Shown here: one piece after another, positions 1 through 64,000 of the stretch | Numbering within the stretch: the stretch's first letter is position 1 | How the letters are laid out: each line of letters starts with the position of its first letter | Origin: Chloroflexota bacterium | GTDB taxonomy: Bacteria > Chloroflexota > UBA6077 > FW602-bin22 > JAMCWG01 | Assembly (NCBI GenBank): GCA_023475235.1 | Contig: JAMCWG010000116.1 | Coordinates: 23,876-87,875, forward strand | Direction of reading: 5' to 3' | DNA length: 64,000 nucleotides | The notes under the pieces: generated by a model | What the model saw: the letters and a program-made list of their open reading frames with translations, nothing else | Databases searched by the model: none | What the model was told of the DNA's origin: nothing | Translations under genes and position numbers: made by a program

Positions 1-96
1 CCGGAGCAGCTTCTGCAGTCGCTGCCCGCGCAGGTCGTCGTATTCTTCGGTAGTGGCCGCAGGGGCCGACTGGTCGACTTCTTCTGCGTGTGTCAA
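1..96 (-). CDS. lysS: N-terminus of probable lysyl-tRNA synthetase (runs off window)
   Basis: TTG start at 96 reads MTHAEEVDQSAPAATTEEYDDLRGQRLQKLLR. The QRLxKL resembles the LysS N-terminus, and the gene lies directly downstream of greA (common greA-lysS synteny). Only 32 codons are visible. Confidence 0.6.
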   Translation of the reverse strand, partial: MTHAEEVDQSAPAATTEEYDDLRGQRLQKLLR

Positions 97-104
97 GCTT
101 TAGC

Positions 105-572
105 CTACTCGATGCCGATTATCGTGTAACGGATGGTGCCAGCCGGCACGGACACTTCCACAAGGTCGCCGATCTTGTGACCGAGGAGGGCCCGGCCCAC
201 GGGCGATTCGTTGGAGATCTTGCCGGTGCGGGGGCTCGCCTCTGCCGAGCCTACGATAGTGAAGCTATCCTGCTTATTGTCCTCACTAACTACCGCCACC
301 TTCGCTCCGAGTGTCACTGAATCGTGCGAATGGTTGCCATCGATGAGCTGGGCGCGAGATATGATGTTCTGCAGGGTCAGAATACGTCCCTCGATGAAGC
401 CTTGCTCATTCTTAGCCTCCTCGAAATCGGCATTGTCTGTGACGTCGCTGAACTCTTTGGAGGCGCGGATGCGCTCGGCCACCTGCGGTCTGCGGACTTC
501 GCACAGGTAGCGGAGCTCATTCTCCAGCTTCTCCAAACCCTCACGAGTCAAGTACGCGGGCTTGTCGTGCAT
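105..572 (-). CDS. greA: Transcription elongation factor GreA
   Basis: LTREGLEKLENEL, DVTDNADFEEAKNEQ and ISNESPVGRALLG motifs; AGGAG RBS before the ATG at 572. Confidence 0.97.
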   Translation of the reverse strand: MHDKPAYLTREGLEKLENELRYLCEVRRPQVAERIRASKEFSDVTDNADFEEAKNEQGFIEGRILTLQNIISRAQLIDGNHSHDSVTLGAKVAVVSEDNKQDSFTIVGSAEASPRTGKISNESPVGRALLGHKIGDLVEVSVPAGTIRYTIIGIE

Positions 573-614
573 GTTGTCTTCTCCTAACATCAAACGACTT
601 CCCTTACACTTAGC

Positions 615-643
615 AAAAAACTGAGAGACGTGCGTGCTCTCAG
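615..643 (-). terminator. Intrinsic terminator-like hairpin in the greA 5' leader
   Basis: Minus strand CTGAGAG-cacgcacgt-CTCTCAG-TTTTTT, lying between the promoter and the start codon. Confidence 0.7.
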
Positions 644-664
644 CTGCTCATTGACGGCGACATC

Positions 665-693
665 ATTATATAACAGCACAAGCCCCTTGTCAA
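665..693 (-). promoter_or_regulatory. Consensus sigma70 promoter for greA
   Basis: TTGACA-17 nt-TATAAT on the minus strand. Confidence 0.85.
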
Positions 694-711
694 AATGAAC
701 GACTCGCACAC

Positions 712-737
712 GTAGTGACGACTTAAGTCGGCACTAC
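712..737. repeat. Collapsed GTAG-type REP palindrome
   Basis: GTAGTGACGACTTAAGTCGGCACTAC, with the same arms as the repeats at 13700 and 44539. Confidence 0.75.
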
Positions 738-762
738 GCCGCCGCCGGGAGCGCCCCTACCC

Positions 763-1911
763 CTAGGGGCAGGGCTCCAGTGGCCCCAGCATCGTCGACG
801 CTATCCACTCTCGCTCGCTCAACAGGTCTGCCAGCTTGGCCGGCGCCGTCGGGGACCCCAGGTCGGCGGCCTGCTGATAGGCGTCGGCCGCCGGCTGCGA
901 CCAGCACTTGTGCATTCCCTTCGGGTACTTAGCAGTTGCATCCTCCAAGTCCGCCAGCACCTCCCAGGCCTCCCAGTTCTCTCCCTCCAGCTCCACCGCC
1001 TGCCTGGCCCATTCCAGCCCGCGGGGGTAGTGCTGCTGCCTGAGCATTTCTCGTTCCTCGCCAGCGCGTGTCCCGTCCTCGGTCATCCAGTGCACCGCCC
1101 GTGCGCCGGATATGTAGTCGATGGCCGAGGCCCTTCCGGCGGTGATGGCGTCTTCAGCCGCACGAAGGGTCTGCCAGGTGGTAGCAGGAACGTAAACGGC
1201 GCGCACATCCTCGGTTGGCTCGAAGTCGCGCATCTGCCAGACCACCCGGGACGTACTGGACTCGCCGGCCGCCGGGTCCGCGGCGACGAAGGCCCCGCCG
1301 TCTCGAGCCGTGGCGATGACGGTGGCTTCGCCGATAGTGCCGTCCCACAGCGCACCCGAAGTGAGCACATAGAACAGGTTCACGGCGCCGTTCCCCTCGC
1401 TGAGCTTCTGATCGTAGCCGACGTTCAGTCGCACCGGCACCCCGCGCGGAAAGGCCATATCCCACACGAACCACTCGTCTCCCCAACTGCTCGCGCTCGG
1501 GTCTAGAACGACGCGCTCCCTGCGGGGCTGATACTGGGTAACGCCGGCCCAGGCCCGGAAGTTGCCGAGCTGCGACGGAGAGAACCCCACCTGCTTAGGG
1601 TACTCGCCGACATTGACCGGGTAATTGTACTCGGGAAAGCCCACCTTCATCTTGGTATCTGGGCCATTGTTCAGCAGGTCGAAGACCGCGCTCACCACGG
1701 CGTAGACTGCGCCGTCGCGCTCGATCACCCGCAGGTCCACGGTCTCGGCCACCATTCGGACCCTGTTGTCCACGAGCCCGGGCTTGAGCCCTACCGGCGA
1801 CTCCCACATCGGCGCCGAGTCGGCCCTGGACGGTAGCGTAGCCACCATCGCCTGATAGCCCATCAGGACCGTCAGGCCGAGACACGTCAGCTTGCGCACC
1901 CAGGAAAGCAT
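763..1911 (-). CDS. Exported hypothetical protein (DUF4424-like N-terminal domain, helical C-terminus)
   Basis: GGAGG RBS before the ATG at 1911; signal peptide; VRMVAETV, VGFP and YVLTSGALWDGTIG motifs resemble DUF4424. Confidence 0.6.
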   Translation of the reverse strand: MLSWVRKLTCLGLTVLMGYQAMVATLPSRADSAPMWESPVGLKPGLVDNRVRMVAETVDLRVIERDGAVYAVVSAVFDLLNNGPDTKMKVGFPEYNYPVNVGEYPKQVGFSPSQLGNFRAWAGVTQYQPRRERVVLDPSASSWGDEWFVWDMAFPRGVPVRLNVGYDQKLSEGNGAVNLFYVLTSGALWDGTIGEATVIATARDGGAFVAADPAAGESSTSRVVWQMRDFEPTEDVRAVYVPATTWQTLRAAEDAITAGRASAIDYISGARAVHWMTEDGTRAGEEREMLRQQHYPRGLEWARQAVELEGENWEAWEVLADLEDATAKYPKGMHKCWSQPAADAYQQAADLGSPTAPAKLADLLSEREWIASTMLGPLEPCP

Positions 1912-1931
1912 TTGTCCTTCCTCCGTAGCAT

Positions 1932-3311
1932 TCAGTCGAACTGGAGCCCCAGAGCGGCCAGCTCGCCCTTGACCCGCAGATACTTCGCCTCCCATTCCGG
2001 CTTGATGCGGCCGCGCACCAGGTCGTAGCACTGGTCGATGTGCTGGCCGGGCTCGGCAGGCTTGCCGTTCAGGGTGGGGGCAAACTTATCCATCACCTCA
2101 TCGGCCCCGGCCCGCGTCAGCCCGGCCCGCTGGGTGGCCCGCGCCACCTCCGCCATCCACTCCGCCTCGAACGGCGTCTGCCCGGCGTTCATCATCGCCC
2201 GATGGTGACGGGAAGAGGTCATGTTGAGGCCGTTGATGGGGGCGGCTATGCTGCCGGTAGCGATCTCCCGCAGGTAGGTCTCCGAGCCGGGGCCGCAGAC
2301 CCAACCAGCACCCGTGAAACCGATGATGTTAGCGTGGCGGCTGAGCGCCTGGCAGACGACCGAGCGGGCCCGGCTCATCCGCCGGTTGGTGCCCACCGTC
2401 TTCAGGGTGGAGTTGGTGAGACGGCCGACGCCGCCCGTGTAACACCAGGCGTGGCGGTACACCAGGAAGCCGGCGATGGGCTTGGCCACACTCGCCACCA
2501 GCGCCCCCTCGACATCGCCGCAGAAGCCGCCCACGCTCTCGCCGCCGCCGCCGTTGACGGCGAACGCGCCGTAGTCGCGGTACACGATGGCCGCCGTCAG
2601 CAGGTCCTGCTCCATCTTCATATCGGGCAGGGTGGACAGGAGCACCCCATCGGTGCGACGCAGCCCGTAATCGGGGTCCATCGGCGCGATCAGGGCGGCA
2701 GCGCGGGTGCTGATGGGGTAGAGGGCGACGGCCATGCCGGGGCGCCCCGCCCTACAGACGCCATCGCGCATCCAGAACAGCTCGCGGCGGGCGGCATATG
2801 CCTCCGTCGGCAGGCCGAAGACCTCCCGCCCATCCGTCTGCGTGAAGTTGATGCCCTCCATATAGTCGCCCTCTGGCAGTCGGGCAGTGTCCTTTATCAC
2901 TAATGGCGCGTACTCCTCGCTGAAGGGGGCATGGTGGCCGGGGCACTGGTTCAGCCGCTCTTTCGTCTCGATCTGCTTCTTGGTGATCGTCCGGGCGTCG
3001 CGTCCCGTGCCGACGATCACCCGAGGCTGCGCCTCCCGGCAGGCTTCCAGCACCTCTTCGCGGCTGAACCGGACCACCCGGCCGGTGCTGATGCAGTACA
3101 TTCCTACTTCGGACAGGAAGGCAACCCCGGCCTCGAAGGCCCGGTCCGCCAGCGCATCGTCCGTATTGAACCAGGTGCCATCGTCGTCGCAGCGTATGTC
3201 GAAGCGCCTGGCAATCTCGGCGCACTTGCGAAAGAGGCCCATGTTCCAGGCCTTTTCCTCCATCTTCGGACCCTTCTGGGTCCGCTCGGCAATATCCAGC
3301 AGACTGATCAT
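1932..3311 (-). CDS. Monomethylamine:corrinoid methyltransferase (MtmB) family protein, non-pyrrolysine
   Basis: 459 aa with the MtmB layout (GMYCISTGRVV, GTGRDA, AGRPGM, GGFCG, CYDL, LGLQF). Ala sits at the position of Pyl (AGRPGMGV-O-GP in methanogen MtmB); no in-frame TAG. Confidence 0.88.
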   Translation of the reverse strand: MISLLDIAERTQKGPKMEEKAWNMGLFRKCAEIARRFDIRCDDDGTWFNTDDALADRAFEAGVAFLSEVGMYCISTGRVVRFSREEVLEACREAQPRVIVGTGRDARTITKKQIETKERLNQCPGHHAPFSEEYAPLVIKDTARLPEGDYMEGINFTQTDGREVFGLPTEAYAARRELFWMRDGVCRAGRPGMAVALYPISTRAAALIAPMDPDYGLRRTDGVLLSTLPDMKMEQDLLTAAIVYRDYGAFAVNGGGGESVGGFCGDVEGALVASVAKPIAGFLVYRHAWCYTGGVGRLTNSTLKTVGTNRRMSRARSVVCQALSRHANIIGFTGAGWVCGPGSETYLREIATGSIAAPINGLNMTSSRHHRAMMNAGQTPFEAEWMAEVARATQRAGLTRAGADEVMDKFAPTLNGKPAEPGQHIDQCYDLVRGRIKPEWEAKYLRVKGELAALGLQFD

Positions 3312-3365
3312 CGCCTATTTTTCTCCTACGAGTGGAAATAGCAATTGCGCGGCACGACCGGCGGG

Positions 3366-3596
3366 CTAACTGGATTTCGCCCAGGCTTCCAGCGCCTTCA
3401 ACAGCCAGTACAGAATGGCAAACAGCAGGGCCACGCCGATCATCACGCCCAGGCCGATCAACGCGAATTCCTGGCCGTAGATGAGCCACATCAGCGCGCC
3501 GCCGAACACCACAATGATGCCGAAGCCGCCGACCACGAGCACCCATTCGGTATGGGCCTTGTGCTCGCCTGGGGTCAGCGGCCCCTCGCTCCTCAT
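3366..3596 (-). CDS. Small two-TM membrane protein
   Basis: 76 aa with two hydrophobic segments; GGAGG RBS; co-oriented between ggt and the mtmB-like gene. Confidence 0.75.
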   Translation of the reverse strand: MRSEGPLTPGEHKAHTEWVLVVGGFGIIVVFGGALMWLIYGQEFALIGLGVMIGVALLFAILYWLLKALEAWAKSS

Positions 3597-3618
3597 GCCT
3601 GTCCTCCCGGCAGTTCGG

Positions 3619-5250
3619 CTAGTATCCCGTCGCCTCGCCGTCAGAGCGGGGGTCTACGCCGGCGTAGCGCACGCCGGTGACCGGGTCGACCTGGACCAGC
3701 ATCACCGACCCGCCGCCGGCATAGGATCCAACGACCTTCGTCCGATGCCCGAGCGCTTCCAGCCCGCCCACCACCCCGGCCGGGATGCGGTCCTCCAGTA
3801 TTAGCTGGAATGGGTCATCGATGTTGATGGGATCGGTGCCGGGCGTGCTGATCCAGCGCGGTGCTTCGGCGGCCTCCTGGACGTTCATCCCGTAGTCGAT
3901 GAGATTGCACAGTATCTGGGCGTTGATCTGAGGCTGCCGGTCGCCGCCCGGCGTGCCGCCGACGATATACGGCAAACCGTTCCGAAGGACCATGTAGCAG
4001 TTGAGGGTGTGCATGGTCTTCTTGCCGGGGGCGATGATATTTGGATGCCCCTCCACCAGGCTGAAGCCGCGGCCGGCCCGGTTGTTCGGCAGTATGCCGG
4101 TATCGCCCACCATCTGGGCGCAGCCGAAGGCATTCGACAGGCTGTGGATAAAGGAGATGGCATTGCCCTCTCGGTCCACGACGCAGAAATAGGTGGTGTC
4201 GCCGTCGAGCTCGCCGGGTTGGCCCGCCGCCGGATCATTGTTGGCCTTGCGTGGGTCGATCTCGGAGCTCCGCCGGGCGGCGTACTTCTTGGAAAGCATC
4301 CCCTTGAGCGGAAACTTCACGAAGGCCGGGTCGCCGGCGTACCTGACGCGGTCGCTGAAGGCCAGCTTCTTGGCTTCCACCTGGGTATGAATGCTCTCCA
4401 CGCTATTGAATCCCATCCCGGCAAGACTGAAGCACTCGAGCAGGTTCATCATCTCCAAATGGATGAGCCCCTGGGAAGGAGGAGCTGTCTGGAGCACATC
4501 GTAACCGCGATAGGTGACGCACAGCGGCTCGTACACCTCGGTGCGGTGCTCGGCGAAGTCCTCCGTCGTGAACAGGCCGCCGTTGGCCTGCGAGAACTCG
4601 ACGAACGCCCTGGCAATAGCACCTTTGTAAAAGATATCACGGCCGCCCTCGGCGATCATCCGCCAGCTACGGCCCATATCCTTCTGCACCAGGATATCGC
4701 CGGGCCGGAACGGCTCGCCGCCCGGCTTGAGGAGGACCTTCGTCGTGGTGGGGTAGCGGGCCAGAAGTGAAGCGTTCGCGATCATGCTCTCGCCCACGTG
4801 CTGGCTGACGGGGAAGCCGCTCTCGGCATACTCGATGGCCGGCTGGACCAGCTCAACCATCGAGCGCGTGCCGAACCGTTCTAGAATCGTGAAGTAGGCA
4901 TCCACGCCGCCGGGCACCGACGGGGCGAGCATACCGTGGGGAGGCATCTTCTGGTAGCCGCGACTGCGGAAGTACTCGGGCGTGGCGCCCCGGGGAGCGA
5001 CGCCGCTGCCGTTTATGCCGAAGACCCGCCCGGTCCTGGCCTGATAATAGATGGCGAACACATCCCCGCCCAGCCCGCACATCATCGGCATTGTAACGGT
5101 GAGCACGGCAGCCGTGGCGATGGCCGCGTCGGCGGCGTTACCACCAGACATCAAAACGCGCAGGCCAGCCGCGGAGGCCAGTTGCTGGGCCGAGGCTACC
5201 ACGCCGTTGGAGCACATAACCACGCTGCGGTGTTGGGTCGGTACAGACAC
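3619..5250 (-). CDS. ggt: Gamma-glutamyltransferase family Ntn hydrolase (YwrD/HpxW-like clade)
   Basis: GNAADAAIA, GLGGD, nucleophile GD-TTYFCVVD, HTLN and GTPGGDRQPQ motifs; GTG start at 5250 with AGGAGG RBS. Confidence 0.9.
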   Translation of the reverse strand: MSVPTQHRSVVMCSNGVVASAQQLASAAGLRVLMSGGNAADAAIATAAVLTVTMPMMCGLGGDVFAIYYQARTGRVFGINGSGVAPRGATPEYFRSRGYQKMPPHGMLAPSVPGGVDAYFTILERFGTRSMVELVQPAIEYAESGFPVSQHVGESMIANASLLARYPTTTKVLLKPGGEPFRPGDILVQKDMGRSWRMIAEGGRDIFYKGAIARAFVEFSQANGGLFTTEDFAEHRTEVYEPLCVTYRGYDVLQTAPPSQGLIHLEMMNLLECFSLAGMGFNSVESIHTQVEAKKLAFSDRVRYAGDPAFVKFPLKGMLSKKYAARRSSEIDPRKANNDPAAGQPGELDGDTTYFCVVDREGNAISFIHSLSNAFGCAQMVGDTGILPNNRAGRGFSLVEGHPNIIAPGKKTMHTLNCYMVLRNGLPYIVGGTPGGDRQPQINAQILCNLIDYGMNVQEAAEAPRWISTPGTDPINIDDPFQLILEDRIPAGVVGGLEALGHRTKVVGSYAGGGSVMLVQVDPVTGVRYAGVDPRSDGEATGY

Positions 5251-5379
5251 GATTCTCCTCCTCAGGAAAACGTTGTTGATTCGCTCCAGGCCTGAACCGG
5301 TCGCGTGGGGCATCTTCAGCTATGGCAGCAAGCCGATTGGTTTATGACAAAGCTTATGATAGAGCGACGATACCCGCGA

Positions 5380-5712
5380 TTATCCGGACGAGTCCCCCAG
5401 GGTCTCGCACAGCGCCTCGGTGACCATTCGGTAGATCCGTGAAGGATCGTAGACGACGAAGCGCTGGCGCTGTGTCACGAGGTCTTCCCGGTCCTTGCTG
5501 CCCATCCATTTGTTAAGCGCTTCCTGGCTATCCCATAGTTGTAGCAATACGAATTCATTCCGATCAGTAACGTTCTGGGCCGCCATCTGCCAGATCATAC
5601 CCCAGCGCCTGCGAACGGGCTCGGTCTCGTCAAGCCACTTGATGGCTTCCTGAGTCTTGCCCGGGAGAAAGCGTACCGGCCGGACGACCAGCACTCGTGG
5701 CATCTCTACCAT
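5380..5712 (-). CDS. Antibiotic biosynthesis monooxygenase (ABM)-like dimeric alpha/beta barrel protein
   Basis: 110 aa; PGK and FVLLQLWDSQEAL pattern typical of ABM; strong RBS. Confidence 0.7.
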   Translation of the reverse strand: MVEMPRVLVVRPVRFLPGKTQEAIKWLDETEPVRRRWGMIWQMAAQNVTDRNEFVLLQLWDSQEALNKWMGSKDREDLVTQRQRFVVYDPSRIYRMVTEALCETLGDSSG

Positions 5713-5840
5713 CTCCCTCCTCCTTCATGTTACCAGCTTCAGCCCTCCCCGCGAATCCGTGGGCATTATAACAGAAAGGCAGTTGCACGACGGTGTCGAC
5801 GGAGCTATGCCTGAAATGCGACGAACGACGAAACTTAACG

Positions 5841-5866
5841 TTAGGCCCGCGCACCCGCGGGCCTAA
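5841..5866. terminator. Hairpin downstream of lon
   Basis: TTAGGCCCGCG-cacc-CGCGGGCCTAA perfect stem. Confidence 0.6.
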
Positions 5867-5912
5867 GGTACTGGCTCTCCGAAGCCAGGGGCCACCGCCT
5901 CAGCCTTCTCAG

Positions 5913-8426
5913 CTAGCCCGGCGTCTCGTCGGCCAGCGCTCGCTCGCTCTCGGCGGCAGCCTCCCTGGTGCGATCGCCGACGCCCGCCGCTACCGGTTCC
6001 TCCTTCGCGGCCCCCGGGGCCGGGAAGCTCCCCTCCGGCAGCGCCGCCCGCAGCGCCTCGTCAATGCTTTCTGCCAGTACGAACGTCATCTCCGAGCGTA
6101 GCGCCGGCGGCAGGTCGTCGAGATCGATCTCGTTCCGCTTGGGCAGAATGACGGTGCGGATGCCGGCCCGATGGGCCGCCAGCACTTTCTCCTTGATGCC
6201 GCCTACCGGCAGCACCCTCCCCCGAAGGGTGATCTCGCCTGTCATCGCTACCCCCTGGCGGACGGGCTTGCCCATCAGCAGCGAGGCCAGCGACACCGTC
6301 ATCGCCACGCCCGCCGACGGGCCATCCTTCGGCGTCGCGCCGGCGGGGACGTGGACATGGATGTCGCTGTTCTCGAAGAAGTTGGCGGGAATACCCAACT
6401 GCCGCACGTTCGAGCGAATGTAGGTGAGCGCCGCCTGGGCGGATTCGCGCATGACATCGCCCAGTTGCCCGGTGAGCAGCAGGCCCTTGCTCCCGGCCAT
6501 CAGGCTGGCCTCGATGAAGATGATGTCGCCACCCACCGGCGTCCAGGCCAGACCCGTGGCTACACCGGGACGCTCGATGATCTCGGCAACCTCGCTGAAG
6601 TACGGTGGGCGGCCCAGGTACTTGGTCACCAGATCGGGAGTGACGACGATTGTCCCTTCTTGGCCTTCCGCCTTGTCTCTGGCCGCTTTGCGGCATATGC
6701 TGGCGATCTCCCGCTCCAGGTTGCGTACCCCGGCCTCGCGCGTATACTCGCGAATTATGCGTCTGAGGGCCTCCTCCTCGAAGCTGACCTCATCTTTGTT
6801 CAGCGCGTTCGCGGCGACCTGTTTGGAGACCAGATAGTTCTCGGCGATGCGAAGCTTCTCCTCCTCGGTATATCCCGGCAGGCTCAGGATTTCCATTCGG
6901 TCCCGCAGCGGCGCCGGTATCGGGTCGAGCAGGTTGGCCGTGGTAATAAACATCACATGCGACAGGTCGAAGGGAACATTCAAGTAATTGTCGCGGAAGT
7001 CCTTGTTCTGCTCCGGGTCCAGCACCTCGAGGAGGGCCGACGTCGGATCACCCCGCCAGTCGGCGCCCACCTTGTCCACCTCGTCCAGCATGAACACCGG
7101 ATCGGCCGACTCGGCGCGATGTATCGCCTGGACGATCCGGCCGGGCATCGCCCCGATGTAGGTGCGGCGATGGCCCCGTATCTCGGCCTCGTCCCGGATG
7201 CCCCCCAGCGACATGCGCACGAACTTGCGTCCCAACGCCCGGGCAATGGACTGGCCGAGGGATGTCTTTCCCACGCCGGGCGGCCCCACGAAGCAGAGGA
7301 TGGGCTCGCGCGACAGCTCAGACTCGCTGGTCCGCTCCCGCTTCAGCTTCACCACCGCCAGGTATTCGAGGATGCGCTCCTTGACCTTTTCGAGATCGTA
7401 GTGGTCCTCATCCAGGATCCGCCGGGCCCGCGGCACATCGATGGCCCCCTCGGTATACTTCTTCCACGGCATACCGGTGAGCCAGTCCAGGTAAGTCTTG
7501 ATGATGGAGTACTCGGGCGACGCCGGCTGCAGGCGTTCCAGTCGTCCCAGCTCGCGGCGCGCCTCTCGCTCCGCCTCTTCCGGCATATTGGCCTGCTCGA
7601 TCTTCTCGCGCAGCATGTTTATCTCGGCGGCTTGCTCGTCGGCCTCGCCCAGCTCTCGCTGGATCGCCTTCATCTGCTGGCGGAGAAGGTATTCGCGCTG
7701 CGTCTTCTCCATCTCATTCTGGGCCTGGGTCTGAATCTTCTTGCCCAGCTCCAGGACTTCCAGCTCGCGGGTCAGGAACGTCACCAGGCGCTCCAGCTTC
7801 GTCCGCACGCTGTCCAGCTCCAGCAACTCTTGCCGGAGGGACAGGTCCATTCGCAGGGCAGAGGCCAGGACATAGGCCAAATGCCGTGGATCGTCCACAT
7901 TGATGACCAGCGTGGACAACTCTTCTGGCATATGCGGCACCAGGGCAGCCATCCGCTGGAAAAGACCCTGGGCGTTGCGCATGAGCGCCTCCACCTCTAC
8001 GGTACTCTCCGCCTGCTCCCTCGATATCTCGATGCTGGCCCTGAGGTAGGGCTGCTCCTGGGTGTAACCGACTATGCGGATGCGCTCGAGTCCCTGGACG
8101 ACGAGGCGGACTGTGCCGTCGGGCACGCGCAGCATCTGGGCCACGCGCGCTACGGTGCCCATCGTGTACAACTGCCCGGGGCCCGGCAGGTCCACCCGGG
8201 GGTCCTGCGACGCCACCAAGCCGACCAGCCGGTTGCTGGTGGCCACATCGTTGACCAGGAGGAGCGACCGTTCCTGTCCCACGAGTATCGGGTATACGGT
8301 CAAGGGGTAGACGACGGTGTCCTTCAGCGGCAGGATGGGCAGCTCGTTAGGGATGCTAGGCGGACCTTCGTTGACCTCTCCTGGAGGGGACAAGTTATTC
8401 TCAGCCAACTGGCGCTCCTGTATCAC
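5913..8426 (-). CDS. lon: ATP-dependent Lon protease
   Basis: LON N-domain, Walker A GPPGVGKT, Walker B MLDEVDK, catalytic PKDGPSAG (Ser) and GGIKEKVLAA (Lys). Confidence 0.98.
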   Translation of the reverse strand: MIQERQLAENNLSPPGEVNEGPPSIPNELPILPLKDTVVYPLTVYPILVGQERSLLLVNDVATSNRLVGLVASQDPRVDLPGPGQLYTMGTVARVAQMLRVPDGTVRLVVQGLERIRIVGYTQEQPYLRASIEISREQAESTVEVEALMRNAQGLFQRMAALVPHMPEELSTLVINVDDPRHLAYVLASALRMDLSLRQELLELDSVRTKLERLVTFLTRELEVLELGKKIQTQAQNEMEKTQREYLLRQQMKAIQRELGEADEQAAEINMLREKIEQANMPEEAEREARRELGRLERLQPASPEYSIIKTYLDWLTGMPWKKYTEGAIDVPRARRILDEDHYDLEKVKERILEYLAVVKLKRERTSESELSREPILCFVGPPGVGKTSLGQSIARALGRKFVRMSLGGIRDEAEIRGHRRTYIGAMPGRIVQAIHRAESADPVFMLDEVDKVGADWRGDPTSALLEVLDPEQNKDFRDNYLNVPFDLSHVMFITTANLLDPIPAPLRDRMEILSLPGYTEEEKLRIAENYLVSKQVAANALNKDEVSFEEEALRRIIREYTREAGVRNLEREIASICRKAARDKAEGQEGTIVVTPDLVTKYLGRPPYFSEVAEIIERPGVATGLAWTPVGGDIIFIEASLMAGSKGLLLTGQLGDVMRESAQAALTYIRSNVRQLGIPANFFENSDIHVHVPAGATPKDGPSAGVAMTVSLASLLMGKPVRQGVAMTGEITLRGRVLPVGGIKEKVLAAHRAGIRTVILPKRNEIDLDDLPPALRSEMTFVLAESIDEALRAALPEGSFPAPGAAKEEPVAAGVGDRTREAAAESERALADETPG

Positions 8427-8884
8427 CCATTGGGGAGGGAAATCGACACGCGAGTCGGCCGCGGAGTTTCTTCCGCCACCTTGGGCAGCGTGATAGAGAT
8501 CATGCCGTTCTGGTAGCTGGCCTCCACCCGCTCGGCGTCTATGGCTACGGGTATTGGGACTTCGGCACGGAACTCCCCGTACCAGATATCCATCTTATGA
8601 ATGACGGTTCGAGGTGGTGTATCCTCCTCATCCCGCTTGCCCGACACGACCAGGCAATCTGGATACAGCAATACCTCGATCTTGTCTTCAGCCGTGCCTG
8701 CTACTTCAATCTTCACGACCAGGTCAGAGGCCGTTTCGTAGACATCCGTACGGGGGCTACAGACGCCGCGTGGGGTACGAGGTAACGCGCTGCACACATC
8801 CCACCATGCATTCATCATCTGTTCCACACCGCGTTCCATCCCTACCACGGCCCTCAGAGGACTATAAATGAACCGCACTCGCAT
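8423..8884 (-). CDS. Hsp20/alpha-crystallin small heat-shock protein
   Basis: PRTDVYET, EVAG, YGEF, VEASYQNGMISITLPK motifs; stop overlaps the lon start (GTGA). Confidence 0.92.
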   Translation of the reverse strand: MRVRFIYSPLRAVVGMERGVEQMMNAWWDVCSALPRTPRGVCSPRTDVYETASDLVVKIEVAGTAEDKIEVLLYPDCLVVSGKRDEEDTPPRTVIHKMDIWYGEFRAEVPIPVAIDAERVEASYQNGMISITLPKVAEETPRPTRVSISLPNG

Positions 8885-8991
8885 TTGCTGCACCCCTTGT
8901 GAAGCTACCTGATCACCCGCCGCTCGGCACAAGCACTATCCATCGCCAGTGCCGAACGAATCGCCGCTCTTTTCCCCTCTGTCTTCTTAGA

Positions 8992-9020
8992 ATCATAACA
9001 CGAGGTGTGACTGCCGACAA
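8992..9020 (-). promoter_or_regulatory. Putative promoter of hsp20-lon
   Basis: TTGTCG-17 nt-TATGAT with an extended TG motif. Confidence 0.5.
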
Positions 9021-9029
9021 GTTCAGGTG

Positions 9030-10102
9030 CTGACGTTCAGACCTGAGATGGGACAGGGGGCAAGACGATCTGCTTGAAATACTGCCACGCCTTGAGCACG
9101 ACCTGCCTTATGGCCTTATGCGCCAACTTCAGCTTGTGCTTCAGGAGCACGAAAAGACCAGAATAGCGGGCCCAATTTTTTTCCCCCGCCGTAAGCCGCA
9201 TCCCGCAGTTGCTCACCCACCAATACCCCGATGGCGTAGGCTATGAGCAGCAGCGCTACCATCTTCTCCATATTCTCTCGGCTCTTGTTCATCACCTTGT
9301 CCAGTCCCAGTAGGTCCTTCGTATCCTTGAAGCTTTCCTCGATCTTCATTCGAGCTCGGTAAGTCTCCAGCGCCGCTTCACATTCCAGGCTGGTGATTAA
9401 CCACAAAGGCTCGCTCAAGCCCGGCTTCCAGTATCCCACCAGGTTTACCTTTACTTTGCCTCGGTAGTACACACCTTTGTGATACACGGTCTGGCCCGGC
9501 GATATGGTAAGGCTTATCGGCTTCTTTTCCTCATCCAGAATGCTCACCCCGTTGCTGGTATTCAACCGGATGACGAAGTTGATGCTCTCAACCACCAGGT
9601 CCTCCAACAATCCCTCGTAGCTGAACTCTCGGTCCAGCACCAGTGGCTTGTCCCCGATCATCTCCCGCAGCTTGGCAAATGCACGATTGTGCTCCTGATT
9701 GCGGCTAGTTGCCTCTTTGGCAATAGTCCGAGAGGAGTAGCTAATGAAATGAAACGGAACCACCCTACCTCGATAAGGAGTGCCCAACAGCAGGAGCCAG
9801 AAGCCCCGCGTCTTGCCGTCTTTCAGCCTGCCCACATAGGCCGTCCTCTTGGCTTGGGGACGGGCGATCTCGGTAGGATCAGCCAGAATGTAGGGCGCTT
9901 GCTCCCAGTAGAGGCGCAGGAGGGCCAAGAATGCCTTTCATTATCGCCGAGCCCTTGCGCACCTCATCGGAACGACCAAAGAGCTGATCAGCGAACTTCT
10001 CAATATCCGAGAGCCTGAGATCTTTTGCCACGGTATACCCCTTCCTAGGATTATCTATCCAGGATACACCAACTTCCGTCTCAACTCACGTCTGAACGTC
10101 AG
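9030..10102 (-). mobile_element. IS4-like insertion sequence (defective), 25-bp imperfect TIRs, 6-bp target duplication CAGGTG
   Basis: Left end CTGACGTTCAGACCTGAGATGGGAC versus reverse complement of the right end CTGACGTTCAGACGTGAGTTGAGAC. CAGGTG flanks both sides (9024-9029 and 10103-10108). Confidence 0.9.
9036..10031 (-). pseudogene. DDE transposase pseudogene (IS4-like)
   Basis: Catalytic-type segments LADPTE, LDREF and YRARMKIEESFKD (YREK-like). The N-terminus (GTG at 10031, MAKDLRLSDIEKFADQLF) is out of frame with the core, and the C-terminus (WARYSGLFVLLKHK...PVPSQV) is in another frame after a G5A7 run. Confidence 0.85.
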
Positions 10103-10115
10103 CAGGTGGTGACGG

Positions 10116-10472
10116 TTGCGGTTGCAGACCGTGTGTCCGAGTTGGAAGAGACGTGTTGTTGAAAGTATTTGCAGGCGACTTGAAAAAGCCCAGCGAGTTT
10201 CCGAGCACCACGAGGAGTTTGAGGCTGCCGTGTGCGAGGCTTTCTCCTTCCTCGGCGTTGACGCTGAGCACATCGGTGGCGCCGGCGATACCGATGTGCT
10301 GTTGAAGACGCAAGATGCACTCGTCTTCCTTGGAAGCCGAGCTGTGGGCATCCTCCAGGAAGTGCCCGGAAGCGGCGAGGCCTGCTGTCTCGCTATGAGC
10401 CCCGAAACCGCCAGACGTCGCCTCTCGGCCCTGGCCGAAGCGTTTGGCAGTACTACCGAATTCGTCGAATAA
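10116..10472 (+). pseudogene. Fragment resembling a PD-(D/E)xK restriction-endonuclease-like domain
   Basis: EEFEAAVCEAFSFLGVDAEHIGGAGDTDVLL resembles Mrr-like nuclease cores; no following (D/E)xK and no clear RBS; adjacent to the IS. Confidence 0.4.
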
Positions 10473-10540
10473 CTCCTATAATGCTAATACCGTAACCCCA
10501 CGCGCGGCAACGGCCGCCGCATCTCAATTCACAGGAGAGG

Positions 10541-11230
10541 ATGAAGATGGACCTGGACAAGATCCGTAACCTCGTCGAATTTGACACCCCGACCGTATCC
10601 AACGGCATCGGCCTCCTCAACTTCCGCGATCCCACCGTGGGCTACACCGGACCCGACGTCCGCTGCCTGATGCCGGACATGGGCGTCCGCGTCGGCGTAG
10701 CGGTCACCTGCCGAATGGACACTACTACGGCAGGCACCGAGACGGTGGGCAGCCTGTTCAACGACTGGCTGCGCCTCATCTACGAGGCGTCGAAGGGCGA
10801 AGACGGCAAGCCGATGCCCGTATTCGCCGTGATGGAAGCAGTTGGCCCGCGGCCACGCCACGTCGTCACCATCGGCGACGGCATGGGCACGCGGATGCGA
10901 ATTGCCGGCGCCGCCGCCTTTATCAGCAACGGCAGCGTTCGCGATATCGAGGGCCTGCGCGGCGTCCCTATGCCGTGCTGGGCCGCCGGGCTCACCCCGA
11001 TGCACGGCCGGCTGCGCTGGCTGGATGTGGGCAGCCCAGTGGTCATCGACGGCATGACGGTGCGGACCGGCGACTACATCCACGCCGACATCAACGGCTC
11101 GGTCCTCATACCCAAGGAGATCGCCGACCAGGCGTACGACAAGGCGATGGAGGTGCGGAACAACGAGGCCGCGGGCTTCGCCAGGATGCACAGCATGACC
11201 ATCGAGCAGTACTTCGCGTCGCTGAAGTAG
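10541..11230 (+). CDS. RraA/HMG-aldolase family protein
   Basis: DTPTVSN, IGDGM, GSVRD and GDYIHADINGSV motifs; AGGAG RBS. Confidence 0.9.
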   Translation: MKMDLDKIRNLVEFDTPTVSNGIGLLNFRDPTVGYTGPDVRCLMPDMGVRVGVAVTCRMDTTTAGTETVGSLFNDWLRLIYEASKGEDGKPMPVFAVMEAVGPRPRHVVTIGDGMGTRMRIAGAAAFISNGSVRDIEGLRGVPMPCWAAGLTPMHGRLRWLDVGSPVVIDGMTVRTGDYIHADINGSVLIPKEIADQAYDKAMEVRNNEAAGFARMHSMTIEQYFASLK

Positions 11231-11239
11231 GCATTCAGG

Positions 11240-11277
11240 GAATCCCTGCGCAGATCCTGGAACCTGCGCAGGGATTC
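11240..11277 (+). terminator. Stem-loop after the RraA-family gene
   Basis: GAATCCCTGCGCAG ... CTGCGCAGGGATTC, 14-bp perfect stem. Confidence 0.6.
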
Positions 11278-11321
11278 TCCAGACGACGGCCCTACAGCTT
11301 GATGTGGGGGATCAATCGGCG

Positions 11322-12497
11322 ATGGCCGCGGAACATAGGTCAATCATCCACGTCGACCTCGACGCCTTCTTTTGCTCGGTCGAGGAGCTGCTCGACCCGA
11401 GCATTCGCGGCCGGCCCATCATCGTGGGGGCTGACCCGCGCGGCCGCGGCGTGGTTGCGGCTGCCTCCTACGCCGCGCGGCGCTACGGCGTGCACTCGGC
11501 GATGCCCATTGGCCACGCGGCGCGCCTCTGTCCCCACGCCGTCTTCCTGCGCCCCCGCCACGATATTTACGGACAGTATTCCCGCAGAGTGATGGCCCTG
11601 CTGGGCGAGTACACTCCCCTGCTGGAGCAGATCTCTGTCGACGAAGCGTTCCTGGATGTCACGGGCAGCCGCGAGCTCTTCGGCCCCGCCGAGGACATCG
11701 GCCGCGCTATCCAGCGACGAGTGCAGGACGAGATAGGGTTGCCCTGCACGGTGGGCATCGCCACCAACAAGCTGGTGGCCAAGGTGGCCTCCGACTCCGG
11801 CAAGCCCCACGGCTTGGTGGTCGTGGGGCCCGGACGGGAGGCGACGTTCCTCGCCCCTCTGGGAGTTGAGAAGCTATGGGGAGTGGGGCCCGTGACGGCC
11901 CAGCGGCTGCGCGCGCAGGGCGTGCGCACCATCGCGGACCTGGCAGCCATACCGGCAGAGAGGTTGCGTGCCCAGTTCGGCAAAATGGGCGGGTACCTGC
12001 ACCTCCGGGCCAACGGCGTCGACGAGGGGCCGGTCGAGCCCGCCCGGCAGCGCAAGTCGATATCCCAGGACCACACCTTCGAGCGGGACACTGGCGATTC
12101 GGAGCGCGTCGAGGCCAAGCTGCTGGAGCTGAGCGAGGGGGTGGCGGCACTGCTGCGGCGCAATGAATGGCGCGCCCGCACCGTCACTCTGCGCCTGCGA
12201 TACACCGACTTCACCACCATTACCCGCAGCCAGACGCTGGCCCAGCCCACGGCCCTGGCCGAAGCCATCTACGGCACGGGGGTGCAGCTCCTGCGCCGCC
12301 AGTGGCGCGGCCAGCCGCCCCTCCGGCTGATCGGGATCGGCGCCAGCAATCTGGTGCCCGATGCCGAGGTGCAGCCCACCCTCTTCGACCTGGCCGATGA
12401 GAAGCGGGAGGGGCTGGCCCGGACCGTGGACCAGCTTCGGGAGCGCTTCGGCGACGCGGCCCTGCGCCGTGCCAGGACGATAAAGCGGGAGGAGTAG
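11322..12497 (+). CDS. dinB: DNA polymerase IV
   Basis: IIHVDLDAFFCSVE, ASYAARRYGVHSAM, SVDEAFLD, NKLVAKVASD and KPHG motifs; C-terminal QPTLF clamp-binding-like motif. Confidence 0.97.
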   Translation: MAAEHRSIIHVDLDAFFCSVEELLDPSIRGRPIIVGADPRGRGVVAAASYAARRYGVHSAMPIGHAARLCPHAVFLRPRHDIYGQYSRRVMALLGEYTPLLEQISVDEAFLDVTGSRELFGPAEDIGRAIQRRVQDEIGLPCTVGIATNKLVAKVASDSGKPHGLVVVGPGREATFLAPLGVEKLWGVGPVTAQRLRAQGVRTIADLAAIPAERLRAQFGKMGGYLHLRANGVDEGPVEPARQRKSISQDHTFERDTGDSERVEAKLLELSEGVAALLRRNEWRARTVTLRLRYTDFTTITRSQTLAQPTALAEAIYGTGVQLLRRQWRGQPPLRLIGIGASNLVPDAEVQPTLFDLADEKREGLARTVDQLRERFGDAALRRARTIKREE

Positions 12498-12592
12498 GAC
12501 CAGGCGTGCTCAGTCTCCAATGGCCTTCAGGCCCAGTGCCTGCATCTGTTGATGCTGGCAGCAATTTGCGGCCAGGTCCGTGGGCCGCAGGG

Positions 12593-12618
12593 GTAGGGGC
12601 CGACCCGCGTGTCGGCCC
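12593..12618. repeat. GTAG-type REP-like palindrome
   Basis: GTAGGGGCCGACCCGCGTGTCGGCCC between convergent genes. Confidence 0.65.
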
Positions 12619-12627
12619 GAACGATGG

Positions 12628-13563
12628 CTACAGTCCCAGCACCCTCTTCGCGTTGCCGGACAGTATGGCGTCGATTTCCCACTCGCTGAACTTCACGCCG
12701 GGCGGCGCCGCGAAGGGTAGCTCCTGAATGGCCTTGATGAAGGTCGTGTTCAGCACCAGCGCCTCGAACTCGGGCGCGTCGGAGCCGAAGATCACCGCCT
12801 CGATGCCGCACCAATCGATGACCTCGCGCAGGAGGATGCAGAAGCGCGCGTAGTCGCGGGCGGCGAAGAACTGCCACATCGCCAGATCGCCGAACAGGTT
12901 GTGGCGGAACTGGGCCAGCCCGGCCCAATCGGCCCACCAGTTGCGGCCCATATGGGCAGCCACCACCTTCAGCTCCGGGAAGTCCAGGCAGACATCGTCC
13001 AGCAGGTTGGGGTGGACGAACTTGGACTGCCGCGGCGGAGGCAGGGGCCCGGTGTGAGTGAGCAGCGGTATCTTCAGCTCCTGGGCCGCACTCAGCATAG
13101 CGTAAGCCTCCGGGCTGTTGGGATAGAAGCCATGGTCGGGATGCCACTTCAGGCCGCGCATTCCATATTCTTCGATGCAGCGGCGCAGAAGGCCTGGCGC
13201 GTCCTTGCGGCGGGGGTCCACCCCGGCGAAGGCAATGAGGCGGTCGGGATGCTGCCCGACCCAGTCGGCGCAGGTCTTGTTGGCGGCCAGCACGGCCGCT
13301 TCGTCGGGGAACTCCGCCCAGCGGTCCATCGCCACGACCACCGTGATGTCGATGTTGGCCTCGTCCATCCGGCTGAGCAGCCTGCTGCCATCGGGATCGG
13401 GAGCATTTAGCACGCGGAGCCGCTCCATAATCTCCTGCGCCGTCAGAGGCAGGCCGTTGCGACCGCCGGCCCCGTAGTTGCTGGCCATCGTCCGTGCCCG
13501 CTCGGCGAGATCGCCCTCGGTCATCGGCTTGTGGGGAAAGTGGTAGTGAAAGTCGATTATCAC
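12628..13563 (-). CDS. Amidohydrolase family (Amidohydro_2) metal-dependent hydrolase
   Basis: DFHYH, LKWHP, THTG, AHMG and FGSD metal-ligand motifs; GTG start with GGAGG RBS. Confidence 0.9.
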   Translation of the reverse strand: MIIDFHYHFPHKPMTEGDLAERARTMASNYGAGGRNGLPLTAQEIMERLRVLNAPDPDGSRLLSRMDEANIDITVVVAMDRWAEFPDEAAVLAANKTCADWVGQHPDRLIAFAGVDPRRKDAPGLLRRCIEEYGMRGLKWHPDHGFYPNSPEAYAMLSAAQELKIPLLTHTGPLPPPRQSKFVHPNLLDDVCLDFPELKVVAAHMGRNWWADWAGLAQFRHNLFGDLAMWQFFAARDYARFCILLREVIDWCGIEAVIFGSDAPEFEALVLNTTFIKAIQELPFAAPPGVKFSEWEIDAILSGNAKRVLGL

Positions 13564-13676
13564 CGGCGCTCCTCCCTGCAATCACAAGAACAAATTGTCA
13601 TAGTAAAATGCTACGCCAGGCGACGCGGCCTGTCAACGATTACCGGTGGTCAGCCGGATCGACTCCTCACTCCCGC

Positions 13677-13775
13677 GTAGAGGTGAAGCATTTGCCTTCG
13701 TAGTGACGACTTCAGTCGTGACTGTCGTAGCGACTAAAGTCGCCACTACCGATGGTGGCAAATGCTCCGCCCCTC
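13677..13775. repeat. Nested REP doublet (outer GTAGAGGTGAAGCATTTGCC pair enclosing an inner GTAGTGACGACTTCAGTCG pair)
   Basis: Outer arms 13677-13696 and 13757-13775; inner arms 13700-13718 and 13731-13749. Confidence 0.8.
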
Positions 13776-13826
13776 GTATTGGTTTCTCGATGGGTGAAGG
13801 CCGTGCGCCAATAGCGCCGCCTTGGA

Positions 13827-14921
13827 TTACACCACGTACTTCTTGACGGTATCCGGGTTCAGCTCAAGGCCTAGCCCCGGCCGGTCCTTGAACGGCGACC
13901 ACATACCATTCTTCTGCTGGGGAAAGTCTACGAACAGGAGCTTGTCGTCGTCCTCCACCACGCGAAGGTACTCGACGACCTTCAGGTTTGGCGTGGCGCA
14001 GGCCAGGTGGAGATGCACCGTCTGCACGGCGTGGGGCGCGACGGGCAGGTTGAATGCCTGGGCCAGGTGGGCCACCTTCATCCACTCGGTGATGCCTCCC
14101 ACCCTGCCCACATCCGGCTGCACGATGTCCGCGCCGCCCCGGGTAATCAGGTCCTTGAAGCCGTACTTGGTGTACTCGTGCTCGCCCGTCGCCACCGGTA
14201 TGTCGATTGCCGCCGCCACCGCGGCCAGCCCGTCGATATCGTCGGCCAGCACCGGCTCCTCGAACCAGCCCACATTGTACTGGGCGAACTCACGGGCCAT
14301 GTAGATGGCCTGCTTGGCGTAGTAGCCGTTGTTGGCGTCGATGTAGATCTCCACATCGTCCCCCAGGGCCTTACGCACGGCCGCCAATCGGTGGACGTCC
14401 TCCCGCTCGGCCTGGCCGAAGTCCTTGCCCACCTTCATCTTCACCCGCGGGATGCCCTGCTCTACATAGCCCATCTGCTCCCTTATTAGCTCTTCCTCGG
14501 TGAAATCGGTCCATCCCCCACTGCCGTAGATGGGCACGCTGTCGGTGTAAGGCCCCAACAACTGGTAGAGGGGCACCTTGTGGTACTTGGCCCGGAGGTC
14601 CCAGAGGGCGATGTCCACGGCGGAGATGGCGCAGAAGGCGATGCCCTTGCGGCCGACCCCGCGCACGGTCCAGAACATCTCCCACCAGCGCTTCTCGATG
14701 AAGAGGGGGTCCTTGTCCAGCAGGACGTCCTTGAGGGTGGTCTCGATGACGGCCTGGATGCCGCGATTGCCGGCGGCCCAGCCCAGCCCCTCGATGCCCT
14801 CGTCGGTCAGGATGTGCACGAAGCAAATGCTGCGCCTGGTGCCGGCCTTGAGAATTGTAGCGTCCATGATCCCTTTACGGGGCAGCTCGATGAAGGTGGT
14901 GCGAACGTCGGTGATCTTCAC
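13827..14921 (-). CDS. Mandelate racemase/muconate lactonizing enzyme family (enolase superfamily)
   Basis: KMK, IDAN, FEEP, ATGEH, QPD and APH catalytic motifs; GTG start with AAGGAG RBS. Confidence 0.92.
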   Translation of the reverse strand: MKITDVRTTFIELPRKGIMDATILKAGTRRSICFVHILTDEGIEGLGWAAGNRGIQAVIETTLKDVLLDKDPLFIEKRWWEMFWTVRGVGRKGIAFCAISAVDIALWDLRAKYHKVPLYQLLGPYTDSVPIYGSGGWTDFTEEELIREQMGYVEQGIPRVKMKVGKDFGQAEREDVHRLAAVRKALGDDVEIYIDANNGYYAKQAIYMAREFAQYNVGWFEEPVLADDIDGLAAVAAAIDIPVATGEHEYTKYGFKDLITRGGADIVQPDVGRVGGITEWMKVAHLAQAFNLPVAPHAVQTVHLHLACATPNLKVVEYLRVVEDDDKLLFVDFPQQKNGMWSPFKDRPGLGLELNPDTVKKYVV

Positions 14922-15373
14922 AGCAAGCTCCTTTTCGCCTTGCGTTTTTCTTCGCTGGGGCTCTGGGAAAAAGGGAGATGGCGGGTCGCGCTGGCGTCCT
15001 GTGATGACCATAGCATATGCTTCGACGCTTATGCAAGTATTCTGGCCTGCGGCAATTCGCCGAAGGGCGACGTATTGCATGCCACCGTTCCAGCAATTAG
15101 AATAGCTCGAAATGGACCTGGCTGAGGCGGCGAGGGGCCGTGAGAGCACGATTTCGCGCACTATTGTGCTTGAGCGTCCCTGATATCGCTGTGTATGCTG
15201 CCCACTCAGCCGGGAGTGGAGGCCGCACGACCGCCGCTGGGCGGGGAAAGGGTCTGCTCTTAAAATAGCGAAGCATTTTCATCCGCGGTGGTGTCCCAAA
15301 GGAACATGGGAACTTTTCATTGTCGCCAAGCGGTAGCCTTGTGACATATGGTATGCCTCGCCCGCGGCGATGA

Positions 15374-15430
15374 ACCTCACCTCCGGCCTCCGGCCACCCC
15401 TCGCCACGGCGAGGGGCCAGGGGGTGAGGT
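15374..15430. repeat. CCTCACC/GGTGAGG-type palindromic repeat
   Basis: ACCTCACCTCC...CCCCTCGCCACGGCGAGGGG...GGGGGTGAGGT; shares its core with 58901-59116. Confidence 0.6.
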
Positions 15431-15512
15431 AAACCACATGGGCAGCCGAATCGCCGGACAATGAAAAGACCCCGGGGCGTGGAGTAGGCGTCTTGACGAC
15501 GAGGAGACCTGG

Positions 15513-17639
15513 ATGATCCACCGAAGTCCCTCATCTGCGGCCGCTGGCCTGGCCGTGTTGCTGATAGCGCTTTCCGTGTGGGGCGGGTCGCTCGGATACG
15601 CGTCGCCGCCAGCGCCGTCGACGCCTGAGCAGGCCTCTCCCTCGCCCGCCAGGACCGGGCACCCGAAGCTGGACTCGGCGCTCGCTGCCCTGGTCGATGC
15701 TTATCAACAGGGAGGAGCGGCACGGGCTCGCGCCCTGGCAGAGGCAAGCGGGCTTCGACTGCAGGATACCAGAGTGCGCGTCATCGTGGAGGCAGCAGAC
15801 CCGGCCGGGTCCGCCGAGCCGGCGACCAGGGCTGCGGGAGGCTCGGCGATCGTGAGCTACGGACGGCTGGCGCGTGCTGAGGTGCCCATATCCCAGTTGA
15901 CAGCGCTGGCCGAGCAGCCGAATGTGCGGAGAGTGCGACGTCCGCTCCGGCCCACGGCCGTGGCTACCGGCCAGGGAGTGGCCCTGAGCGGCGCCGACGT
16001 CTGGCAAGGGGCAGGCTACAACGGCGCGGGTGTAAAGGTAGCCATTGTGGACCTGGGCTTTCAGGGCTACACCTCTCTGCTGGGCACCGAGTTGCCGGCC
16101 ACCGTGAACACCGCCTGCACACAGCAGCCACTGGAGAATGGAGAAAGGCACGGCGCGGCGGTGGCCGAGATCGTCCACGATATGGCACCCGCGGCCTCAC
16201 TCTACCTGGTGAACATCAATGACGAAGTCGACCTGGGCAATGCCGTCGACTGCTTGATTGCCGATGGTGTTTCGGTGGCCAATCACTCGGTCGCCTGGGG
16301 GTACGAAGCGGCCGGCGACGGCACGGGCGTGGTGAACGGCATCGTCAACCGGGCGGTGAGTGGCGGCATCTTCTGGACCAACGCCGCCGGCAATTACCAG
16401 AAGAGTCACTGGGGAGGGACCTGGAGCGATCCCGACGGCAACGGCTGGCTGAACTTCGCCGCCGCCGACGAGATCAACACCATTTACGCCGGGGGAGACA
16501 CCTGCGTCTTCTTGCGCTGGAACGACCATTGGGGCACCTCCAGCAACGACTATGACTTGTATTTGTTCCCGTCTGGCCTCGCCCCGGCATACGATAGTTA
16601 CGGCAATGTCATCAACGCTACGGCGATGAGCACTGACTATCAGAATGGGACGGGCGACCCGCTGGAATGGTTATGCGCGAATGTCTCGGGCGGATACTAT
16701 GACATACGCGTCAAACGGGCCAATGCCAATGGAGCTTCAACCTTTGATCTGTTAACTTACGGGAATACACTGAAGTACCAGACGGCCGCCGGTAGCCTGC
16801 CCAATCCGGCCGACAATGCCTCGCCGGGGATGGCCAGCGTTGGAGCGGTGCCGTGGAGCAGCCCCACCAGCTTGGAGTCGTTTTCCTCGGAGGGTCCCAC
16901 GACGGACGGGCGCATCAAGCCCGACCTGGCCGGGCCCGACGGCGTGAGCAGCATAGCATATTCCGGCAGCTTTTACGGCACCAGCGCCTCGTCTCCGCAC
17001 GTGGCCGGCGCGGCCGCGCTGGTGAAGCAGGCATTCCCGGCCTACACTCCCGCCAATATCCGCGCATACCTGGAGAGCACGGCCACGGACCTCGGGACGC
17101 CCGGCAAGGACGACCTATTCGGTGCCGGTCGCCTGCTGGTGCCGGCCCCGATTACGGGCACCGTTGCCATCGGCGGCCACGTCGGACTGCAGGGCCGGCC
17201 TGCGCCGCCCAGCAGCCAATGGGTGATCACGGCCACCCTCGGCATATATCCCCCGGGCGGCGCTGCGCCATCCAGCGTGTACACCCCTACCACCGATGCG
17301 TCGGGCAATTTCACTGTTACCACGGGCATCACCTACACAAATTCGGCGCCTGGGATGTACGATGTGCGGGTGAAGGGGATCAATACGCTGGCCCGCCGGC
17401 TGCTCAACCAGCCTATGACCAGTACCCACCGGCTCCTTGATTTCGGCACCCTCAAAGAGGGCGACGCCGACGGCGATAACTATGTCAATATCACGGACTT
17501 CTCGGTGCTCCGCAGCGGCTTTGGGCTGTGCCAGGGGAATGCCGGCTACGATCCCCGCACCGACTTCAATCAGGACGGATGCACCACGATCCTCGACTTC
17601 TCGCTGCTGCGCACGAACTTCGGGCAGGCGAGCGAGTAA
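15513..17639 (+). CDS. Secreted S8 (subtilisin-like) serine peptidase with C-terminal Ig-like and dockerin-like domains
   Basis: Signal peptide; catalytic triad VAIVD, HGAAVA, GTSASSPHVAG; two DxDxDxxV/DFNQDG EF-hand-like repeats at the C-terminus. Confidence 0.9.
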   Translation: MIHRSPSSAAAGLAVLLIALSVWGGSLGYASPPAPSTPEQASPSPARTGHPKLDSALAALVDAYQQGGAARARALAEASGLRLQDTRVRVIVEAADPAGSAEPATRAAGGSAIVSYGRLARAEVPISQLTALAEQPNVRRVRRPLRPTAVATGQGVALSGADVWQGAGYNGAGVKVAIVDLGFQGYTSLLGTELPATVNTACTQQPLENGERHGAAVAEIVHDMAPAASLYLVNINDEVDLGNAVDCLIADGVSVANHSVAWGYEAAGDGTGVVNGIVNRAVSGGIFWTNAAGNYQKSHWGGTWSDPDGNGWLNFAAADEINTIYAGGDTCVFLRWNDHWGTSSNDYDLYLFPSGLAPAYDSYGNVINATAMSTDYQNGTGDPLEWLCANVSGGYYDIRVKRANANGASTFDLLTYGNTLKYQTAAGSLPNPADNASPGMASVGAVPWSSPTSLESFSSEGPTTDGRIKPDLAGPDGVSSIAYSGSFYGTSASSPHVAGAAALVKQAFPAYTPANIRAYLESTATDLGTPGKDDLFGAGRLLVPAPITGTVAIGGHVGLQGRPAPPSSQWVITATLGIYPPGGAAPSSVYTPTTDASGNFTVTTGITYTNSAPGMYDVRVKGINTLARRLLNQPMTSTHRLLDFGTLKEGDADGDNYVNITDFSVLRSGFGLCQGNAGYDPRTDFNQDGCTTILDFSLLRTNFGQASE

Positions 17640-17779
17640 TGGCAGCGAGGCGCCGGCTTTCGACGGGCGCTCAGTGAGAAGTGGAGTGCTCCTCTTCCAT
17701 TCGTCACTTGAACCGAGATACTCCTCACGTTATACTCTAGCTGGCCTTGCGTCGTAGTCCACACTGCTGAGGTGCGACG

Positions 17780-20239
17780 ATGCGATCTGCGCTGTTGTTG
17801 ATGGTATTGGCTGTGGCCTCCATTCTCGCTTTGACGGCGGTCCACTTCTTCCCTCAGGCTGCGGACAACTCTGTGGCTGCTGCTCCTCCGCCTCCTCAAT
17901 CGACGCCTGGGATGCCCATCCAGGCCTGGGTGGCGCGCTACAACGGCCCGGACAATGGTGATGACTATGCGACTGCCAGCGCGGTCGATGCGAGCGGCAA
18001 TGTCTACGTCACCGGCTATTCGATGGGCAGCAACACCGGCAAGGACTACTTGACGGTCAAGTACAGCCCCAACGGTAGCGTTCTGTGGGCTGTCCGTTAC
18101 AATGGACCGGCTAATGGTGACGATGTGCCCGTCGCACTAGCCCTGCACTCCCAGGGGAATGTCTACGTCACCGGAGGATCATCCGGCAGCGGGACCAGCA
18201 CCGACTACGCGACCATCAAGTATGATTCGAATGGCAATCAGCTATGGGTGGTGCGCTATGATGGGCCTATTAGCCAGAGAGACGGCGCCGCGGCTGTGGC
18301 CGTCGATGCGGCCGGAAACGTTTATGTGACCGGTTCTGCGTCAACCGGCCCCCTCATCGGGCTGAACTATCCTTCCGATTACGCCACCGTCAAGTACGAC
18401 GCGGCGGGCCACCAACAGTGGGTCGCTATGTATGCCGGCCTCGGTGACCCCAGTCGTTCGGACCGGGCGACTGCCCTCGCCTTGGATGGGCAGAACAACG
18501 TATATGTCACCGGCGTCTCCTATGGGAATGCCAGCACCTGGGACGATTTCGCCACCGTGAAATACGATACCAACGGGAACCAGTTGTGGGTAGCCCGCTA
18601 CAACGGCCCGGACAGCAAGCGCGACTGGCCTTGGAAGATAGTAGTGGACGGGGCCGGCAACGCGTACGTGACGGGCTCTAGTATGAGGACCAGCGGGCTG
18701 GATTATGCGACAGTCAAGTATGACACCAACGGGAACCAGGTATGGTCCTCGCTCTGGGGCGGTCCGGACAATAGTGATGATGTGCCCCAGGCGATAGCGC
18801 TTGACGGGGCGGGAGGTATCTACGTCACTGGCGCGTCCGGTCCCCCGACTGCCAGCGACATAGTCACGGTAAGGTACGATGGCGGCGGAAACGAGATGTG
18901 GGTTGCTCGCTACGATAAGCCGGTCACCAACCCCTACGGCGGCCCCTATGATGATCGTCCCTCTGCTATGGCAGTAGACGCCCATGGCAATGCTTATGTT
19001 GCCGGCCAGTCGTGGATCTGGGGTTCGGACCCGCTGGAGTTGGTCACCATCAAGTATGGGCTCGACGGCAGCCAGCAATGGATTAGCCGATACACCGGGG
19101 TGACGAACACTTGCGAGAACGTAGCCCAGTCGATTTCGGTCGATCAAAAGGCGAATGTGTATGTCGCAGGCTACACTTGTGGCGCTCCCTCGTCCTCGTA
19201 TGATTACCTGGCTGTGAAGTATGTACAGCCGACGCCGGGCGTGAGCAACCCGCTGATGGCCGTCACCTTGCCCGTTTCGGGCACCACCGTCTACGCCCCC
19301 TTCGAGCTGCAGGGATGGGCCCTCGACTTCGGCGCTCCTGCTGGAACGGGCGTATCGGCGGTCGGCGTCTACGCCCTGCCGCAGCCCTCCGGCGCGCCGA
19401 TCAGCCTTGGCCTGGCCACCTACGGCGAGGCTCGGCCCGACATCGGCACAGCATACGGCGACCAGTTCGCCAATGCCGGGTTTCGGATCTGGGTACCGGC
19501 GGGTGTGCTGCCGGCGGGCAGCTACATCCTGCGCTCCTACGCTTACAGCACAGTAGGGGCAGCCTGGAACAACGCCTACGATGTGCTGCTGAGCGTGGCC
19601 GCGGCCAGTACGGCGACACCGAGTCCCACGGGCACGGCCACCGCCACGCCCACCGTGACGAACACACCTACGGTGACGAACACGCCTACGGCCAGCAGCA
19701 CGCCTACCGTCGCGAATACGCCCACGGCTACAGGCACGCCGACGCGGACGCCGCAGCCGGGGGAGGCGGCTACGCTGCTCGGCCACGTGGCCCTGGAGGG
19801 GCGGATCAACCCGACGCCCCATGCGTCGTATGCCATTACGGTAAGCCTTGTCTTGCTTCAGCCGGGGACGGACATCGTCGGCTACCAGTCCTCGCTGGTG
19901 GCCGATCAGTCGGGTTACTTCACCGTGACCAATCTGACCGCCGGCACCTATGATCTGCGCGCCAAGGGCAGTCACACGCTGAGCCGCAAGCTGGGGAGCG
20001 CAGCGCTGGTCTCGGGCGACAACAGCGTGGACTGGGCGAGCCGGGGGCCGTTGAGAGAAGGGGATGCCGATGACGACAACTATGTGACGATCCTGGACTT
20101 CTCGGTTGTGCGCGCTGGGTTCGGCAAGTGCGAGGGAGATGCCGGCTACGGTGCCCGCACCGACTTCAATCAGGACGGATGCACCACGATCCTCGACTTC
20201 TCGCTGCTGCGCACGAATTTCGGGCAGGCTGGGGAGTAG
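17780..20239 (+). CDS. Secreted beta-propeller (SBBP-like, 8 repeats) protein with Ig-like domain, Pro/Thr linker and dockerin-like C-terminus
   Basis: Eight W..RYxGP...AVD..GNVYVTG...DYATVKY repeats; (TPT)n linker; same C-terminal module as the upstream peptidase. Confidence 0.85.
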   Translation: MRSALLLMVLAVASILALTAVHFFPQAADNSVAAAPPPPQSTPGMPIQAWVARYNGPDNGDDYATASAVDASGNVYVTGYSMGSNTGKDYLTVKYSPNGSVLWAVRYNGPANGDDVPVALALHSQGNVYVTGGSSGSGTSTDYATIKYDSNGNQLWVVRYDGPISQRDGAAAVAVDAAGNVYVTGSASTGPLIGLNYPSDYATVKYDAAGHQQWVAMYAGLGDPSRSDRATALALDGQNNVYVTGVSYGNASTWDDFATVKYDTNGNQLWVARYNGPDSKRDWPWKIVVDGAGNAYVTGSSMRTSGLDYATVKYDTNGNQVWSSLWGGPDNSDDVPQAIALDGAGGIYVTGASGPPTASDIVTVRYDGGGNEMWVARYDKPVTNPYGGPYDDRPSAMAVDAHGNAYVAGQSWIWGSDPLELVTIKYGLDGSQQWISRYTGVTNTCENVAQSISVDQKANVYVAGYTCGAPSSSYDYLAVKYVQPTPGVSNPLMAVTLPVSGTTVYAPFELQGWALDFGAPAGTGVSAVGVYALPQPSGAPISLGLATYGEARPDIGTAYGDQFANAGFRIWVPAGVLPAGSYILRSYAYSTVGAAWNNAYDVLLSVAAASTATPSPTGTATATPTVTNTPTVTNTPTASSTPTVANTPTATGTPTRTPQPGEAATLLGHVALEGRINPTPHASYAITVSLVLLQPGTDIVGYQSSLVADQSGYFTVTNLTAGTYDLRAKGSHTLSRKLGSAALVSGDNSVDWASRGPLREGDADDDNYVTILDFSVVRAGFGKCEGDAGYGARTDFNQDGCTTILDFSLLRTNFGQAGE
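19644..19751 (+). repeat. Imperfect 18-bp tandem repeats encoding the Pro/Thr linker
   Basis: CACGCCCACCGTGACGAA / CACACCTACGGTGACGAA / CACGCCTACGGCCAGCAG ... (TPTVTN units). Confidence 0.65.
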
Positions 20240-20247
20240 CGGACAGC

Positions 20248-20769
20248 TTACGGCGAGCCGGCCCTGCCGGCTCGCGGGCCCTGGCCACGGGCGCGGCGCA
20301 GCACGGCGGCAAGAAGTCCGCCGGCGAGGCCGCCGGTCGCGCCGAGCAGCAGCCCGACGATGGCCGACATAATGGCGAACTCCGCGAGCTCTACCGCACC
20401 TTCCAGCCATCCCCCCGATTCGGCGAGTGGCCTTCCCAGGACCAAGCGGTAGAGCAACATCCACAATAAGAGCTCGCCCAGCAGGTTGATCTCAATGAGG
20501 AGCAGACCGGCCTGCAGGCCGGCTCCGATGCTGGGCCCGATCCGCCGCGCACCCGTGGGCGGGCCCTGCCGCCACCACCCCACCAGGGCGCCAACCGCAA
20601 AGGGCAGGAGCAAATTCAGGTAGATGGCGACCGGGTGCATCCCGATGGGTCTGCCCGCGGCGTCGAACAGCCACGTGGCCAGCGTGGTCACCCAGACGGC
20701 GAGCCAGCATATAAGGAACAACGTCGCCGCCAGCGGGTGTGTCTGCATCTCCTGCCAAATCCACCTCAA
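20248..20769 (-). CDS. Hypothetical integral membrane protein (about 4 TM)
   Basis: 173 aa with four hydrophobic segments. Confidence 0.65.
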   Translation of the reverse strand: MRWIWQEMQTHPLAATLFLICWLAVWVTTLATWLFDAAGRPIGMHPVAIYLNLLLPFAVGALVGWWRQGPPTGARRIGPSIGAGLQAGLLLIEINLLGELLLWMLLYRLVLGRPLAESGGWLEGAVELAEFAIMSAIVGLLLGATGGLAGGLLAAVLRRARGQGPRAGRAGSP

Positions 20770-21029
20770 TCAGGCCATCCCCTTCCTCGTATGGTCGCAT
20801 CGAGGGCGATGGTCGGGTCGAGCCCGACCATGATTGTCCCCATTCGTCGGGCAGCGGGGACAACCACCATGGTCACGACCTCGCCCTCGCCCAGGCGAGT
20901 TCTCCTGCGGCGAATGTTCCATCGCCTCTGGCGACCTTTGGCGACATTCGTATGAGATGGGTCGTGACCATCGGCATGGCATGAGGAGTGCTGCCGCTCC
21001 CGGCCGGGGCCCCGCGGGGGCACGATGAC

Positions 21030-22256
21030 TCAGCCTCCCTCCTTGGCCGCCACGGCCGCGTGCAGGACCTGGTACTCCGGCCGGTAGTCCTTTATGCGGA
21101 TCCGCTGGGTGAAGATGAGCGATAGGGCAACGAAGAATGCCCCGAACATAAAGGATACCTCGTAGCCGAAGGTCTGCCACAGCAGCCCTCCCGTAATCGG
21201 AATCACGATGGCCGCCATGTGGCTGGTGCTGATCCCCATCGCCAGGCTGGTCGAGAGGTCTTTCGGGTCGGCTATCTTGCGCAGGTAGGTGTTGATGCTC
21301 ATCCCGGCCACCATAAAGATGCGGCCCAGCACGTACATCGCGCACAGGTACCAGACATTGTGCACGAGGGCGAAGCCGCCGAAGGCGATGATGTGCATGA
21401 CATAGGCCAGGGTGAGCACCGAACGCTCGCCCCTGGTATCCACCAGCTTGCCGAAGATGGGCGCCACCCACCAGTTGGTGATCGCGTTGAACAGGAGCAG
21501 CAGGGTGATGTTCTGGACGCTCACTCCGTATATGTCCACCAGGGCGAAAAGGGCGAAGGTCTGGAAGATCTCGAAGCGACAGCCGTCCAGGAAATTGAGC
21601 ACATAGTACAGCCAGTACTGGCGCTTCAAGACGAAGCTCTGCTGCCGCACGGCGCCCTTGAGGGGCGGGAGGAAGAACAGCCCGATGCCGCCCAGTATGA
21701 CGACGATGGCCGACACGAAGAACATGCCCCGCATCGTGACGATGCTCACGATCAGGTAGGTGAGGACCATCGCCACCAGGGTGCCGACGGACCCGATGCT
21801 GGACAGGCGGCCCATTATGCGGCCCTCTTCGCCCGGCTTGGCCAGGCTGAGGCCGAGCGTATAGTAGAGCTGGGCCCAGCCATGGAAGCCGACGCCCCCG
21901 ATCACGACGACCACCATTAGCTGGTTGAAGTTCTGGGCGAGGCCATAGCCGCCGTAGCCCAGGGCCATCAGCAGTATGGAGGCGGCCGCTACCTTGGCCG
22001 GCGCGAAACGCATGGTGAGGGCGGCCAGGGCCACGATGATGAACCCCGTGAACTCGCGCCCGGCCGTCATGAAGCCCATCTGGGCACCCTCCATCCCCAG
22101 GTCTTGCTTGAAGAAGTTGGTCTGGATGGACTGGGTGATGCCGGAGTTGAAGTTGATGGCGAAGACGGCGAGGGCGAGAAGGGCGAAGGCCCAGTTCTGC
22201 GCTATCGCGGCTAGTCCCGCCTGCGGGAGGCTGAGGCTCGAACGCACCATTCTCAT
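21030..22256 (-). CDS. MFS transporter
   Basis: About 12 hydrophobic segments; GKLVDTRGER motif-A-like loop; ATG at 22256 just after the rbsK stop. Confidence 0.88.
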   Translation of the reverse strand: MRMVRSSLSLPQAGLAAIAQNWAFALLALAVFAINFNSGITQSIQTNFFKQDLGMEGAQMGFMTAGREFTGFIIVALAALTMRFAPAKVAAASILLMALGYGGYGLAQNFNQLMVVVVIGGVGFHGWAQLYYTLGLSLAKPGEEGRIMGRLSSIGSVGTLVAMVLTYLIVSIVTMRGMFFVSAIVVILGGIGLFFLPPLKGAVRQQSFVLKRQYWLYYVLNFLDGCRFEIFQTFALFALVDIYGVSVQNITLLLLFNAITNWWVAPIFGKLVDTRGERSVLTLAYVMHIIAFGGFALVHNVWYLCAMYVLGRIFMVAGMSINTYLRKIADPKDLSTSLAMGISTSHMAAIVIPITGGLLWQTFGYEVSFMFGAFFVALSLIFTQRIRIKDYRPEYQVLHAAVAAKEGG

Positions 22257-22279
22257 CTGCAACCCTCGAAAGGAAATGA

Positions 22280-23200
22280 TCACCCAACAGCCGCCAGGAA
22301 TGATGCGACGTCCTCCCGGCTCGGCATGGAGGGCTGGGCCCCCGGCCTGGTGACAGAGAGCGCGGCCACCGCGCTGGCGTAGTATACAGCATCCGGCAGC
22401 GAACGTCCCTCGGCGAAGGCGACCCCCAGCCCGCCGGCGAACGCATCGCCGGCCGCGGTCGCGTCCACCGCCTGCACCGGCCACGCTGGAAAGTGGCGCA
22501 CCAGCGCGTGGGTCACCAGCAGCGCTCCGCGGCTGCCCAGGGTGATCACTGCCGCTTCCGCCCCCTGCTGCAGGAGCTTTCGTCCGGCCGTCTCGGCGCT
22601 GGACAGGTCGCTCACCGCCACGCCAGTCAGTACCTGCGCCTCGATCTCGTTCGGCGTCAACAGGGCTGCAGCGCGGATGACCTCTGCCGGGATGGGCCGG
22701 GCCGGCGCGGGGTTCAGCAGGAACGGCACGTTGTGTTGCTGGGCCAGCGCCGCGGCCGCCGAAACGGCCTCCTCCGGGACCTCTAGCTGTGCCATCACGA
22801 CCTGGGCCTCACGGATGGCCTCCGCCGCCGACTGCACGTCTGCCGCCGTGAGCCGGGCGTTGGCCCCGGAGGCGACCACGATGGTGTTCTGCCCAATTTC
22901 GTCCACCGTTATCAGGGCCACGCCGGTGGGTGCTCCGGGATCCCGCAGGGTGTGCTCCAGTCCCACCCCCGCTTCGCGGAGGCTGGCCCCCAACTGGTCG
23001 CCGAACGCGTCGGTGCCCACCCGGCCGACGAAACACACCGCGGCCCCCAGGCGGGCCGCGGCCACGGCCTGGTTGGCGCCCTTGCCGCCGGGTGCCGTGT
23101 AGAAGCGGGCCCCGAGCACGGTCTCTCCCGGCTGGGGCAGCCGAGGCGCTCGCACGACCAGGTCCATATTGGCGCTGCCCACGACGATGATGCGGGCCAT
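22280..23200 (-). CDS. rbsK: Ribokinase
   Basis: VVGSANMDLV, PGGKGANQA, PNEIE and DATAAGDAF motifs. Confidence 0.93.
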   Translation of the reverse strand: MARIIVVGSANMDLVVRAPRLPQPGETVLGARFYTAPGGKGANQAVAAARLGAAVCFVGRVGTDAFGDQLGASLREAGVGLEHTLRDPGAPTGVALITVDEIGQNTIVVASGANARLTAADVQSAAEAIREAQVVMAQLEVPEEAVSAAAALAQQHNVPFLLNPAPARPIPAEVIRAAALLTPNEIEAQVLTGVAVSDLSSAETAGRKLLQQGAEAAVITLGSRGALLVTHALVRHFPAWPVQAVDATAAGDAFAGGLGVAFAEGRSLPDAVYYASAVAALSVTRPGAQPSMPSREDVASFLAAVG

Positions 23201-23209
23201 TGCTGCCTC

Positions 23210-24118
23210 CTAGAAGCCCCGCCGAAGGCCCGCCCTCCGGGCCAGATGCACCGCCTCCAGGTACTCGGCAACCATGGTGGGCCGGGCCAGCGGCGCTATG
23301 CGGTGGGCCTTGTGGCAGGGATGGTATTGGTCCATAACATTTACATAAGTATTCGGGGAGATCTCCCGGGCGAGGAAGCCCACGATTTCTTCTGTGCCGG
23401 CCAGCCCGCCGGGCAGGACGAGATGGCGGACCAGAAGCCCTCTACGGGCGACACCTCGCTCGTCGACCTCCAGGTCCCCCACCTGACGGTGCATCTCCTG
23501 CACGGCGCGGCGGTTGACCGGAGGATAATGGGCCACGCCGGAGAGCCGCTCGCCGGTCGCGGCGTCGGCGTACTTCATATCGGGCATATAGATATCAACC
23601 ACGCCGTCCAGCAGGCGTAGCGCCACCAGCGAGTCGTAGCCGCCGGTGTTGTACACCAGCGGCAGGCGCAGGCCCCGCTCGACGGCCACGAGCAGCGCCG
23701 CGAGGATTTGGGCGACGACGTGGCTCGGCGAGACCAGGTTGATGTTGTGGCAACCCATCGCCTGCAGCCGCAGCATCATCGATGCGAGCTGGTCGTCGGT
23801 GACCTCACTTCCCTCGTCAAGCTGGCTGATCTCGTAGTTCTGACAATAAATGCACTCGAGGTTGCAGGCGGAGAAGAAGATGGTCCCCGACCCGCCCTGC
23901 CCGACCAGCGGAGGCTCCTCGCCGAAGTGGGGGTGGCAGCTCCACACCACGGCGCGGCGTCCGGTGCGGCACTTCCCCCGCTCGCCGGCCAGCCGGTCCA
24001 CTGCACATACGCGCGGGCACAGCACACACCTGGCCAGGCCCCGCCGAGCGCGCTCGACCCGACGGGCGAGCTCGCCCGAACGGTACAGATCGAGGTAAGC
24101 CGGCAGGGGAATGGACAT
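23210..24118 (-). CDS. Radical SAM protein, PflX-like
   Basis: N-terminal CxxCPRxC; CNLECIYCQN radical SAM motif; HFGEEP, NINLVSP, DIYMPDMKY and RHLVLP motifs. Confidence 0.9.
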   Translation of the reverse strand: MSIPLPAYLDLYRSGELARRVERARRGLARCVLCPRVCAVDRLAGERGKCRTGRRAVVWSCHPHFGEEPPLVGQGGSGTIFFSACNLECIYCQNYEISQLDEGSEVTDDQLASMMLRLQAMGCHNINLVSPSHVVAQILAALLVAVERGLRLPLVYNTGGYDSLVALRLLDGVVDIYMPDMKYADAATGERLSGVAHYPPVNRRAVQEMHRQVGDLEVDERGVARRGLLVRHLVLPGGLAGTEEIVGFLAREISPNTYVNVMDQYHPCHKAHRIAPLARPTMVAEYLEAVHLARRAGLRRGF

Positions 24119-24201
24119 CTCGACAAGAATAGTAACAGCCGTGCACGTTGGGGTCAACGCTACGGTGCGGGAGCTTAGCGCGTTTTCAAGGGCCGGGTTT
24201 A

Positions 24202-24312
24202 TGTAATCCCGAGGGAGCGAAGCTTTCAGGATTCCATAGTCTGGGGTGCGGGAGACCGATAAACAGCGTCACTCAATTCGGTAGAGACCCTTCGCTGGCG
24301 CTCAGGGTGACA
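24202..24312. repeat. Degenerate GTCA(T/C)...GCGAAG-type palindromic repeat
   Basis: TGTAATCCCGAGGGAGCGAAG pairs imperfectly with CTTCGCTGGCGCTCAGGGTGACA; related to 43915-44043. Confidence 0.6.
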
Positions 24313-24412
24313 ACGAAAGAGCCTGGCCGCAGCTTGCCGTGCCGCCTGGTTGTGGTATTATATGTGCTTCAAGAAGACCAGGCCAAGATGAGACGGAAAG
24401 GAACGCTCGTCG

Positions 24413-24613
24413 ATGAATGAATGGAAGTGCAGGCTGCTCGAAGTCGATGGTATGGAGAGCTTAGGCGACGAGTTTCGCAAGACTGGCCAAGAAGGATGGG
24501 AGCTTGTCAGCCTTGCGCCGGAGGCTGAGGAGTGTGTGAGCGCATTCGGCCCTCAGCACGTTGCTGGAAAACAGAAATACCTGGCGACCTTCAGGCGTCG
24601 ACTTCAGGCGTAG
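24413..24613 (+). CDS. Small DUF4177-like protein
   Basis: 66 aa with EWK...GQEGWELVS...FRR pattern. Confidence 0.6.
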   Translation: MNEWKCRLLEVDGMESLGDEFRKTGQEGWELVSLAPEAEECVSAFGPQHVAGKQKYLATFRRRLQA

Positions 24614-24653
24614 ACGCATATTCGTCGCATCAGCAGCGCGGCGCAAGTGGCCT

Positions 24654-27257
24654 CTACCAGCGCACGCGGAGCAGGGTGCTGTCCCGGCCGAAGAAGAGGC
24701 CGAGCAGCCAGTCGGTGAACACCCGGATCCGGTTGTACCTGCCCATCATAACGGCAGAGTACGCGACCATACGTACCAGACGGGTGAGGAAGCCGTGGGT
24801 CCTGAAGCCGTAGATCTCGGCTACGGCGGACCGTGGGCCCAGGGCAATGATCTGCCCCATATGCCGGTATCGGTACGGTTGCTTGGGCCGGCCCTCCAGC
24901 TCGGCGACGATGTTGGCGGCGACGACTTTGGGCTGGCGAACGGCTATGTGCGCCGTGGGTGGGAGGGGTTGCCCCATCCGCTCATCGTCGAAATGGGCGT
25001 TGTCGCCCAGTGCGTACACGCCGGGATAGCTGGGCACTTCAAGATACTCATTCACTATCACACGATGGATGGCGTCTTTTTCCACCGGCAGCGCGGCTAC
25101 GACCGGGCTGGCAACGATGCCGGGCGCCCAGACGACGGTATGCGTCGAAATGACGCGCCCGCAGTTGAGCTCCACACAGTTCGGCCGCACCCTGGTGACC
25201 TGCGTGCCGGTCAGCACCTCGACGCCTTGCTTCTCGAGGACGCGCCGAGCGATGGAGCTGAGCTCGGGGTCGATCTCCGGCAGGATACGCTCGTCGCTCT
25301 GGGTGAGGATGACGCGCACGCTCTCCGGGCTGATCTTCGTGTATTCCTTCAACAGCGAGCCATATATAAAGTCCCGCAGCTCGGCCACGAGCTGGACGCC
25401 GATCGTGCCGCCGCCCACTACCACAAAAGTCACCAGCGGGGCCGGATCTCCTTCCATAGCTGAGGCAGCCTCGAACATCCGGATAACGTGGTTTCGCAGC
25501 ACTATGCCATCGCGCAGCGTCTTGAGGGTGAAGACCCTGCTATCGGGCCCCGGCAGCGCCCGGCGGTCGGTCACGCTTCCCAGCGCCAGCACGAGGACGT
25601 CGTACTGCATATCCCCGCGGCTGGTGTGGACCGTCCGGCTTGCCAGATCGACGGACAGCACCTCTGCTTGGACGAACGAGAAGAGCCGCTTCCCGCGCAG
25701 GCGGCGAATGGGGAGTGCGATATGCCGTGTCTCGATGCCGCCGGTGGCCACTTCGTGCAGCAAAGGCGTGAAGAGGAAGAAATTCTCGTCGCTGACGAGG
25801 GAAATCGAGATATCCGGGCGCCTGCCCAGGGCTCGCTCCAGGTGAAGCGTGGTGTACACCCCGGCGAAGCCGCCGCCCAGCACAAGGACCCGCTTCTCGT
25901 GGGGCGCATCCAGGTCGCTCGCCGGGCCGCCGGCCCTCACCTTCGGCGGCATGAAGACGGCCTGCAGCATCTCGCTCCACATGCTGGGCCAGAGGGTGCG
26001 CTGGAGTATGGAGCGATAACTGTACGCGCCGGTGAACATCCCCCAGGTTATCTGGTCCAGGCAGCGCTGGGCGTAGGGCTTGTTCTGCTCAGCAGAGAGC
26101 ATACGCGCCCGAATGTCGAAGAAGTGGCGCGATTTGCTGGTGTAGTGGTGCATAGCGAACAGCATACGGCCGTACCGGTTGTCGTCCGACAGCTCCTGAA
26201 ACGTCGGCTGATAGTGGCGTCGGAAGCTGTCCTCGGCGACGCCGTGCTCCACTGCGGTGAGCGCGGCCTGCCGTGCCGTCTGGAAGGCCGTGCCGATGCC
26301 GTCTTTGTACAGGCGGCTGACCGCGGCATCGCCTACGGCCACGAACCGCTCCCCGAAGGGATGGCTGGCGGGGCCCAGCGGGACCAGCGGCACGCAGCCG
26401 CAGCTCCGCTTATGTCCTGCTGGCAGCACGTCCCGCACTATCGGGTGGGCGAGGAACTCCTGGACCGTCATCGGTGCGGGCCCGCGGCTCAGAAGCGAGA
26501 CGTTGATGTACTCCCCCTTGGGGATCAGCGTGCCGAAGACCAGTCCGGTGTTCGGCAGAAGGAAGACGTGCACTTTGTTTTCCAGCGCGCTCGCCACTCC
26601 CTCGGCCCCAAGCTGGAGCTCGTCCTGGGCCATTCGCTGGGTGGGCGGGGGCTTGTACGGCGGCGGCATGTGCTGCAGCAGCCGCGAGTTCACCCCGCAC
26701 GCCAGCACCACCAGATCGAACTCGCGCTCTGCGCCGCGGAAGACCACACGCGGGCGCTCACCGGGTGCGGCAAATGCGATCGAGCTGACGGTCCCCTGGG
26801 CTAGCTCCACTCCCTGCTCGACGGCCTTCTGCAGCAGGAACCCGTCGAAGCTGACACCTCGTTCGAAGAGCGCTCCGCGAGGGCCGCTGCCGCGATACAC
26901 GCTGAGAATGGTCGCCCGAGGATCAGGCTGCGGCGTCTCGATGGTGCCGAAAGGCGTGTGCAGACAGTAGGCAGAGATGCGGCTCAGCACTACTGAATCG
27001 GGAAGCTCCAGGCCCAGGCAGGACAGGTTGCGTACCAGCGACGAGGAAAGGATACCGGCGCACATATTGCAGCCGGCTTTGCCGGACTCAAGAAATGATT
27101 TCTCTTCGTACAGGGTGATGCGCAGGTCAAGGTTTCTGCGTCGGGCGTGGTTGAGCAAGTGGAGGGCGAAGAAGCTTCCTGCGGGTCCACCACCGACAAT
27201 CGCCACCTGGCTGCCAGTTACCAGCCTCGCCGAGCCAGCATTCATAGCTCTCAGCAT
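24654..27257 (-). CDS. Fusion: geranylgeranyl-reductase-like FAD oxidoreductase plus type II NAD(P)H dehydrogenase (NDH-2)
   Basis: N-half has GGGPAG, GCNMCAG and VGDAA...DGIG. C-half has GGGFAG, FTPLLHEVATG, LALGS, GGGTIG, VVWAPG, ALGD and PPTAHIA. Confidence 0.88.
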   Translation of the reverse strand: MLRAMNAGSARLVTGSQVAIVGGGPAGSFFALHLLNHARRRNLDLRITLYEEKSFLESGKAGCNMCAGILSSSLVRNLSCLGLELPDSVVLSRISAYCLHTPFGTIETPQPDPRATILSVYRGSGPRGALFERGVSFDGFLLQKAVEQGVELAQGTVSSIAFAAPGERPRVVFRGAEREFDLVVLACGVNSRLLQHMPPPYKPPPTQRMAQDELQLGAEGVASALENKVHVFLLPNTGLVFGTLIPKGEYINVSLLSRGPAPMTVQEFLAHPIVRDVLPAGHKRSCGCVPLVPLGPASHPFGERFVAVGDAAVSRLYKDGIGTAFQTARQAALTAVEHGVAEDSFRRHYQPTFQELSDDNRYGRMLFAMHHYTSKSRHFFDIRARMLSAEQNKPYAQRCLDQITWGMFTGAYSYRSILQRTLWPSMWSEMLQAVFMPPKVRAGGPASDLDAPHEKRVLVLGGGFAGVYTTLHLERALGRRPDISISLVSDENFFLFTPLLHEVATGGIETRHIALPIRRLRGKRLFSFVQAEVLSVDLASRTVHTSRGDMQYDVLVLALGSVTDRRALPGPDSRVFTLKTLRDGIVLRNHVIRMFEAASAMEGDPAPLVTFVVVGGGTIGVQLVAELRDFIYGSLLKEYTKISPESVRVILTQSDERILPEIDPELSSIARRVLEKQGVEVLTGTQVTRVRPNCVELNCGRVISTHTVVWAPGIVASPVVAALPVEKDAIHRVIVNEYLEVPSYPGVYALGDNAHFDDERMGQPLPPTAHIAVRQPKVVAANIVAELEGRPKQPYRYRHMGQIIALGPRSAVAEIYGFRTHGFLTRLVRMVAYSAVMMGRYNRIRVFTDWLLGLFFGRDSTLLRVRW

Positions 27258-27374
27258 AAGGGAAAAAAGGAGTCAGAGCAAGTGGGTGCGGTCGACCAGC
27301 ATTTGCTTGACCGGTCGGTCTCTGATTAGTATCATTACAAGCAATTAAGATGTAGCTGTGGGGTATGCCAAAGG

Positions 27375-28424
27375 ATGCGGACGATACTCGTCGGAGCGTT
27401 GGTCGTGAGCCTCCTGATGGCCGGTCGGCCTCAGCCGGCAGCCTCGGCGTCAGCGCTGGAGTGGGAGCTTCCCTCTGGCCACTTCTTCACCCAGGCGAAC
27501 GGCTTCCCGACGGGCAGCAGCCCCAAAGGCTTCAGCGTGACCGACGACGGAGGCGTTCGCTTCTGGAGCGAGTTCCAGCGTCTGGGCGGCGTCGACAGCC
27601 TGGGCTACCCCGTCTCGCGCCGTTTCATCTGGGATGGATACGTCTCCCAGGCGATGCAGAAGGGCGTGCTGCAGTGGCGTCCTGACCAGGGAAAGGCCCT
27701 CCTGGTGAACGCCCTGGACCAGTTGACTGCCGCCTCGAAAGACGACTGGCTGTTCAACGTGCGTGGCACGCCGCGGCCGCTCGATAGCAGCTTCGATGCG
27801 GGCAAGAGCCCGAGCGACATCGTCAATGCCCGGCTGGCCCTGCTCGACGCGCGCCCGGCTATGCGAGACGCCTACTTCGGCGTGGACGAGCCGCTCCAGC
27901 GCTATGGCTTGCCCACTTCTCGGGTAGAGGATATGGGCACTGCCTATGTGGTCCGGCTGCAGCGTGCGGTGCTGCAGGAATGGAAGGTCGATACAGCGTG
28001 GGCCAGGGCCGGACAGGTGACCGTGGCCAACGGCGGCGACCTCGCAAAAGAGGCGGGCATACTCCCGGCCAAAGCCCCCTATCCCGAGGACCCGCCGCCG
28101 GGCCTTTGGAAGCCCCAGGCCGGCGAGTATCGGGTGAGCGGCGATGCCACCTGGTACGGCGGCCAGTTCCACGGCCGGAAGATGGCGAACGGCCAGACCT
28201 ACGATATGAACGACGTCACTACCGTGGCCAGCAATATGTATCCCCTGGGGACCAAAGTGAAAATCACCCACGGGACCACCGGCGCCAGCATCACGGCAGT
28301 GGTAAAGGACACCGGCGGCTTCCGCTTCCCCATCGTGGCGGACCTGAGCTTCGCCGCCTTCGGCAAGCTGGCCGACCCCAAAGTAGGGAGAATCCCGGCG
28401 GTAGTGGAGGTCCTGCCTCCTTAG
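27375..28424 (+). CDS. Secreted protein with Chloroflexota-type N-terminal repeat domain and C-terminal RlpA-like DPBB domain
   Basis: Signal peptide; FQRLGG..LGYPVS...QKGVLQW motif; ATWYGGQFHGRKMANG...DTGGF...DLSFAAF DPBB motifs. Confidence 0.8.
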   Translation: MRTILVGALVVSLLMAGRPQPAASASALEWELPSGHFFTQANGFPTGSSPKGFSVTDDGGVRFWSEFQRLGGVDSLGYPVSRRFIWDGYVSQAMQKGVLQWRPDQGKALLVNALDQLTAASKDDWLFNVRGTPRPLDSSFDAGKSPSDIVNARLALLDARPAMRDAYFGVDEPLQRYGLPTSRVEDMGTAYVVRLQRAVLQEWKVDTAWARAGQVTVANGGDLAKEAGILPAKAPYPEDPPPGLWKPQAGEYRVSGDATWYGGQFHGRKMANGQTYDMNDVTTVASNMYPLGTKVKITHGTTGASITAVVKDTGGFRFPIVADLSFAAFGKLADPKVGRIPAVVEVLPP

Positions 28425-28431
28425 GGGGCGA

Positions 28432-29010
28432 CTACTTCGCCTTCGGCCCTTGGAAGTCTTCGTGGAAGCGGCTGGGAGTGGGCTCTTCCTGTCCCTGATA
28501 CTTGCTGCCCAGGACGGCGGAGCCGTACGGGTGCTCGACCGGCGTGGTCATCCGCAGGAAGGATATCTGCCCGATGCGCATGCCATAGTACAACGTGATG
28601 GGAAGGTTGGCGACGTTGCTCAGCTCCAGGGTGAGGCGTCCCTGCCAGCCCGGATCGACGTAGCCGGCAGTGGAGTGTATGATCAGCCCGAGCCGTCCCA
28701 GCGAGCTCTTGCCCTCCAGCCGTCCCACGATGTCGTCCGGCAGCCCCACCCATTCCAGCGTGCTGCCCAGCACGAACTCGCCGGGATGGAGCATAAACGG
28801 CTCGTCGGGCTTGACCTCGACTAGCTCGGTGAGGCCATCCTGGTTGCAGCGGACGTCGATATAGGGGTAGCGAGTGTTGCGGAACACCCGGAACTGGCTG
28901 CTCAGATGGAGGTCGACGCTGGAGGGCTGGAGGCAAGCCGGGTCGAAAGGGCGAATGACGATGCGGCCAGCATCGAGCTGCTCTTTGATCGTCTTATCAC
29001 TCAATACCAC
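28432..29010 (-). CDS. dcd: dCTP deaminase
   Basis: LQPSSVDL, LEGKSSLGRLG, AGYVDPG, LTLE and KYQGQ motifs; GTG start with AAGGAG RBS. Confidence 0.96.
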   Translation of the reverse strand: MVLSDKTIKEQLDAGRIVIRPFDPACLQPSSVDLHLSSQFRVFRNTRYPYIDVRCNQDGLTELVEVKPDEPFMLHPGEFVLGSTLEWVGLPDDIVGRLEGKSSLGRLGLIIHSTAGYVDPGWQGRLTLELSNVANLPITLYYGMRIGQISFLRMTTPVEHPYGSAVLGSKYQGQEEPTPSRFHEDFQGPKAK

Positions 29011-29095
29011 CGGCGTGTCTCCTTCAGAAGCTGCAACCGCGGGCATCGGGGCGGGACGTCGCGTCTCAGCCCTCCAATTCCCCCGGCGGCATCGA

Positions 29096-30337
29096 TCATA
29101 TCCCGGCCGATACCCGGGGGGTCGGTTGTTTCAGTGTGATATCGAAGCGCAACACCAGCCACGCAATGGGGCCGCTGGGGTTGCTCATCGGCTCGGTCTC
29201 CACTTCCAAGACCGACACCCGCGCGCGGAGCGCCGCCCCTTCCAGGGTCATCGAGCGCCCGGGTTCGGCTGGAAGCGCGGCTTGAATGGGCTGGCTGTTC
29301 AGCCAGTCCTCCAGGTCTTGAGGCCTGTCGTAGTATAGTCCCCGGCTGACCAGCACGGTGTTGCGGAGCACGTGCGGATTTCGATAATCGTGCAGCCAGA
29401 CCACCATCGTGTGGTATCGCTCGGGCCGGCTGGGGTCCGACGCCAGGCCAGGGCTGAGGCCGCAGGCGCCGATGAGCACGGCGGTCTGGTCCTCCAGGAT
29501 GGGGTACACCTCCTGGTAGGGGTCCTGCCCTGCCCGGTAAGTAGACTGAAACGAGAGCAACAGGCGTCCGGGCTCGGCCACGGGCTCGGGGGGTGGCTCG
29601 ACTCCCCACGGGCGCGGCGACGGCTCGATATCAGCTTCGTACGACGCCGGCCTTCTCGCGGTCATGCTCCGCTCTCTCCGTCGGGCCGACTGCCGGCTGG
29701 AGGTGAGGCGACTCCACCACTGCTTGGGGGCTTCGAGCCAGCGGGCCGGCGTCGGTTCTTCTATCGGCTCTGCCGGCGGAGCGCTGGCCCTCCCCATCGA
29801 ATCGTCTATCGGCTCGGCTGGCGGTCTCAGCCGCCTGGCTCCCTGGCCGAGGCCGGCGAAGGCCGTGCTCCAGCGGCCGCGCGTGACGCTGGCCATGAAG
29901 GACCCCACCATCAGAAGCAGGAACACCACCAGCAGGGTCGTCCCCAGCCAGCCCAGATCGTCTTTCGATCCCTGGCCGGAGGGACGGCCTGCCGGCTTAG
30001 ATAGCCCCAGGTCCTTCGCCAGGCGGCCCAGGCTTTGAGCTTCCCGCGGCTGGTCGGGATGTGTCTTCGGGTAGTTGGACGCCAGGTCGTCCACTACCTG
30101 ATCGGAGCCTTTCTCCCCCAACAGCGCCAGGCGATCGCGTGCGTTGTTCAGCACGCCCTCCCGGTCATACAAGTAGGCAATCAGAACGATCGTCTCATCA
30201 GTTGGGGCATCTCTCATCAGCGGGTCGACGATGGGTGGCAGGGTGGAGGCCAGAAGGACACCCAGCAGGAGTATGCTAACAAACACCACTGCTGAGATGA
30301 TCAGCCAGCCACTTTCGCCGCGCCGGTGTGGACGCAC
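29096..30337 (-). CDS. Conserved hypothetical membrane protein (2 TM, cytoplasmic C-terminal beta domain)
   Basis: N-terminal TM, IAYLY...ARDRLALL motif, second TM, and C-terminal IGACG/VWLHD domain. Confidence 0.7.
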   Translation of the reverse strand: MRPHRRGESGWLIISAVVFVSILLLGVLLASTLPPIVDPLMRDAPTDETIVLIAYLYDREGVLNNARDRLALLGEKGSDQVVDDLASNYPKTHPDQPREAQSLGRLAKDLGLSKPAGRPSGQGSKDDLGWLGTTLLVVFLLLMVGSFMASVTRGRWSTAFAGLGQGARRLRPPAEPIDDSMGRASAPPAEPIEEPTPARWLEAPKQWWSRLTSSRQSARRRERSMTARRPASYEADIEPSPRPWGVEPPPEPVAEPGRLLLSFQSTYRAGQDPYQEVYPILEDQTAVLIGACGLSPGLASDPSRPERYHTMVVWLHDYRNPHVLRNTVLVSRGLYYDRPQDLEDWLNSQPIQAALPAEPGRSMTLEGAALRARVSVLEVETEPMSNPSGPIAWLVLRFDITLKQPTPRVSAGI

Positions 30338-31015
30338 TCACCACTCCACTAGCCGATAGTACACGAAACCGGTGGAACCTTCGAACTCGATTTCGTACCA
30401 CCAGGGCTCGCCCGGAGAAACCGCCTCGCCTTCCACCACTCGCAGGATACGTACCTTGGCTTCAGCCGGTAGAATGCGAATGACGGGAGAGTTGACCGTC
30501 GCCGGCTTGATGCGCAGGTTGGTCGATCCGCCGCCCTCCGGACGGATCACGCCCGGGCGCGGGAGCTGATTTGCCGCGAGCGGCGGAAGCCGGCCGCCGG
30601 GGGCAGGGGTAGGCGTGGTGCTCGCTGCTGGTGGTGTCGGAATCGACGCCATTGCCGTGGGCGAGGCGGCCGGAGCGCCGGGCTTTGCCTTCGGCGTGCC
30701 CGTTGTCTTCGGAGTAGTTGCCAGCGCTTCGGCCAGGCGACGCAACGCCACAGCCTGGTCCCTCTTCTGAGGGTCGCGATCATATTTATCGGACATCGAC
30801 CGTAGCGTGCCGGGAAGGTCGTAGCCCTTCAGCCAGGCCAGGCGGTCCCTCACGCTGTCGATGCTCTCTCCCTCAGCGTACAGGGTAGCAGCCATCGCCA
30901 GGTAGGACTCGATGCTTGCGTTGCGGGGCCCCGAAATCCGAGTTCCGAGCACCAGACCCAGGGCCAGGCCCAATGCCGCAAGTCCCAGCATTAGCGCTGT
31001 GCGGCTGAACTGCAC
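30338..31015 (-). CDS. Membrane-anchored protein with C-terminal SH3b-like domain
   Basis: N-terminal TM, Pro/Thr linker, and NLRxxP...WYEIEF..GFVY SH3b pattern. Confidence 0.75.
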   Translation of the reverse strand: MQFSRTALMLGLAALGLALGLVLGTRISGPRNASIESYLAMAATLYAEGESIDSVRDRLAWLKGYDLPGTLRSMSDKYDRDPQKRDQAVALRRLAEALATTPKTTGTPKAKPGAPAASPTAMASIPTPPAASTTPTPAPGGRLPPLAANQLPRPGVIRPEGGGSTNLRIKPATVNSPVIRILPAEAKVRILRVVEGEAVSPGEPWWYEIEFEGSTGFVYYRLVEW

Positions 31016-31039
31016 AGGCGGCTCCTTTTCGGCGAATAG

Positions 31040-31900
31040 TTACATATACTGGTCAATAATAGCAGCCAAACGTTGTCTAGTTTCGACAGGCACCAGATGT
31101 TTCTCGGTTACCAGGGCATCGCTCAGTGCCCGCTGGCAATGGCAAGTGTGCATGGGCGGCATCGACGGAATAGCTTTGAGCAGCACTTGCTGCGAGGTCG
31201 CCACGTTCTTGAGCAGGTTCATTACCACCATCTCTGCCGTGACGGCTTCCGTGGTCTCGTGCCAGACATCGTAATCGGTGACCATAGCCAGCGCGCCGTA
31301 GCAGATCTCGGCTTCGCGGGCCAGCTTGGCCTCCGGTATGGCCGTCATACCGATGATGTCCATTCCCCATTGCCGGTAGACCCGCGACTCGGCTTTGGTG
31401 GAGAACTGGGGACCTTCGATGCACACGTAAGCCCCCCCTTTGTGCACCCGGGGGGTGACACTCAAGGCCGTCTCGTAAAGGTGCTGGCTGAGCGCCGGGC
31501 AGAAAGGCTCGGCCATCCCCACGTGGGCCACCAGGCCATCGCCGAAGAAGGTGCCGACCCGGCCGCGCGTCCGGTCGAAGAGCTGGTCCGGGACCACGAT
31601 ATCGAGAGGCGCGTAGTCCTCTCGCAGGCTGCCCACGGCGCTGACGGAGACGATCGATTCTATGCCGAGCAGCTTCAGCGCGTAGATATTGGCGCGGAAG
31701 GGCAATTCGCTGGGGCTGATGCGGTGCCCCCGGCCGTGCCTGGGAAGAAAGGCGACCGATGTGTCGCCCAGGTTGCCGATGGTTATGGCGTCGCTGGGAG
31801 CGCCGAAAGGCGTGTCGATTCGGACTTCTTCGACATTGGTCAGGCCTTCCATCTGATAGAGGCCGCTGCCTCCGATTACCCCCACTTTTGCTCGCGCCAT
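31040..31900 (-). CDS. mtnP: S-methyl-5'-thioadenosine phosphorylase
   Basis: GVIGGSG, FLPRHG, SAVGSL, EGPQFSTKAES, IGMT and VTDYD motifs. Confidence 0.96.
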   Translation of the reverse strand: MARAKVGVIGGSGLYQMEGLTNVEEVRIDTPFGAPSDAITIGNLGDTSVAFLPRHGRGHRISPSELPFRANIYALKLLGIESIVSVSAVGSLREDYAPLDIVVPDQLFDRTRGRVGTFFGDGLVAHVGMAEPFCPALSQHLYETALSVTPRVHKGGAYVCIEGPQFSTKAESRVYRQWGMDIIGMTAIPEAKLAREAEICYGALAMVTDYDVWHETTEAVTAEMVVMNLLKNVATSQQVLLKAIPSMPPMHTCHCQRALSDALVTEKHLVPVETRQRLAAIIDQYM

Positions 31901-31959
31901 CTGTTCTCCTTCGTTGCCAGTGTCGTTCGGTGTAGGACTGCATTCGAATATCGTATGTG

Positions 31960-32056
31960 ATTATAGGGACTAGTTAAGTCGGGGTCAACTTATATTTATT
32001 ATCTGGAGTTTATTACGGTCACTCGAATTGACACTCACCGCTTCAGACGCTATCAT
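31960..32056. promoter_or_regulatory. Divergent sigma70 promoters
   Basis: Minus strand TTGACC-17-TATAAT (31960-31988); plus strand TTGACA-17-TATCAT (32028-32056); AT-rich spacer between them. Confidence 0.7.
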
Positions 32057-32161
32057 CCCTGTGGCAGGCCAATCGGTGATGGGCCTGCGCTTACGACGAC
32101 TTTCGGAGCGAGCGGCTGCCCGACGGCCGCTCCCTCAAGATTATCACGGTAGGAACTGCTA

Positions 32162-32983
32162 ATGGCTCGCTCACGATCACGACGCTCATCAGGAGGTGGC
32201 CTTCCACTTGTTCTGGGCACCCTTGCCCTGCTGTTGCTCTTCGGGGTGATCGGCTTCGCTGCCTACGTGTACTTCTTCGTGCCCCCCGACGAGGAGAACG
32301 GGAATGATTCCGGGAACGTCGTCCAGGCCAACGTGGCCGCGGCGCCCACCCCCACGCTGTCCGCTTCGGTCGTCTACTCGGGAACCGCCGCCACGCCGGC
32401 AGGCTCGCAGCCCAGGGCGACGCCTGCATCGGGTGCCAGCGGCTCTCCCACGCCACGAGGGGGAACGGCGTTGCCCACGCCGAGCGGTTCCGGTCCGACT
32501 CCGACCACGGGTGCGCCTCTGAGCGGGACCTTGACGTATCGGTCTACCCAATTCCCGTACTCGTTGAGCTATCCAGAGACATGGTCGCCGCGGCCTGGAG
32601 GCGTCAAGGTAGGCAATCTAACGGCAGATGCCTTCCTGGGGCAGAGCCAGAGCGGCTTCACGCCCAGCATCACCCTCTATGCCCAGCCGGTGGCCGCGGG
32701 CGTGGAGAGCGAGACGTTTGCGCTCACCAACCTGCAGAGCCTGGGCGCCGGTGGCATCCAGGCCCAGGCGCAACCGGAGTCTGTCCCACCGGGAGCCCGG
32801 GCGATGATCGTGAAATACCCCGTATCGTCGGGCGAGCTCCGCTACAATGTGACCCAGGTCCTCTTCGTCCAGCAAGGCATGGGATGGGTAGTCACGCTGT
32901 CCACCCCGTTAGCGGATAACGGGAGCGGCCTCGCCGCGTTGCGACAGATGCTGGCGTCTTTCCGGAGCGAGCGGCCGGGGTAG
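32162..32983 (+). CDS. Membrane-anchored protein with Pro/Thr linker and PsbP/Mog1-like C-terminal domain
   Basis: Single N-terminal TM; YSLSYPETW ... MLASFR pattern typical of PsbP-like domains. Confidence 0.6.
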   Translation: MARSRSRRSSGGGLPLVLGTLALLLLFGVIGFAAYVYFFVPPDEENGNDSGNVVQANVAAAPTPTLSASVVYSGTAATPAGSQPRATPASGASGSPTPRGGTALPTPSGSGPTPTTGAPLSGTLTYRSTQFPYSLSYPETWSPRPGGVKVGNLTADAFLGQSQSGFTPSITLYAQPVAAGVESETFALTNLQSLGAGGIQAQAQPESVPPGARAMIVKYPVSSGELRYNVTQVLFVQQGMGWVVTLSTPLADNGSGLAALRQMLASFRSERPG

Positions 32984-33008
32984 GCGGGCTGGCAGGTCGC
33001 CAATCCAG

Positions 33009-33037
33009 TTGACAGTTACGTCGACAGAGCGTATAAT
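33009..33037 (+). promoter_or_regulatory. Consensus sigma70 promoter for the rpmH operon
   Basis: TTGACA-17 nt-TATAAT. Confidence 0.85.
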
Positions 33038-33069
33038 CCCTTACAAGAGCCAGAACGAAAGGTGAAAAC

Positions 33070-33210
33070 TTGCCGAAGCGAACATATCAACCAAAAAGCA
33101 TCCCTCGCAAGCGAGAACACGGGTTCCTGGCACGGATGAGCACTCGCGGCGGGAGAGCAGTCCTGAGGGCGCGGCGTCTGAAAGGGATAAAACGGCTAAC
33201 GGTAGTCTAA
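33070..33210 (+). CDS. rpmH: 50S ribosomal protein L34 (absent from the ORF track)
   Basis: TTG start; reads [46 protein letters not shown]. Confidence 0.97.
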
Positions 33211-33282
33211 GTACTTCGGATGATTGCGCCGGTGGCAGAAAAAGAGCGGGGGCACCCCGCCAAAGCCACCGGCAATTGCTTC

Positions 33283-33669
33283 ATGTGGAAGCAACACCGA
33301 TTGACCAAGCGGGCGGAGTTCGAAAAGGTACGCCGGGACGGGAAAGCCTGGGGCAATCCCTGGGTAGTTGTCTACGCCTCTCCAAACGCCGTTTCTGTGA
33401 CCCGATTCGGGTTTTCGATAGGCAGGCGGTTGGGGACGGCTGTGGTGCGGAATCGGGTACGCCGGAGGCTCCGGGAAATAGTGCGACGGTACACCGAGCG
33501 GCTGCGCCCAGGCTGGGACCTGGTGATCATAGCCCGGCAGCGGGCAGTGGCTGCTTCGTACCAGGAGTTGCAGGCGGCGATGCACCAGGCCCTGGAACGG
33601 ACCGGACTACTGGCCGAGCGAGGATCGAATGATGAGCCAGAAACCGGCCGGGGAGCGGGCCGGGTGTGA
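33283..33669 (+). CDS. rnpA: Ribonuclease P protein component
   Basis: RL.KRAEF, RFGFS and [13 protein letters not shown] (RNR motif). Confidence 0.96.
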
Positions 33670-33895
33670 GCCGGCCAGGTCGCTCTCCCAGACGATGGTG
33701 ATGGGGTTGATACGATTGTATCAGCGCACACTCTCCAGGGTGCTTCCCCCGTCCTGTCGCTTCTATCCTACCTGCTCAGAGTATGGGTGGGAAGCGGTGC
33801 GCCGATATGGCGTGTGGCGCGGCGGGTGGCTGATTGTGAAGCGGTTAGCCAGGTGCCATCCGTTCAATCCTGGCGGTTACGATCCGGTCCGGTAG
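33629..33895 (+). CDS. yidD: Membrane protein insertion efficiency factor
   Basis: [10 protein letters not shown] and [13 protein letters not shown] motifs. Confidence 0.95.
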
Positions 33896-33936
33896 CTTCA
33901 CTTACACGGGCTGACAGGGGGTATATTTAGGAATTT

Positions 33937-34812
33937 ATGGGTGAACTTTGGGCCGCAGTCATAAATACTCTTGCTGCAGGCCTGGTGTACTTTCATTCTA
34001 CATTTGCTCAGTGGGGCTTGCCCGGCGGGTGGGCCCTCTCTATAGTCGCGTTCACGGTAGTAATCAGAATTTTGACTTTCCCGCTCACGTACCAGCAGCT
34101 CAAGTCCTCGCGCGCGATGCAGGAGCTCCAGCCGAAGCTAAGGGAGATCCAGAAGCAGTACGCCAAGGACAAAGAGAAGCAGATGCAGGAGCAGATGCGA
34201 CTCTACAAAGAGCACGGTGTCAACCCCGCGCTGGGATGCGTGCCGATGCTCATCCAGATGCCAATATGGTTCGCGCTGTACCGTGCGCTGTATGAGCTGC
34301 CTCAGCTCTACCCCGATTTCGCACAGCCGTTTCTGTGGATTACGAATCTGGCCCAGCCGGAGGCCCTGTTAGCATGGCCACCGATGGGATGGCCGATACT
34401 GACCCTGTTCACGGGCATATCGCAGTGGGCGCTGCAAAAAATGATGACGCCCCACTCCGATGATCCACAGCAGCAGATGATGAACTCGATGATGCAGTTT
34501 ATGCCGCTGATGTTTGTGTTCTTTGCATTCCAAGTGCCGGCAGGGCTGGTGCTATATTGGGCTACTTCAAACCTCTTTAGTCTGGTTCAACAGTACTTCA
34601 TGACTGGATGGGGCTCGCTTCTCCCCGCTCGGCAGACCCTGGCTACTGCCGCGACCGGCGCTGGTATGACGGCCAGAGCATCATCCGCCATCGGGAGCGG
34701 CGCGGATGCCCAGGTGGCCAGCGGCAACCCTGGCAATGGCAGGGATGCCGGCGGCGATTCTGGCGAGGCGTCGGAGCGGTCGCGAAGGCGACGGGGGAGA
34801 AAAAAGAAGTAG
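33937..34812 (+). CDS. yidC: Membrane protein insertase YidC/Oxa1
   Basis: MQELQPKL, NPALGCVPMLIQMPI and GLVLYWATSN motifs; basic C-tail. Confidence 0.95.
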   Translation: MGELWAAVINTLAAGLVYFHSTFAQWGLPGGWALSIVAFTVVIRILTFPLTYQQLKSSRAMQELQPKLREIQKQYAKDKEKQMQEQMRLYKEHGVNPALGCVPMLIQMPIWFALYRALYELPQLYPDFAQPFLWITNLAQPEALLAWPPMGWPILTLFTGISQWALQKMMTPHSDDPQQQMMNSMMQFMPLMFVFFAFQVPAGLVLYWATSNLFSLVQQYFMTGWGSLLPARQTLATAATGAGMTARASSAIGSGADAQVASGNPGNGRDAGGDSGEASERSRRRRGRKKK

Positions 34813-34895
34813 ACCAAGCAGGCTACCAGGACCGGCCGTATAGAGGGCTGTCGGTTATAACTTCTAGTGAGCCCTGTGCTTCGAAGGAGGACGGT

Positions 34896-35561
34896 GTGGA
34901 AAGCCTGGAGATAACGGCCAAGAGTGTAAGAGAGGCGATAGAAATCGCGGTCGCCCGATTACAGGTCCCAGAGGATCGCCTCGAGATATCGATCCTTTCG
35001 GAGGGGAGTCGCGGCATACTAGGTATTGGTGGAGAGAGCGCTCGAATCCTCGTTTCGGTCCGGGGGGCCGAGGCGGAGCCACCGTCCGCCGAGAGAATAA
35101 AAGAAGTGGCGCAGGAAGTCTTGCAGACGATCCTCGACGGCATGCACATTCCGGCCAGCGTCACGGTTCGTAAGCCTGCCGAGGCGGCAGGCCCCGACGA
35201 GGAGCCGGTAGTGCTGGACATAACCGGCGAGAATATGGGCATCCTGATCGGCCGGCGCGGCGAGACGCTTAGCTGTCTGCAGTTTCTCACCAACCTCATC
35301 GTGGGACGCCGGCTCCAGTACTGGCCCAGGGTAATAGTAGATGTCGAAGGCTACCGTCTGCGCCGGGAGGAATACCTGAGTGGACTGGCCCGGCGTGTTG
35401 CCGACCGGGTGCGCACCCGCAGGCAGCCCGTGACCCTCGACCCTATGCCAGCCCACGAGCGCCGGGTGGTGCATCTCGCGCTGCGGAACAGCCCGTACGT
35501 CACGACCGAGAGCATCGGCGAGGGTGACGAGCGCAGAGTAGTCATCTCCCCCAAAGCCTGA
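34896..35561 (+). CDS. jag: RNA-binding protein Jag/KhpB (Jag_N, KH, R3H)
   Basis: GILGIG, LIGRRGETL and ERRVVH motifs; GTG start with AAGGAGG RBS. Confidence 0.95.
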   Translation: MESLEITAKSVREAIEIAVARLQVPEDRLEISILSEGSRGILGIGGESARILVSVRGAEAEPPSAERIKEVAQEVLQTILDGMHIPASVTVRKPAEAAGPDEEPVVLDITGENMGILIGRRGETLSCLQFLTNLIVGRRLQYWPRVIVDVEGYRLRREEYLSGLARRVADRVRTRRQPVTLDPMPAHERRVVHLALRNSPYVTTESIGEGDERRVVISPKA

Positions 35562-35563
35562 CC

Positions 35564-36418
35564 TTGTCACCGCCGTTCTCTGGACTGGCATTCCTGGTCG
35601 TCGGGCATATCTGCCGCGACCTGACGCCGGGCGGCGAGCGGCTCGGCGGATGCGCTGCCTACGCGGCGCTGACGGCCCATCGGCTGGGAGCGACGGTCAG
35701 GGTCGTCACCGCAGCGGGCCCGGACCTCGCGCTGGACGACACATTCGACGGGATCGATGTCCGGTGCGCCCCCTCCGAGCGCACCACTACCTTCTGCAAT
35801 ATCTATTCCGACAACCGCCGCCGCCAGGTGCTGCTGGCCCAGGCTACGCCCATTCAGGACATTCCCCCCGAATGGCGAAAGGGCACCGTCGTCCTGTTGG
35901 GCCCTATCGCCCAGGAAGTACCCCCTGATTTGATCAAGCTTTTCTCTGATTCACTGGTGGCCGTCGCGCCCCAGGGCTGGATGCGGAAATGGGATGAGCG
36001 CGGGAACGTCCGGCAATGTCCCTGGCGGGATGCCGAATCGGTCCTGCGTCGGTCGGATGCCGCCATCTTGAGCGCCCACGACATGGGCGACGATTCTCAG
36101 TTGCTCGCCCAATATGCCCGGTGGGCGCGGCTGCTTGCAGTCACGCAGGGCCCCGCCGGGGCTACCGTGCACTGCCGGGGCCAGCGCGTGCATTGCCCGG
36201 CGTGGCCGGCTGTGGAGGCCGACCCAACCGGCGCGGGAGACGTCTTTGCGGCGGCGTTCTTGCTCCATCTGGCACGACGCGGTGACCCGCGGACTGCCGC
36301 CGACTTCGCCAACTGTGTGGCCAGCTTTGCCGTGGAGCGGCCCGGCCTGGCCGGCGTGCCCTCTTGGGAAGAGGTGAGGGAGCGATGGCGGCGCGGTGGA
36401 GAAAGCCTGCCCATCTGA
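35564..36418 (+). CDS. PfkB family carbohydrate kinase
   Basis: GH..D, LGG and DPTGAGDVF motifs. Confidence 0.88.
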   Translation: MSPPFSGLAFLVVGHICRDLTPGGERLGGCAAYAALTAHRLGATVRVVTAAGPDLALDDTFDGIDVRCAPSERTTTFCNIYSDNRRRQVLLAQATPIQDIPPEWRKGTVVLLGPIAQEVPPDLIKLFSDSLVAVAPQGWMRKWDERGNVRQCPWRDAESVLRRSDAAILSAHDMGDDSQLLAQYARWARLLAVTQGPAGATVHCRGQRVHCPAWPAVEADPTGAGDVFAAAFLLHLARRGDPRTAADFANCVASFAVERPGLAGVPSWEEVRERWRRGGESLPI

Positions 36419-36535
36419 GCGCAGACGGCGCGGCCAGGCGCGTTGACTTCGTAACGTGCAGCCGAGCCAAGTGAGCGAAAGCCGTCGCGTGAGCAGGCCG
36501 ATTTGTATCGGCCTGCTCATATTATTGATTGCTGG

Positions 36536-37717
36536 TTACTGCGAAGGCAGCGTGCCCAACGTCACTTTTATGCTCGTCTTTTGGTTGCCTCTGAGCACCG
36601 TCAGCGTGACCGTATCTCCCGGCTTGTGCGTGCTGATGGCCTTGGCCAGGTCGGAGTCTCCCACCAAAGGGGTGCCATCGATCTCGGTGATGACATCTTG
36701 CGCGCGAAGGCCGGCGGTAGCGGCAGGCGAGCCCGGAACGACTTGCTGGACGACCACGCCTGAGGTCTGGTTGATGCCCAACTGGGCGGCGATGGGGGGA
36801 TTGAGCGGGACGTAGCTGACGCCCATGAACGCGTGGACGACCTGCCCCGTGGCCACGAGCTGATCGGCGATCGGCTTCGCGGCGTTGATGGAGATAGCGA
36901 ATCCGATGCCGACGGCCTGTACGCCCGGCTCTGCCTGGCCGGCGACCAGGGTGTTGATCCCGATCACCTGCGCGTCCAGGTTCAGCAAGGGCCCGCCTGA
37001 GTTCCCGGGATTGATGGGCGCGTCCGTCTGGACGACATCGAACAGGAACGGCCCTTGGCTGGTGGCTGCGCCCGGGATAGCAGAGCTGGACCCCGGCTCT
37101 TGGACGGTCCGGCCGAGGGCGCTCACCGTGCCCTTGGTCACCGTGGGCCCGCCGGGAAGGGCAAGGGCATTGCCGATGGCTACCACCCAGTCGCCTATCT
37201 GCAGTTGGCTCGAGTCACCCAACTGGGCGATGGGCAGGTTGTCGCCGGTGATCTGGACCACCGCCAGGTCGGTCTGGGGGTCACGTCCGATCAGCTTGCC
37301 GTCGAACGACCTTCCGTCCGGCAGCGACACCAGCAGTTGCTGCGCCCCCTCGACGACGTGGTTGTTGGTCAGGACATGCCCTTGATTGTCGTAGATGACC
37401 CCGGAGCCGACACCTTGCGGCACGGCGAACGGGCGGTTGAACTGGTCGGTCTGGATCTGCTGACTGGTGATCTGCACGACGGATGGCCTGGCGGCTGCAG
37501 CCACATCGCGGATAGCGTTGCGGAAATCGCCGTTCGTCGCCGCCACCGTGCTCCCAGAAGGCGCCTGCTGTGTGGTCGGCGCGACGGCCGCGGCAGGAGG
37601 CGCAGCGGTGACGCCCGTCGGTGCGATGCTGGCTAACTGGCAGCCGGCACCGAACAGGACGATCATCATCGCTACGAGCAACACCGCCGCAAATCCTCGG
37701 AAACCGTGAGTCTTCAT
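36536..37717 (-). CDS. HtrA/DegP-like trypsin serine protease with PDZ domain (probable lipoprotein)
   Basis: TNNHV, DLAVV, INPGNSGG triad; C-terminal PDZ; lipobox-like FGAGC. Confidence 0.93.
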   Translation of the reverse strand: MKTHGFRGFAAVLLVAMMIVLFGAGCQLASIAPTGVTAAPPAAAVAPTTQQAPSGSTVAATNGDFRNAIRDVAAAARPSVVQITSQQIQTDQFNRPFAVPQGVGSGVIYDNQGHVLTNNHVVEGAQQLLVSLPDGRSFDGKLIGRDPQTDLAVVQITGDNLPIAQLGDSSQLQIGDWVVAIGNALALPGGPTVTKGTVSALGRTVQEPGSSSAIPGAATSQGPFLFDVVQTDAPINPGNSGGPLLNLDAQVIGINTLVAGQAEPGVQAVGIGFAISINAAKPIADQLVATGQVVHAFMGVSYVPLNPPIAAQLGINQTSGVVVQQVVPGSPAATAGLRAQDVITEIDGTPLVGDSDLAKAISTHKPGDTVTLTVLRGNQKTSIKVTLGTLPSQ

Positions 37718-37791
37718 TTCGTCCTCCTTCACTCTAATAGCCTCTCCAATTAAAATAATGGCGCGCCGCACGGCAATCGTTGCCCAATTCC

Positions 37792-39072
37792 CTACTGTGG
37801 GGTTGTGCTCTGGGTCAGCTCTTGCAGGGCCCGCAGCAGTTGGGTATCCTGGCTGGCCTGGAGCTGCTCCGGCGTGAGGCTGCTCTCTTCTTCGGGGATG
37901 AGCGGGACTGCGTCCGGGGGCAGCGCCACCTGGATGTTGGGTACGATGCCGTGGTGCCATATCTGGTGTCCGTCCGGCGTCAGCCACTCTGAAGTTCCCA
38001 GCAGGACCGCCGACCCGTCGCTCAGGTTGTATTGTGTGAGCACGGTGCCGGTGCCGAAGGTAATCGTTCCCACCAGTGGGGCGCGCTTATGGTCCTGTAT
38101 GGCCCCGGCCACGACCTCTGCCGAGCTGGCGCTGCCTTCGTTGACCAGGACGACCAGCGGGTCATCGAGGGCCACGCCGCCTGATTGCACGGGAAACGGC
38201 CTTGTGTGGCCCTGCGCGTCCCGCTCGAGAAGAACGTTCCCATCCCGCAGGAACTGGCTGGCCGTCCCGACAGCTTCCTGCAGCAGGCCGCCCGGATTGT
38301 TTCGCAGGTCGAGGATGAGGCCCGTCGCGCCGGCGGCGTGGGCAGCGTTGATGGCTGCCACGAGCTGATCGGTGCTGTGCTCGCCGAATTCGCTGACCTG
38401 CACGTGAGCGACGGTGGTGCCCGGCAGCGTCGCCCAGGAGACCATCGGCACCTTCACTTCGGCACGGACGATGGTGATATTGGTGAGGCTGGTCTCCCCA
38501 CGATGAATCACGGTCAAAGTCACGCTGGTGCCCGGCTTACCGCGCACCAGGGAAACGATCTGGTCCAGCGAGAGGCTCGATACGTCCTGGCCGTCGACTC
38601 GAACGATAGTGTCTCCGGGGCGCAGGCCTGCCTTTTGAGCAGGAGACCCAGGAATTGGGGCTACGATGGTGGGCCGGCCATTGCGCACTCCGAGCTCGGC
38701 GCCGATCCCTTGGAGCTGTCCGGACAGGGATTCCTGCTCTGACTTCAAGTCCTGGGGCGAGAGAAAGCGGGTGTGGCCCACATCTCCGAGTGAGGCGAGC
38801 ATTCCCTGAATGGCCCCGTAGGTCATTTGGACGGGGTTGATTGCGCTCCGGTCGACGTAGTGCTGCTGGACCAGGTCCCACGTCTCCCAGAATATGCTGA
38901 AAGTGGAGGCAACATCGGGGGGCTCGAATACGAGCGTGCCGGGGAGCACGCCGGCACGCTCGGCCGAGACACCGCCAACAAAGCCTCCACCGAGCAAAAT
39001 CAAGGCGGCGATGAGGGCCAGCAAAACGCGTATTCTGGGCTTGTGTAGCTGCTTCATCTTCACCTGAAGCAT
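37792..39072 (-). CDS. S41 family C-terminal processing peptidase (CtpA-like)
   Basis: GIG-PDZ, LDLRNNPGG, SASSAE and TFGTG motifs. Confidence 0.93.
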   Translation of the reverse strand: MLQVKMKQLHKPRIRVLLALIAALILLGGGFVGGVSAERAGVLPGTLVFEPPDVASTFSIFWETWDLVQQHYVDRSAINPVQMTYGAIQGMLASLGDVGHTRFLSPQDLKSEQESLSGQLQGIGAELGVRNGRPTIVAPIPGSPAQKAGLRPGDTIVRVDGQDVSSLSLDQIVSLVRGKPGTSVTLTVIHRGETSLTNITIVRAEVKVPMVSWATLPGTTVAHVQVSEFGEHSTDQLVAAINAAHAAGATGLILDLRNNPGGLLQEAVGTASQFLRDGNVLLERDAQGHTRPFPVQSGGVALDDPLVVLVNEGSASSAEVVAGAIQDHKRAPLVGTITFGTGTVLTQYNLSDGSAVLLGTSEWLTPDGHQIWHHGIVPNIQVALPPDAVPLIPEEESSLTPEQLQASQDTQLLRALQELTQSTTPQ

Positions 39073-39303
39073 AACAGAATAAAGGAACTGCTCGTGATCT
39101 ATGTGCAGGAGAGATTAAATAGACCAAACGCTGGGCCAGAGTGCAATAAGCACAGAGGCCAAGTCCCCAGTAATATTATACAACATTGTCCGGCCCGCAC
39201 CTTCGAATGTTATGGCCCTGGCGTTCATTACCCTGTCCGTCGCCTGATCAGGCGGAGATCAGGCCGTCGATCGCAAAGCCCCAACGCCGCTGGCTGGAAG
39301 CCT

Positions 39304-39384
39304 CACCTAAACTAAAGCCAAAGTGAAACTCGCGTGGTTTTCCCGGGATTCCATGTAGATCCCACCTTAGCTTTGGTTTAGTGT
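39304..39384. repeat. Short element bounded by about 22-bp imperfect inverted repeats (MITE-like)
   Basis: CACCTAAACTAAAGCCAAAGTG ... CACCTTAGCTTTGGTTTAGTGTG. Confidence 0.5.
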
Positions 39385-39456
39385 GCGCACACGAGATAGA
39401 GTACAATACGCAGAGGGCAGCGAAATTATGACTGAGTCACGAGGAGGAAGACTACG

Positions 39457-40290
39457 GTGAAGGTAGGCATACACGCCGGTGCCCAGGATATCAAAGGGCT
39501 GATCGAGTTCTGCAAGCGCATCAATGTCGATGAAATCTGCCTTTCAGCGTCGTCTATCGACGGCTACAAACAGAACGGCTACCCGGACCCGGCCAGCCTG
39601 AAGCGGGTCATCGACGCTCTGAACAAGGCGGGGATTAACGTGCCGACGATGAACATCGGCCGCCCAAGCCCGGCAGCGCTGCTGGGGGAGCTTTCGGCTC
39701 GCGGCGAGGCGGAAGCATTCCGGCGGACGGTCCAGGTGGTGGGCGAGGCGGGCGTGTACAGCGCGCTGTACTACAACCGCGCGCCGGCTCCGGCGCCCGG
39801 GATTTCAGAGGAAGAGCAGTGGGTCCGGATGCTCGCCTTCTTTCGACCGATTATCGAACAGGCTGAGAAGTCCGGTCTGCGGCTGGCCGCCCACGCTTAC
39901 TACATCCCCGGCACCATGCTCGTCTGGGACGAGGCCACCAACTGGCGGTTTTTCGAGGCCCTGCCCAGCGAGTACAATGCACTCACCTACTGCACCAAAA
40001 TGTACATGGGCGGCGACGACGTATACGAGACCATTCCCGCCTACGGCGACAAGATCGTCTTCGCTCACGCCCGCGACTTGAAGCGCAGCGTGGGGACGGA
40101 CTACTGGCTCCGCTACGATGAGACGATGCCCGGCGAGGGCGACCTGGACTGGAACCGGGTGTTCACCCTGCTGAAAGGCATCGGCTATCAGGGCCTCATC
40201 TGTCCGGAGCACCTGGGGCCGAAGAGGCCCGGCCAGACCGACCAGGACCAGTTGGCCGAGGCGGTGGCCTACCTGCAGAAGCTAGTCTAG
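39457..40290 (+). CDS. Xylose-isomerase-like TIM barrel (mannonate dehydratase/sugar phosphate isomerase-like)
   Basis: KIVFAHARD, PGEGDLDW and GYQGLICPEH motifs; strong RBS. Confidence 0.75.
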   Translation: MKVGIHAGAQDIKGLIEFCKRINVDEICLSASSIDGYKQNGYPDPASLKRVIDALNKAGINVPTMNIGRPSPAALLGELSARGEAEAFRRTVQVVGEAGVYSALYYNRAPAPAPGISEEEQWVRMLAFFRPIIEQAEKSGLRLAAHAYYIPGTMLVWDEATNWRFFEALPSEYNALTYCTKMYMGGDDVYETIPAYGDKIVFAHARDLKRSVGTDYWLRYDETMPGEGDLDWNRVFTLLKGIGYQGLICPEHLGPKRPGQTDQDQLAEAVAYLQKLV

Positions 40291-41709
40291 ACCGACCTGC
40301 GGCTTGGCCGTCCGCGCCCTCTGCCGGACCACGGCCGCCGACCCGCTGAGCGCGGCGACCACCGCGCTCAGCGCCACTGCGAGCGAGCCGAACGCGAGGG
40401 CCGCCTGGAACGAGCCGGCCATCTCGGCCGGGGTCAGGCCGGTGAGCGGCGGCAGGAGCGTGGCGCCCACGGCCACGCCGACCGATTGTCCGAGGTTGCG
40501 CCGGGCGCCGATGGCGCTGGAGGCCATGCCGAGCCGGCCCCTGGGCACGGAGCCCATTATGGCGCTCATATTGGGCGAGAAGAACAGCCCCGATCCGACG
40601 CCAATGACCACCAGCAGCGCCATCAGGTGCCACAAGTCCGACGTTTCATCCAGCCGGCTCAGCCCCAGGATGCCCAGTCCTACGACGAGGGCGCCGGCCG
40701 TCGCCAGAATGCGGGTCCCGGTGCGGTCCGATAGCCAGCCGCTGAGGGAAGAGAAGAACATACGCACGAGGGGCACTATAGAGGCAAGCATGCCGGCCGT
40801 CGCCGGGCCCAGCAGCAGCACTTGCTGGACGAACAGCGGCACGACCAGGTCGGACAGGGAAGTGCCCATAAAGATGAAGAAGGCGCTGAGCAGCGAGAGG
40901 GAGAACAGGCGGGTGGAGAACAATGACAGGTCGACCATCGGTTCCTTGCTGCGACGCTCAACCAGCAGAAAGACACCAAGCGCGGCGACGAACACGGCCA
41001 AATAAGCCAGCACGTCGATCGAAGCCCAGCCCGATGACTTGGCCTGGTTGAGGCCCAGCAGCAGGCAGGTGACGGAGAATGCGAAAAGCAGCGCGCCCGC
41101 GATGTCGACGCTGTACGACCTGGAGGGCCGCTGCGAGGGCAGGATGATGGTCGCGACGATGAAGCCGATGAGTCCCAGCGGCACATTCGAGAGGAACACA
41201 TACCGGGGGCCCAAGGTGGCGGATACGAACCCGCCGATGATGGGCCCGATGAAGTAGCCTGCCCCCACCAGGGTGCTGTTGATGCCCAGGGCGGTCCCCC
41301 GCTGATGAACGGGGAAGCACTCGGTCAGAATGGCCGACGAGTTGGCCGACAGCATCGACGCGCCCAGGGTCTGGATGCCCCTGAATAACAGCAACAGCGG
41401 GAAGCTCGGCGCCAGGGTGCAGAGGATGGAGCCCGCGCCGAACACCAGGAAGCCGCCGGTGAACACGCGCTTGTTGCCGAGTATGTCGGAGAGCCGCCCG
41501 AAGATGAGCAGGGTGCTGGTGATAGTCAGGAAGCCGATCAGGACCAGCCAGGAGGCGGTAGACGTGCTGACCTCGAAGGTCTGGGCGAGCCGGTAAAGCG
41601 CTACGTTGATGCTGCCGGAATCGCTAGTAGTGAGCACGACGCCGAGCCCTACCCCGATTTGGACAAGCCACAGCCGGCCGCGGGACATCGGTACATAGTC
41701 TTGGGACAA
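40282..41709 (-). CDS. DHA2 (EmrB/QacA-like) MFS efflux transporter
   Basis: GRLSDILGNKR, GPIIGG, FLSNVPLG and EPMVDLSLF motifs; about 14 TM. Start codon uncertain. Confidence 0.9.
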   Translation of the reverse strand: MSQDYVPMSRGRLWLVQIGVGLGVVLTTSDSGSINVALYRLAQTFEVSTSTASWLVLIGFLTITSTLLIFGRLSDILGNKRVFTGGFLVFGAGSILCTLAPSFPLLLLFRGIQTLGASMLSANSSAILTECFPVHQRGTALGINSTLVGAGYFIGPIIGGFVSATLGPRYVFLSNVPLGLIGFIVATIILPSQRPSRSYSVDIAGALLFAFSVTCLLLGLNQAKSSGWASIDVLAYLAVFVAALGVFLLVERRSKEPMVDLSLFSTRLFSLSLLSAFFIFMGTSLSDLVVPLFVQQVLLLGPATAGMLASIVPLVRMFFSSLSGWLSDRTGTRILATAGALVVGLGILGLSRLDETSDLWHLMALLVVIGVGSGLFFSPNMSAIMGSVPRGRLGMASSAIGARRNLGQSVGVAVGATLLPPLTGLTPAEMAGSFQAALAFGSLAVALSAVVAALSGSAAVVRQRARTAKPQVGLD

Positions 41710-41869
41710 AACGTACGCTCCCCACGGTAGGATCAAAGGACATGCTACCATACATGCCGGCGATGTGGCACGCACTCAGATGGAGGCTTTGGGGGCAGCG
41801 TCTCTTGCAGAGGGAGCTTGAGGAAGGTGGCCGACCCGCCGGCTGGCTGTGGAGCGGCTTGGGCTGCGA

Positions 41870-42802
41870 CTAACCTGGGGCGGGGGCGATGGAGGGGGCT
41901 GGTTCCGCGGCGATGGCTTGCTCCTGGGCGATGACGCTCTTGAGGGCGGCCAGGGCCACCTCTATCTGATGTTCGTCCGGCTCGCGTGTCGTCAGGGACT
42001 GCATAGCCAGGCCGGGCAGGAGCAGCAGTCGGACCAGCCGGTTGCGCTGGTGGGCCGCGCCGACGCGGATGAGCTCGTAGGCGATGGCGGCGACGATAGG
42101 AATCAGTACTATGCGAGAGACGATGCGCTCGACCAGGGGAGGCTGGCCCAGCAACAGAAACAGAACGAAGGAGACGACGACCACCACCAGTAGGAAGCTG
42201 GTGCCGCAGCGGGGATGGGATGTGCTGTACTTCTTCACGTGCGCGACTTCCAAGGGCGCGCCGGCCTCGAACGCGTTCACGGCCTTGTGCTCGGCGCCGT
42301 GATAGGCAAACACGCGGCGGATATCCGGCATGAAGCCGATGCCATAGATATAGCCGATCAGCAGCCCCAGCCTCAACGCTTTTTCGAGGAAGTTGCTGAC
42401 CAACGACGACATGTTGGCCTCAAAAGAAGACCGGATGAACGGGTCGAGCGTTCCGGCCACCAGGGCAGGGAGCACGAAGAAGACGCCCACGGCCATTGCC
42501 AATGAGAGCGCCATCGTGCCCCATATCACGCCGGAAGTAGGCTTCTCTTCTTCCTCGTCGATGGCGATGTTGGCCGAGAAGAGGAGGGCGCGGATGCCGA
42601 GCAACAGGGTGTCCCACAGATTGAGCGGGCCGCGGACGATGGGCCAGCGCGCCCAGGCCTTCTCGTAGACCAGCCCCCGCAGATGCTCGGTCTGGGTCAC
42701 GATGTGGCCCGACGGGCTGCGGACCGCGGAGACGACAACGCGGCCGCCGCGCATCATCACCCCTTCGATGATCGCCTGCCCGCCGTATCTAACCTCGTTC
42801 AT
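41870..42802 (-). CDS. DUF1385 (YqhQ-like) membrane protein
   Basis: GGQAIIEGVMM, YHGAEHK, HPRCGTSF and TTREP motifs. Confidence 0.92.
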   Translation of the reverse strand: MNEVRYGGQAIIEGVMMRGGRVVVSAVRSPSGHIVTQTEHLRGLVYEKAWARWPIVRGPLNLWDTLLLGIRALLFSANIAIDEEEEKPTSGVIWGTMALSLAMAVGVFFVLPALVAGTLDPFIRSSFEANMSSLVSNFLEKALRLGLLIGYIYGIGFMPDIRRVFAYHGAEHKAVNAFEAGAPLEVAHVKKYSTSHPRCGTSFLLVVVVVSFVLFLLLGQPPLVERIVSRIVLIPIVAAIAYELIRVGAAHQRNRLVRLLLLPGLAMQSLTTREPDEHQIEVALAALKSVIAQEQAIAAEPAPSIAPAPG

Positions 42803-42945
42803 TTACCACCCTATTCCGGTCCTCTTCTCAGGCAAACCCTTATTGCGAAAACAAGGGAAGGCAGGCCAATTGCAGGCGGTTGCCTTCCCTATTGTATCAC
42901 ACGCTATGCTGCGCCGAAGCCGATGCAACAGGTCCCTGCCGGGAA

Positions 42946-43215
42946 TCAGGCCTGAGAGGATGAGCCCTCCTTGCCTTCTCTTGCTTCGCCCGACGAGCTC
43001 CCGCTCGCCCGCCTGGACGCGTCCAGCCGGCGCATGAACCGCTCCACCTGGCCTCCCGTGTCCAGGATGCGCTGCTGCCCCGTGAAAAACGGATGGCAGA
43101 CGGAGCAAATCTCCACTCTGATCGCGGGCTTGGTGGACCCGGCCTTGATGGCGTTGCCACAGGCGCACGAGATCGTGGCATCTTCATAATATTTCGGATG
43201 GATTCCTTTTTTCAT
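42946..43215 (-). CDS. rpmE: 50S ribosomal protein L31 (zinc-binding type)
   Basis: [20 protein letters not shown] motifs. Confidence 0.97.
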
Positions 43216-43223
43216 CGCTTGCC

Positions 43224-43478
43224 TCAGGCCGGGATAATACTGGCTTGTTTCTTGTTCTTGCGGGCGTAGTCGAAGGCCACGGCGCCGTCCACTTTGGCGT
43301 AGAGTGTATGGTCGCGGCCGATACCCACGTTCTCGCCGGGCAGGATTTGCGTGCCCCGCTGCCGCAGGATGATGGTCCCCGCGCGTACGGCCTGACCGGC
43401 GTAGCGCTTCACGCCTAGCATTTTGGGCTTGCTGTCCCGCCCGTTGCGAGAGCTACCCATTCCTTTCTTGTGTGCCAT
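43224..43478 (-). CDS. rpmA: 50S ribosomal protein L27
   Basis: [15 protein letters not shown]; no Firmicutes-type N-terminal extension. Confidence 0.98.
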
Positions 43479-43493
43479 CGGTTCTTCCCCTTC

Positions 43494-43823
43494 TTAGTCT
43501 GCGGACTCTGCAGCCGTGGTGATGCCCAGTATGGCCAGCCGGGTTAGGGGCTGTCGATGGCCCAGCTTGCGGCGGTAGCGGGTCTTGTTCTTGTACTTGA
43601 AGACAATCACCTTATCGTCTTTGAAATGGCCCATCACCTGGGCTACCACCTTAGCCCCTGCCACGTGGGGCTGCCCCACGATAGTGCCTTCGTCGCCCAC
43701 CACCATAAGGACCCGGTCCAACTCGATGGTCTCGCCCTCGGCCGCCGGCAGTTGCTCTACCTCGATCCGCTGGCCTATCTCAACTTTGTATTGCTTGCCA
43801 CCTGTGTCGATAACCGCGTACAC
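43494..43823 (-). CDS. rplU: 50S ribosomal protein L21
   Basis: YAVIDTGGKQYKV and GHRQPLT motifs; GTG start with GGAGG RBS. Confidence 0.98.
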   Translation of the reverse strand: MYAVIDTGGKQYKVEIGQRIEVEQLPAAEGETIELDRVLMVVGDEGTIVGQPHVAGAKVVAQVMGHFKDDKVIVFKYKNKTRYRRKLGHRQPLTRLAILGITTAAESAD

Positions 43824-43872
43824 GCTATCCTCCGATACTAACGGCTGGCCCACCTGAAAACGACTGAGAGTC

Positions 43873-43902
43873 AGTATACCAAGATAGCCCGCTCGGTGTC
43901 AA
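43873..43902 (-). promoter_or_regulatory. Promoter of rplU-rpmA-rpmE
   Basis: TTGACA-18 nt-TATACT on the minus strand. Confidence 0.7.
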
Positions 43903-43914
43903 ATTATGCAATTC

Positions 43915-44043
43915 GTCATGCTGAACGAAGCGAAGCATCTCAACGCCCCGCACATAGCTGTCGCAAATTGGATTGAGGTCCTTCGCTTTCGGCGCCACGT
44001 CCTGGCGCCCTTCTGGGTCGATTGGCGGCAGGACAGGGTGACA
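43915..44043. repeat. Degenerate GTCATGCTGA..GAAGCGAAGCATCT-type palindromic repeat
   Basis: GTCATGCTGAACGAAGCGAAGCATCT ... GAGGTCCTTCGCT ... CAGGGTGACA. Confidence 0.6.
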
Positions 44044-44195
44044 ATCGAGAGACCACGTCCAGCGTCACCAGTTGCGGTTGCGGAAGGTGTTTCTGCAGAG
44101 GTAGAGGGAGAGGTCAGTAACTCACGAATGTGGGATCGTGGTTGTGAGAAAAACCAACCCATCCCAGTGAGGTACTCGCCTATGTCCATTGTAAC

Positions 44196-44263
44196 TTCGA
44201 CGAGGTCACGGATCTTGTCCAGGTCCATCTTCATCCTCTCCTGTGAATTGAGATGCGGCGGCC
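44196..44263 (-). pseudogene. Duplicated 5' fragment (leader, RBS, first 13 codons) of the RraA-family gene at 10541
   Basis: 68 bp is the reverse complement of 10512-10579 with one mismatch; reads MKMDLDKIRDLVE and then diverges. Confidence 0.85.
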
Positions 44264-44511
44264 ATCGCCACCCTTGGATCGCCATGGTCCTTTGAACATC
44301 ATAGGAGCTATTCGCTGGTTAGGATAGCCCATCTTCCACGATGCCGACCAGAAATGCTTGACTCGCCCGCGAGGCTATGCCACAATTCTGGCGGACCCCA
44401 AGGCATGTAAAATGTGGCGACCACGGCCCCCCATACTAGACCGCGGCGAGAAGCCGGGCGCCGTGCTGGACTGGGACTACATAAATGCTCACACAACTTT
44501 CAAGGGTTGAA

Positions 44512-44614
44512 GCAGGGGCGAAGCACTTCCTGCTGTCGGTAGTGACGACTTCAGTCGCTGGGACGGTCACGACTCAAGTCGTCACTACCAGGTTGAACGC
44601 CGGGGTGCCCCTGC
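44512..44614. repeat. Nested REP doublet (same architecture as 13677-13775)
   Basis: Outer GCAGGGGCGAAGCA ... GCCCCTGC; inner GTAGTGACGACTTCAGTCG ... CGACTCAAGTCGTCACTAC. Confidence 0.8.
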
Positions 44615-44777
44615 CGGCAGATGTCTAGACGAGGAGGTGAAAGGAAGGTCGAGTGAGATCAAGGTATTCGTGGTCGTAATCGCGACGCTGTAGTCGGGAT
44701 ATCGCTCTTTTATCGGTCCAACGATACTGCCCTGGACTTGGAAGAGAAAGGGCACGGAAGACAGGGAGGAGAAGTCG

Positions 44778-46523
44778 ATGCGATCCAGTGTTTACCTGAA
44801 GGTTACATTGTTTGCCGTAGTAGCTCTGCTGGGGGCGTGTGCCCCGTCGGCAGCTACCCCCGCGCCGGCCAAGCCCGCCGCTCCGGCTGCGGCCACGGCT
44901 GCGCCCCAGGCGCCGGCCGCCACGGCTGCGTCTCAGACGCCAGCCGCCACGGCCGCGCCTCAGGCGCCAGCCGCGGCTACACCTCGCCAAGGCGAGTCGC
45001 CTGTGGCGACGGTTGCCAAGGTTAAGCGGGGCGGCATCCTTGTCTATTCCCGCACCAAGAACCTGGAGAGCCTGGATAATGTCATCCAGCAGACTATGGA
45101 CGCGCCAGGTGCAACGATGCTCTACGAGCATCTACTGACCTACGATCTGGTAGACCCCAAGACCGCGGCCCACGAGCTAAAGCCCCAACTGGCCGAGTCC
45201 TGGGACGTGATTGACCCCAAGAAAATAGTCTTCAAGCTCCGCAAGGGCATCAAGTTCTCCGACGGCAGCGACTTCAATGCCGAGGTAGTCAAGTGGAACA
45301 TCGACCGGACCAGGACCGAGCCCAAGTCGGCCGGCAAGCACCTGGTAGACACGATCGAGAGCGTGGACGTGGTCGATCCGTACACCGTGCGGGTCAACCT
45401 GAAGAACCCTTCGGCCACGGCCGTGCTGAAGCTCAGCAACGGCGTCTCCGGGACGGGTACCTTCGCCGCGTCGATGGCCTCGAAGGCGGCCTTCGATAAG
45501 GGCGGCGCCGATTACCTGCACTCCAACCCTATCGGTACCGGCCCGATGATCCTCGATCAGTGGCTGCCGGGCGATAGGCTCACCCTCAAGAAGCGCGACG
45601 GCTACTGGCAGAACGGCGTCGACGGAAAGCCTTTGCCCTACCTGGACGGGTTCGTCGACCGGTACATCACCGACTCGGCGGTGGCGTTCGTTGAGTTGCG
45701 CTCCGGAACGGTCCAGTTCGCTTCCAGCATCCGGCTGGCCGACGTCCCGGCGGTGAAATCCAACCCGGACCTGGTCTACGACGACTGGTGGTGGGCAGCT
45801 TCGGTCCGGTTCGTATACGGCTTCAGCCAGCAGGATGGCCCGTTCAAGGACAACCTCAAGCTGCGCCAGGCCGCCCACTACGCCATCGACAAAGCACAGA
45901 TGGCCAAGACGATGGGCTTCGGCCTCGCCCGCCCCGACGATTATGTCTACTGGAACCAGGCGATACTGGGATACGATCCTTCCGTAATCAAGTACAGTTA
46001 CGATGCCAACAAGGCCAAGCAACTACTCGCCGAGGCAGGATACCCTAATGGCATCGACATCACCCTCACCACAATCTCTCGCGACCCGGACCGCAAGATC
46101 GCCGAGATCGCCAAGTTTATGTGGGATGCCGTCGGACTTCGAACCAAGATCGACCTGATGGAGCGCACTGCGGCGCTCGCAATATGGAAGAGCCAGAAGT
46201 TCGACGTCGGCTTCGCCGGCTACACGATGCTGCCCGACCCTGATGTATTCGCTCCGAAGAACCTGTCGTGCGACGGGGGTAACAACCTGACCGCCAACTG
46301 CAACAAAGAATTCGATGCCTGCATTAACGAGGCCGGCGCCATCGTGGGCAACGACCAGAAGCGCGGCGAGATCTACAAGCGCTGCATGAAGATCGTCCAG
46401 GAAGACGCCTTCAAGCAGCAAGGGTACTCGGAGCCTTACTTCTATGTATACAACAAGAGCGTGAAGGGTATCGTGGCCCATTGGGCCGACCCCGACGTAC
46501 GGTGGGCCTGGCTGGATAAGTAG
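44778..46523 (+). CDS. ABC transporter substrate-binding lipoprotein, family 5 (peptide/nickel-type)
   Basis: Lipobox LLGAC; Pro/Ala linker; LAESW, LRKGIKFSDG, PIGTGP and LRQA..YAID motifs. Confidence 0.93.
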   Translation: MRSSVYLKVTLFAVVALLGACAPSAATPAPAKPAAPAAATAAPQAPAATAASQTPAATAAPQAPAAATPRQGESPVATVAKVKRGGILVYSRTKNLESLDNVIQQTMDAPGATMLYEHLLTYDLVDPKTAAHELKPQLAESWDVIDPKKIVFKLRKGIKFSDGSDFNAEVVKWNIDRTRTEPKSAGKHLVDTIESVDVVDPYTVRVNLKNPSATAVLKLSNGVSGTGTFAASMASKAAFDKGGADYLHSNPIGTGPMILDQWLPGDRLTLKKRDGYWQNGVDGKPLPYLDGFVDRYITDSAVAFVELRSGTVQFASSIRLADVPAVKSNPDLVYDDWWWAASVRFVYGFSQQDGPFKDNLKLRQAAHYAIDKAQMAKTMGFGLARPDDYVYWNQAILGYDPSVIKYSYDANKAKQLLAEAGYPNGIDITLTTISRDPDRKIAEIAKFMWDAVGLRTKIDLMERTAALAIWKSQKFDVGFAGYTMLPDPDVFAPKNLSCDGGNNLTANCNKEFDACINEAGAIVGNDQKRGEIYKRCMKIVQEDAFKQQGYSEPYFYVYNKSVKGIVAHWADPDVRWAWLDK

Positions 46524-46559
46524 CCCGCTATCTGATAGTATGTAGCATTTAGAGGACCT

Positions 46560-46615
46560 GCACAGTCGCCAGTCGCTTTGCAATCGAGACACACATTCCC
46601 CGCTGGCGACTGTGC
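46560..46615. terminator. Inverted repeat after the SBP gene
   Basis: GCACAGTCGCCAG ... CTGGCGACTGTGC, 13-bp stem with a long loop. Confidence 0.45.
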
Positions 46616-46664
46616 TTGCTTCGATTCCAATTCGAATCGCGAAAGGACCGGCCTAGCCGACGTG

Positions 46665-47747
46665 ATGGAACTGCAGTCTCCGCGTCTGACCCCTCAGCAG
46701 AAGATAGCCCTGGTGATAGTCATCGCTCTCAGCGGGCTTGTCTTCCTTTATATCGTGCGCAGCATCCTGCCTCCCTTCGTTCTGGCAGTGATCGCGGCGT
46801 ATGTCCTCAACCCCGTGGTGAACTGGCTGAAGGACCGGACGCGCCTGCCGCGAGGCCTGGTGGTGACGGCGGTGTATCTGGCCGTCCTGGCCATTGTCGG
46901 CTGGGGCCTGATCACGTTCATATTCCCCATCATCAGAATAGAGATTACCGAGCTGGCTCGTACGCTTCCCTCCCTCATACGATCGTTGCAACGGGAGCTT
47001 CAGACCTACCAGCCCCTGGCGTCGCTGGGGATTCGCCTCGACCCCGCCCTGATCTCCGGCGAGATCATTCAGGCCGTGCGCAGCCTGCTCGGCAGAACCC
47101 CGGAAGTAGTGGCCGGCACCATCGATGTGTTCGCCCACCTCCTGATCTTCCTGGTGGCGACCTTCTACTTACTGATCGATGGCCAGCGCTTCGTGGACGC
47201 GGTCTGCCGCCTGATTCCGTCCTCCTACCGGATGGAGATGTACGAGCTGGGCAGCGAGGTGAACTACGTGCTGGGCCAGTACATTCGGGGGCAGCTATTC
47301 CTGGTCGTCTTAATGAGCACACTGAGCTGGATCGCCCTGGCCCCGATCCTTCACCTGCAATTTGCGCTGATCATCAGCCTGGCAACAGGCGTGCTGGAGC
47401 TGTTCCCGTGGGTGGGCCCGATCTCCGCAGGGGCAATCGCCGGCACCGTCGCCTTTGTCCAGCACAATCCATTCGGATGGCCGTCCTGGGTCTATGCGCT
47501 GGCCGTCATCGGAGTCTACATCGCCCTTCGCAACATGGAGGACTACCTGGTCGTCCCGAACATCATCGGTCGCGCCGTGAGGCTTCACCCCCTGGTGGTG
47601 ATGTTTGTCCTCTTCGCTGGCGCGACCCTGGGCGGGCTGCTCGGACTGTTCATCGCCGTGCCGGCGACTGCCTCCCTCAAGATCATCCTGTCGTATGTCT
47701 ATCGCAAGCTGGTTGAAGGACCGGACATTTCGATCTCGCCCTCGTAA
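46665..47747 (+). CDS. AI-2E (PerM) family transporter
   Basis: AYVLNP, YIRGQ, PWVGP and P.IIG.AVRLHP motifs. Confidence 0.92.
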   Translation: MELQSPRLTPQQKIALVIVIALSGLVFLYIVRSILPPFVLAVIAAYVLNPVVNWLKDRTRLPRGLVVTAVYLAVLAIVGWGLITFIFPIIRIEITELARTLPSLIRSLQRELQTYQPLASLGIRLDPALISGEIIQAVRSLLGRTPEVVAGTIDVFAHLLIFLVATFYLLIDGQRFVDAVCRLIPSSYRMEMYELGSEVNYVLGQYIRGQLFLVVLMSTLSWIALAPILHLQFALIISLATGVLELFPWVGPISAGAIAGTVAFVQHNPFGWPSWVYALAVIGVYIALRNMEDYLVVPNIIGRAVRLHPLVVMFVLFAGATLGGLLGLFIAVPATASLKIILSYVYRKLVEGPDISISPS

Positions 47748-47919
47748 CGCATCAGCCTCTGAAGATCTTCGGCCAGCAACAGCCGGCATTGCGGACGGCA
47801 GGAGTACTGGTATACTGGAAGGAGAAGCCTGCGTAGGCGCCCGCCTTAGCCCTGGCCAAGCGCATGGGCCTGCTCAGTTGGCGGCATTCAGGCGATAGCT
47901 ACTAGACTGTAGACTGCGT

Positions 47920-48789
47920 ATGCTCCTACCAGAGCATTACACCGCTGACCGCCTTACGTATGTCGACCCTTACCGTGTAAGGTACTGGGAGGCCGGCTCC
48001 GGCCCCCCTGTCCTGCTCGTGCACGGCCTGGGAACGGCGGCCGAGCTCTGGCAGATGAGCATCGGGCCTCTATCGGAACGCTTCCGTGTCCTGGTGCCCG
48101 ACCTGCCGGGCTTCGGTCTGACCGACAAGCCGGATGGCGGGTACACTCTGGCCCGAGGCATCCACTTCCTGGCCGAGTTCCTGGCTGAGCGCGGCGCGTC
48201 GCGGGCGAGCGTGGTGGGCAACTCGATGGGCGGCCTGCTGGCGGCGGGCCTGGCCCTCGAGCATTCCCAGATGGTGGAGCGGCTGGTGCTGGTGGATACC
48301 GCCGGGCTGGGCCGCGACCTGGGTCTGGTGCTCCGGCTGCTCTCCTTGCCCGGCCTGGGCGAAGTGATGGCCATCCCGATGCTTGCCGCCCTGCGGTGGG
48401 CGCTCGGCAGCCTGTTCTACGACCCCCGCCGGCTTCCCGATCATCTGGTGCGTACGGTCCACGGGCACCGATGTGCACGAGCCGCGCGGCACTCGCTGCT
48501 GAAGGTCACCCGCCGCGGGATCGATCTGAGGGGCCAGAGACCGGAGATACTTCTGCTCGACCGGCTGTCCGGCCTGCAGGTGCCCACCCTCGTCATCTGG
48601 GGACGGCAAGATGGGCTGATTCCCCTGGAGCACGCCTACCGCGCCCGGCGCGCCATTCCCCGCTGCCGGCTACATATCTTCGAGGAATGCGGCCACCTGC
48701 CCATGCTGGAGTGGCCCGACGAGTTCAACCGGGTAGTAGCCGACTTCCTGTCCCAGGAGACCGGCGCCCCAGTCCCTCCTAGCCGCTGA
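47920..48789 (+). CDS. Alpha/beta fold hydrolase
   Basis: LVHG, DLPGFG, GNSMGG nucleophile elbow, WGRQD and CGH motifs. Confidence 0.92.
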   Translation: MLLPEHYTADRLTYVDPYRVRYWEAGSGPPVLLVHGLGTAAELWQMSIGPLSERFRVLVPDLPGFGLTDKPDGGYTLARGIHFLAEFLAERGASRASVVGNSMGGLLAAGLALEHSQMVERLVLVDTAGLGRDLGLVLRLLSLPGLGEVMAIPMLAALRWALGSLFYDPRRLPDHLVRTVHGHRCARAARHSLLKVTRRGIDLRGQRPEILLLDRLSGLQVPTLVIWGRQDGLIPLEHAYRARRAIPRCRLHIFEECGHLPMLEWPDEFNRVVADFLSQETGAPVPPSR

Positions 48790-49894
48790 CGGCTGCCGGG
48801 GCGCCCAGCATCTCCTGATAGATCCGGTAGGTATCGGCCGCCACCTGGGCCTGCGTGTAGCGAGCCACAACGCGGTCCCGGCCGGCCCGGGCCAGGCCCT
48901 CCCGCAGCGCCGCATCGTCTCGCAGGCGCCGGAGTCGCTCCCGCAGCGCCGCGGCATCCCCCTCGGGGAACACCAGGCCGGCCTCGCCGATGACGTTCGG
49001 TATCTCTCCCGAATCGGAGCCTACCACCGGCACCTCGCAGGCCATCGCCTCCACCAGCACCCGCCCGAACTGCTCTTTCCACGACGCGGTGGTCAGCGAG
49101 GGCAGCACGAGCACATCGAGCTCGGCCATCACTTTCGGCACCACGACCGAGGGCACGGGCTGGCGTAGCTCTACCTTCTCCTTCATGCCCAGGGCGCGCG
49201 CCTTCGCCTCCAACTCGGGCCGCAGCGGGCCATCGCCGACCAGCAGCAGCCGCCACTCTCCCTCCAGTCCGGCGACCGCCTCCAGCAACGAGTGCAGCCC
49301 CTTGGCGGCGATGAGCCGGCCCAGGTAGCCGATGGTGAACCCGCCCGCGGGGCGCCCCTGCGGTGAGAATATGGCGGGGTCCACCCCGAACTGCGGTATG
49401 ACCGCGATGTGACTGCCGTAGCCCTTCCGCCGCAGCACTTCCACGCTCTCCTGGTTGCCGGCGATGGCGTAGTCCGCCTGCCGGTAGTTATAGCGCTCGA
49501 TGAGACGGAAGGGCAGCGGCAGCTCGCGGTACAGGTTCTGCCAGGTGAAGAAGAGTGTCCTGGCGCCCCGCCGCTTCCCCAGGGTGATGGCGTGGGCCGT
49601 GGCCAGGTTGTAGGGCTCCTCGTCGACGTGGAGGACATCCGGGCGGACTCTATCCAGAAGCGCCCCCAGGCCGAGATAGAAGTGCAGGTGAAAGTGGCCG
49701 TTCAGGGCCATCGGCGTGACGGCCAGCTCGTAGCCGGCGGTGTGGCTGCGCTCCAGGTGGATGCGCCGGCGTCCCTCCCGCCAGTACGGCGGTACGATCA
49801 CGGTCAGCTCCAACCCCGGCAGGCGCGCCAGCTCCTCGGCCTTTCTCTGATAGGCGCCGATGACCAGCGCCTTCGACAGCATCGCTACTCTCAA
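48779..49894 (-). CDS. Glycosyltransferase family 4
   Basis: EQFGRVLVEAMAC (E-X7-E) motif. Confidence 0.93.
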   Translation of the reverse strand: MRVAMLSKALVIGAYQRKAEELARLPGLELTVIVPPYWREGRRRIHLERSHTAGYELAVTPMALNGHFHLHFYLGLGALLDRVRPDVLHVDEEPYNLATAHAITLGKRRGARTLFFTWQNLYRELPLPFRLIERYNYRQADYAIAGNQESVEVLRRKGYGSHIAVIPQFGVDPAIFSPQGRPAGGFTIGYLGRLIAAKGLHSLLEAVAGLEGEWRLLLVGDGPLRPELEAKARALGMKEKVELRQPVPSVVVPKVMAELDVLVLPSLTTASWKEQFGRVLVEAMACEVPVVGSDSGEIPNVIGEAGLVFPEGDAAALRERLRRLRDDAALREGLARAGRDRVVARYTQAQVAADTYRIYQEMLGAPAAVSG

Positions 49895-49920
49895 CCCAGC
49901 CTCACTCAGCCTTCATGCCT

Positions 49921-51024
49921 TCATCGTCCGAGCACTTCCCGATAGACGGCGAGGGTCTCCCGTCCCGTCCGCTCCCAGGTGAACTGCGCGGCGCGGGCCG
50001 GCCCGGCCGACCGCAGGCGCGCCGCCAGTGCCCGGTCCTCCAATGCCCGGCACATCGCCTCCGCCAGCGCATCCTCGTCGGCGGGGTCGACCAGCAGACC
50101 GGCGTCGCCTATCACCTCCGGCAGCGAGGAGGCGTTGGAGCAGACCACCGGCGTGCCGCAGGCCATCGCCTCCAGCGGCGGCAGTCCGAAGCCCTCGTAG
50201 AAAGAGGGGAACACGAAGAGGCGGGCAACGCCGTAAAGGATGGGCTTCTCGGTCTCTTCCACCGCGCCGAGGAAGCGCACCGACGCCGCCAGCTCCAGGC
50301 GCTGCGCCAGCGCCGGCAGATCGGTGGCCTCCGGGCGAGGACCGGCTATCACCAGCTCCGGTGGGTCGCACAACTGATCTCGCGCCCGGGCGAAGGCCCG
50401 CAGCAGGGCGGGAACATTCTTCCGCGCATCCAACCCCCCGAGGTAGAGCACGAAGTCACGCCGGAGGTTGTACTTCCGGCGGACGCCGGCCGCCAGCGCC
50501 GGGTCGTGTTCCGGCCGATAGCACGCCTCCACGCCCAGATACACCACCCGCACCCGCTCCGGTAGCACCCCCAGCCGCTCGACGATGTCCCGGCGCGATG
50601 CATCCGAGTCAGTGAGCACCATCACCGCGCGCCGGGTGCCCTCGACGGCGAGGCGGGTGTAGGCCCGCACCTTGGCCGGGCCGCGGTAGTCCGGCATCAG
50701 CGGGATGAGATCGTGTACCGTGACTACCACCGGCACCGGGCTCACCAGGGGTGCCGCGAAGTACGGATAGTGGATGAGCTGGACCTTCTCCCGCCAGGCC
50801 GCCAGCGGCACACCCGCCTGCTCGAGCCACACCTTGCCGGCATCGCCCCGCGCACCGAGGACATGCGCTCGCTGATTAGGGCCCAGGGGCCCGGACGCCG
50901 GGCCGAGCAGGACGAACTCCTCGTCGGGGGCCTGCGCGGCGAATGCCTGAAGAATATGCCGCACATACTGTCCGCTGCCGGTGGTCGGCTGCGCCAGGAA
51001 CCAGGTGTTCACACCCACGCGCAA
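49921..51024 (-). CDS. Glycosyltransferase family 4 (mannosyltransferase-like)
   Basis: TVHDL, RKN and EGFGLPPLEAMACG motifs. Confidence 0.93.
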   Translation of the reverse strand: MRVGVNTWFLAQPTTGSGQYVRHILQAFAAQAPDEEFVLLGPASGPLGPNQRAHVLGARGDAGKVWLEQAGVPLAAWREKVQLIHYPYFAAPLVSPVPVVVTVHDLIPLMPDYRGPAKVRAYTRLAVEGTRRAVMVLTDSDASRRDIVERLGVLPERVRVVYLGVEACYRPEHDPALAAGVRRKYNLRRDFVLYLGGLDARKNVPALLRAFARARDQLCDPPELVIAGPRPEATDLPALAQRLELAASVRFLGAVEETEKPILYGVARLFVFPSFYEGFGLPPLEAMACGTPVVCSNASSLPEVIGDAGLLVDPADEDALAEAMCRALEDRALAARLRSAGPARAAQFTWERTGRETLAVYREVLGR

Positions 51025-51026
51025 GG

Positions 51027-52163
51027 CTATGACTCCAGTCCTTCGAACAGCTTGACCAGTTGCCGGGCAGAGCGTTCCCACGAGAACTGGAGGGCCTGCT
51101 GGCGCCCCCGCTCGGCCATCTCACGCCGGCGGCCGGCGTTGCCCAGGGCTTCTTCCATCGCCGCGGCCATCGCCTCCACGTCTCGCGGGTCGAACTGTAT
51201 CGCCGCGCAGTCGACTACCTCGGGCAGGGAGGAGGTGTTGGAGCAGACCACCGGCGTGCCGCAGGCCATCGCCTCCAGGGGCGGCAGTCCGAAGCCCTCG
51301 TAGAGGGAGGGGAACACAAACAGATCGGCGAGATTGTACAGCACGGGCAGGTCCTCTTCCGCCAGGAAGCCCAGGAAGCGCACCCGGTTGTGCAGGCCGA
51401 GCCGGCCCACGGTCTGGTATATCTCGCGGTACATCCAGCCGGGCCGTCCCACCACGATGAGCTCGTGGGGAAAGGCCTGCGTCAGCTTATGAAATGCCTC
51501 CAGCAGGCGGACCAGGTTCTTGCGCGGCTCCAGGGTGCCGACCATCAACAGGAACGGGCGCTCCAGCCGCAGCCGCTGGGCCACCTCGATCCGGCGGGCC
51601 TCGTCCTCGATCGGGCGATAGGCGTCCTCCACGCCGGGGTACACCACCGTCACCCTTTCCTCCGGCACGCCCAGCAGTCTCACCAGATCGTCCTTGGTGT
51701 TGGCGGAATCGGCCAGCACGAGGTTGGCCCGGCGTACCGCCCTCGGCACGGTGCGGGTCAGATAAACGCGCAGCTTGGTCTCGGCACACTCCGGCAGCAC
51801 CAGGAAGGAAAGGTCGTGTACGGTGACGATTGACCGGGCCCCCCGCAGCGGGGGCAGCGTGAAGTCGGGAGAATAATAGACATCTACCTTGCCCGTGAAG
51901 ACCTCTGCCGGGAGGGGGATACGCAGGTGATGCCAGAGGATATTCAGGCTCCTCTCGGAGAACCATGGCACCCGCTCCGTGAAGTTCGGTGGCCAGGGAG
52001 GCAGCGCAAACTGGGCCCGCCGCGGTCGCAGCAACCGGTACTCGTTCTCGTGGTCCTCCGCGGCCAGCGATCGCAGAAGCCCCCGGCTGTACCGGCCGAT
52101 ACCTGCTCCCTGGCAGTAGGCCGGGGTTGCGTCAATCGCGATGCGCACCTGGCCCTCCGTCAC
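51027..52163 (-). CDS. Glycosyltransferase family 4 (mannosyltransferase-like)
   Basis: GIGRY, TVHDL, EPRKN and EGFGLPPLEAMACG motifs. Confidence 0.93.
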   Translation of the reverse strand: MTEGQVRIAIDATPAYCQGAGIGRYSRGLLRSLAAEDHENEYRLLRPRRAQFALPPWPPNFTERVPWFSERSLNILWHHLRIPLPAEVFTGKVDVYYSPDFTLPPLRGARSIVTVHDLSFLVLPECAETKLRVYLTRTVPRAVRRANLVLADSANTKDDLVRLLGVPEERVTVVYPGVEDAYRPIEDEARRIEVAQRLRLERPFLLMVGTLEPRKNLVRLLEAFHKLTQAFPHELIVVGRPGWMYREIYQTVGRLGLHNRVRFLGFLAEEDLPVLYNLADLFVFPSLYEGFGLPPLEAMACGTPVVCSNTSSLPEVVDCAAIQFDPRDVEAMAAAMEEALGNAGRRREMAERGRQQALQFSWERSARQLVKLFEGLES

Positions 52164-52205
52164 GCATCCCGCGTACCCGCATGCATCCCAATGCCGGACC
52201 TCGCT

Positions 52206-53291
52206 TCATTTCCGCTTCGAGATCAGATACACGATCGCCCCGAAGATCACCACGCTGCCGTAGCTGAGAGAGCGGTCGAGCACGGTGATGGACACCGCCT
52301 CCGCGGGCGGCAGTTTGAACGAAATGAGGACGGCCGTGATGCCGGCCTCGGCGTATCCCAGCCCGGCCGGGGTGCCGGGCGGCACGGTGAGCAAGGCCGA
52401 CCCCAGGCCCACGAACACGATCATCGCCAGCTCGATGAACGGGTCGGGCGACAGCGTGATACCCAGAGAACGGGTGACCAGGAAAAGGCGCCCGGCCTCC
52501 AACAGCCAGGCGCCACCGCTCAGCACGGCCACGATGGGCAGTTGGCGAAACGACCCCAGGGTGCCCTCCGAGAAACGGCTGTACATCGGCCGCACCCGCT
52601 GAGGCAAGACCCGCTCGACGTGGCTTCCGAACTGGTACATCACCAGGAGCGCAGTCACCATCAGGGCCACGAATCCAACGCCGGCGATAAGCGCGGTAGA
52701 CACGTCGGATGTGAAGCGCCCGTGGAAGGCGAACGCGCCGGCCAGGACCATCATAGCCAACAGCACTGCGAAATCTACCACCCGCTCTCCCAGCACCGTG
52801 CCGGTGACCCGAGAGAACGAGACCGGGCTGTTCTTCTTCAACAGGTAGGCGCGGTAAAGATCGCCGAGCTTGGCCGGCACCAGGCAGTTGGCGAACCAGG
52901 AGAGGAAGATTATCTCGGCCAGGCCGCCGATACCGGGCAGCTTGATCAGGCGGTATCCCACGCTCCACAGCATTTGCCGCCAGCGCACGGCGCGCACCGG
53001 AAATGTGGCATAGTAGACCAGGAGGGCAGCCAGGTAGAATGGCATTTGAGTGCGCTGCAAAACGCGTGCAGTCTCGCCGACGTCGATGTTGAAGCGGGTC
53101 AGGGCCAGAACGATGATGCCGATGGCCACCGCGAAAGAAGCATAGGTCCGCCAGTTGAAGAACCGCTTCTCCAGCGATATCTCAGCCGGCGCCGGCTCCG
53201 ATGCCTCAGGCGCTGCCCGCTCACGTTCAAGCCCCCCAACGTCTAGACGTTGTGAAAGGCTGTCTTCACGACCTTCCATCTGTGCCATCAT
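52206..53291 (-). CDS. Lysylphosphatidylglycerol-synthase TM/flippase-like (UPF0104) membrane protein
   Basis: RAVRW, N.LVPAKLGDLYR, ER..D and PAGLG.AE motifs. Confidence 0.88.
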   Translation of the reverse strand: MMAQMEGREDSLSQRLDVGGLERERAAPEASEPAPAEISLEKRFFNWRTYASFAVAIGIIVLALTRFNIDVGETARVLQRTQMPFYLAALLVYYATFPVRAVRWRQMLWSVGYRLIKLPGIGGLAEIIFLSWFANCLVPAKLGDLYRAYLLKKNSPVSFSRVTGTVLGERVVDFAVLLAMMVLAGAFAFHGRFTSDVSTALIAGVGFVALMVTALLVMYQFGSHVERVLPQRVRPMYSRFSEGTLGSFRQLPIVAVLSGGAWLLEAGRLFLVTRSLGITLSPDPFIELAMIVFVGLGSALLTVPPGTPAGLGYAEAGITAVLISFKLPPAEAVSITVLDRSLSYGSVVIFGAIVYLISKRK

Positions 53292-54735
53292 CCCCTCGCA
53301 GCGCTGTCAGGCCCAGCGTCAGGCCTATCTGCACGTTCATCCCGTGAACGTATAAGTTGTCAAATCCGTTGTGTATGCTCGCCGCCAGCAGCACGGCCAG
53401 GCAGCCCACCGCGAGCGCCCAGACCTCCGAGCCCGGCGCCGTCCGCTGCCATTGCAGGGCCCGCCGGCCTGCCACCCACAGCCAGCTCCCGACCATCACG
53501 AGATAGGTGAGCAGTCCTGCCAGCCCCACCTCGGCGGCCATATTCAGATATATATTATGCGCATGCCCCAACGCTTTGGGCCAATCCTTCAGCGCATAGT
53601 CTGCATACATTATAGGGAAGCTCCCGGGGCCCACCCCGAGATAGTAGTGGTCCTGGAACATCTCCCAGGCGACCTGCCACTGCGCCATCCGCTCCACTAC
53701 CGGCCAGTTCTCGAGCGTCACCGTAACGTAGCGCACGTCGAAGATGCCGAAGTACGAGATAGCGGTGGACACCCGCTGGCCGATGGCGGCAGGCAGCATA
53801 TTGAAGACGCCGGCCGCCAGTATCAGCACCCCCAGCAAGACCACAGCGGCCAGCACGAGGGCCGTCCGGCGGCCGCGGGCGATCATGATCAGGCTCAGGG
53901 CGGCAAACGCGCCCATCCACGCCCCGCGTGACATCGACATCAGCATCGCCATCCCGATCACGCCCGCGGCAACATAGGCCAGACGGTGGAGCTGCGTCTC
54001 GCTCACTTCGGGGAGCCAGCGGAAGGGCGCCGGGGCGACGGGTGTCGCTTCTTGCCGTGCCCGTGGCCGCCGCCACAGCAGAGCGAGGGCCATGGCCAAT
54101 GGCAGCACCATCCCCAGGTAGCCGCCGTAAGGATTCGGCTGGCCGAAGGTGCCGTAGGCACGCAGGAAGGGGCCGATGCGGAAGGACTCCGGCCCGATGC
54201 GGCCGAAGAATTGCGCCCAGCCAACCAGGGCGACCGCCGCGCCCGAAATCAGGATGACGGCCAGGAGCTGCCGTCTAGCGCGGAGCTCCCCGACGACGCT
54301 GACGGTTATCAGATAGGCAGCCAGCAGCTCGGCCCACCGGAGCACCTCTTTGATGGCCACGATCTTGTTGGTGGTCGCCGTCAGGGAGACGAGGAGCACC
54401 CCAATGAAGAGGGCGATGGGCCACAGCAGCGGCCCGACCCGCAGCCTCCGCCGGACGGCCACCACCGCCACCCACACCAGAAGCATCAGCCCGGTGAGGA
54501 GCTCGGTGGCAGTGAGCGGGAACCCAGCCACAGTGAACTCTCGCACCACCCCGAACGGAACAGAGAAGGCCAGGATGCCCAGCCCAAGCTCTGGCCGCAC
54601 CAGCGCCAGCAGCACCACGCCAGCGCCCCCCACCAGGCCCGCCGCCAGGTAGATGGGCAGCGCCCCCATAGCCACGCCAACGGCCGCCAGGCCAGCCCAG
54701 CCGATCCCTGCCCGCCACCGAGCACCGGTTAGCAC
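53266..54735 (-). CDS. O-antigen ligase (Wzy_C) family membrane protein
   Basis: RAYGTFGQPN, SRGAW, GVGPG and HAHN.YL motifs. Start uncertain. Confidence 0.88.
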   Translation of the reverse strand: MLTGARWRAGIGWAGLAAVGVAMGALPIYLAAGLVGGAGVVLLALVRPELGLGILAFSVPFGVVREFTVAGFPLTATELLTGLMLLVWVAVVAVRRRLRVGPLLWPIALFIGVLLVSLTATTNKIVAIKEVLRWAELLAAYLITVSVVGELRARRQLLAVILISGAAVALVGWAQFFGRIGPESFRIGPFLRAYGTFGQPNPYGGYLGMVLPLAMALALLWRRPRARQEATPVAPAPFRWLPEVSETQLHRLAYVAAGVIGMAMLMSMSRGAWMGAFAALSLIMIARGRRTALVLAAVVLLGVLILAAGVFNMLPAAIGQRVSTAISYFGIFDVRYVTVTLENWPVVERMAQWQVAWEMFQDHYYLGVGPGSFPIMYADYALKDWPKALGHAHNIYLNMAAEVGLAGLLTYLVMVGSWLWVAGRRALQWQRTAPGSEVWALAVGCLAVLLAASIHNGFDNLYVHGMNVQIGLTLGLTALRGDDGTDGRS

Positions 54736-54752
54736 CGTACCATCTCCGCCGA

Positions 54753-55682
54753 CTACTTCTTTCGGCTCCGGAACCAGGCGATGGTCGCCTCCAGCCCCTC
54801 GGTCAAGCCCACCTTCGGCTCCCATCCCAGCACCCGGCGCGCCCGGCTGATGTCCGGACATCGCCGCTGCGGGTCATCCTCGCTGATAGGCGGCACGTGG
54901 ACAATTGGCGAATCGGACCGGCAAAGGTCCCTCACAATGTGGGCCAGCTCCAGCATCGTGTGCTCTTCTGGATTGCCCAGGTTGAAGACGCCGCCCCTGG
55001 TGTTGTCCGCGAACATCGCGGCGATGAGCCCTTCCACCATGTCGCTGACGTAGCACAGGCTGCGCGTGTGATCGCCATTGCCGTGCACGGTTATCGGCTC
55101 CCCTCTGACGGCCTGCCCGACGAAGTTGGGCACTACCCGCCCGTCATCGCAGCGGGGACCGTAGCAGTTGAAGATACGAACGATGCGGGCGTCCACACCT
55201 TTGTGGCGGTAGTAGGTCATCGTCAGGGACTCGGCGAAGCGCTTGCTCTCATCATAGCAGCTACGGATGCCGATGGAGTTCACGTTGCCCCAGTACTCCT
55301 CCCGCTGAGGATGCTCCAGGGGATCGCCGTAAATCTCCGAAGTAGAGGCCATCAGGAACCTCGCTCCGTTTCGCAGCGCAAGCTCCAGCAGCAGGTAAGT
55401 GCCCAAGCTATTGGCCAGCGCCGTCTCCAGCGGGTAATACAGGTAGGCCGGCGGGCTGGCCCGGCTTGCCAGATGGAAGACTGCCTGGGTCTGGAGCTCC
55501 AGCGGCTGCGTCACGTCGTGCCGCACAAAGCGAAAGCGCGGGTGCTCCACGACGTCCGCGATGTTTTCCTCACAGCCGACAGCCAGGTTGTCCACGCAGG
55601 TGACTCGATGCCCGAGCTCCAGCAACCGGCCGCAGAGATGCGAGCCGATGAAGCCCGCTCCTCCCGTTACAACTACGTCCAC
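54753..55682 (-). CDS. UDP-glucuronate decarboxylase-like NAD-dependent epimerase/dehydratase
   Basis: TGGAGFIG, HLAS.ASP, STSEIYG, RSCYDESKR and DDP.RRCPDI motifs. Confidence 0.92.
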   Translation of the reverse strand: MDVVVTGGAGFIGSHLCGRLLELGHRVTCVDNLAVGCEENIADVVEHPRFRFVRHDVTQPLELQTQAVFHLASRASPPAYLYYPLETALANSLGTYLLLELALRNGARFLMASTSEIYGDPLEHPQREEYWGNVNSIGIRSCYDESKRFAESLTMTYYRHKGVDARIVRIFNCYGPRCDDGRVVPNFVGQAVRGEPITVHGNGDHTRSLCYVSDMVEGLIAAMFADNTRGGVFNLGNPEEHTMLELAHIVRDLCRSDSPIVHVPPISEDDPQRRCPDISRARRVLGWEPKVGLTEGLEATIAWFRSRKK

Positions 55683-57019
55683 GTCAACTCTCCGTCACGC
55701 CGACCCAGAATGACCACTAGGCCACAGGTGAACCAGAAAATCGTGGCCAGGTCAACCAGGAAGTACGAGTTATCAACCAGACCGTGCACCACGAAATCGA
55801 CCATGCTGGCCAGCGCTCCCAGCGCCAAAGCCTGTTGGGTGACATCTCGTGCCCCACGGTAGATTTCCCATCCTTTCGTGAAAAACTTGAACAGTAGCCA
55901 CCCTATCGCGACGAGGCCTACCACGCCCAGGCTGAGCCAGAAGTCCAAGATAATATTATGCGGATGTGAGAGGTCCAGGTCAATGATAGCCTCGCCCGCC
56001 ACATATTTGTCGCGATATAAGTATAAGAAGTTGTCCAGTCCGACCCCAAAGACCGGGTGGTCTCGCAGCATATTGAGGGCCGATTCCCACAGCCGAAGGC
56101 GCAGGAAGGTGGTCCCCTCGTCCAGCGCCAGGTGGGAGCGCAGGCGCTCCCCGCCGGCCAGCAGCACCAGTCCAAGCCCCGCGGGCGCCACTGCGCCTGC
56201 CATCCGCGCCAGCCGCCGCCGGCCACCGGCGGCCCCCACGAAGAGCGCGGCCGCACCCAGTCCCAGCCACGCGCCCCAGGAGTAAGTGAGCACCACCGCC
56301 ACCCCCATCGCCAGGCACGCCGCTCCCCAGGCCCACCGCCGGTCTCGCCCGAACGCAGCCAGGCACGCCGCCAGGGGCAGCAGCCGCCCCAGGAACAGGC
56401 CGACGTTGTTCGGCGAGCCATAGAACGCCTTGACCCGCATCACCCCCTCGGCAGTTATCGTATCCCCTGTCAGGAAGTACTGGTAGGCACACACCAGGGC
56501 GATGATGACGCCGCCGGCAACCAGGGCCCCGACCAGCAGCAAGACCTGGGAGGGCCGCCTGATCGTGTCCGTGAGCAGCACGTAGAACAGCGCCGGCTCG
56601 ATGATGACCACACGCAGGACTCGCGCGCTCTCTCGGAGATGCTCCGATACCAGGAGCGAGGCCAGGGCCGCCACGATCAGGATGGCCAGCGGAACATCGA
56701 AGGGGGTGCGCGGCAGGTGGAATTCCCGGCGCACCGCCCGGCGAGCGGCCCAGGCCACGGTGCAGGCCAGGATTAGCACCTCCACCGGCGAGAAGGCCAG
56801 GCGTCCGAAAGAATGGGTCACCAGGTAGAACGGGGTCGACAGCAGGACGAAGGCCAGCGCGACATCGAGGCGAAAGTAGGCCAGCGCGGCGAAGCCGAGC
56901 AGGGCGAGCAGGCTGACCGCCGGCCAGGGAGAGAAGTGGTACACCACGAGCACGGCCCCCATTGCCACAGTCGCCTTCGCCGTGGTGGAGACAGGAGCGC
57001 GCGCCAGCAAGCCGATCAT
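55673..57019 (-). CDS. O-antigen ligase (Wzy_C) family membrane protein
   Basis: YGSPNN, RLRLW, GVGLDNF, SHPHN and HGLVDN motifs; ATG overlaps the upstream TGA (ATGA at 57016-57019). Confidence 0.88.
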   Translation of the reverse strand: MIGLLARAPVSTTAKATVAMGAVLVVYHFSPWPAVSLLALLGFAALAYFRLDVALAFVLLSTPFYLVTHSFGRLAFSPVEVLILACTVAWAARRAVRREFHLPRTPFDVPLAILIVAALASLLVSEHLRESARVLRVVIIEPALFYVLLTDTIRRPSQVLLLVGALVAGGVIIALVCAYQYFLTGDTITAEGVMRVKAFYGSPNNVGLFLGRLLPLAACLAAFGRDRRWAWGAACLAMGVAVVLTYSWGAWLGLGAAALFVGAAGGRRRLARMAGAVAPAGLGLVLLAGGERLRSHLALDEGTTFLRLRLWESALNMLRDHPVFGVGLDNFLYLYRDKYVAGEAIIDLDLSHPHNIILDFWLSLGVVGLVAIGWLLFKFFTKGWEIYRGARDVTQQALALGALASMVDFVVHGLVDNSYFLVDLATIFWFTCGLVVILGRRDGELTWT

Positions 57020-58755
57020 AGCCTTGTTCGCGTATCGGGAAGCCGGACGACGGGCCGGCCCAGCCACCAGTACAGAAGGAGCATCATAATGATGATAGCG
57101 CCGGAGACTATGCTGATGGTAGCCCAAGTCGAGATCACCTCGGTCCGGTGGACCTTGAAGCCATCGATGCCGACCCGGCTGCCCCTGGACGCCGGGTTCC
57201 GGTTGCCGGAGAGCGACAGGCGCAGCACGTGCTTGCCCGAGGGCAGGCCGTTGCTCACCGGCACCAGCCTCTGCTCAACGGTCTGTTCACTGTAAAGATC
57301 GAGGTACGACTGTCCCAGCCGGTCGGAGGGCAGCAGATTGGCCACCGCCCCGTCGACCGTGATCGACGCGATGCCCGCCTCCGGCCCCATCTGGACCAGC
57401 AGGTCGATTCCGCCGCCGTCGAACGCAATGTTGAGGCTGTCGCCAGTCTGTTCCGTCACTGTCAGCAGGCCGCCGCTGGCCTTGCTATCGACGGCCAGCC
57501 GCCAGGCTCCCTCTGTCGTCACGGCTGGATTGGTGCTCTGGTAAGTGCCCGGCTCGGCCACGGACAACGCGGCGGTCTGCGCCTTTACCGCTCGGTAAAG
57601 TAGGCGCGGCGTGAATCCCACATCGACCATCCGGAAGTAATAGTCCGAATGGTCGGGCAATATCTGCCCGGCTTGGCGGAAGTACCAGATGCAGAAAATG
57701 CCGGCCCAGGGCCATTCCTCTCTGGCTTTGCGGATCGCATCGATGGTGAACTGGGCCTGCTGCTGCTCGCTCACCCGGCCCCAGCGAAGGGCGCCGGGAG
57801 GAAAGTCTTCCGGGGAAGCGTTCCAGCCGAACTCGTTGAACCAGACCGGCTTTCCGCCGTCGCCGTATCGCTCCATAATCTGCCGGCTGAGCTCGACCCG
57901 CCGGAAGTTCAGCCGCTGCGGATCGGCCGGGTCGTCCGGGGTCTCGCTGAAGCCGTAGGCATTGGCGAAAAGGATATCGAAGTAGTTCTTCGCGCCGTTG
58001 CGGTACATGCCTTCCAGGTAGTCGAGATCGTTGATCGCGTCCGAAGAGCGCTCCAGCGTTTGGGCCAGAGGCGCGCTCAGGATGAAGACGTTCGGATCGG
58101 CGGCCTCGGCCCGCTCATAGCCGATGCGCAGCAACTGCACATACGCCGCCGGGTCCAGTTGCCGACTGCCCCATTCCGGCCGGATATTCGGCTCGTTCCA
58201 AAGCTGGTAATAGCGTATCTTACCGCGATAATGGGATACCACTGCGGAGACGAAATCGCCGTAGTCCTCGAAGTTATCCGGCGGCGCCTCCCGCAGGCTA
58301 TTGTCCTTCCGCGTCCACGCAGGGGGGCGGTCCAGCCGGGCGATCACCTGCATCCCATTCTGAAGTGCCAGATCGACGATATGGTCGTATTTCTCCCAGG
58401 TGCTGCGATTCTGCCGATCGTCCCAGAACCGCCCCTTTTTCGGCTCCAGCTCTTCCCACGGGAACTGCTGTTTCACCCAGCCGATGCCTGCCTCGTGGGC
58501 CATCTGGATGGTCTTCTCAACTTTCCAGGGTTCGGCCTCCCATTGAAGGAAGAAGTTTGCCCCGTAGGGGTTCACATCCGTGTGCGGCATAACGCGGAGA
58601 GTGGTGGGAGCAACGCTGGCCGCCGATCCCTGGGTCTGAAGTTGGGCCAGCAAGCTGGCGACGAAAACCAATGCCGCCAGCACGCCGACCACCGTTATCA
58701 GACCCTTGGCCTGGCGACGCGCCGGCCGGCCCCGGATGTTCAAAGCGGCCACCAC
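57016..58755 (-). CDS. Clan GH-A glycoside hydrolase (GH5/GH39-like) with beta-sandwich domain and C-terminal TM
   Basis: WNEPN acid/base and FNEFGW nucleophile; N- and C-terminal hydrophobic segments. Start uncertain. Confidence 0.85.
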   Translation of the reverse strand: MVAALNIRGRPARRQAKGLITVVGVLAALVFVASLLAQLQTQGSAASVAPTTLRVMPHTDVNPYGANFFLQWEAEPWKVEKTIQMAHEAGIGWVKQQFPWEELEPKKGRFWDDRQNRSTWEKYDHIVDLALQNGMQVIARLDRPPAWTRKDNSLREAPPDNFEDYGDFVSAVVSHYRGKIRYYQLWNEPNIRPEWGSRQLDPAAYVQLLRIGYERAEAADPNVFILSAPLAQTLERSSDAINDLDYLEGMYRNGAKNYFDILFANAYGFSETPDDPADPQRLNFRRVELSRQIMERYGDGGKPVWFNEFGWNASPEDFPPGALRWGRVSEQQQAQFTIDAIRKAREEWPWAGIFCIWYFRQAGQILPDHSDYYFRMVDVGFTPRLLYRAVKAQTAALSVAEPGTYQSTNPAVTTEGAWRLAVDSKASGGLLTVTEQTGDSLNIAFDGGGIDLLVQMGPEAGIASITVDGAVANLLPSDRLGQSYLDLYSEQTVEQRLVPVSNGLPSGKHVLRLSLSGNRNPASRGSRVGIDGFKVHRTEVISTWATISIVSGAIIIMMLLLYWWLGRPVVRLPDTRTRL

Positions 58756-58900
58756 CAATGACCAGAAGAAGAGCCAACAATCGAGATGGGCATGGCGCGA
58801 GTATAGCAAAACGGCGCGGCCTAACGCAATTTGAAGGCAGGACGAGGTCTCACCAACAATTGAGGCATGATCGGCCTATGCCGCTTGGCGATACGGGGTT

Positions 58901-59116
58901 ACCTCACCCCCTATCCCCTCGCCAGTCGCCAGACCCGCCTGCCATAGGCAGGCCCGTCATCCTCACCAGCAGTCAAAGAAGGCGACCCCTCGCCACGGCG
59001 AGAGTGCCGCAGGCATCTTGGCGGGAGGCGAGTCGCCTTCGGAGACCTCTCCGCCTGCGGAGAGGGGGAACGTAAGGCGTTGACTCCCTCCATAACTGCG
59101 GCCAAGGGGGTGAGGT
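58901..59116. repeat. Mosaic of nested palindromes (CCTCACCCCC/GGGGGTGAGG family)
   Basis: Outer ACCTCACCCCCT ... AGGGGGTGAGGT; inner GAAGGCGAC/GTCGCCTTC, CTCGCCACGGCGAG and CCTCTCCGCCTGCGGAGAGG stems. Confidence 0.65.
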
Positions 59117-59362
59117 CTGCCCCGCCGTACCATTTCGCACTCAAGTAAGAGGATAAGCACGCCTTGTTTGTCAGTGGAATTGCTCGGGTAGGAAACACAT
59201 GGTTTTGTTGTTATGGGAAAAGCTTTATCATGCTCGTAATGGTGGCTGTCGCTCGTCATCCGTGCGCTGGGACAATCCAGGCTGTGCGCCTGCATACAGG
59301 GGGTTCTTAACGGTCCGCCAGAAGGGCCCGCATCCGGCGATCGTCGAGGAGGGAATAGAGCT

Positions 59363-60312
59363 ATGTTGTATCGACTGGCACTTGCCGCTGGCATCATCTC
59401 GGCCATTGTTCTGACGGCGTTCCTGAGCGGCATCGGCAACGCCATCGCCTCCGGTGGAGACGCCGCCCAGCACTCCCTCACCGCGGCCGCGCCGGCACCT
59501 GCGCCCACTCCTACTTCACCTGCCCTCGTGCCGCCGGTCTCCGCCACCTATCCCGATGCGACCTATGGCCTCGCCGAGGAGCGGAACATCGGCGCGTACA
59601 CGCTACGGCTGTGGCAGAACATGTCGGCCAGGAAGTACCCCCCATCGGACATCGTCACCATCTCGGCTCCCGGGCAGGACACCATCCAGATCGATCCCGT
59701 CCTGAAGCTTGACGACCTCACCGGCGCAGACGTGATCGTCCACACCTTCTCGGGCGGTGCCCATTGCTGCTTCTCCACGATAATCTACGACCTGGGGCTT
59801 GCCCTTCCCTCCATAGCCCCGAGAACGGGGGAAGGGCCTGCCCTGACCAAGGTGCTCGAAACGAGGCCCTCCAACTGCGGCGGCAACTTGCAGGACCTCG
59901 ACGGAGATGGCGTCTATGAGTACGTCACCTGCGACGATCTCTTCGCCTACACCTACTGCTGCTACGTGGGGTCGCCAAAGGTGCAGGCAATACTCAAGTA
60001 CGAGCATGGCGAAGGCTACGTGCCGGCCAGCCCCGAGTTCGCCGATATGTACGCGCACGATATTGCCCAGAACACAAGAACGGCCGAGGGTGGGAAGCCC
60101 GGCGGGCAATGCGATGGGATGACACGACCAAGTGCTCTGTCCTGCCCGTGGTCCTGGACTACCTGTACTCCGGCCGGCCCGACGAGGCGTGGGCGACGCT
60201 GTACCGCCTGTACCCCTATCCGGACGTCGAGGACTTCCGAGCCGAGATAGAGCAGGCTATCAACGGAAGTCCGTTGTTCACCTGCGCCCCGAGGAGCGAG
60301 GATTCGCAGTGA
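59363..60312 (+). pseudogene. Exported Cys-rich hypothetical protein with a frameshift near 60113
   Basis: Signal peptide, SGGAHCC and DLDGDG motifs; the coding-like sequence continues in another frame (WDDTTKCSVLPVVLDYLYSG...). Confidence 0.7.
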
Positions 60313-60403
60313 CGGGGGCAGCCCCGCCCCGATTTGCCACCCGGTATCTGCAGCCGCTTATGCTTTCCAGGGGCAGCAGGGGCAGCCCGCACGGCCGGCG
60401 CGT

Positions 60404-61234
60404 CTAAAGGCCGTCGGCCACCTCCCTCGTCCTATCCAGGTCGGGGAAAGGCCAGGCCTGCGACAGTTCGCCGGCGGCTTCCTTCAGCATCGGCACGAAG
60501 CTCGGCAGCTTCTCCGATGTGAAACGGCTGGAGGGCCCCGCCAGCCCCAGCGCGGCGACAACCCTGCCTTCCCGATCGTACATCGGGACTGCGACGGTGT
60601 TCACATCGAGCGCACGCTCCCCCTCGTTGGTGGCATACCCCTGGGCCCGGACCTTGCGCAGATCCACGCGGAACGCCTCGAGGGAGGTAATAGTGTTGGG
60701 GGTCAGGCGGGGCAAGCCGGCTGCCGCCAGCCTGGCCAGCGCCTCCTCTTCCGGCAGGCTGGCCAGATAGACCTTCTCCGATGCAGAGCAATGTAGCGGT
60801 TGGACTCTCCCCAATCGGTGGACCACCTGCACCTCGTGCATCGAGTCCTCCTGGGCGTACAGGATCCGCCCGCCCGGGCCGACCAGGACCAATTGCGCCC
60901 GCTCGCCGCTGGCTTGCACCAGACGGCGAAGCACGGACTGGCAGAGCTCGGGGAAGCTCGCGGAGGTGGCGTGACGGTTGGCCAGGGCGACGACCTTGAA
61001 GGTCAGGAAATACCGCCGGGAATACGGGTCCTGCTGAACGTAACCCTCGTCCTCGAGGCTGGCCAGGATGCGAGAGACCATGCCCTTCGTCACCCCAAGC
61101 TTCTCGCTGATCTCCAGGACCGATACACCGTCAGGAAGGCCGGCCATAATCTCCATAGCCTTCACCGCCCGCTGCACGGATTCCAGCCTTGCCGGCAGCC
61201 GAGCAGGGTTCACGCGCTTCCGAGCCAACTTCAT
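60404..61234 (-). CDS. IclR family transcriptional regulator
   Basis: N-terminal HTH (SVQRA...ISEKLG), PLHCSA, LTPNTIT, VRAQGYA and VAVP motifs. Confidence 0.95.
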   Translation of the reverse strand: MKLARKRVNPARLPARLESVQRAVKAMEIMAGLPDGVSVLEISEKLGVTKGMVSRILASLEDEGYVQQDPYSRRYFLTFKVVALANRHATSASFPELCQSVLRRLVQASGERAQLVLVGPGGRILYAQEDSMHEVQVVHRLGRVQPLHCSASEKVYLASLPEEEALARLAAAGLPRLTPNTITSLEAFRVDLRKVRAQGYATNEGERALDVNTVAVPMYDREGRVVAALGLAGPSSRFTSEKLPSFVPMLKEAAGELSQAWPFPDLDRTREVADGL

Positions 61235-61409
61235 CTGTGCGGACCCTCCTTTTCAGCGACAGACGTGCTGAAACTTGGTTTCGGGTTACAGGAATTATAG
61301 GTGCCCCGCGCCGGACGTCAACGATGGGCCACCGTTTCGTCGGGCTACGGAGACAACGGCAGACTGTCCCGGCGACCTTCCTCACGTCGGAACGGAGGCG
61401 ACCGACGGG

Positions 61410-62345
61410 CTAGATCAGCTTGGCCCGCTGGAAGTACACGGTGTAAGCGGAAACGGCCATCCGGATGCCATCCACCGCTATCTCGGCCCGTCGCTCCGGC
61501 GCGAGGCGCGATCCTCGCGGGCTCTGGGCGATCCGGCCCTCCAGATACGCGGCCAGCCGCCGGCCTACCTCGACCTTGTCGGCGCCCTCCCTGAGCGCAC
61601 CCAGCACCACCTCGGTGTAGCCGCGGGTGGTCGCCTCGGCCTCTGCCAGGGCCCGCTCCACCTCTGGCCACACGCCGTTATGCGAACTGACGATGGCACT
61701 GGGACGCAGGCCGGCAATCATATGGTAGGTCTCTATAGCCACATTGGGATCGAAGGACGGCGGTGCAGCCGACGGCACGTACACGTCGCCCTCGGCATTG
61801 TACCCGCCCGCCGCCTCGCCGGCAAACAGCATCCCCGTCAGGCTATCGTGCAGCACGATGTGGTGCGGCGCGTGACCCGGCGACGCGTGCACGCGCAGCT
61901 CTCTCCCCTGCCCCAGGGAGATGGCCTCGCCACCTCTCACTACCCACACTCGCTCCCGCGGGACCGGCAGCATCGGGCCGTAAATCTCCTCGAACTGGTC
62001 CCCGAAGACCTGGCGGGTGCTTTCCACGAGGCGCGTCGGATCGATCATATGGCGGGCGCCGGCCTCCGGCAGGACGATGGTGGGCCTGGCGAGCTGCTGC
62101 GCCAGCAGGCCCACACCACCGGCGTGGTCGATGTGGATGTGGGTGGGCACGATGTAGTCCAGGCCGGCAGGGTCGTACCCGGCCTCGCGAATGCCGGCCG
62201 TGACTTCGGCGTTGCGGGACGCCGGCGCGCTCTCCACCAGCGCCATCTTTCCCTCGCCCACCACCAGGAAGGCATGCGAGAATGGCACGCGCGGGTGCGG
62301 GGTCGTCGGTATATGGAATATCCCTTTCGCAAGTTCCTTGACCAT
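61410..62345 (-). CDS. MBL-fold metallo-hydrolase
   Basis: THIHIDHAGG, PGHAPHH, FAGE and SHNG motifs. Confidence 0.92.
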   Translation of the reverse strand: MVKELAKGIFHIPTTPHPRVPFSHAFLVVGEGKMALVESAPASRNAEVTAGIREAGYDPAGLDYIVPTHIHIDHAGGVGLLAQQLARPTIVLPEAGARHMIDPTRLVESTRQVFGDQFEEIYGPMLPVPRERVWVVRGGEAISLGQGRELRVHASPGHAPHHIVLHDSLTGMLFAGEAAGGYNAEGDVYVPSAAPPSFDPNVAIETYHMIAGLRPSAIVSSHNGVWPEVERALAEAEATTRGYTEVVLGALREGADKVEVGRRLAAYLEGRIAQSPRGSRLAPERRAEIAVDGIRMAVSAYTVYFQRAKLI

Positions 62346-62461
62346 AATCTGGCTCACCTCATCTGCTGGTTGGCGGTTATTGGCGTCCCCCTGAACGCTC
62401 CCATATTCGGACGTGGGGACCGGGCGACCCGGCGTCGGGGCCAGGCTGCCAGGCCCCACCT

Positions 62462-63835
62462 TTACGCGAATTGCAGGCCGACACCCGATAGCATCTGCTT
62501 CGCCTGCAGGTACACCTCGTGGTACGCCGGCATAGGCCGATGGTGCGCCCAGTCGTAGACCTCGCGCACATCGCGGGCCGGCTCCGGCTTGCGGCCTTCG
62601 ATCAGCTCCGCCAGCTTACGGTAGAAGACCTCGCCGTTCGACCGCGTGTGCACGCTGTGCATCACGGCGTTGCAGACCTCCCAGGTCCACTCCGCCTCCA
62701 GCGGCGTCTGGGCCTGGTTCACCTGCGCGCGCTGGTGGCGGACCTTGTCCACATTAGCGCCGTTCAGCGGCCCTCTGGCGAAGTTGTAGGCCAGCTCCAG
62801 AAGCTGGGTGAGCGTCCCCGGCCCCGATTGAGTGTACCCGCCGTTGAAGTACGGCAGCGGGCAGTAGCGGTTTAGCACCTGACAGGCCAGCGACGACGCC
62901 CAGTAGGTGTTCGGTTGCGGCTGCAGCCGCTCGGCCATGCGGCCGGTGGCGCGGCCGATGGAGGCCGGACCGAACCGGTCTCGATAGCAGATCCAGCCGC
63001 CCACCAACTGGCATACGGCCTCGATGACCGCCCCCTCGACGCCGCCACAGAAGCCGCCGGCGGTGGCGCTGGCCACCCCGCGGGCGAAGGCGCCGTAATC
63101 GTTGTAGACGATGGCCGCCGTCAGCATGTCCTGCTCCATCTTTACATCCGGCAGCATCGTCAGCAGGATGCCGTCGGTCCGCCGCAGGCCATAGTCGGGG
63201 TCCATCGGCGCCACCAGCACGGAGGCCCGGGTGCTGATCGGGTACAGGGCCACCCCTATCCCGGGCCGGCCGGCCTGGCGAATGCCCTGCCGCAGCCAGG
63301 CGAGCTGGCGCCGGGAGGCATAAGCCTCCAGGGGCATACCGTACACCTCGCGGCCGTCCACGGCCCGGAAGTTGAAGCCTTCGATCAGGTCGGCGCTCGG
63401 TATCTGGGCCATGTTCTTGACGCAGATGGAGCCTAGCTCTTCTGAGAACGGGGCGTGATGTCCGGGCACATGGCTCAGCCCCTCCGTTTCCTCGATCCGC
63501 CTGCTCTTTATCACCCGGACGTCGCGGCCCGTCCCCACGGCGATCTCCGACGGAGCCTCGCGAATGGCCTGGAGCACCTCGTCCCGCGTCAATTGGATGA
63601 CGCGGCTGGTAGTCAGGCAGTAGATGCCCTGCTCGCTCAAGAAGTCGACGGCCGCGCGGTATGCGGCCTCCACCTGCGCATCATCATGGTTGAAGAAGCT
63701 GCCGTCGTCCGGGCATTTTATGCCGTACTTCCCGGTCAGCTCTTCCATCTTGCGGAACAGGCTCAGGTTCCACGTCTTCTCCTCGACCTTCGGCCCCTTC
63801 TGGCTCCGCTCGGCAATGTCCAGCAATGAGATCAT
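62462..63835 (-). CDS. MtmB family methyltransferase, non-pyrrolysine (paralogue of 1932-3311)
   Basis: MISLLDIAER, GTGRD, AGRPGIGV-A-LYP (Ala at the Pyl site), GGFCGG and GLQF; no in-frame TAG; AGGAG RBS. Confidence 0.88.
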   Translation of the reverse strand: MISLLDIAERSQKGPKVEEKTWNLSLFRKMEELTGKYGIKCPDDGSFFNHDDAQVEAAYRAAVDFLSEQGIYCLTTSRVIQLTRDEVLQAIREAPSEIAVGTGRDVRVIKSRRIEETEGLSHVPGHHAPFSEELGSICVKNMAQIPSADLIEGFNFRAVDGREVYGMPLEAYASRRQLAWLRQGIRQAGRPGIGVALYPISTRASVLVAPMDPDYGLRRTDGILLTMLPDVKMEQDMLTAAIVYNDYGAFARGVASATAGGFCGGVEGAVIEAVCQLVGGWICYRDRFGPASIGRATGRMAERLQPQPNTYWASSLACQVLNRYCPLPYFNGGYTQSGPGTLTQLLELAYNFARGPLNGANVDKVRHQRAQVNQAQTPLEAEWTWEVCNAVMHSVHTRSNGEVFYRKLAELIEGRKPEPARDVREVYDWAHHRPMPAYHEVYLQAKQMLSGVGLQFA

Positions 63836-63910
63836 GGTTCTCTCCTAAGAGCTATGTGATCTGTAACATTGATGTAGTGCGATGTTTCGCCGCCCCACCG
63901 TTGCGCTTGG

Positions 63911-64000
63911 TTATGTCAATCCTGCGGCCACCAGGGCGATCACCCTGGCCGCCTCCAGCAGGTTACTGATGCGACAATTTTCGTCGGGGCCGTGCCCGCG
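63911..64000 (-). CDS. C-terminus of probable M20 (ArgE/DapE-like) metallopeptidase
   Basis: Reads RGHGPDENCRISNLLEAARVIALVAAGLT*; H-x-x-D-E near the C-terminus is the M20 final metal-ligand motif. Partial gene. Confidence 0.6.
   Translation of the reverse strand, partial: RGHGPDENCRISNLLEAARVIALVAAGLT

Follow-up and report, generated by a model that had tools for sequence, protein, structure and literature searches.

Two intact genes of the Chloroflexota bacterium studied here, ORF1 and ORF2, belong to a pyrrolysine (Pyl)-free branch of the monomethylamine-methyltransferase family that is widespread and uncharacterised. With a probability that we put at about 0.7, both encode substrate-specific methyl-donor:corrinoid-protein Co-methyltransferases (MT1) that have the MtmB fold, work independently of Pyl and use putative methylated donors, most likely not free monomethylamine. 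They lie in the window, the 64,000-nucleotide stretch of contig C112 that was analysed, together with the following features.

763..2031, minus strand: hypothetical protein downstream of ORF1 (from the ORF list; DUF4424 below threshold only)
1932..3311, minus strand: ORF1, non-Pyl MtmB-family protein of 459 aa, subclade B2 (Pfam MtmB, trees)
3366..3596, minus strand: 76-aa ORF between the GGT gene and ORF1 (gene call)
3619..5313, minus strand: gamma-glutamyltransferase (GGT) gene upstream of ORF1 (G_glu_transpept 9.5e-139; TIGR00066, 409 bits, above cut-off)
5380..5712, minus strand: ABM (antibiotic-biosynthesis-monooxygenase-like) small protein upstream of the GGT gene (Pfam ABM 1.5e-06)
60404..61234, minus strand: IclR-family transcription regulator, end of the ORF2 operon (IclR_C 5.1e-37, HTH_IclR 2e-12)
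61410..62459, minus strand: metallo-beta-lactamase (MBL)-fold protein directly downstream of ORF2 (Pfam Lactamase_B 5.1e-21)
62462..63835, minus strand: ORF2, non-Pyl MtmB-family protein of 457 aa, subclade B2 (Pfam MtmB)
63911..64000, minus strand: 3' end of an M20/M25/M40 peptidase-family gene (C112:87786-89066, running off the window; Peptidase_M20 4.8e-29 and M20_dimer)

The initial annotation had described two full-length MtmB-family ORFs devoid of an amber codon, and this was confirmed. ORF1 extends from an ATG to a TGA and ORF2 from an ATG to a TAA, neither being interrupted by an in-frame TAG or any other stop, and both cover nearly the whole Pfam MtmB model PF05369 (1.5e-48 and 166 bits for ORF1, 1.4e-39 and 137 bits for ORF2, with a cut-off of 25 bits). 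The two proteins are 49% identical over 458 residues. The change of Pyl to Ala, also claimed at that stage, was found in two alignments: HMMER, with Methanosarcina barkeri MtmB (1L2Q/1NTH, E 7e-34), places the Pyl column (X) at the Ala of GRPGMAV-A-LYP, which is Ala196 of ORF1, and MAFFT, with eight methanogen MtmB genes carrying TAG at codon 202, leads to the same Ala column. The four motifs that had been quoted are present at identical residue numbers in both proteins, namely PGHHAPFSEE at residue 124, AGRPG[MI][AG]VALYPISTRA at 188, APMDPDYGLRRTDG at 209 and LPDxKMEQDxLTAAIVYxDYGAFA at 228. The span 1932-63835 does hold two MtmB genes, but it is not a single locus, since some 50 unrelated genes separate the two, over a distance of about 59 kb; likewise, both paralogues are real, but the count of two was too low, as the genome has 15 MtmB-family genes, ORF1 and ORF2 among them.

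Family membership and fold were borne out by these Pfam matches and by an AF2 model of ORF1 (pLDDT 95.2, pTM 0.93), which matches the M. barkeri MtmB structures 1TV2, 1L2Q and 1NTH with E ~4e-36, a TM-score of 0.88 and an rmsd of 2.6-2.7 Å at 25% identity, and the MttB/MtgB structures with a TM-score of only ~0.5. The ORFs share with M. barkeri MtmB the family, the length and the TIM barrel, as well as the GRPGM leading into the Pyl strand and the family-wide Gly70, Cys73, Asp221 and GGF/Y-x-G. In contrast, the ORFs have no amber codon and carry Ala in place of Pyl202, followed by LYPISTR where MtmB has GPETSLS; HH is found where the GGPTGSP loop of MtmB has T-G; and there is no adjacent mtmC-like gene. 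Whereas MtmB belongs to a methanogen, the host of the ORFs is an anaerobic bacterium with a Wood-Ljungdahl pathway. In this genome, which is 74.8% complete, searches for Pyl machinery returned no match to PylS_Cterm and only 20-bit matches to PylD (cut-off 150 bits), and none of the 34 tRNAs detected has a CUA anticodon.

The idea that the ORFs form part of a separate clade, marked by a characteristic signature, was upheld by a comparison of 73 clade-B sequences, of which this genome contributed 12 and other genomes 61. His127 (the second His of HH), Asn155, Tyr198 and Pro199 (the YP pair) are each present in 73 of 73, and Glu152 (69/73) and Glu273 (72/73) are nearly invariant; each of these six occurs in fewer than 15% of 60 family members outside the clade. 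His127, Glu152, Asn155 and Tyr198-Pro199 are all kept in ORF1 and ORF2. In the model, the signature residues fall at or just after successive strands, the strand 195-197 holding the Pyl equivalent, with positions taken from secondary structure and barrel topology rather than from distances. Pyl202 is described as anchored to a barrel strand in the part of PMC9842639 available, and a putative catalytic role of HH or Tyr, as had been suggested, is compatible with the model, though the first His is conserved in only 105 of 119 sequences.

The most likely function of the clade is corrinoid-dependent, as the initial annotation had supposed, and this is supported by gene order here and elsewhere. 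One contig of the genome (C84) carries, in order, a corrinoid protein (B12-binding_2 plus B12-binding, with the DxHxxG motif), an MtmB-type gene and a RACo activase. Homologues of this corrinoid protein are encoded, together with a clade-B gene, in 47 of 62 related loci from other genomes, and RACo in 14 of the 62. Among 12 B2 genes of other genomes, seven abut a corrinoid-protein gene and one lies at one gene's remove. A second contig (C55) has a URO-D-type gene, an unknown gene, a corrinoid protein with DxHxxG and a pterin-binding protein, in that order, and a third (C183) encodes CdhC/acetyl-CoA synthase along with another RACo and another pterin-binding protein, the second of each. Corrinoid partners are thus encoded in the genome. 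Two points weigh against the MT1 reading: only two methyltransferase-type corrinoid proteins were found for 15 candidate MT1s, and the absence of a corrinoid-protein gene noted for the window holds and extends to the whole of contig C112, which has none of the genome's seven B12-binding matches. A third, small B12-binding match (contig C89) is taken as mutase-type, the next gene resembling, by eye, a MeaB/ArgK-type GTPase.

Taken together, these data would fit a scheme in which the TIM barrel takes up the substrate at its C-terminal mouth, where the strand that bears Pyl202 in Methanosarcina MtmB bears the small residue Ala196. The pocket would be lined by His127 (after strand 1), Glu152 and Asn155 (strand 2) and Tyr198-Pro199 (just after strand 3). 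The methyl group may then pass to Co(I) by SN2 on a corrinoid protein encoded elsewhere, on C84 or C55, whose cofactor a RACo-type activase would re-reduce, and a pterin-binding methyltransferase would carry the methyl group to tetrahydrofolate and on to acetyl-CoA synthase. Since Pyl is not available for a methylammonium adduct, the donor would either carry a good leaving group from the outset, as quaternary ammonium and sulfonium compounds do, or be activated through protonation by His127 or Tyr198.

In MtaB, Zn activates the methyl donor. Clade B could likewise comprise metal-dependent MT1s in which His126/His127 together with Glu152 (or Glu273, or Cys264) bind Zn2+ and activate an O- or S-methyl donor such as methanol, methylthiols or methoxylated compounds. 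The HH pair and the invariant or near-invariant acidic residues at adjacent strand ends would suit such a site, as would the Cys of GGFCG (Cys264), which is found in 86 of 119 sequences; moreover, URO-D-type (MtaA-like) genes adjoin two B2 paralogues (on C86 and C43), and a Dehalococcoidales locus (L025) contains a URO-D/corrinoid-protein array. However, the first His, present in 105 of the 119, is Leu, Met or Gly in 14, Cys264 is Ala or Phe in 33, the bathyarchaeial B1 genes read GGFAG, and the Pfam and NCBIfam family searches gave no known Zn motif. We consider a metal site unlikely.

Taken alone, the neighbours of ORF1 and ORF2 (GGT, M20 peptidase-family, MBL-fold and IclR) do not indicate methyl transfer. 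Past the window end, two further MtmB-type genes lie upstream of the M20 gene (C112:89120-90496 and C112:90595-91968) and form one operon with ORF2, which is the third MtmB-type gene of this tandem and shares 80% identity with the second of these paralogues (C112:90595-91968). The MBL-fold gene follows ORF2 on the same strand, after 2 nt if a GTG is taken as its start, and every NCBIfam beta-lactamase model stays far under its cut-off for its product. Near ORF1, the 76-aa ORF has no Pfam match, and the hypothetical protein has an internal Met with a hydrophobic stretch behind it, which points to a start near 1911, ~20 nt after ORF1.

Copies that have no corrinoid neighbour, ORF1 and ORF2 included, could have left corrinoid chemistry for binding or hydrolysis together with nearby hydrolases and transporters. 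Only the C84 paralogue has a corrinoid-protein neighbour, the other 14 of 15 having none, and other genes recur instead: SBP_bac_5 binding proteins directly upstream of three paralogues, MBL-fold genes beside two (ORF2 and one on C11), an M20 peptidase-family gene and a GGT gene. In addition, ORF1 is the sole clade-B sequence of the 73 without Glu at 273, and it is also off consensus at Pro436. Against such a departure, which we hold to be improbable, both ORFs keep the signature, deviating at only 3 (ORF1) and 1 (ORF2) of 73 near-invariant positions (median 1), and the same subclade abuts corrinoid-protein genes in other genomes. Many MT1 genes per corrinoid protein are also usual, as in strain DCMF, for which the consulted portion of PMC9768040 gives 82 MttB-superfamily genes.

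Homologues of the ORFs are named 'monomethylamine:corrinoid methyltransferase' in databases, and were this correct, they would be Pyl-independent enzymes of that kind, for which the GGT encoded next to ORF1 might free methylamine from gamma-glutamyl-methylamide. A small monomethylamine activity is indeed described for the Pyl-free MtmB homologue MtqB of Methanococcoides methylutens Q3c (2026) in the available text of PMC13044021. Nevertheless, we regard this assignment as very improbable. The names were passed on automatically at the family level; Pyl is given as important or necessary for methylamine methyltransferases in the same text (PMC13044021). The Pyl column holds Ala, Val or Cys, with flanking residues unlike those of Pyl-MtmB and of the methanogen non-Pyl group, and long, well-supported branches part clade B from Pyl-MtmB genes.

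Least probable of all, some clade-B proteins, chiefly of subclade B1 and not the window copies, might be MT2 enzymes (methyl-corrinoid:acceptor), given that 26 of 49 corrinoid genes in the related loci have a full-length MtmB-type gene on both sides, that all 26 pairs mix subclades with one member always B1, and that no conventional MT2 family recurs there; but the gathering of the loci with clade-B sequence patterns, which partly presets that a B gene is present, one Archaeoglobi genome whose only family member is a B1 gene accompanied by a corrinoid protein, a signature common to B1 and B2, and a locus in which a B2 gene and an MttB-family MT1 stand on either side of a corrinoid gene, which fits two MT1s sharing one carrier, speak against it.

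The Co-methyltransferase reading also agrees with what is known of Pyl-free relatives. According to the part of PMC13044021 available, the existence of non-Pyl MtmBs was recognised years ago, and MtqB, the only one with a demonstrated function, methylates its cognate corrinoid protein from tetramethylammonium or choline, so the earlier statement that no substrate had been assigned to a non-Pyl MtmB is outdated. MtqB seems to fall outside the clade of ORF1 and ORF2, judging from presumed MtqB-like genes, the MtqB sequence itself not having been compared: non-Pyl MtmB genes from genomes that also have Pyl-MtmB score 455-657 bits on Pfam MtmB (136-166 for the window ORFs), stand beside Pyl-MtmB genes in the trees, outside the A+SAC+B clade, and carry GGPMGG, ALMGPGTP and GGTxIG where clade B has PGHH, A-x-YP and GGFCG. 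ORF1 falls within the B2(+B0) group. MtgB, MtcB, MtpB and MtyB, quaternary-amine methyltransferases of the non-Pyl MttB superfamily (COG5598), are likewise Pyl-free relatives of a Pyl-containing methylamine methyltransferase and serve as MT1s alongside a corrinoid protein, RACo/RamA and an MT2, as outlined in that portion of PMC13044021; the ORFs differ from them in family, and no Pfam MTTB match was found in either ORF or anywhere in the genome. In the anaerobic bacterium 'Ca. Formimonas warabiya' DCMF, the Pyl-free MtmB-family protein Ga0180325_111810, compared here by description only, is reported as the protein most strongly induced on dichloromethane, with function unassigned and ~30% identity to other family members, in the section of PMC9768040 consulted.

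The literature searched holds no substrate, activity or expression datum for any clade-B member. Our results predict a function for this Pyl-free branch of the MtmB family, in which ORF1 and ORF2 probably demethylate compounds other than methylamine.

The two reading frames under study lie on the same strand:

1932-3311, minus strand: ORF1, 459 aa, complete frame with a TGA stop and no in-frame TAG
62462-63835, minus strand: ORF2, 457 aa, complete frame with a TAA stop and no in-frame TAG

The initial annotation had described them as two full-length MtmB-family frames lacking an amber codon, and this holds, given that the Pfam MtmB model (PF05369, gathering cut-off 25 bits) matches both proteins end to end, ORF1 with 166.2 bits over model positions 2-437 of 450 and ORF2 with 136.7 bits over positions 2-450 of 450. 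The proteins are 49% identical, and all four motifs that had been quoted as shared were found in both at identical residue numbers. The single span of 1932-63835 under which they had been reported really covers two distinct loci, separated by about 59 kb and some 50 unrelated genes. No NCBIfam model matched ORF1 or ORF2, and a search for the MttB superfamily (COG5598, Pfam PF06253) gave no MTTB match for either, nor anywhere in the genome.

Among solved structures, a sequence search matched only MtmB of M. barkeri (1L2Q/1NTH, 1TV2-4; E 7e-34). In that alignment, pyrrolysine (X) stands opposite the Ala of GRPGMAV-A-LYP (Ala196 in ORF1 numbering, used throughout, in the Pyl202 column), as the initial annotation had proposed. 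An AlphaFold2 model of ORF1, computed from a 121-sequence alignment, reached a mean pLDDT of 95.2 and a pTM of 0.93. Foldseek aligned it to 1TV2/1L2Q/1NTH with TM 0.88 (E ~4e-36, rmsd 2.6-2.7 Å, 25% identity), versus a TM of about 0.5 at most for the MttB and MtgB structures. A predicted short strand (195-197) holds the Pyl-equivalent Ala196, with Tyr198-Pro199 directly after it; this agrees with the available text of PMC9842639, in which Pyl202 of MtmB is anchored to a barrel strand.

The genome assembly (2.85 Mb, 196 contigs, 63.6% GC, 74.8% completeness, 2.6% contamination), in which the window lies on contig C112, contains 15 MtmB-family genes, all of them free of internal stops. The contigs bearing these paralogues have a GC content of 61.7-66.2%, versus 63.8 ± 1.4% for all contigs above 5 kb. 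A search of this 74.8% complete genome for PylS, PylD and tRNA genes gave no PylS_Cterm match and, for PylD, only 20-bit matches against a cut-off of 150 bits, and none of the 34 tRNAs found has a CUA anticodon. Absence of the pyrrolysine machinery is not proven, because a quarter of the genome is missing. A tRNA-Sec (anticodon tca) is present.

By motif, three of the 15 paralogues are type A (on C14, C171 and C22; GIQT / VVNN-GP / GGFSG) and 12, ORF1 and ORF2 included, are type B (PGHH / A-x-YP / GGFCG). A FastTree phylogeny was built from 133 sequences: these 15, 97 full-length genes from 62 related loci (ORFs below 430 aa or 380 aligned residues were dropped), eight methanogen TAG-202 genes and 13 Pyl-free genes whose host genomes have Pyl-MtmB genes as well. 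Three types each came out as a single clade with support 100: type B (73 rows), type A (13 rows) and a Bathyarchaeia SAC type (26 rows; GGVIES / SAC / GGWAG). A, SAC and B together formed a clade with support 99, apart from Pyl-MtmB and the methanogen Pyl-free genes. The window ORFs fall in clade B, separate from the 13 Pyl-free genes, which are only presumed to include orthologues of MtqB, the non-Pyl MtmB homologue of Methanococcoides methylutens Q3c. Within clade B, subclade B1 (40 rows, support 97) includes the copy on contig C84, and B2 (23 rows, support 94) includes the other 11 clade-B copies of this genome, ORF1 and ORF2 among them. A quick IQ-TREE run with 61 rows kept B1 as a clade (97) and assigned both window ORFs to a B2+B0 set (97). 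Deep relations are unsure, since the tree searches were short and without bootstraps and several long branches meet.

The 15 copies, 11 of them close together in B2, point to an expansion within this lineage. Five other clade-carrying genomes have 1, 2, 2, 3 and 5 family genes. Of 40 relatives, 26 from the same order and 14 from the same class, only two carry any MtmB-family gene, one with six and the other with one, and the Pfam scores of these seven are all like those of type A or higher. In the phylum of the Archaeoglobi genome, the family was found in 22 of 201 sampled genomes, mostly as Pyl genes.

The residues that distinguish clade B are strongly conserved. In a set of 119 sequences, comprising ORF1, ORF2 and those 117 of 120 listed database matches that are 440-490 aa long, Tyr198, Pro199 and Thr202 each occur in 119/119, the second His of HH in 118 and the first in 105, while the Pyl column holds Ala in 80, Val in 32 and Cys in 5. 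In the clade-B tree rows, His127, Asn155, Tyr198 and Pro199 are each present in 73/73, Glu273 in 72/73 and Glu152 in 69/73; each of these six is found in less than 15% of the 60 non-B rows. At the near-invariant clade-B positions (n=73), ORF2 deviates once and ORF1 three times: ORF1 is the sole row without Glu273, with Ala there, and has Ile at position 436, where 72/73 have Pro. Judged by sequence, both look intact. We conclude that ORF1 and ORF2 belong to subclade B2 and are genuine MtmB-fold proteins, intact and lacking Pyl. A universal Zn site via Cys264 was rejected, the Cys of GGFCG being present in only 86 of the 119 sequences.

In the ORF1 model, the signature residues lie at or just past successive predicted strands. 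In a TIM barrel, strand ends of that kind make up the active-site face, and the signature residues would be placed there in the predicted fold. The conservation and modelled topology are compatible with His and Tyr standing in for Pyl. Other groups differ at these positions. In Pyl-MtmB, the T-G of the GGPTGSP loop aligns with His126/127, whereas the methanogen Pyl-free group has the M-G of GGPMGG there. The presumed MtqB-like group thus carries a Met opposite His126, and another Met opposite Ala196. In the accessible sections of PMC13044021, the ligand site of MtqB is described with conserved Met, Cys and aromatic residues; the positions are unnumbered there, and the Mets of the presumed MtqB-like group may correspond to the conserved Met so described.

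The initial annotation had seen no corrinoid-protein gene in the window and had proposed looking for a partner elsewhere in the genome. A genome-wide B12-binding search bears out the former and answers the latter: two of the seven matches are methyltransferase-type corrinoid proteins with a cap domain, on contigs C84 and C55, and B12-binding_2, B12-binding and DxHxxG are present in both. A third, small match (C89) is taken as mutase-type, because the next gene, read by eye, resembles a MeaB/ArgK-type GTPase. The relevant gene sets are:

Contig C84, L011:4859-9123: corrinoid protein, MtmB-type gene (the sole B1 copy in the genome), RACo activase
Contig C55: URO-D-type gene, unknown 251-aa gene, corrinoid protein, pterin-binding protein
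Contig C183: second RACo activase, second pterin-binding protein, CdhC/acetyl-CoA synthase

The C84 set, whose RACo-type reductive activase has Fer2, RACo middle and RACo C-terminal domains, is a classical corrinoid methyltransferase cassette. The genome has two RACo_C_ter genes, those of C84 and C183. From the gene content of C183, at least the Wood-Ljungdahl core is available as a methyl-group sink. The pterin-binding protein encoded next to the corrinoid protein of C55 is a candidate methyl-corrinoid:acceptor methyltransferase (MT2), as are 15 URO-D-family matches; none of them is linked to the window ORFs. The best-supported reading is that ORF1 and ORF2 are substrate-specific substrate:corrinoid methyltransferases (MT1s) passing methyl groups to a corrinoid protein whose gene lies elsewhere in the genome. 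At L011:42-113, contig C84 also matches an Rfam group II intron domain (45 bits).

Species-representative genomes scanned with clade-B patterns yielded the 62 related loci. They come from Chloroflexota/Anaerolineales/Dehalococcoidales, Neomoorella stamsii, Methylomirabilota, Clostridia, Spirochaetales, Syntrophales, Desulfobacterota, Nitrospirota, Acidobacteriota and Aminicenantes, and, among archaea, from Archaeoglobi and many Bathyarchaeia. A homologue of the C84 corrinoid protein is present in 47/62 loci and RACo in 14/62; URO-D-like and M20 genes occur in 2/62 each. De novo ORF clustering of the 62 loci gave no further family in more than seven, antisense shadows aside. Spot annotation showed transporters, GntR regulators, DUF1638 and, once, an MttB-family gene. 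In a Spirochaetaceae MAG (L031:10001-13655), one corrinoid-protein gene is common to a B2-type and an MttB-family gene (MTTB 1.5e-113).

Full-length MtmB-type genes stand on both sides of 26 of the 49 corrinoid-protein genes in these loci. The two are always of different subclades and one is always B1, paired with SAC (14), A (8), B2 (3) or B0 (1). At most one neighbour is classified for the remaining 23, which often lie at contig ends. The constant B gene is partly built in, because the loci were gathered with clade-B patterns; the second, different MtmB type is not built in by this sampling. No conventional MT2 gene recurs near the corrinoid-protein genes of the related loci. Among 12 B2 genes of other genomes, seven abut a corrinoid-protein gene and one is a gene away, while the remaining four have none in the available DNA, which is short or cut in three cases. 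These observations can be joined in a wider proposal, in which clade B would be a Pyl-independent MtmB-fold solution with an invariant His/Glu/Asn/Tyr pocket, and its two-subclade layout would form a complete methyl-transfer module with B1 as the methyl-corrinoid:acceptor methyltransferase. Taken jointly, these claims seem to us improbable, with roughly one chance in ten of being right.

Around ORF2, the operon extends past the window end:

C112:90595-91968, minus strand: MtmB-type gene, past the window end, first in the ORF2 operon, 80% identical to ORF2
C112:89120-90496, minus strand: MtmB-type gene, past the window end, second in the ORF2 operon
C112:87786-89066, minus strand: M20 peptidase-family gene, between the second MtmB-type gene and ORF2

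The minus-strand order is MtmB-type, MtmB-type, M20 peptidase-family, ORF2, MBL-fold and IclR, the upstream part (C112:87786-91968) corresponding to L012:9786-13968. In DNA contigs from sequencing runs, the best of which may come from the source sample, this operon is fragmented: at the paralogous genes it is interrupted and, in a few low-depth cases, joined differently. No RNA run was among the runs listed. In run X2 (L012:9128-13171), contigs of depth 2.75-11.6 join the paralogous MtmB-type genes in other ways, passing over 3293 or 2529 bases or, in one joint, going back 3189; strain variation, recombination between paralogues and assembly-graph noise are all possible causes. MBL-fold genes adjoin two B2 paralogues, ORF2 (window 61410-62459) and the C11 copy (L016:9829-10845), and the two did not co-cluster when neighbour proteins were compared all against all. 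Ahead of ORF1, on the same strand, are ABM-like and gamma-glutamyltransferase genes and a 76-aa ORF.

Binding-protein genes (SBP_bac_5) lie directly upstream of three paralogues (C131, C171, C43), with four more near paralogues, and two related URO-D-like genes adjoin the C86 and C43 copies. Neighbours such as binding proteins, amidohydrolase-type genes and the gamma-glutamyltransferase offer hints only as to substrate. On C14 (L009:13021-17655), the genes after the type-A gene encode an Rrf2 regulator, a small nitrite/sulfite-reductase-like 4Fe-4S protein and a PALP (cysteine-synthase-like) enzyme, and this neighbourhood may have a link to sulfur metabolism. The C16 paralogue (L018:6176-8630), which includes a short N run (three X in translation), has Type I-C CRISPR-associated genes (Csd1, Cas5d) directly downstream, and on C180 (L014:1956-3125) a SelA-like PLP enzyme gene comes after the paralogue. 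The window and the C84, C112-end and C55 loci gave no match to a riboswitch or other regulatory RNA at Rfam gathering thresholds.

Several studies bear on proteins of this kind. The initial annotation knew of no assigned substrate for a non-Pyl MtmB, a statement now superseded: according to the text available of PMC13044021 (2026), MtqB transfers methyl groups from tetramethylammonium and choline to its corrinoid protein and has a small monomethylamine activity. The same portions of that paper state that the existence of non-Pyl MtmB-type proteins has been recognised for years and that the function of most of a 1,061-sequence tree is unknown. In strain DCMF, the most dichloromethane-induced protein is a non-Pyl member of the MtmB superfamily (PMC9768040, in part). 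Given these two precedents, the kind is already known. In the article text covered by a literature search, no description of the HH/YP clade, its signature or the heterotypic pairs was found. The Bathyarchaeia O-demethylase 'MtgB' was rejected as an identity for clade B, those proteins being described in the available part of PMC10989822 as ~300 aa long and without homology to known MT1s. The mlp gene clusters were likewise rejected, MtmB being absent from the accessible text of PMC10418091. In the sections available, Asgard and Skagerrak preprints do not treat MtmB homologues, and PMC5424206 has MtmB in Pyl-containing form only.

The superfamily as a whole is small: of 1.84 billion 50%-identity representatives, 673 match at E <= 1e-3, with 352 still matching at <= 1e-10 and 115 at <= 1e-30. 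Among the 8000 candidates scored per search, 447 clusters at 90% passed 1e-10 with ORF1 as query and 290 with the type-A protein of C14. The closest homologues are 80-87% identical, and the best named relatives among the matches listed are Chloroflexota MAGs.

Databases name the clade genes 'monomethylamine:corrinoid methyltransferase', and for clade B the annotation as monomethylamine methyltransferase is probably wrong. Counts of mtmB genes have been taken as a sign of methylamine use in metagenomes, for example in Bathyarchaeia (PMC10321748, in the text available). The sampled genes of Bathyarchaeia, Chloroflexota, Nitrospirota, Spirochaetales and Neomoorella lack the amber codon and differ in the pocket, and for this reason such inferences may be mistaken for a large part of the genes called 'mtmB'. 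If B1 were indeed an MT2, the genome would hold one B1 gene (C84) and 14 substrate-specific MT1s, ORF1 and ORF2 among them, and the organism would be a broad-range methyl-group scavenger. The presence of 15 copies in one genome points to a broad set of substrates that would feed the Wood-Ljungdahl pathway. With its small superfamily, invariant signature and natural partner genes (corrinoid protein, RACo), clade B is a defined and testable target, and its substrates, once found, would lengthen the list of methylated compounds usable by anaerobes.
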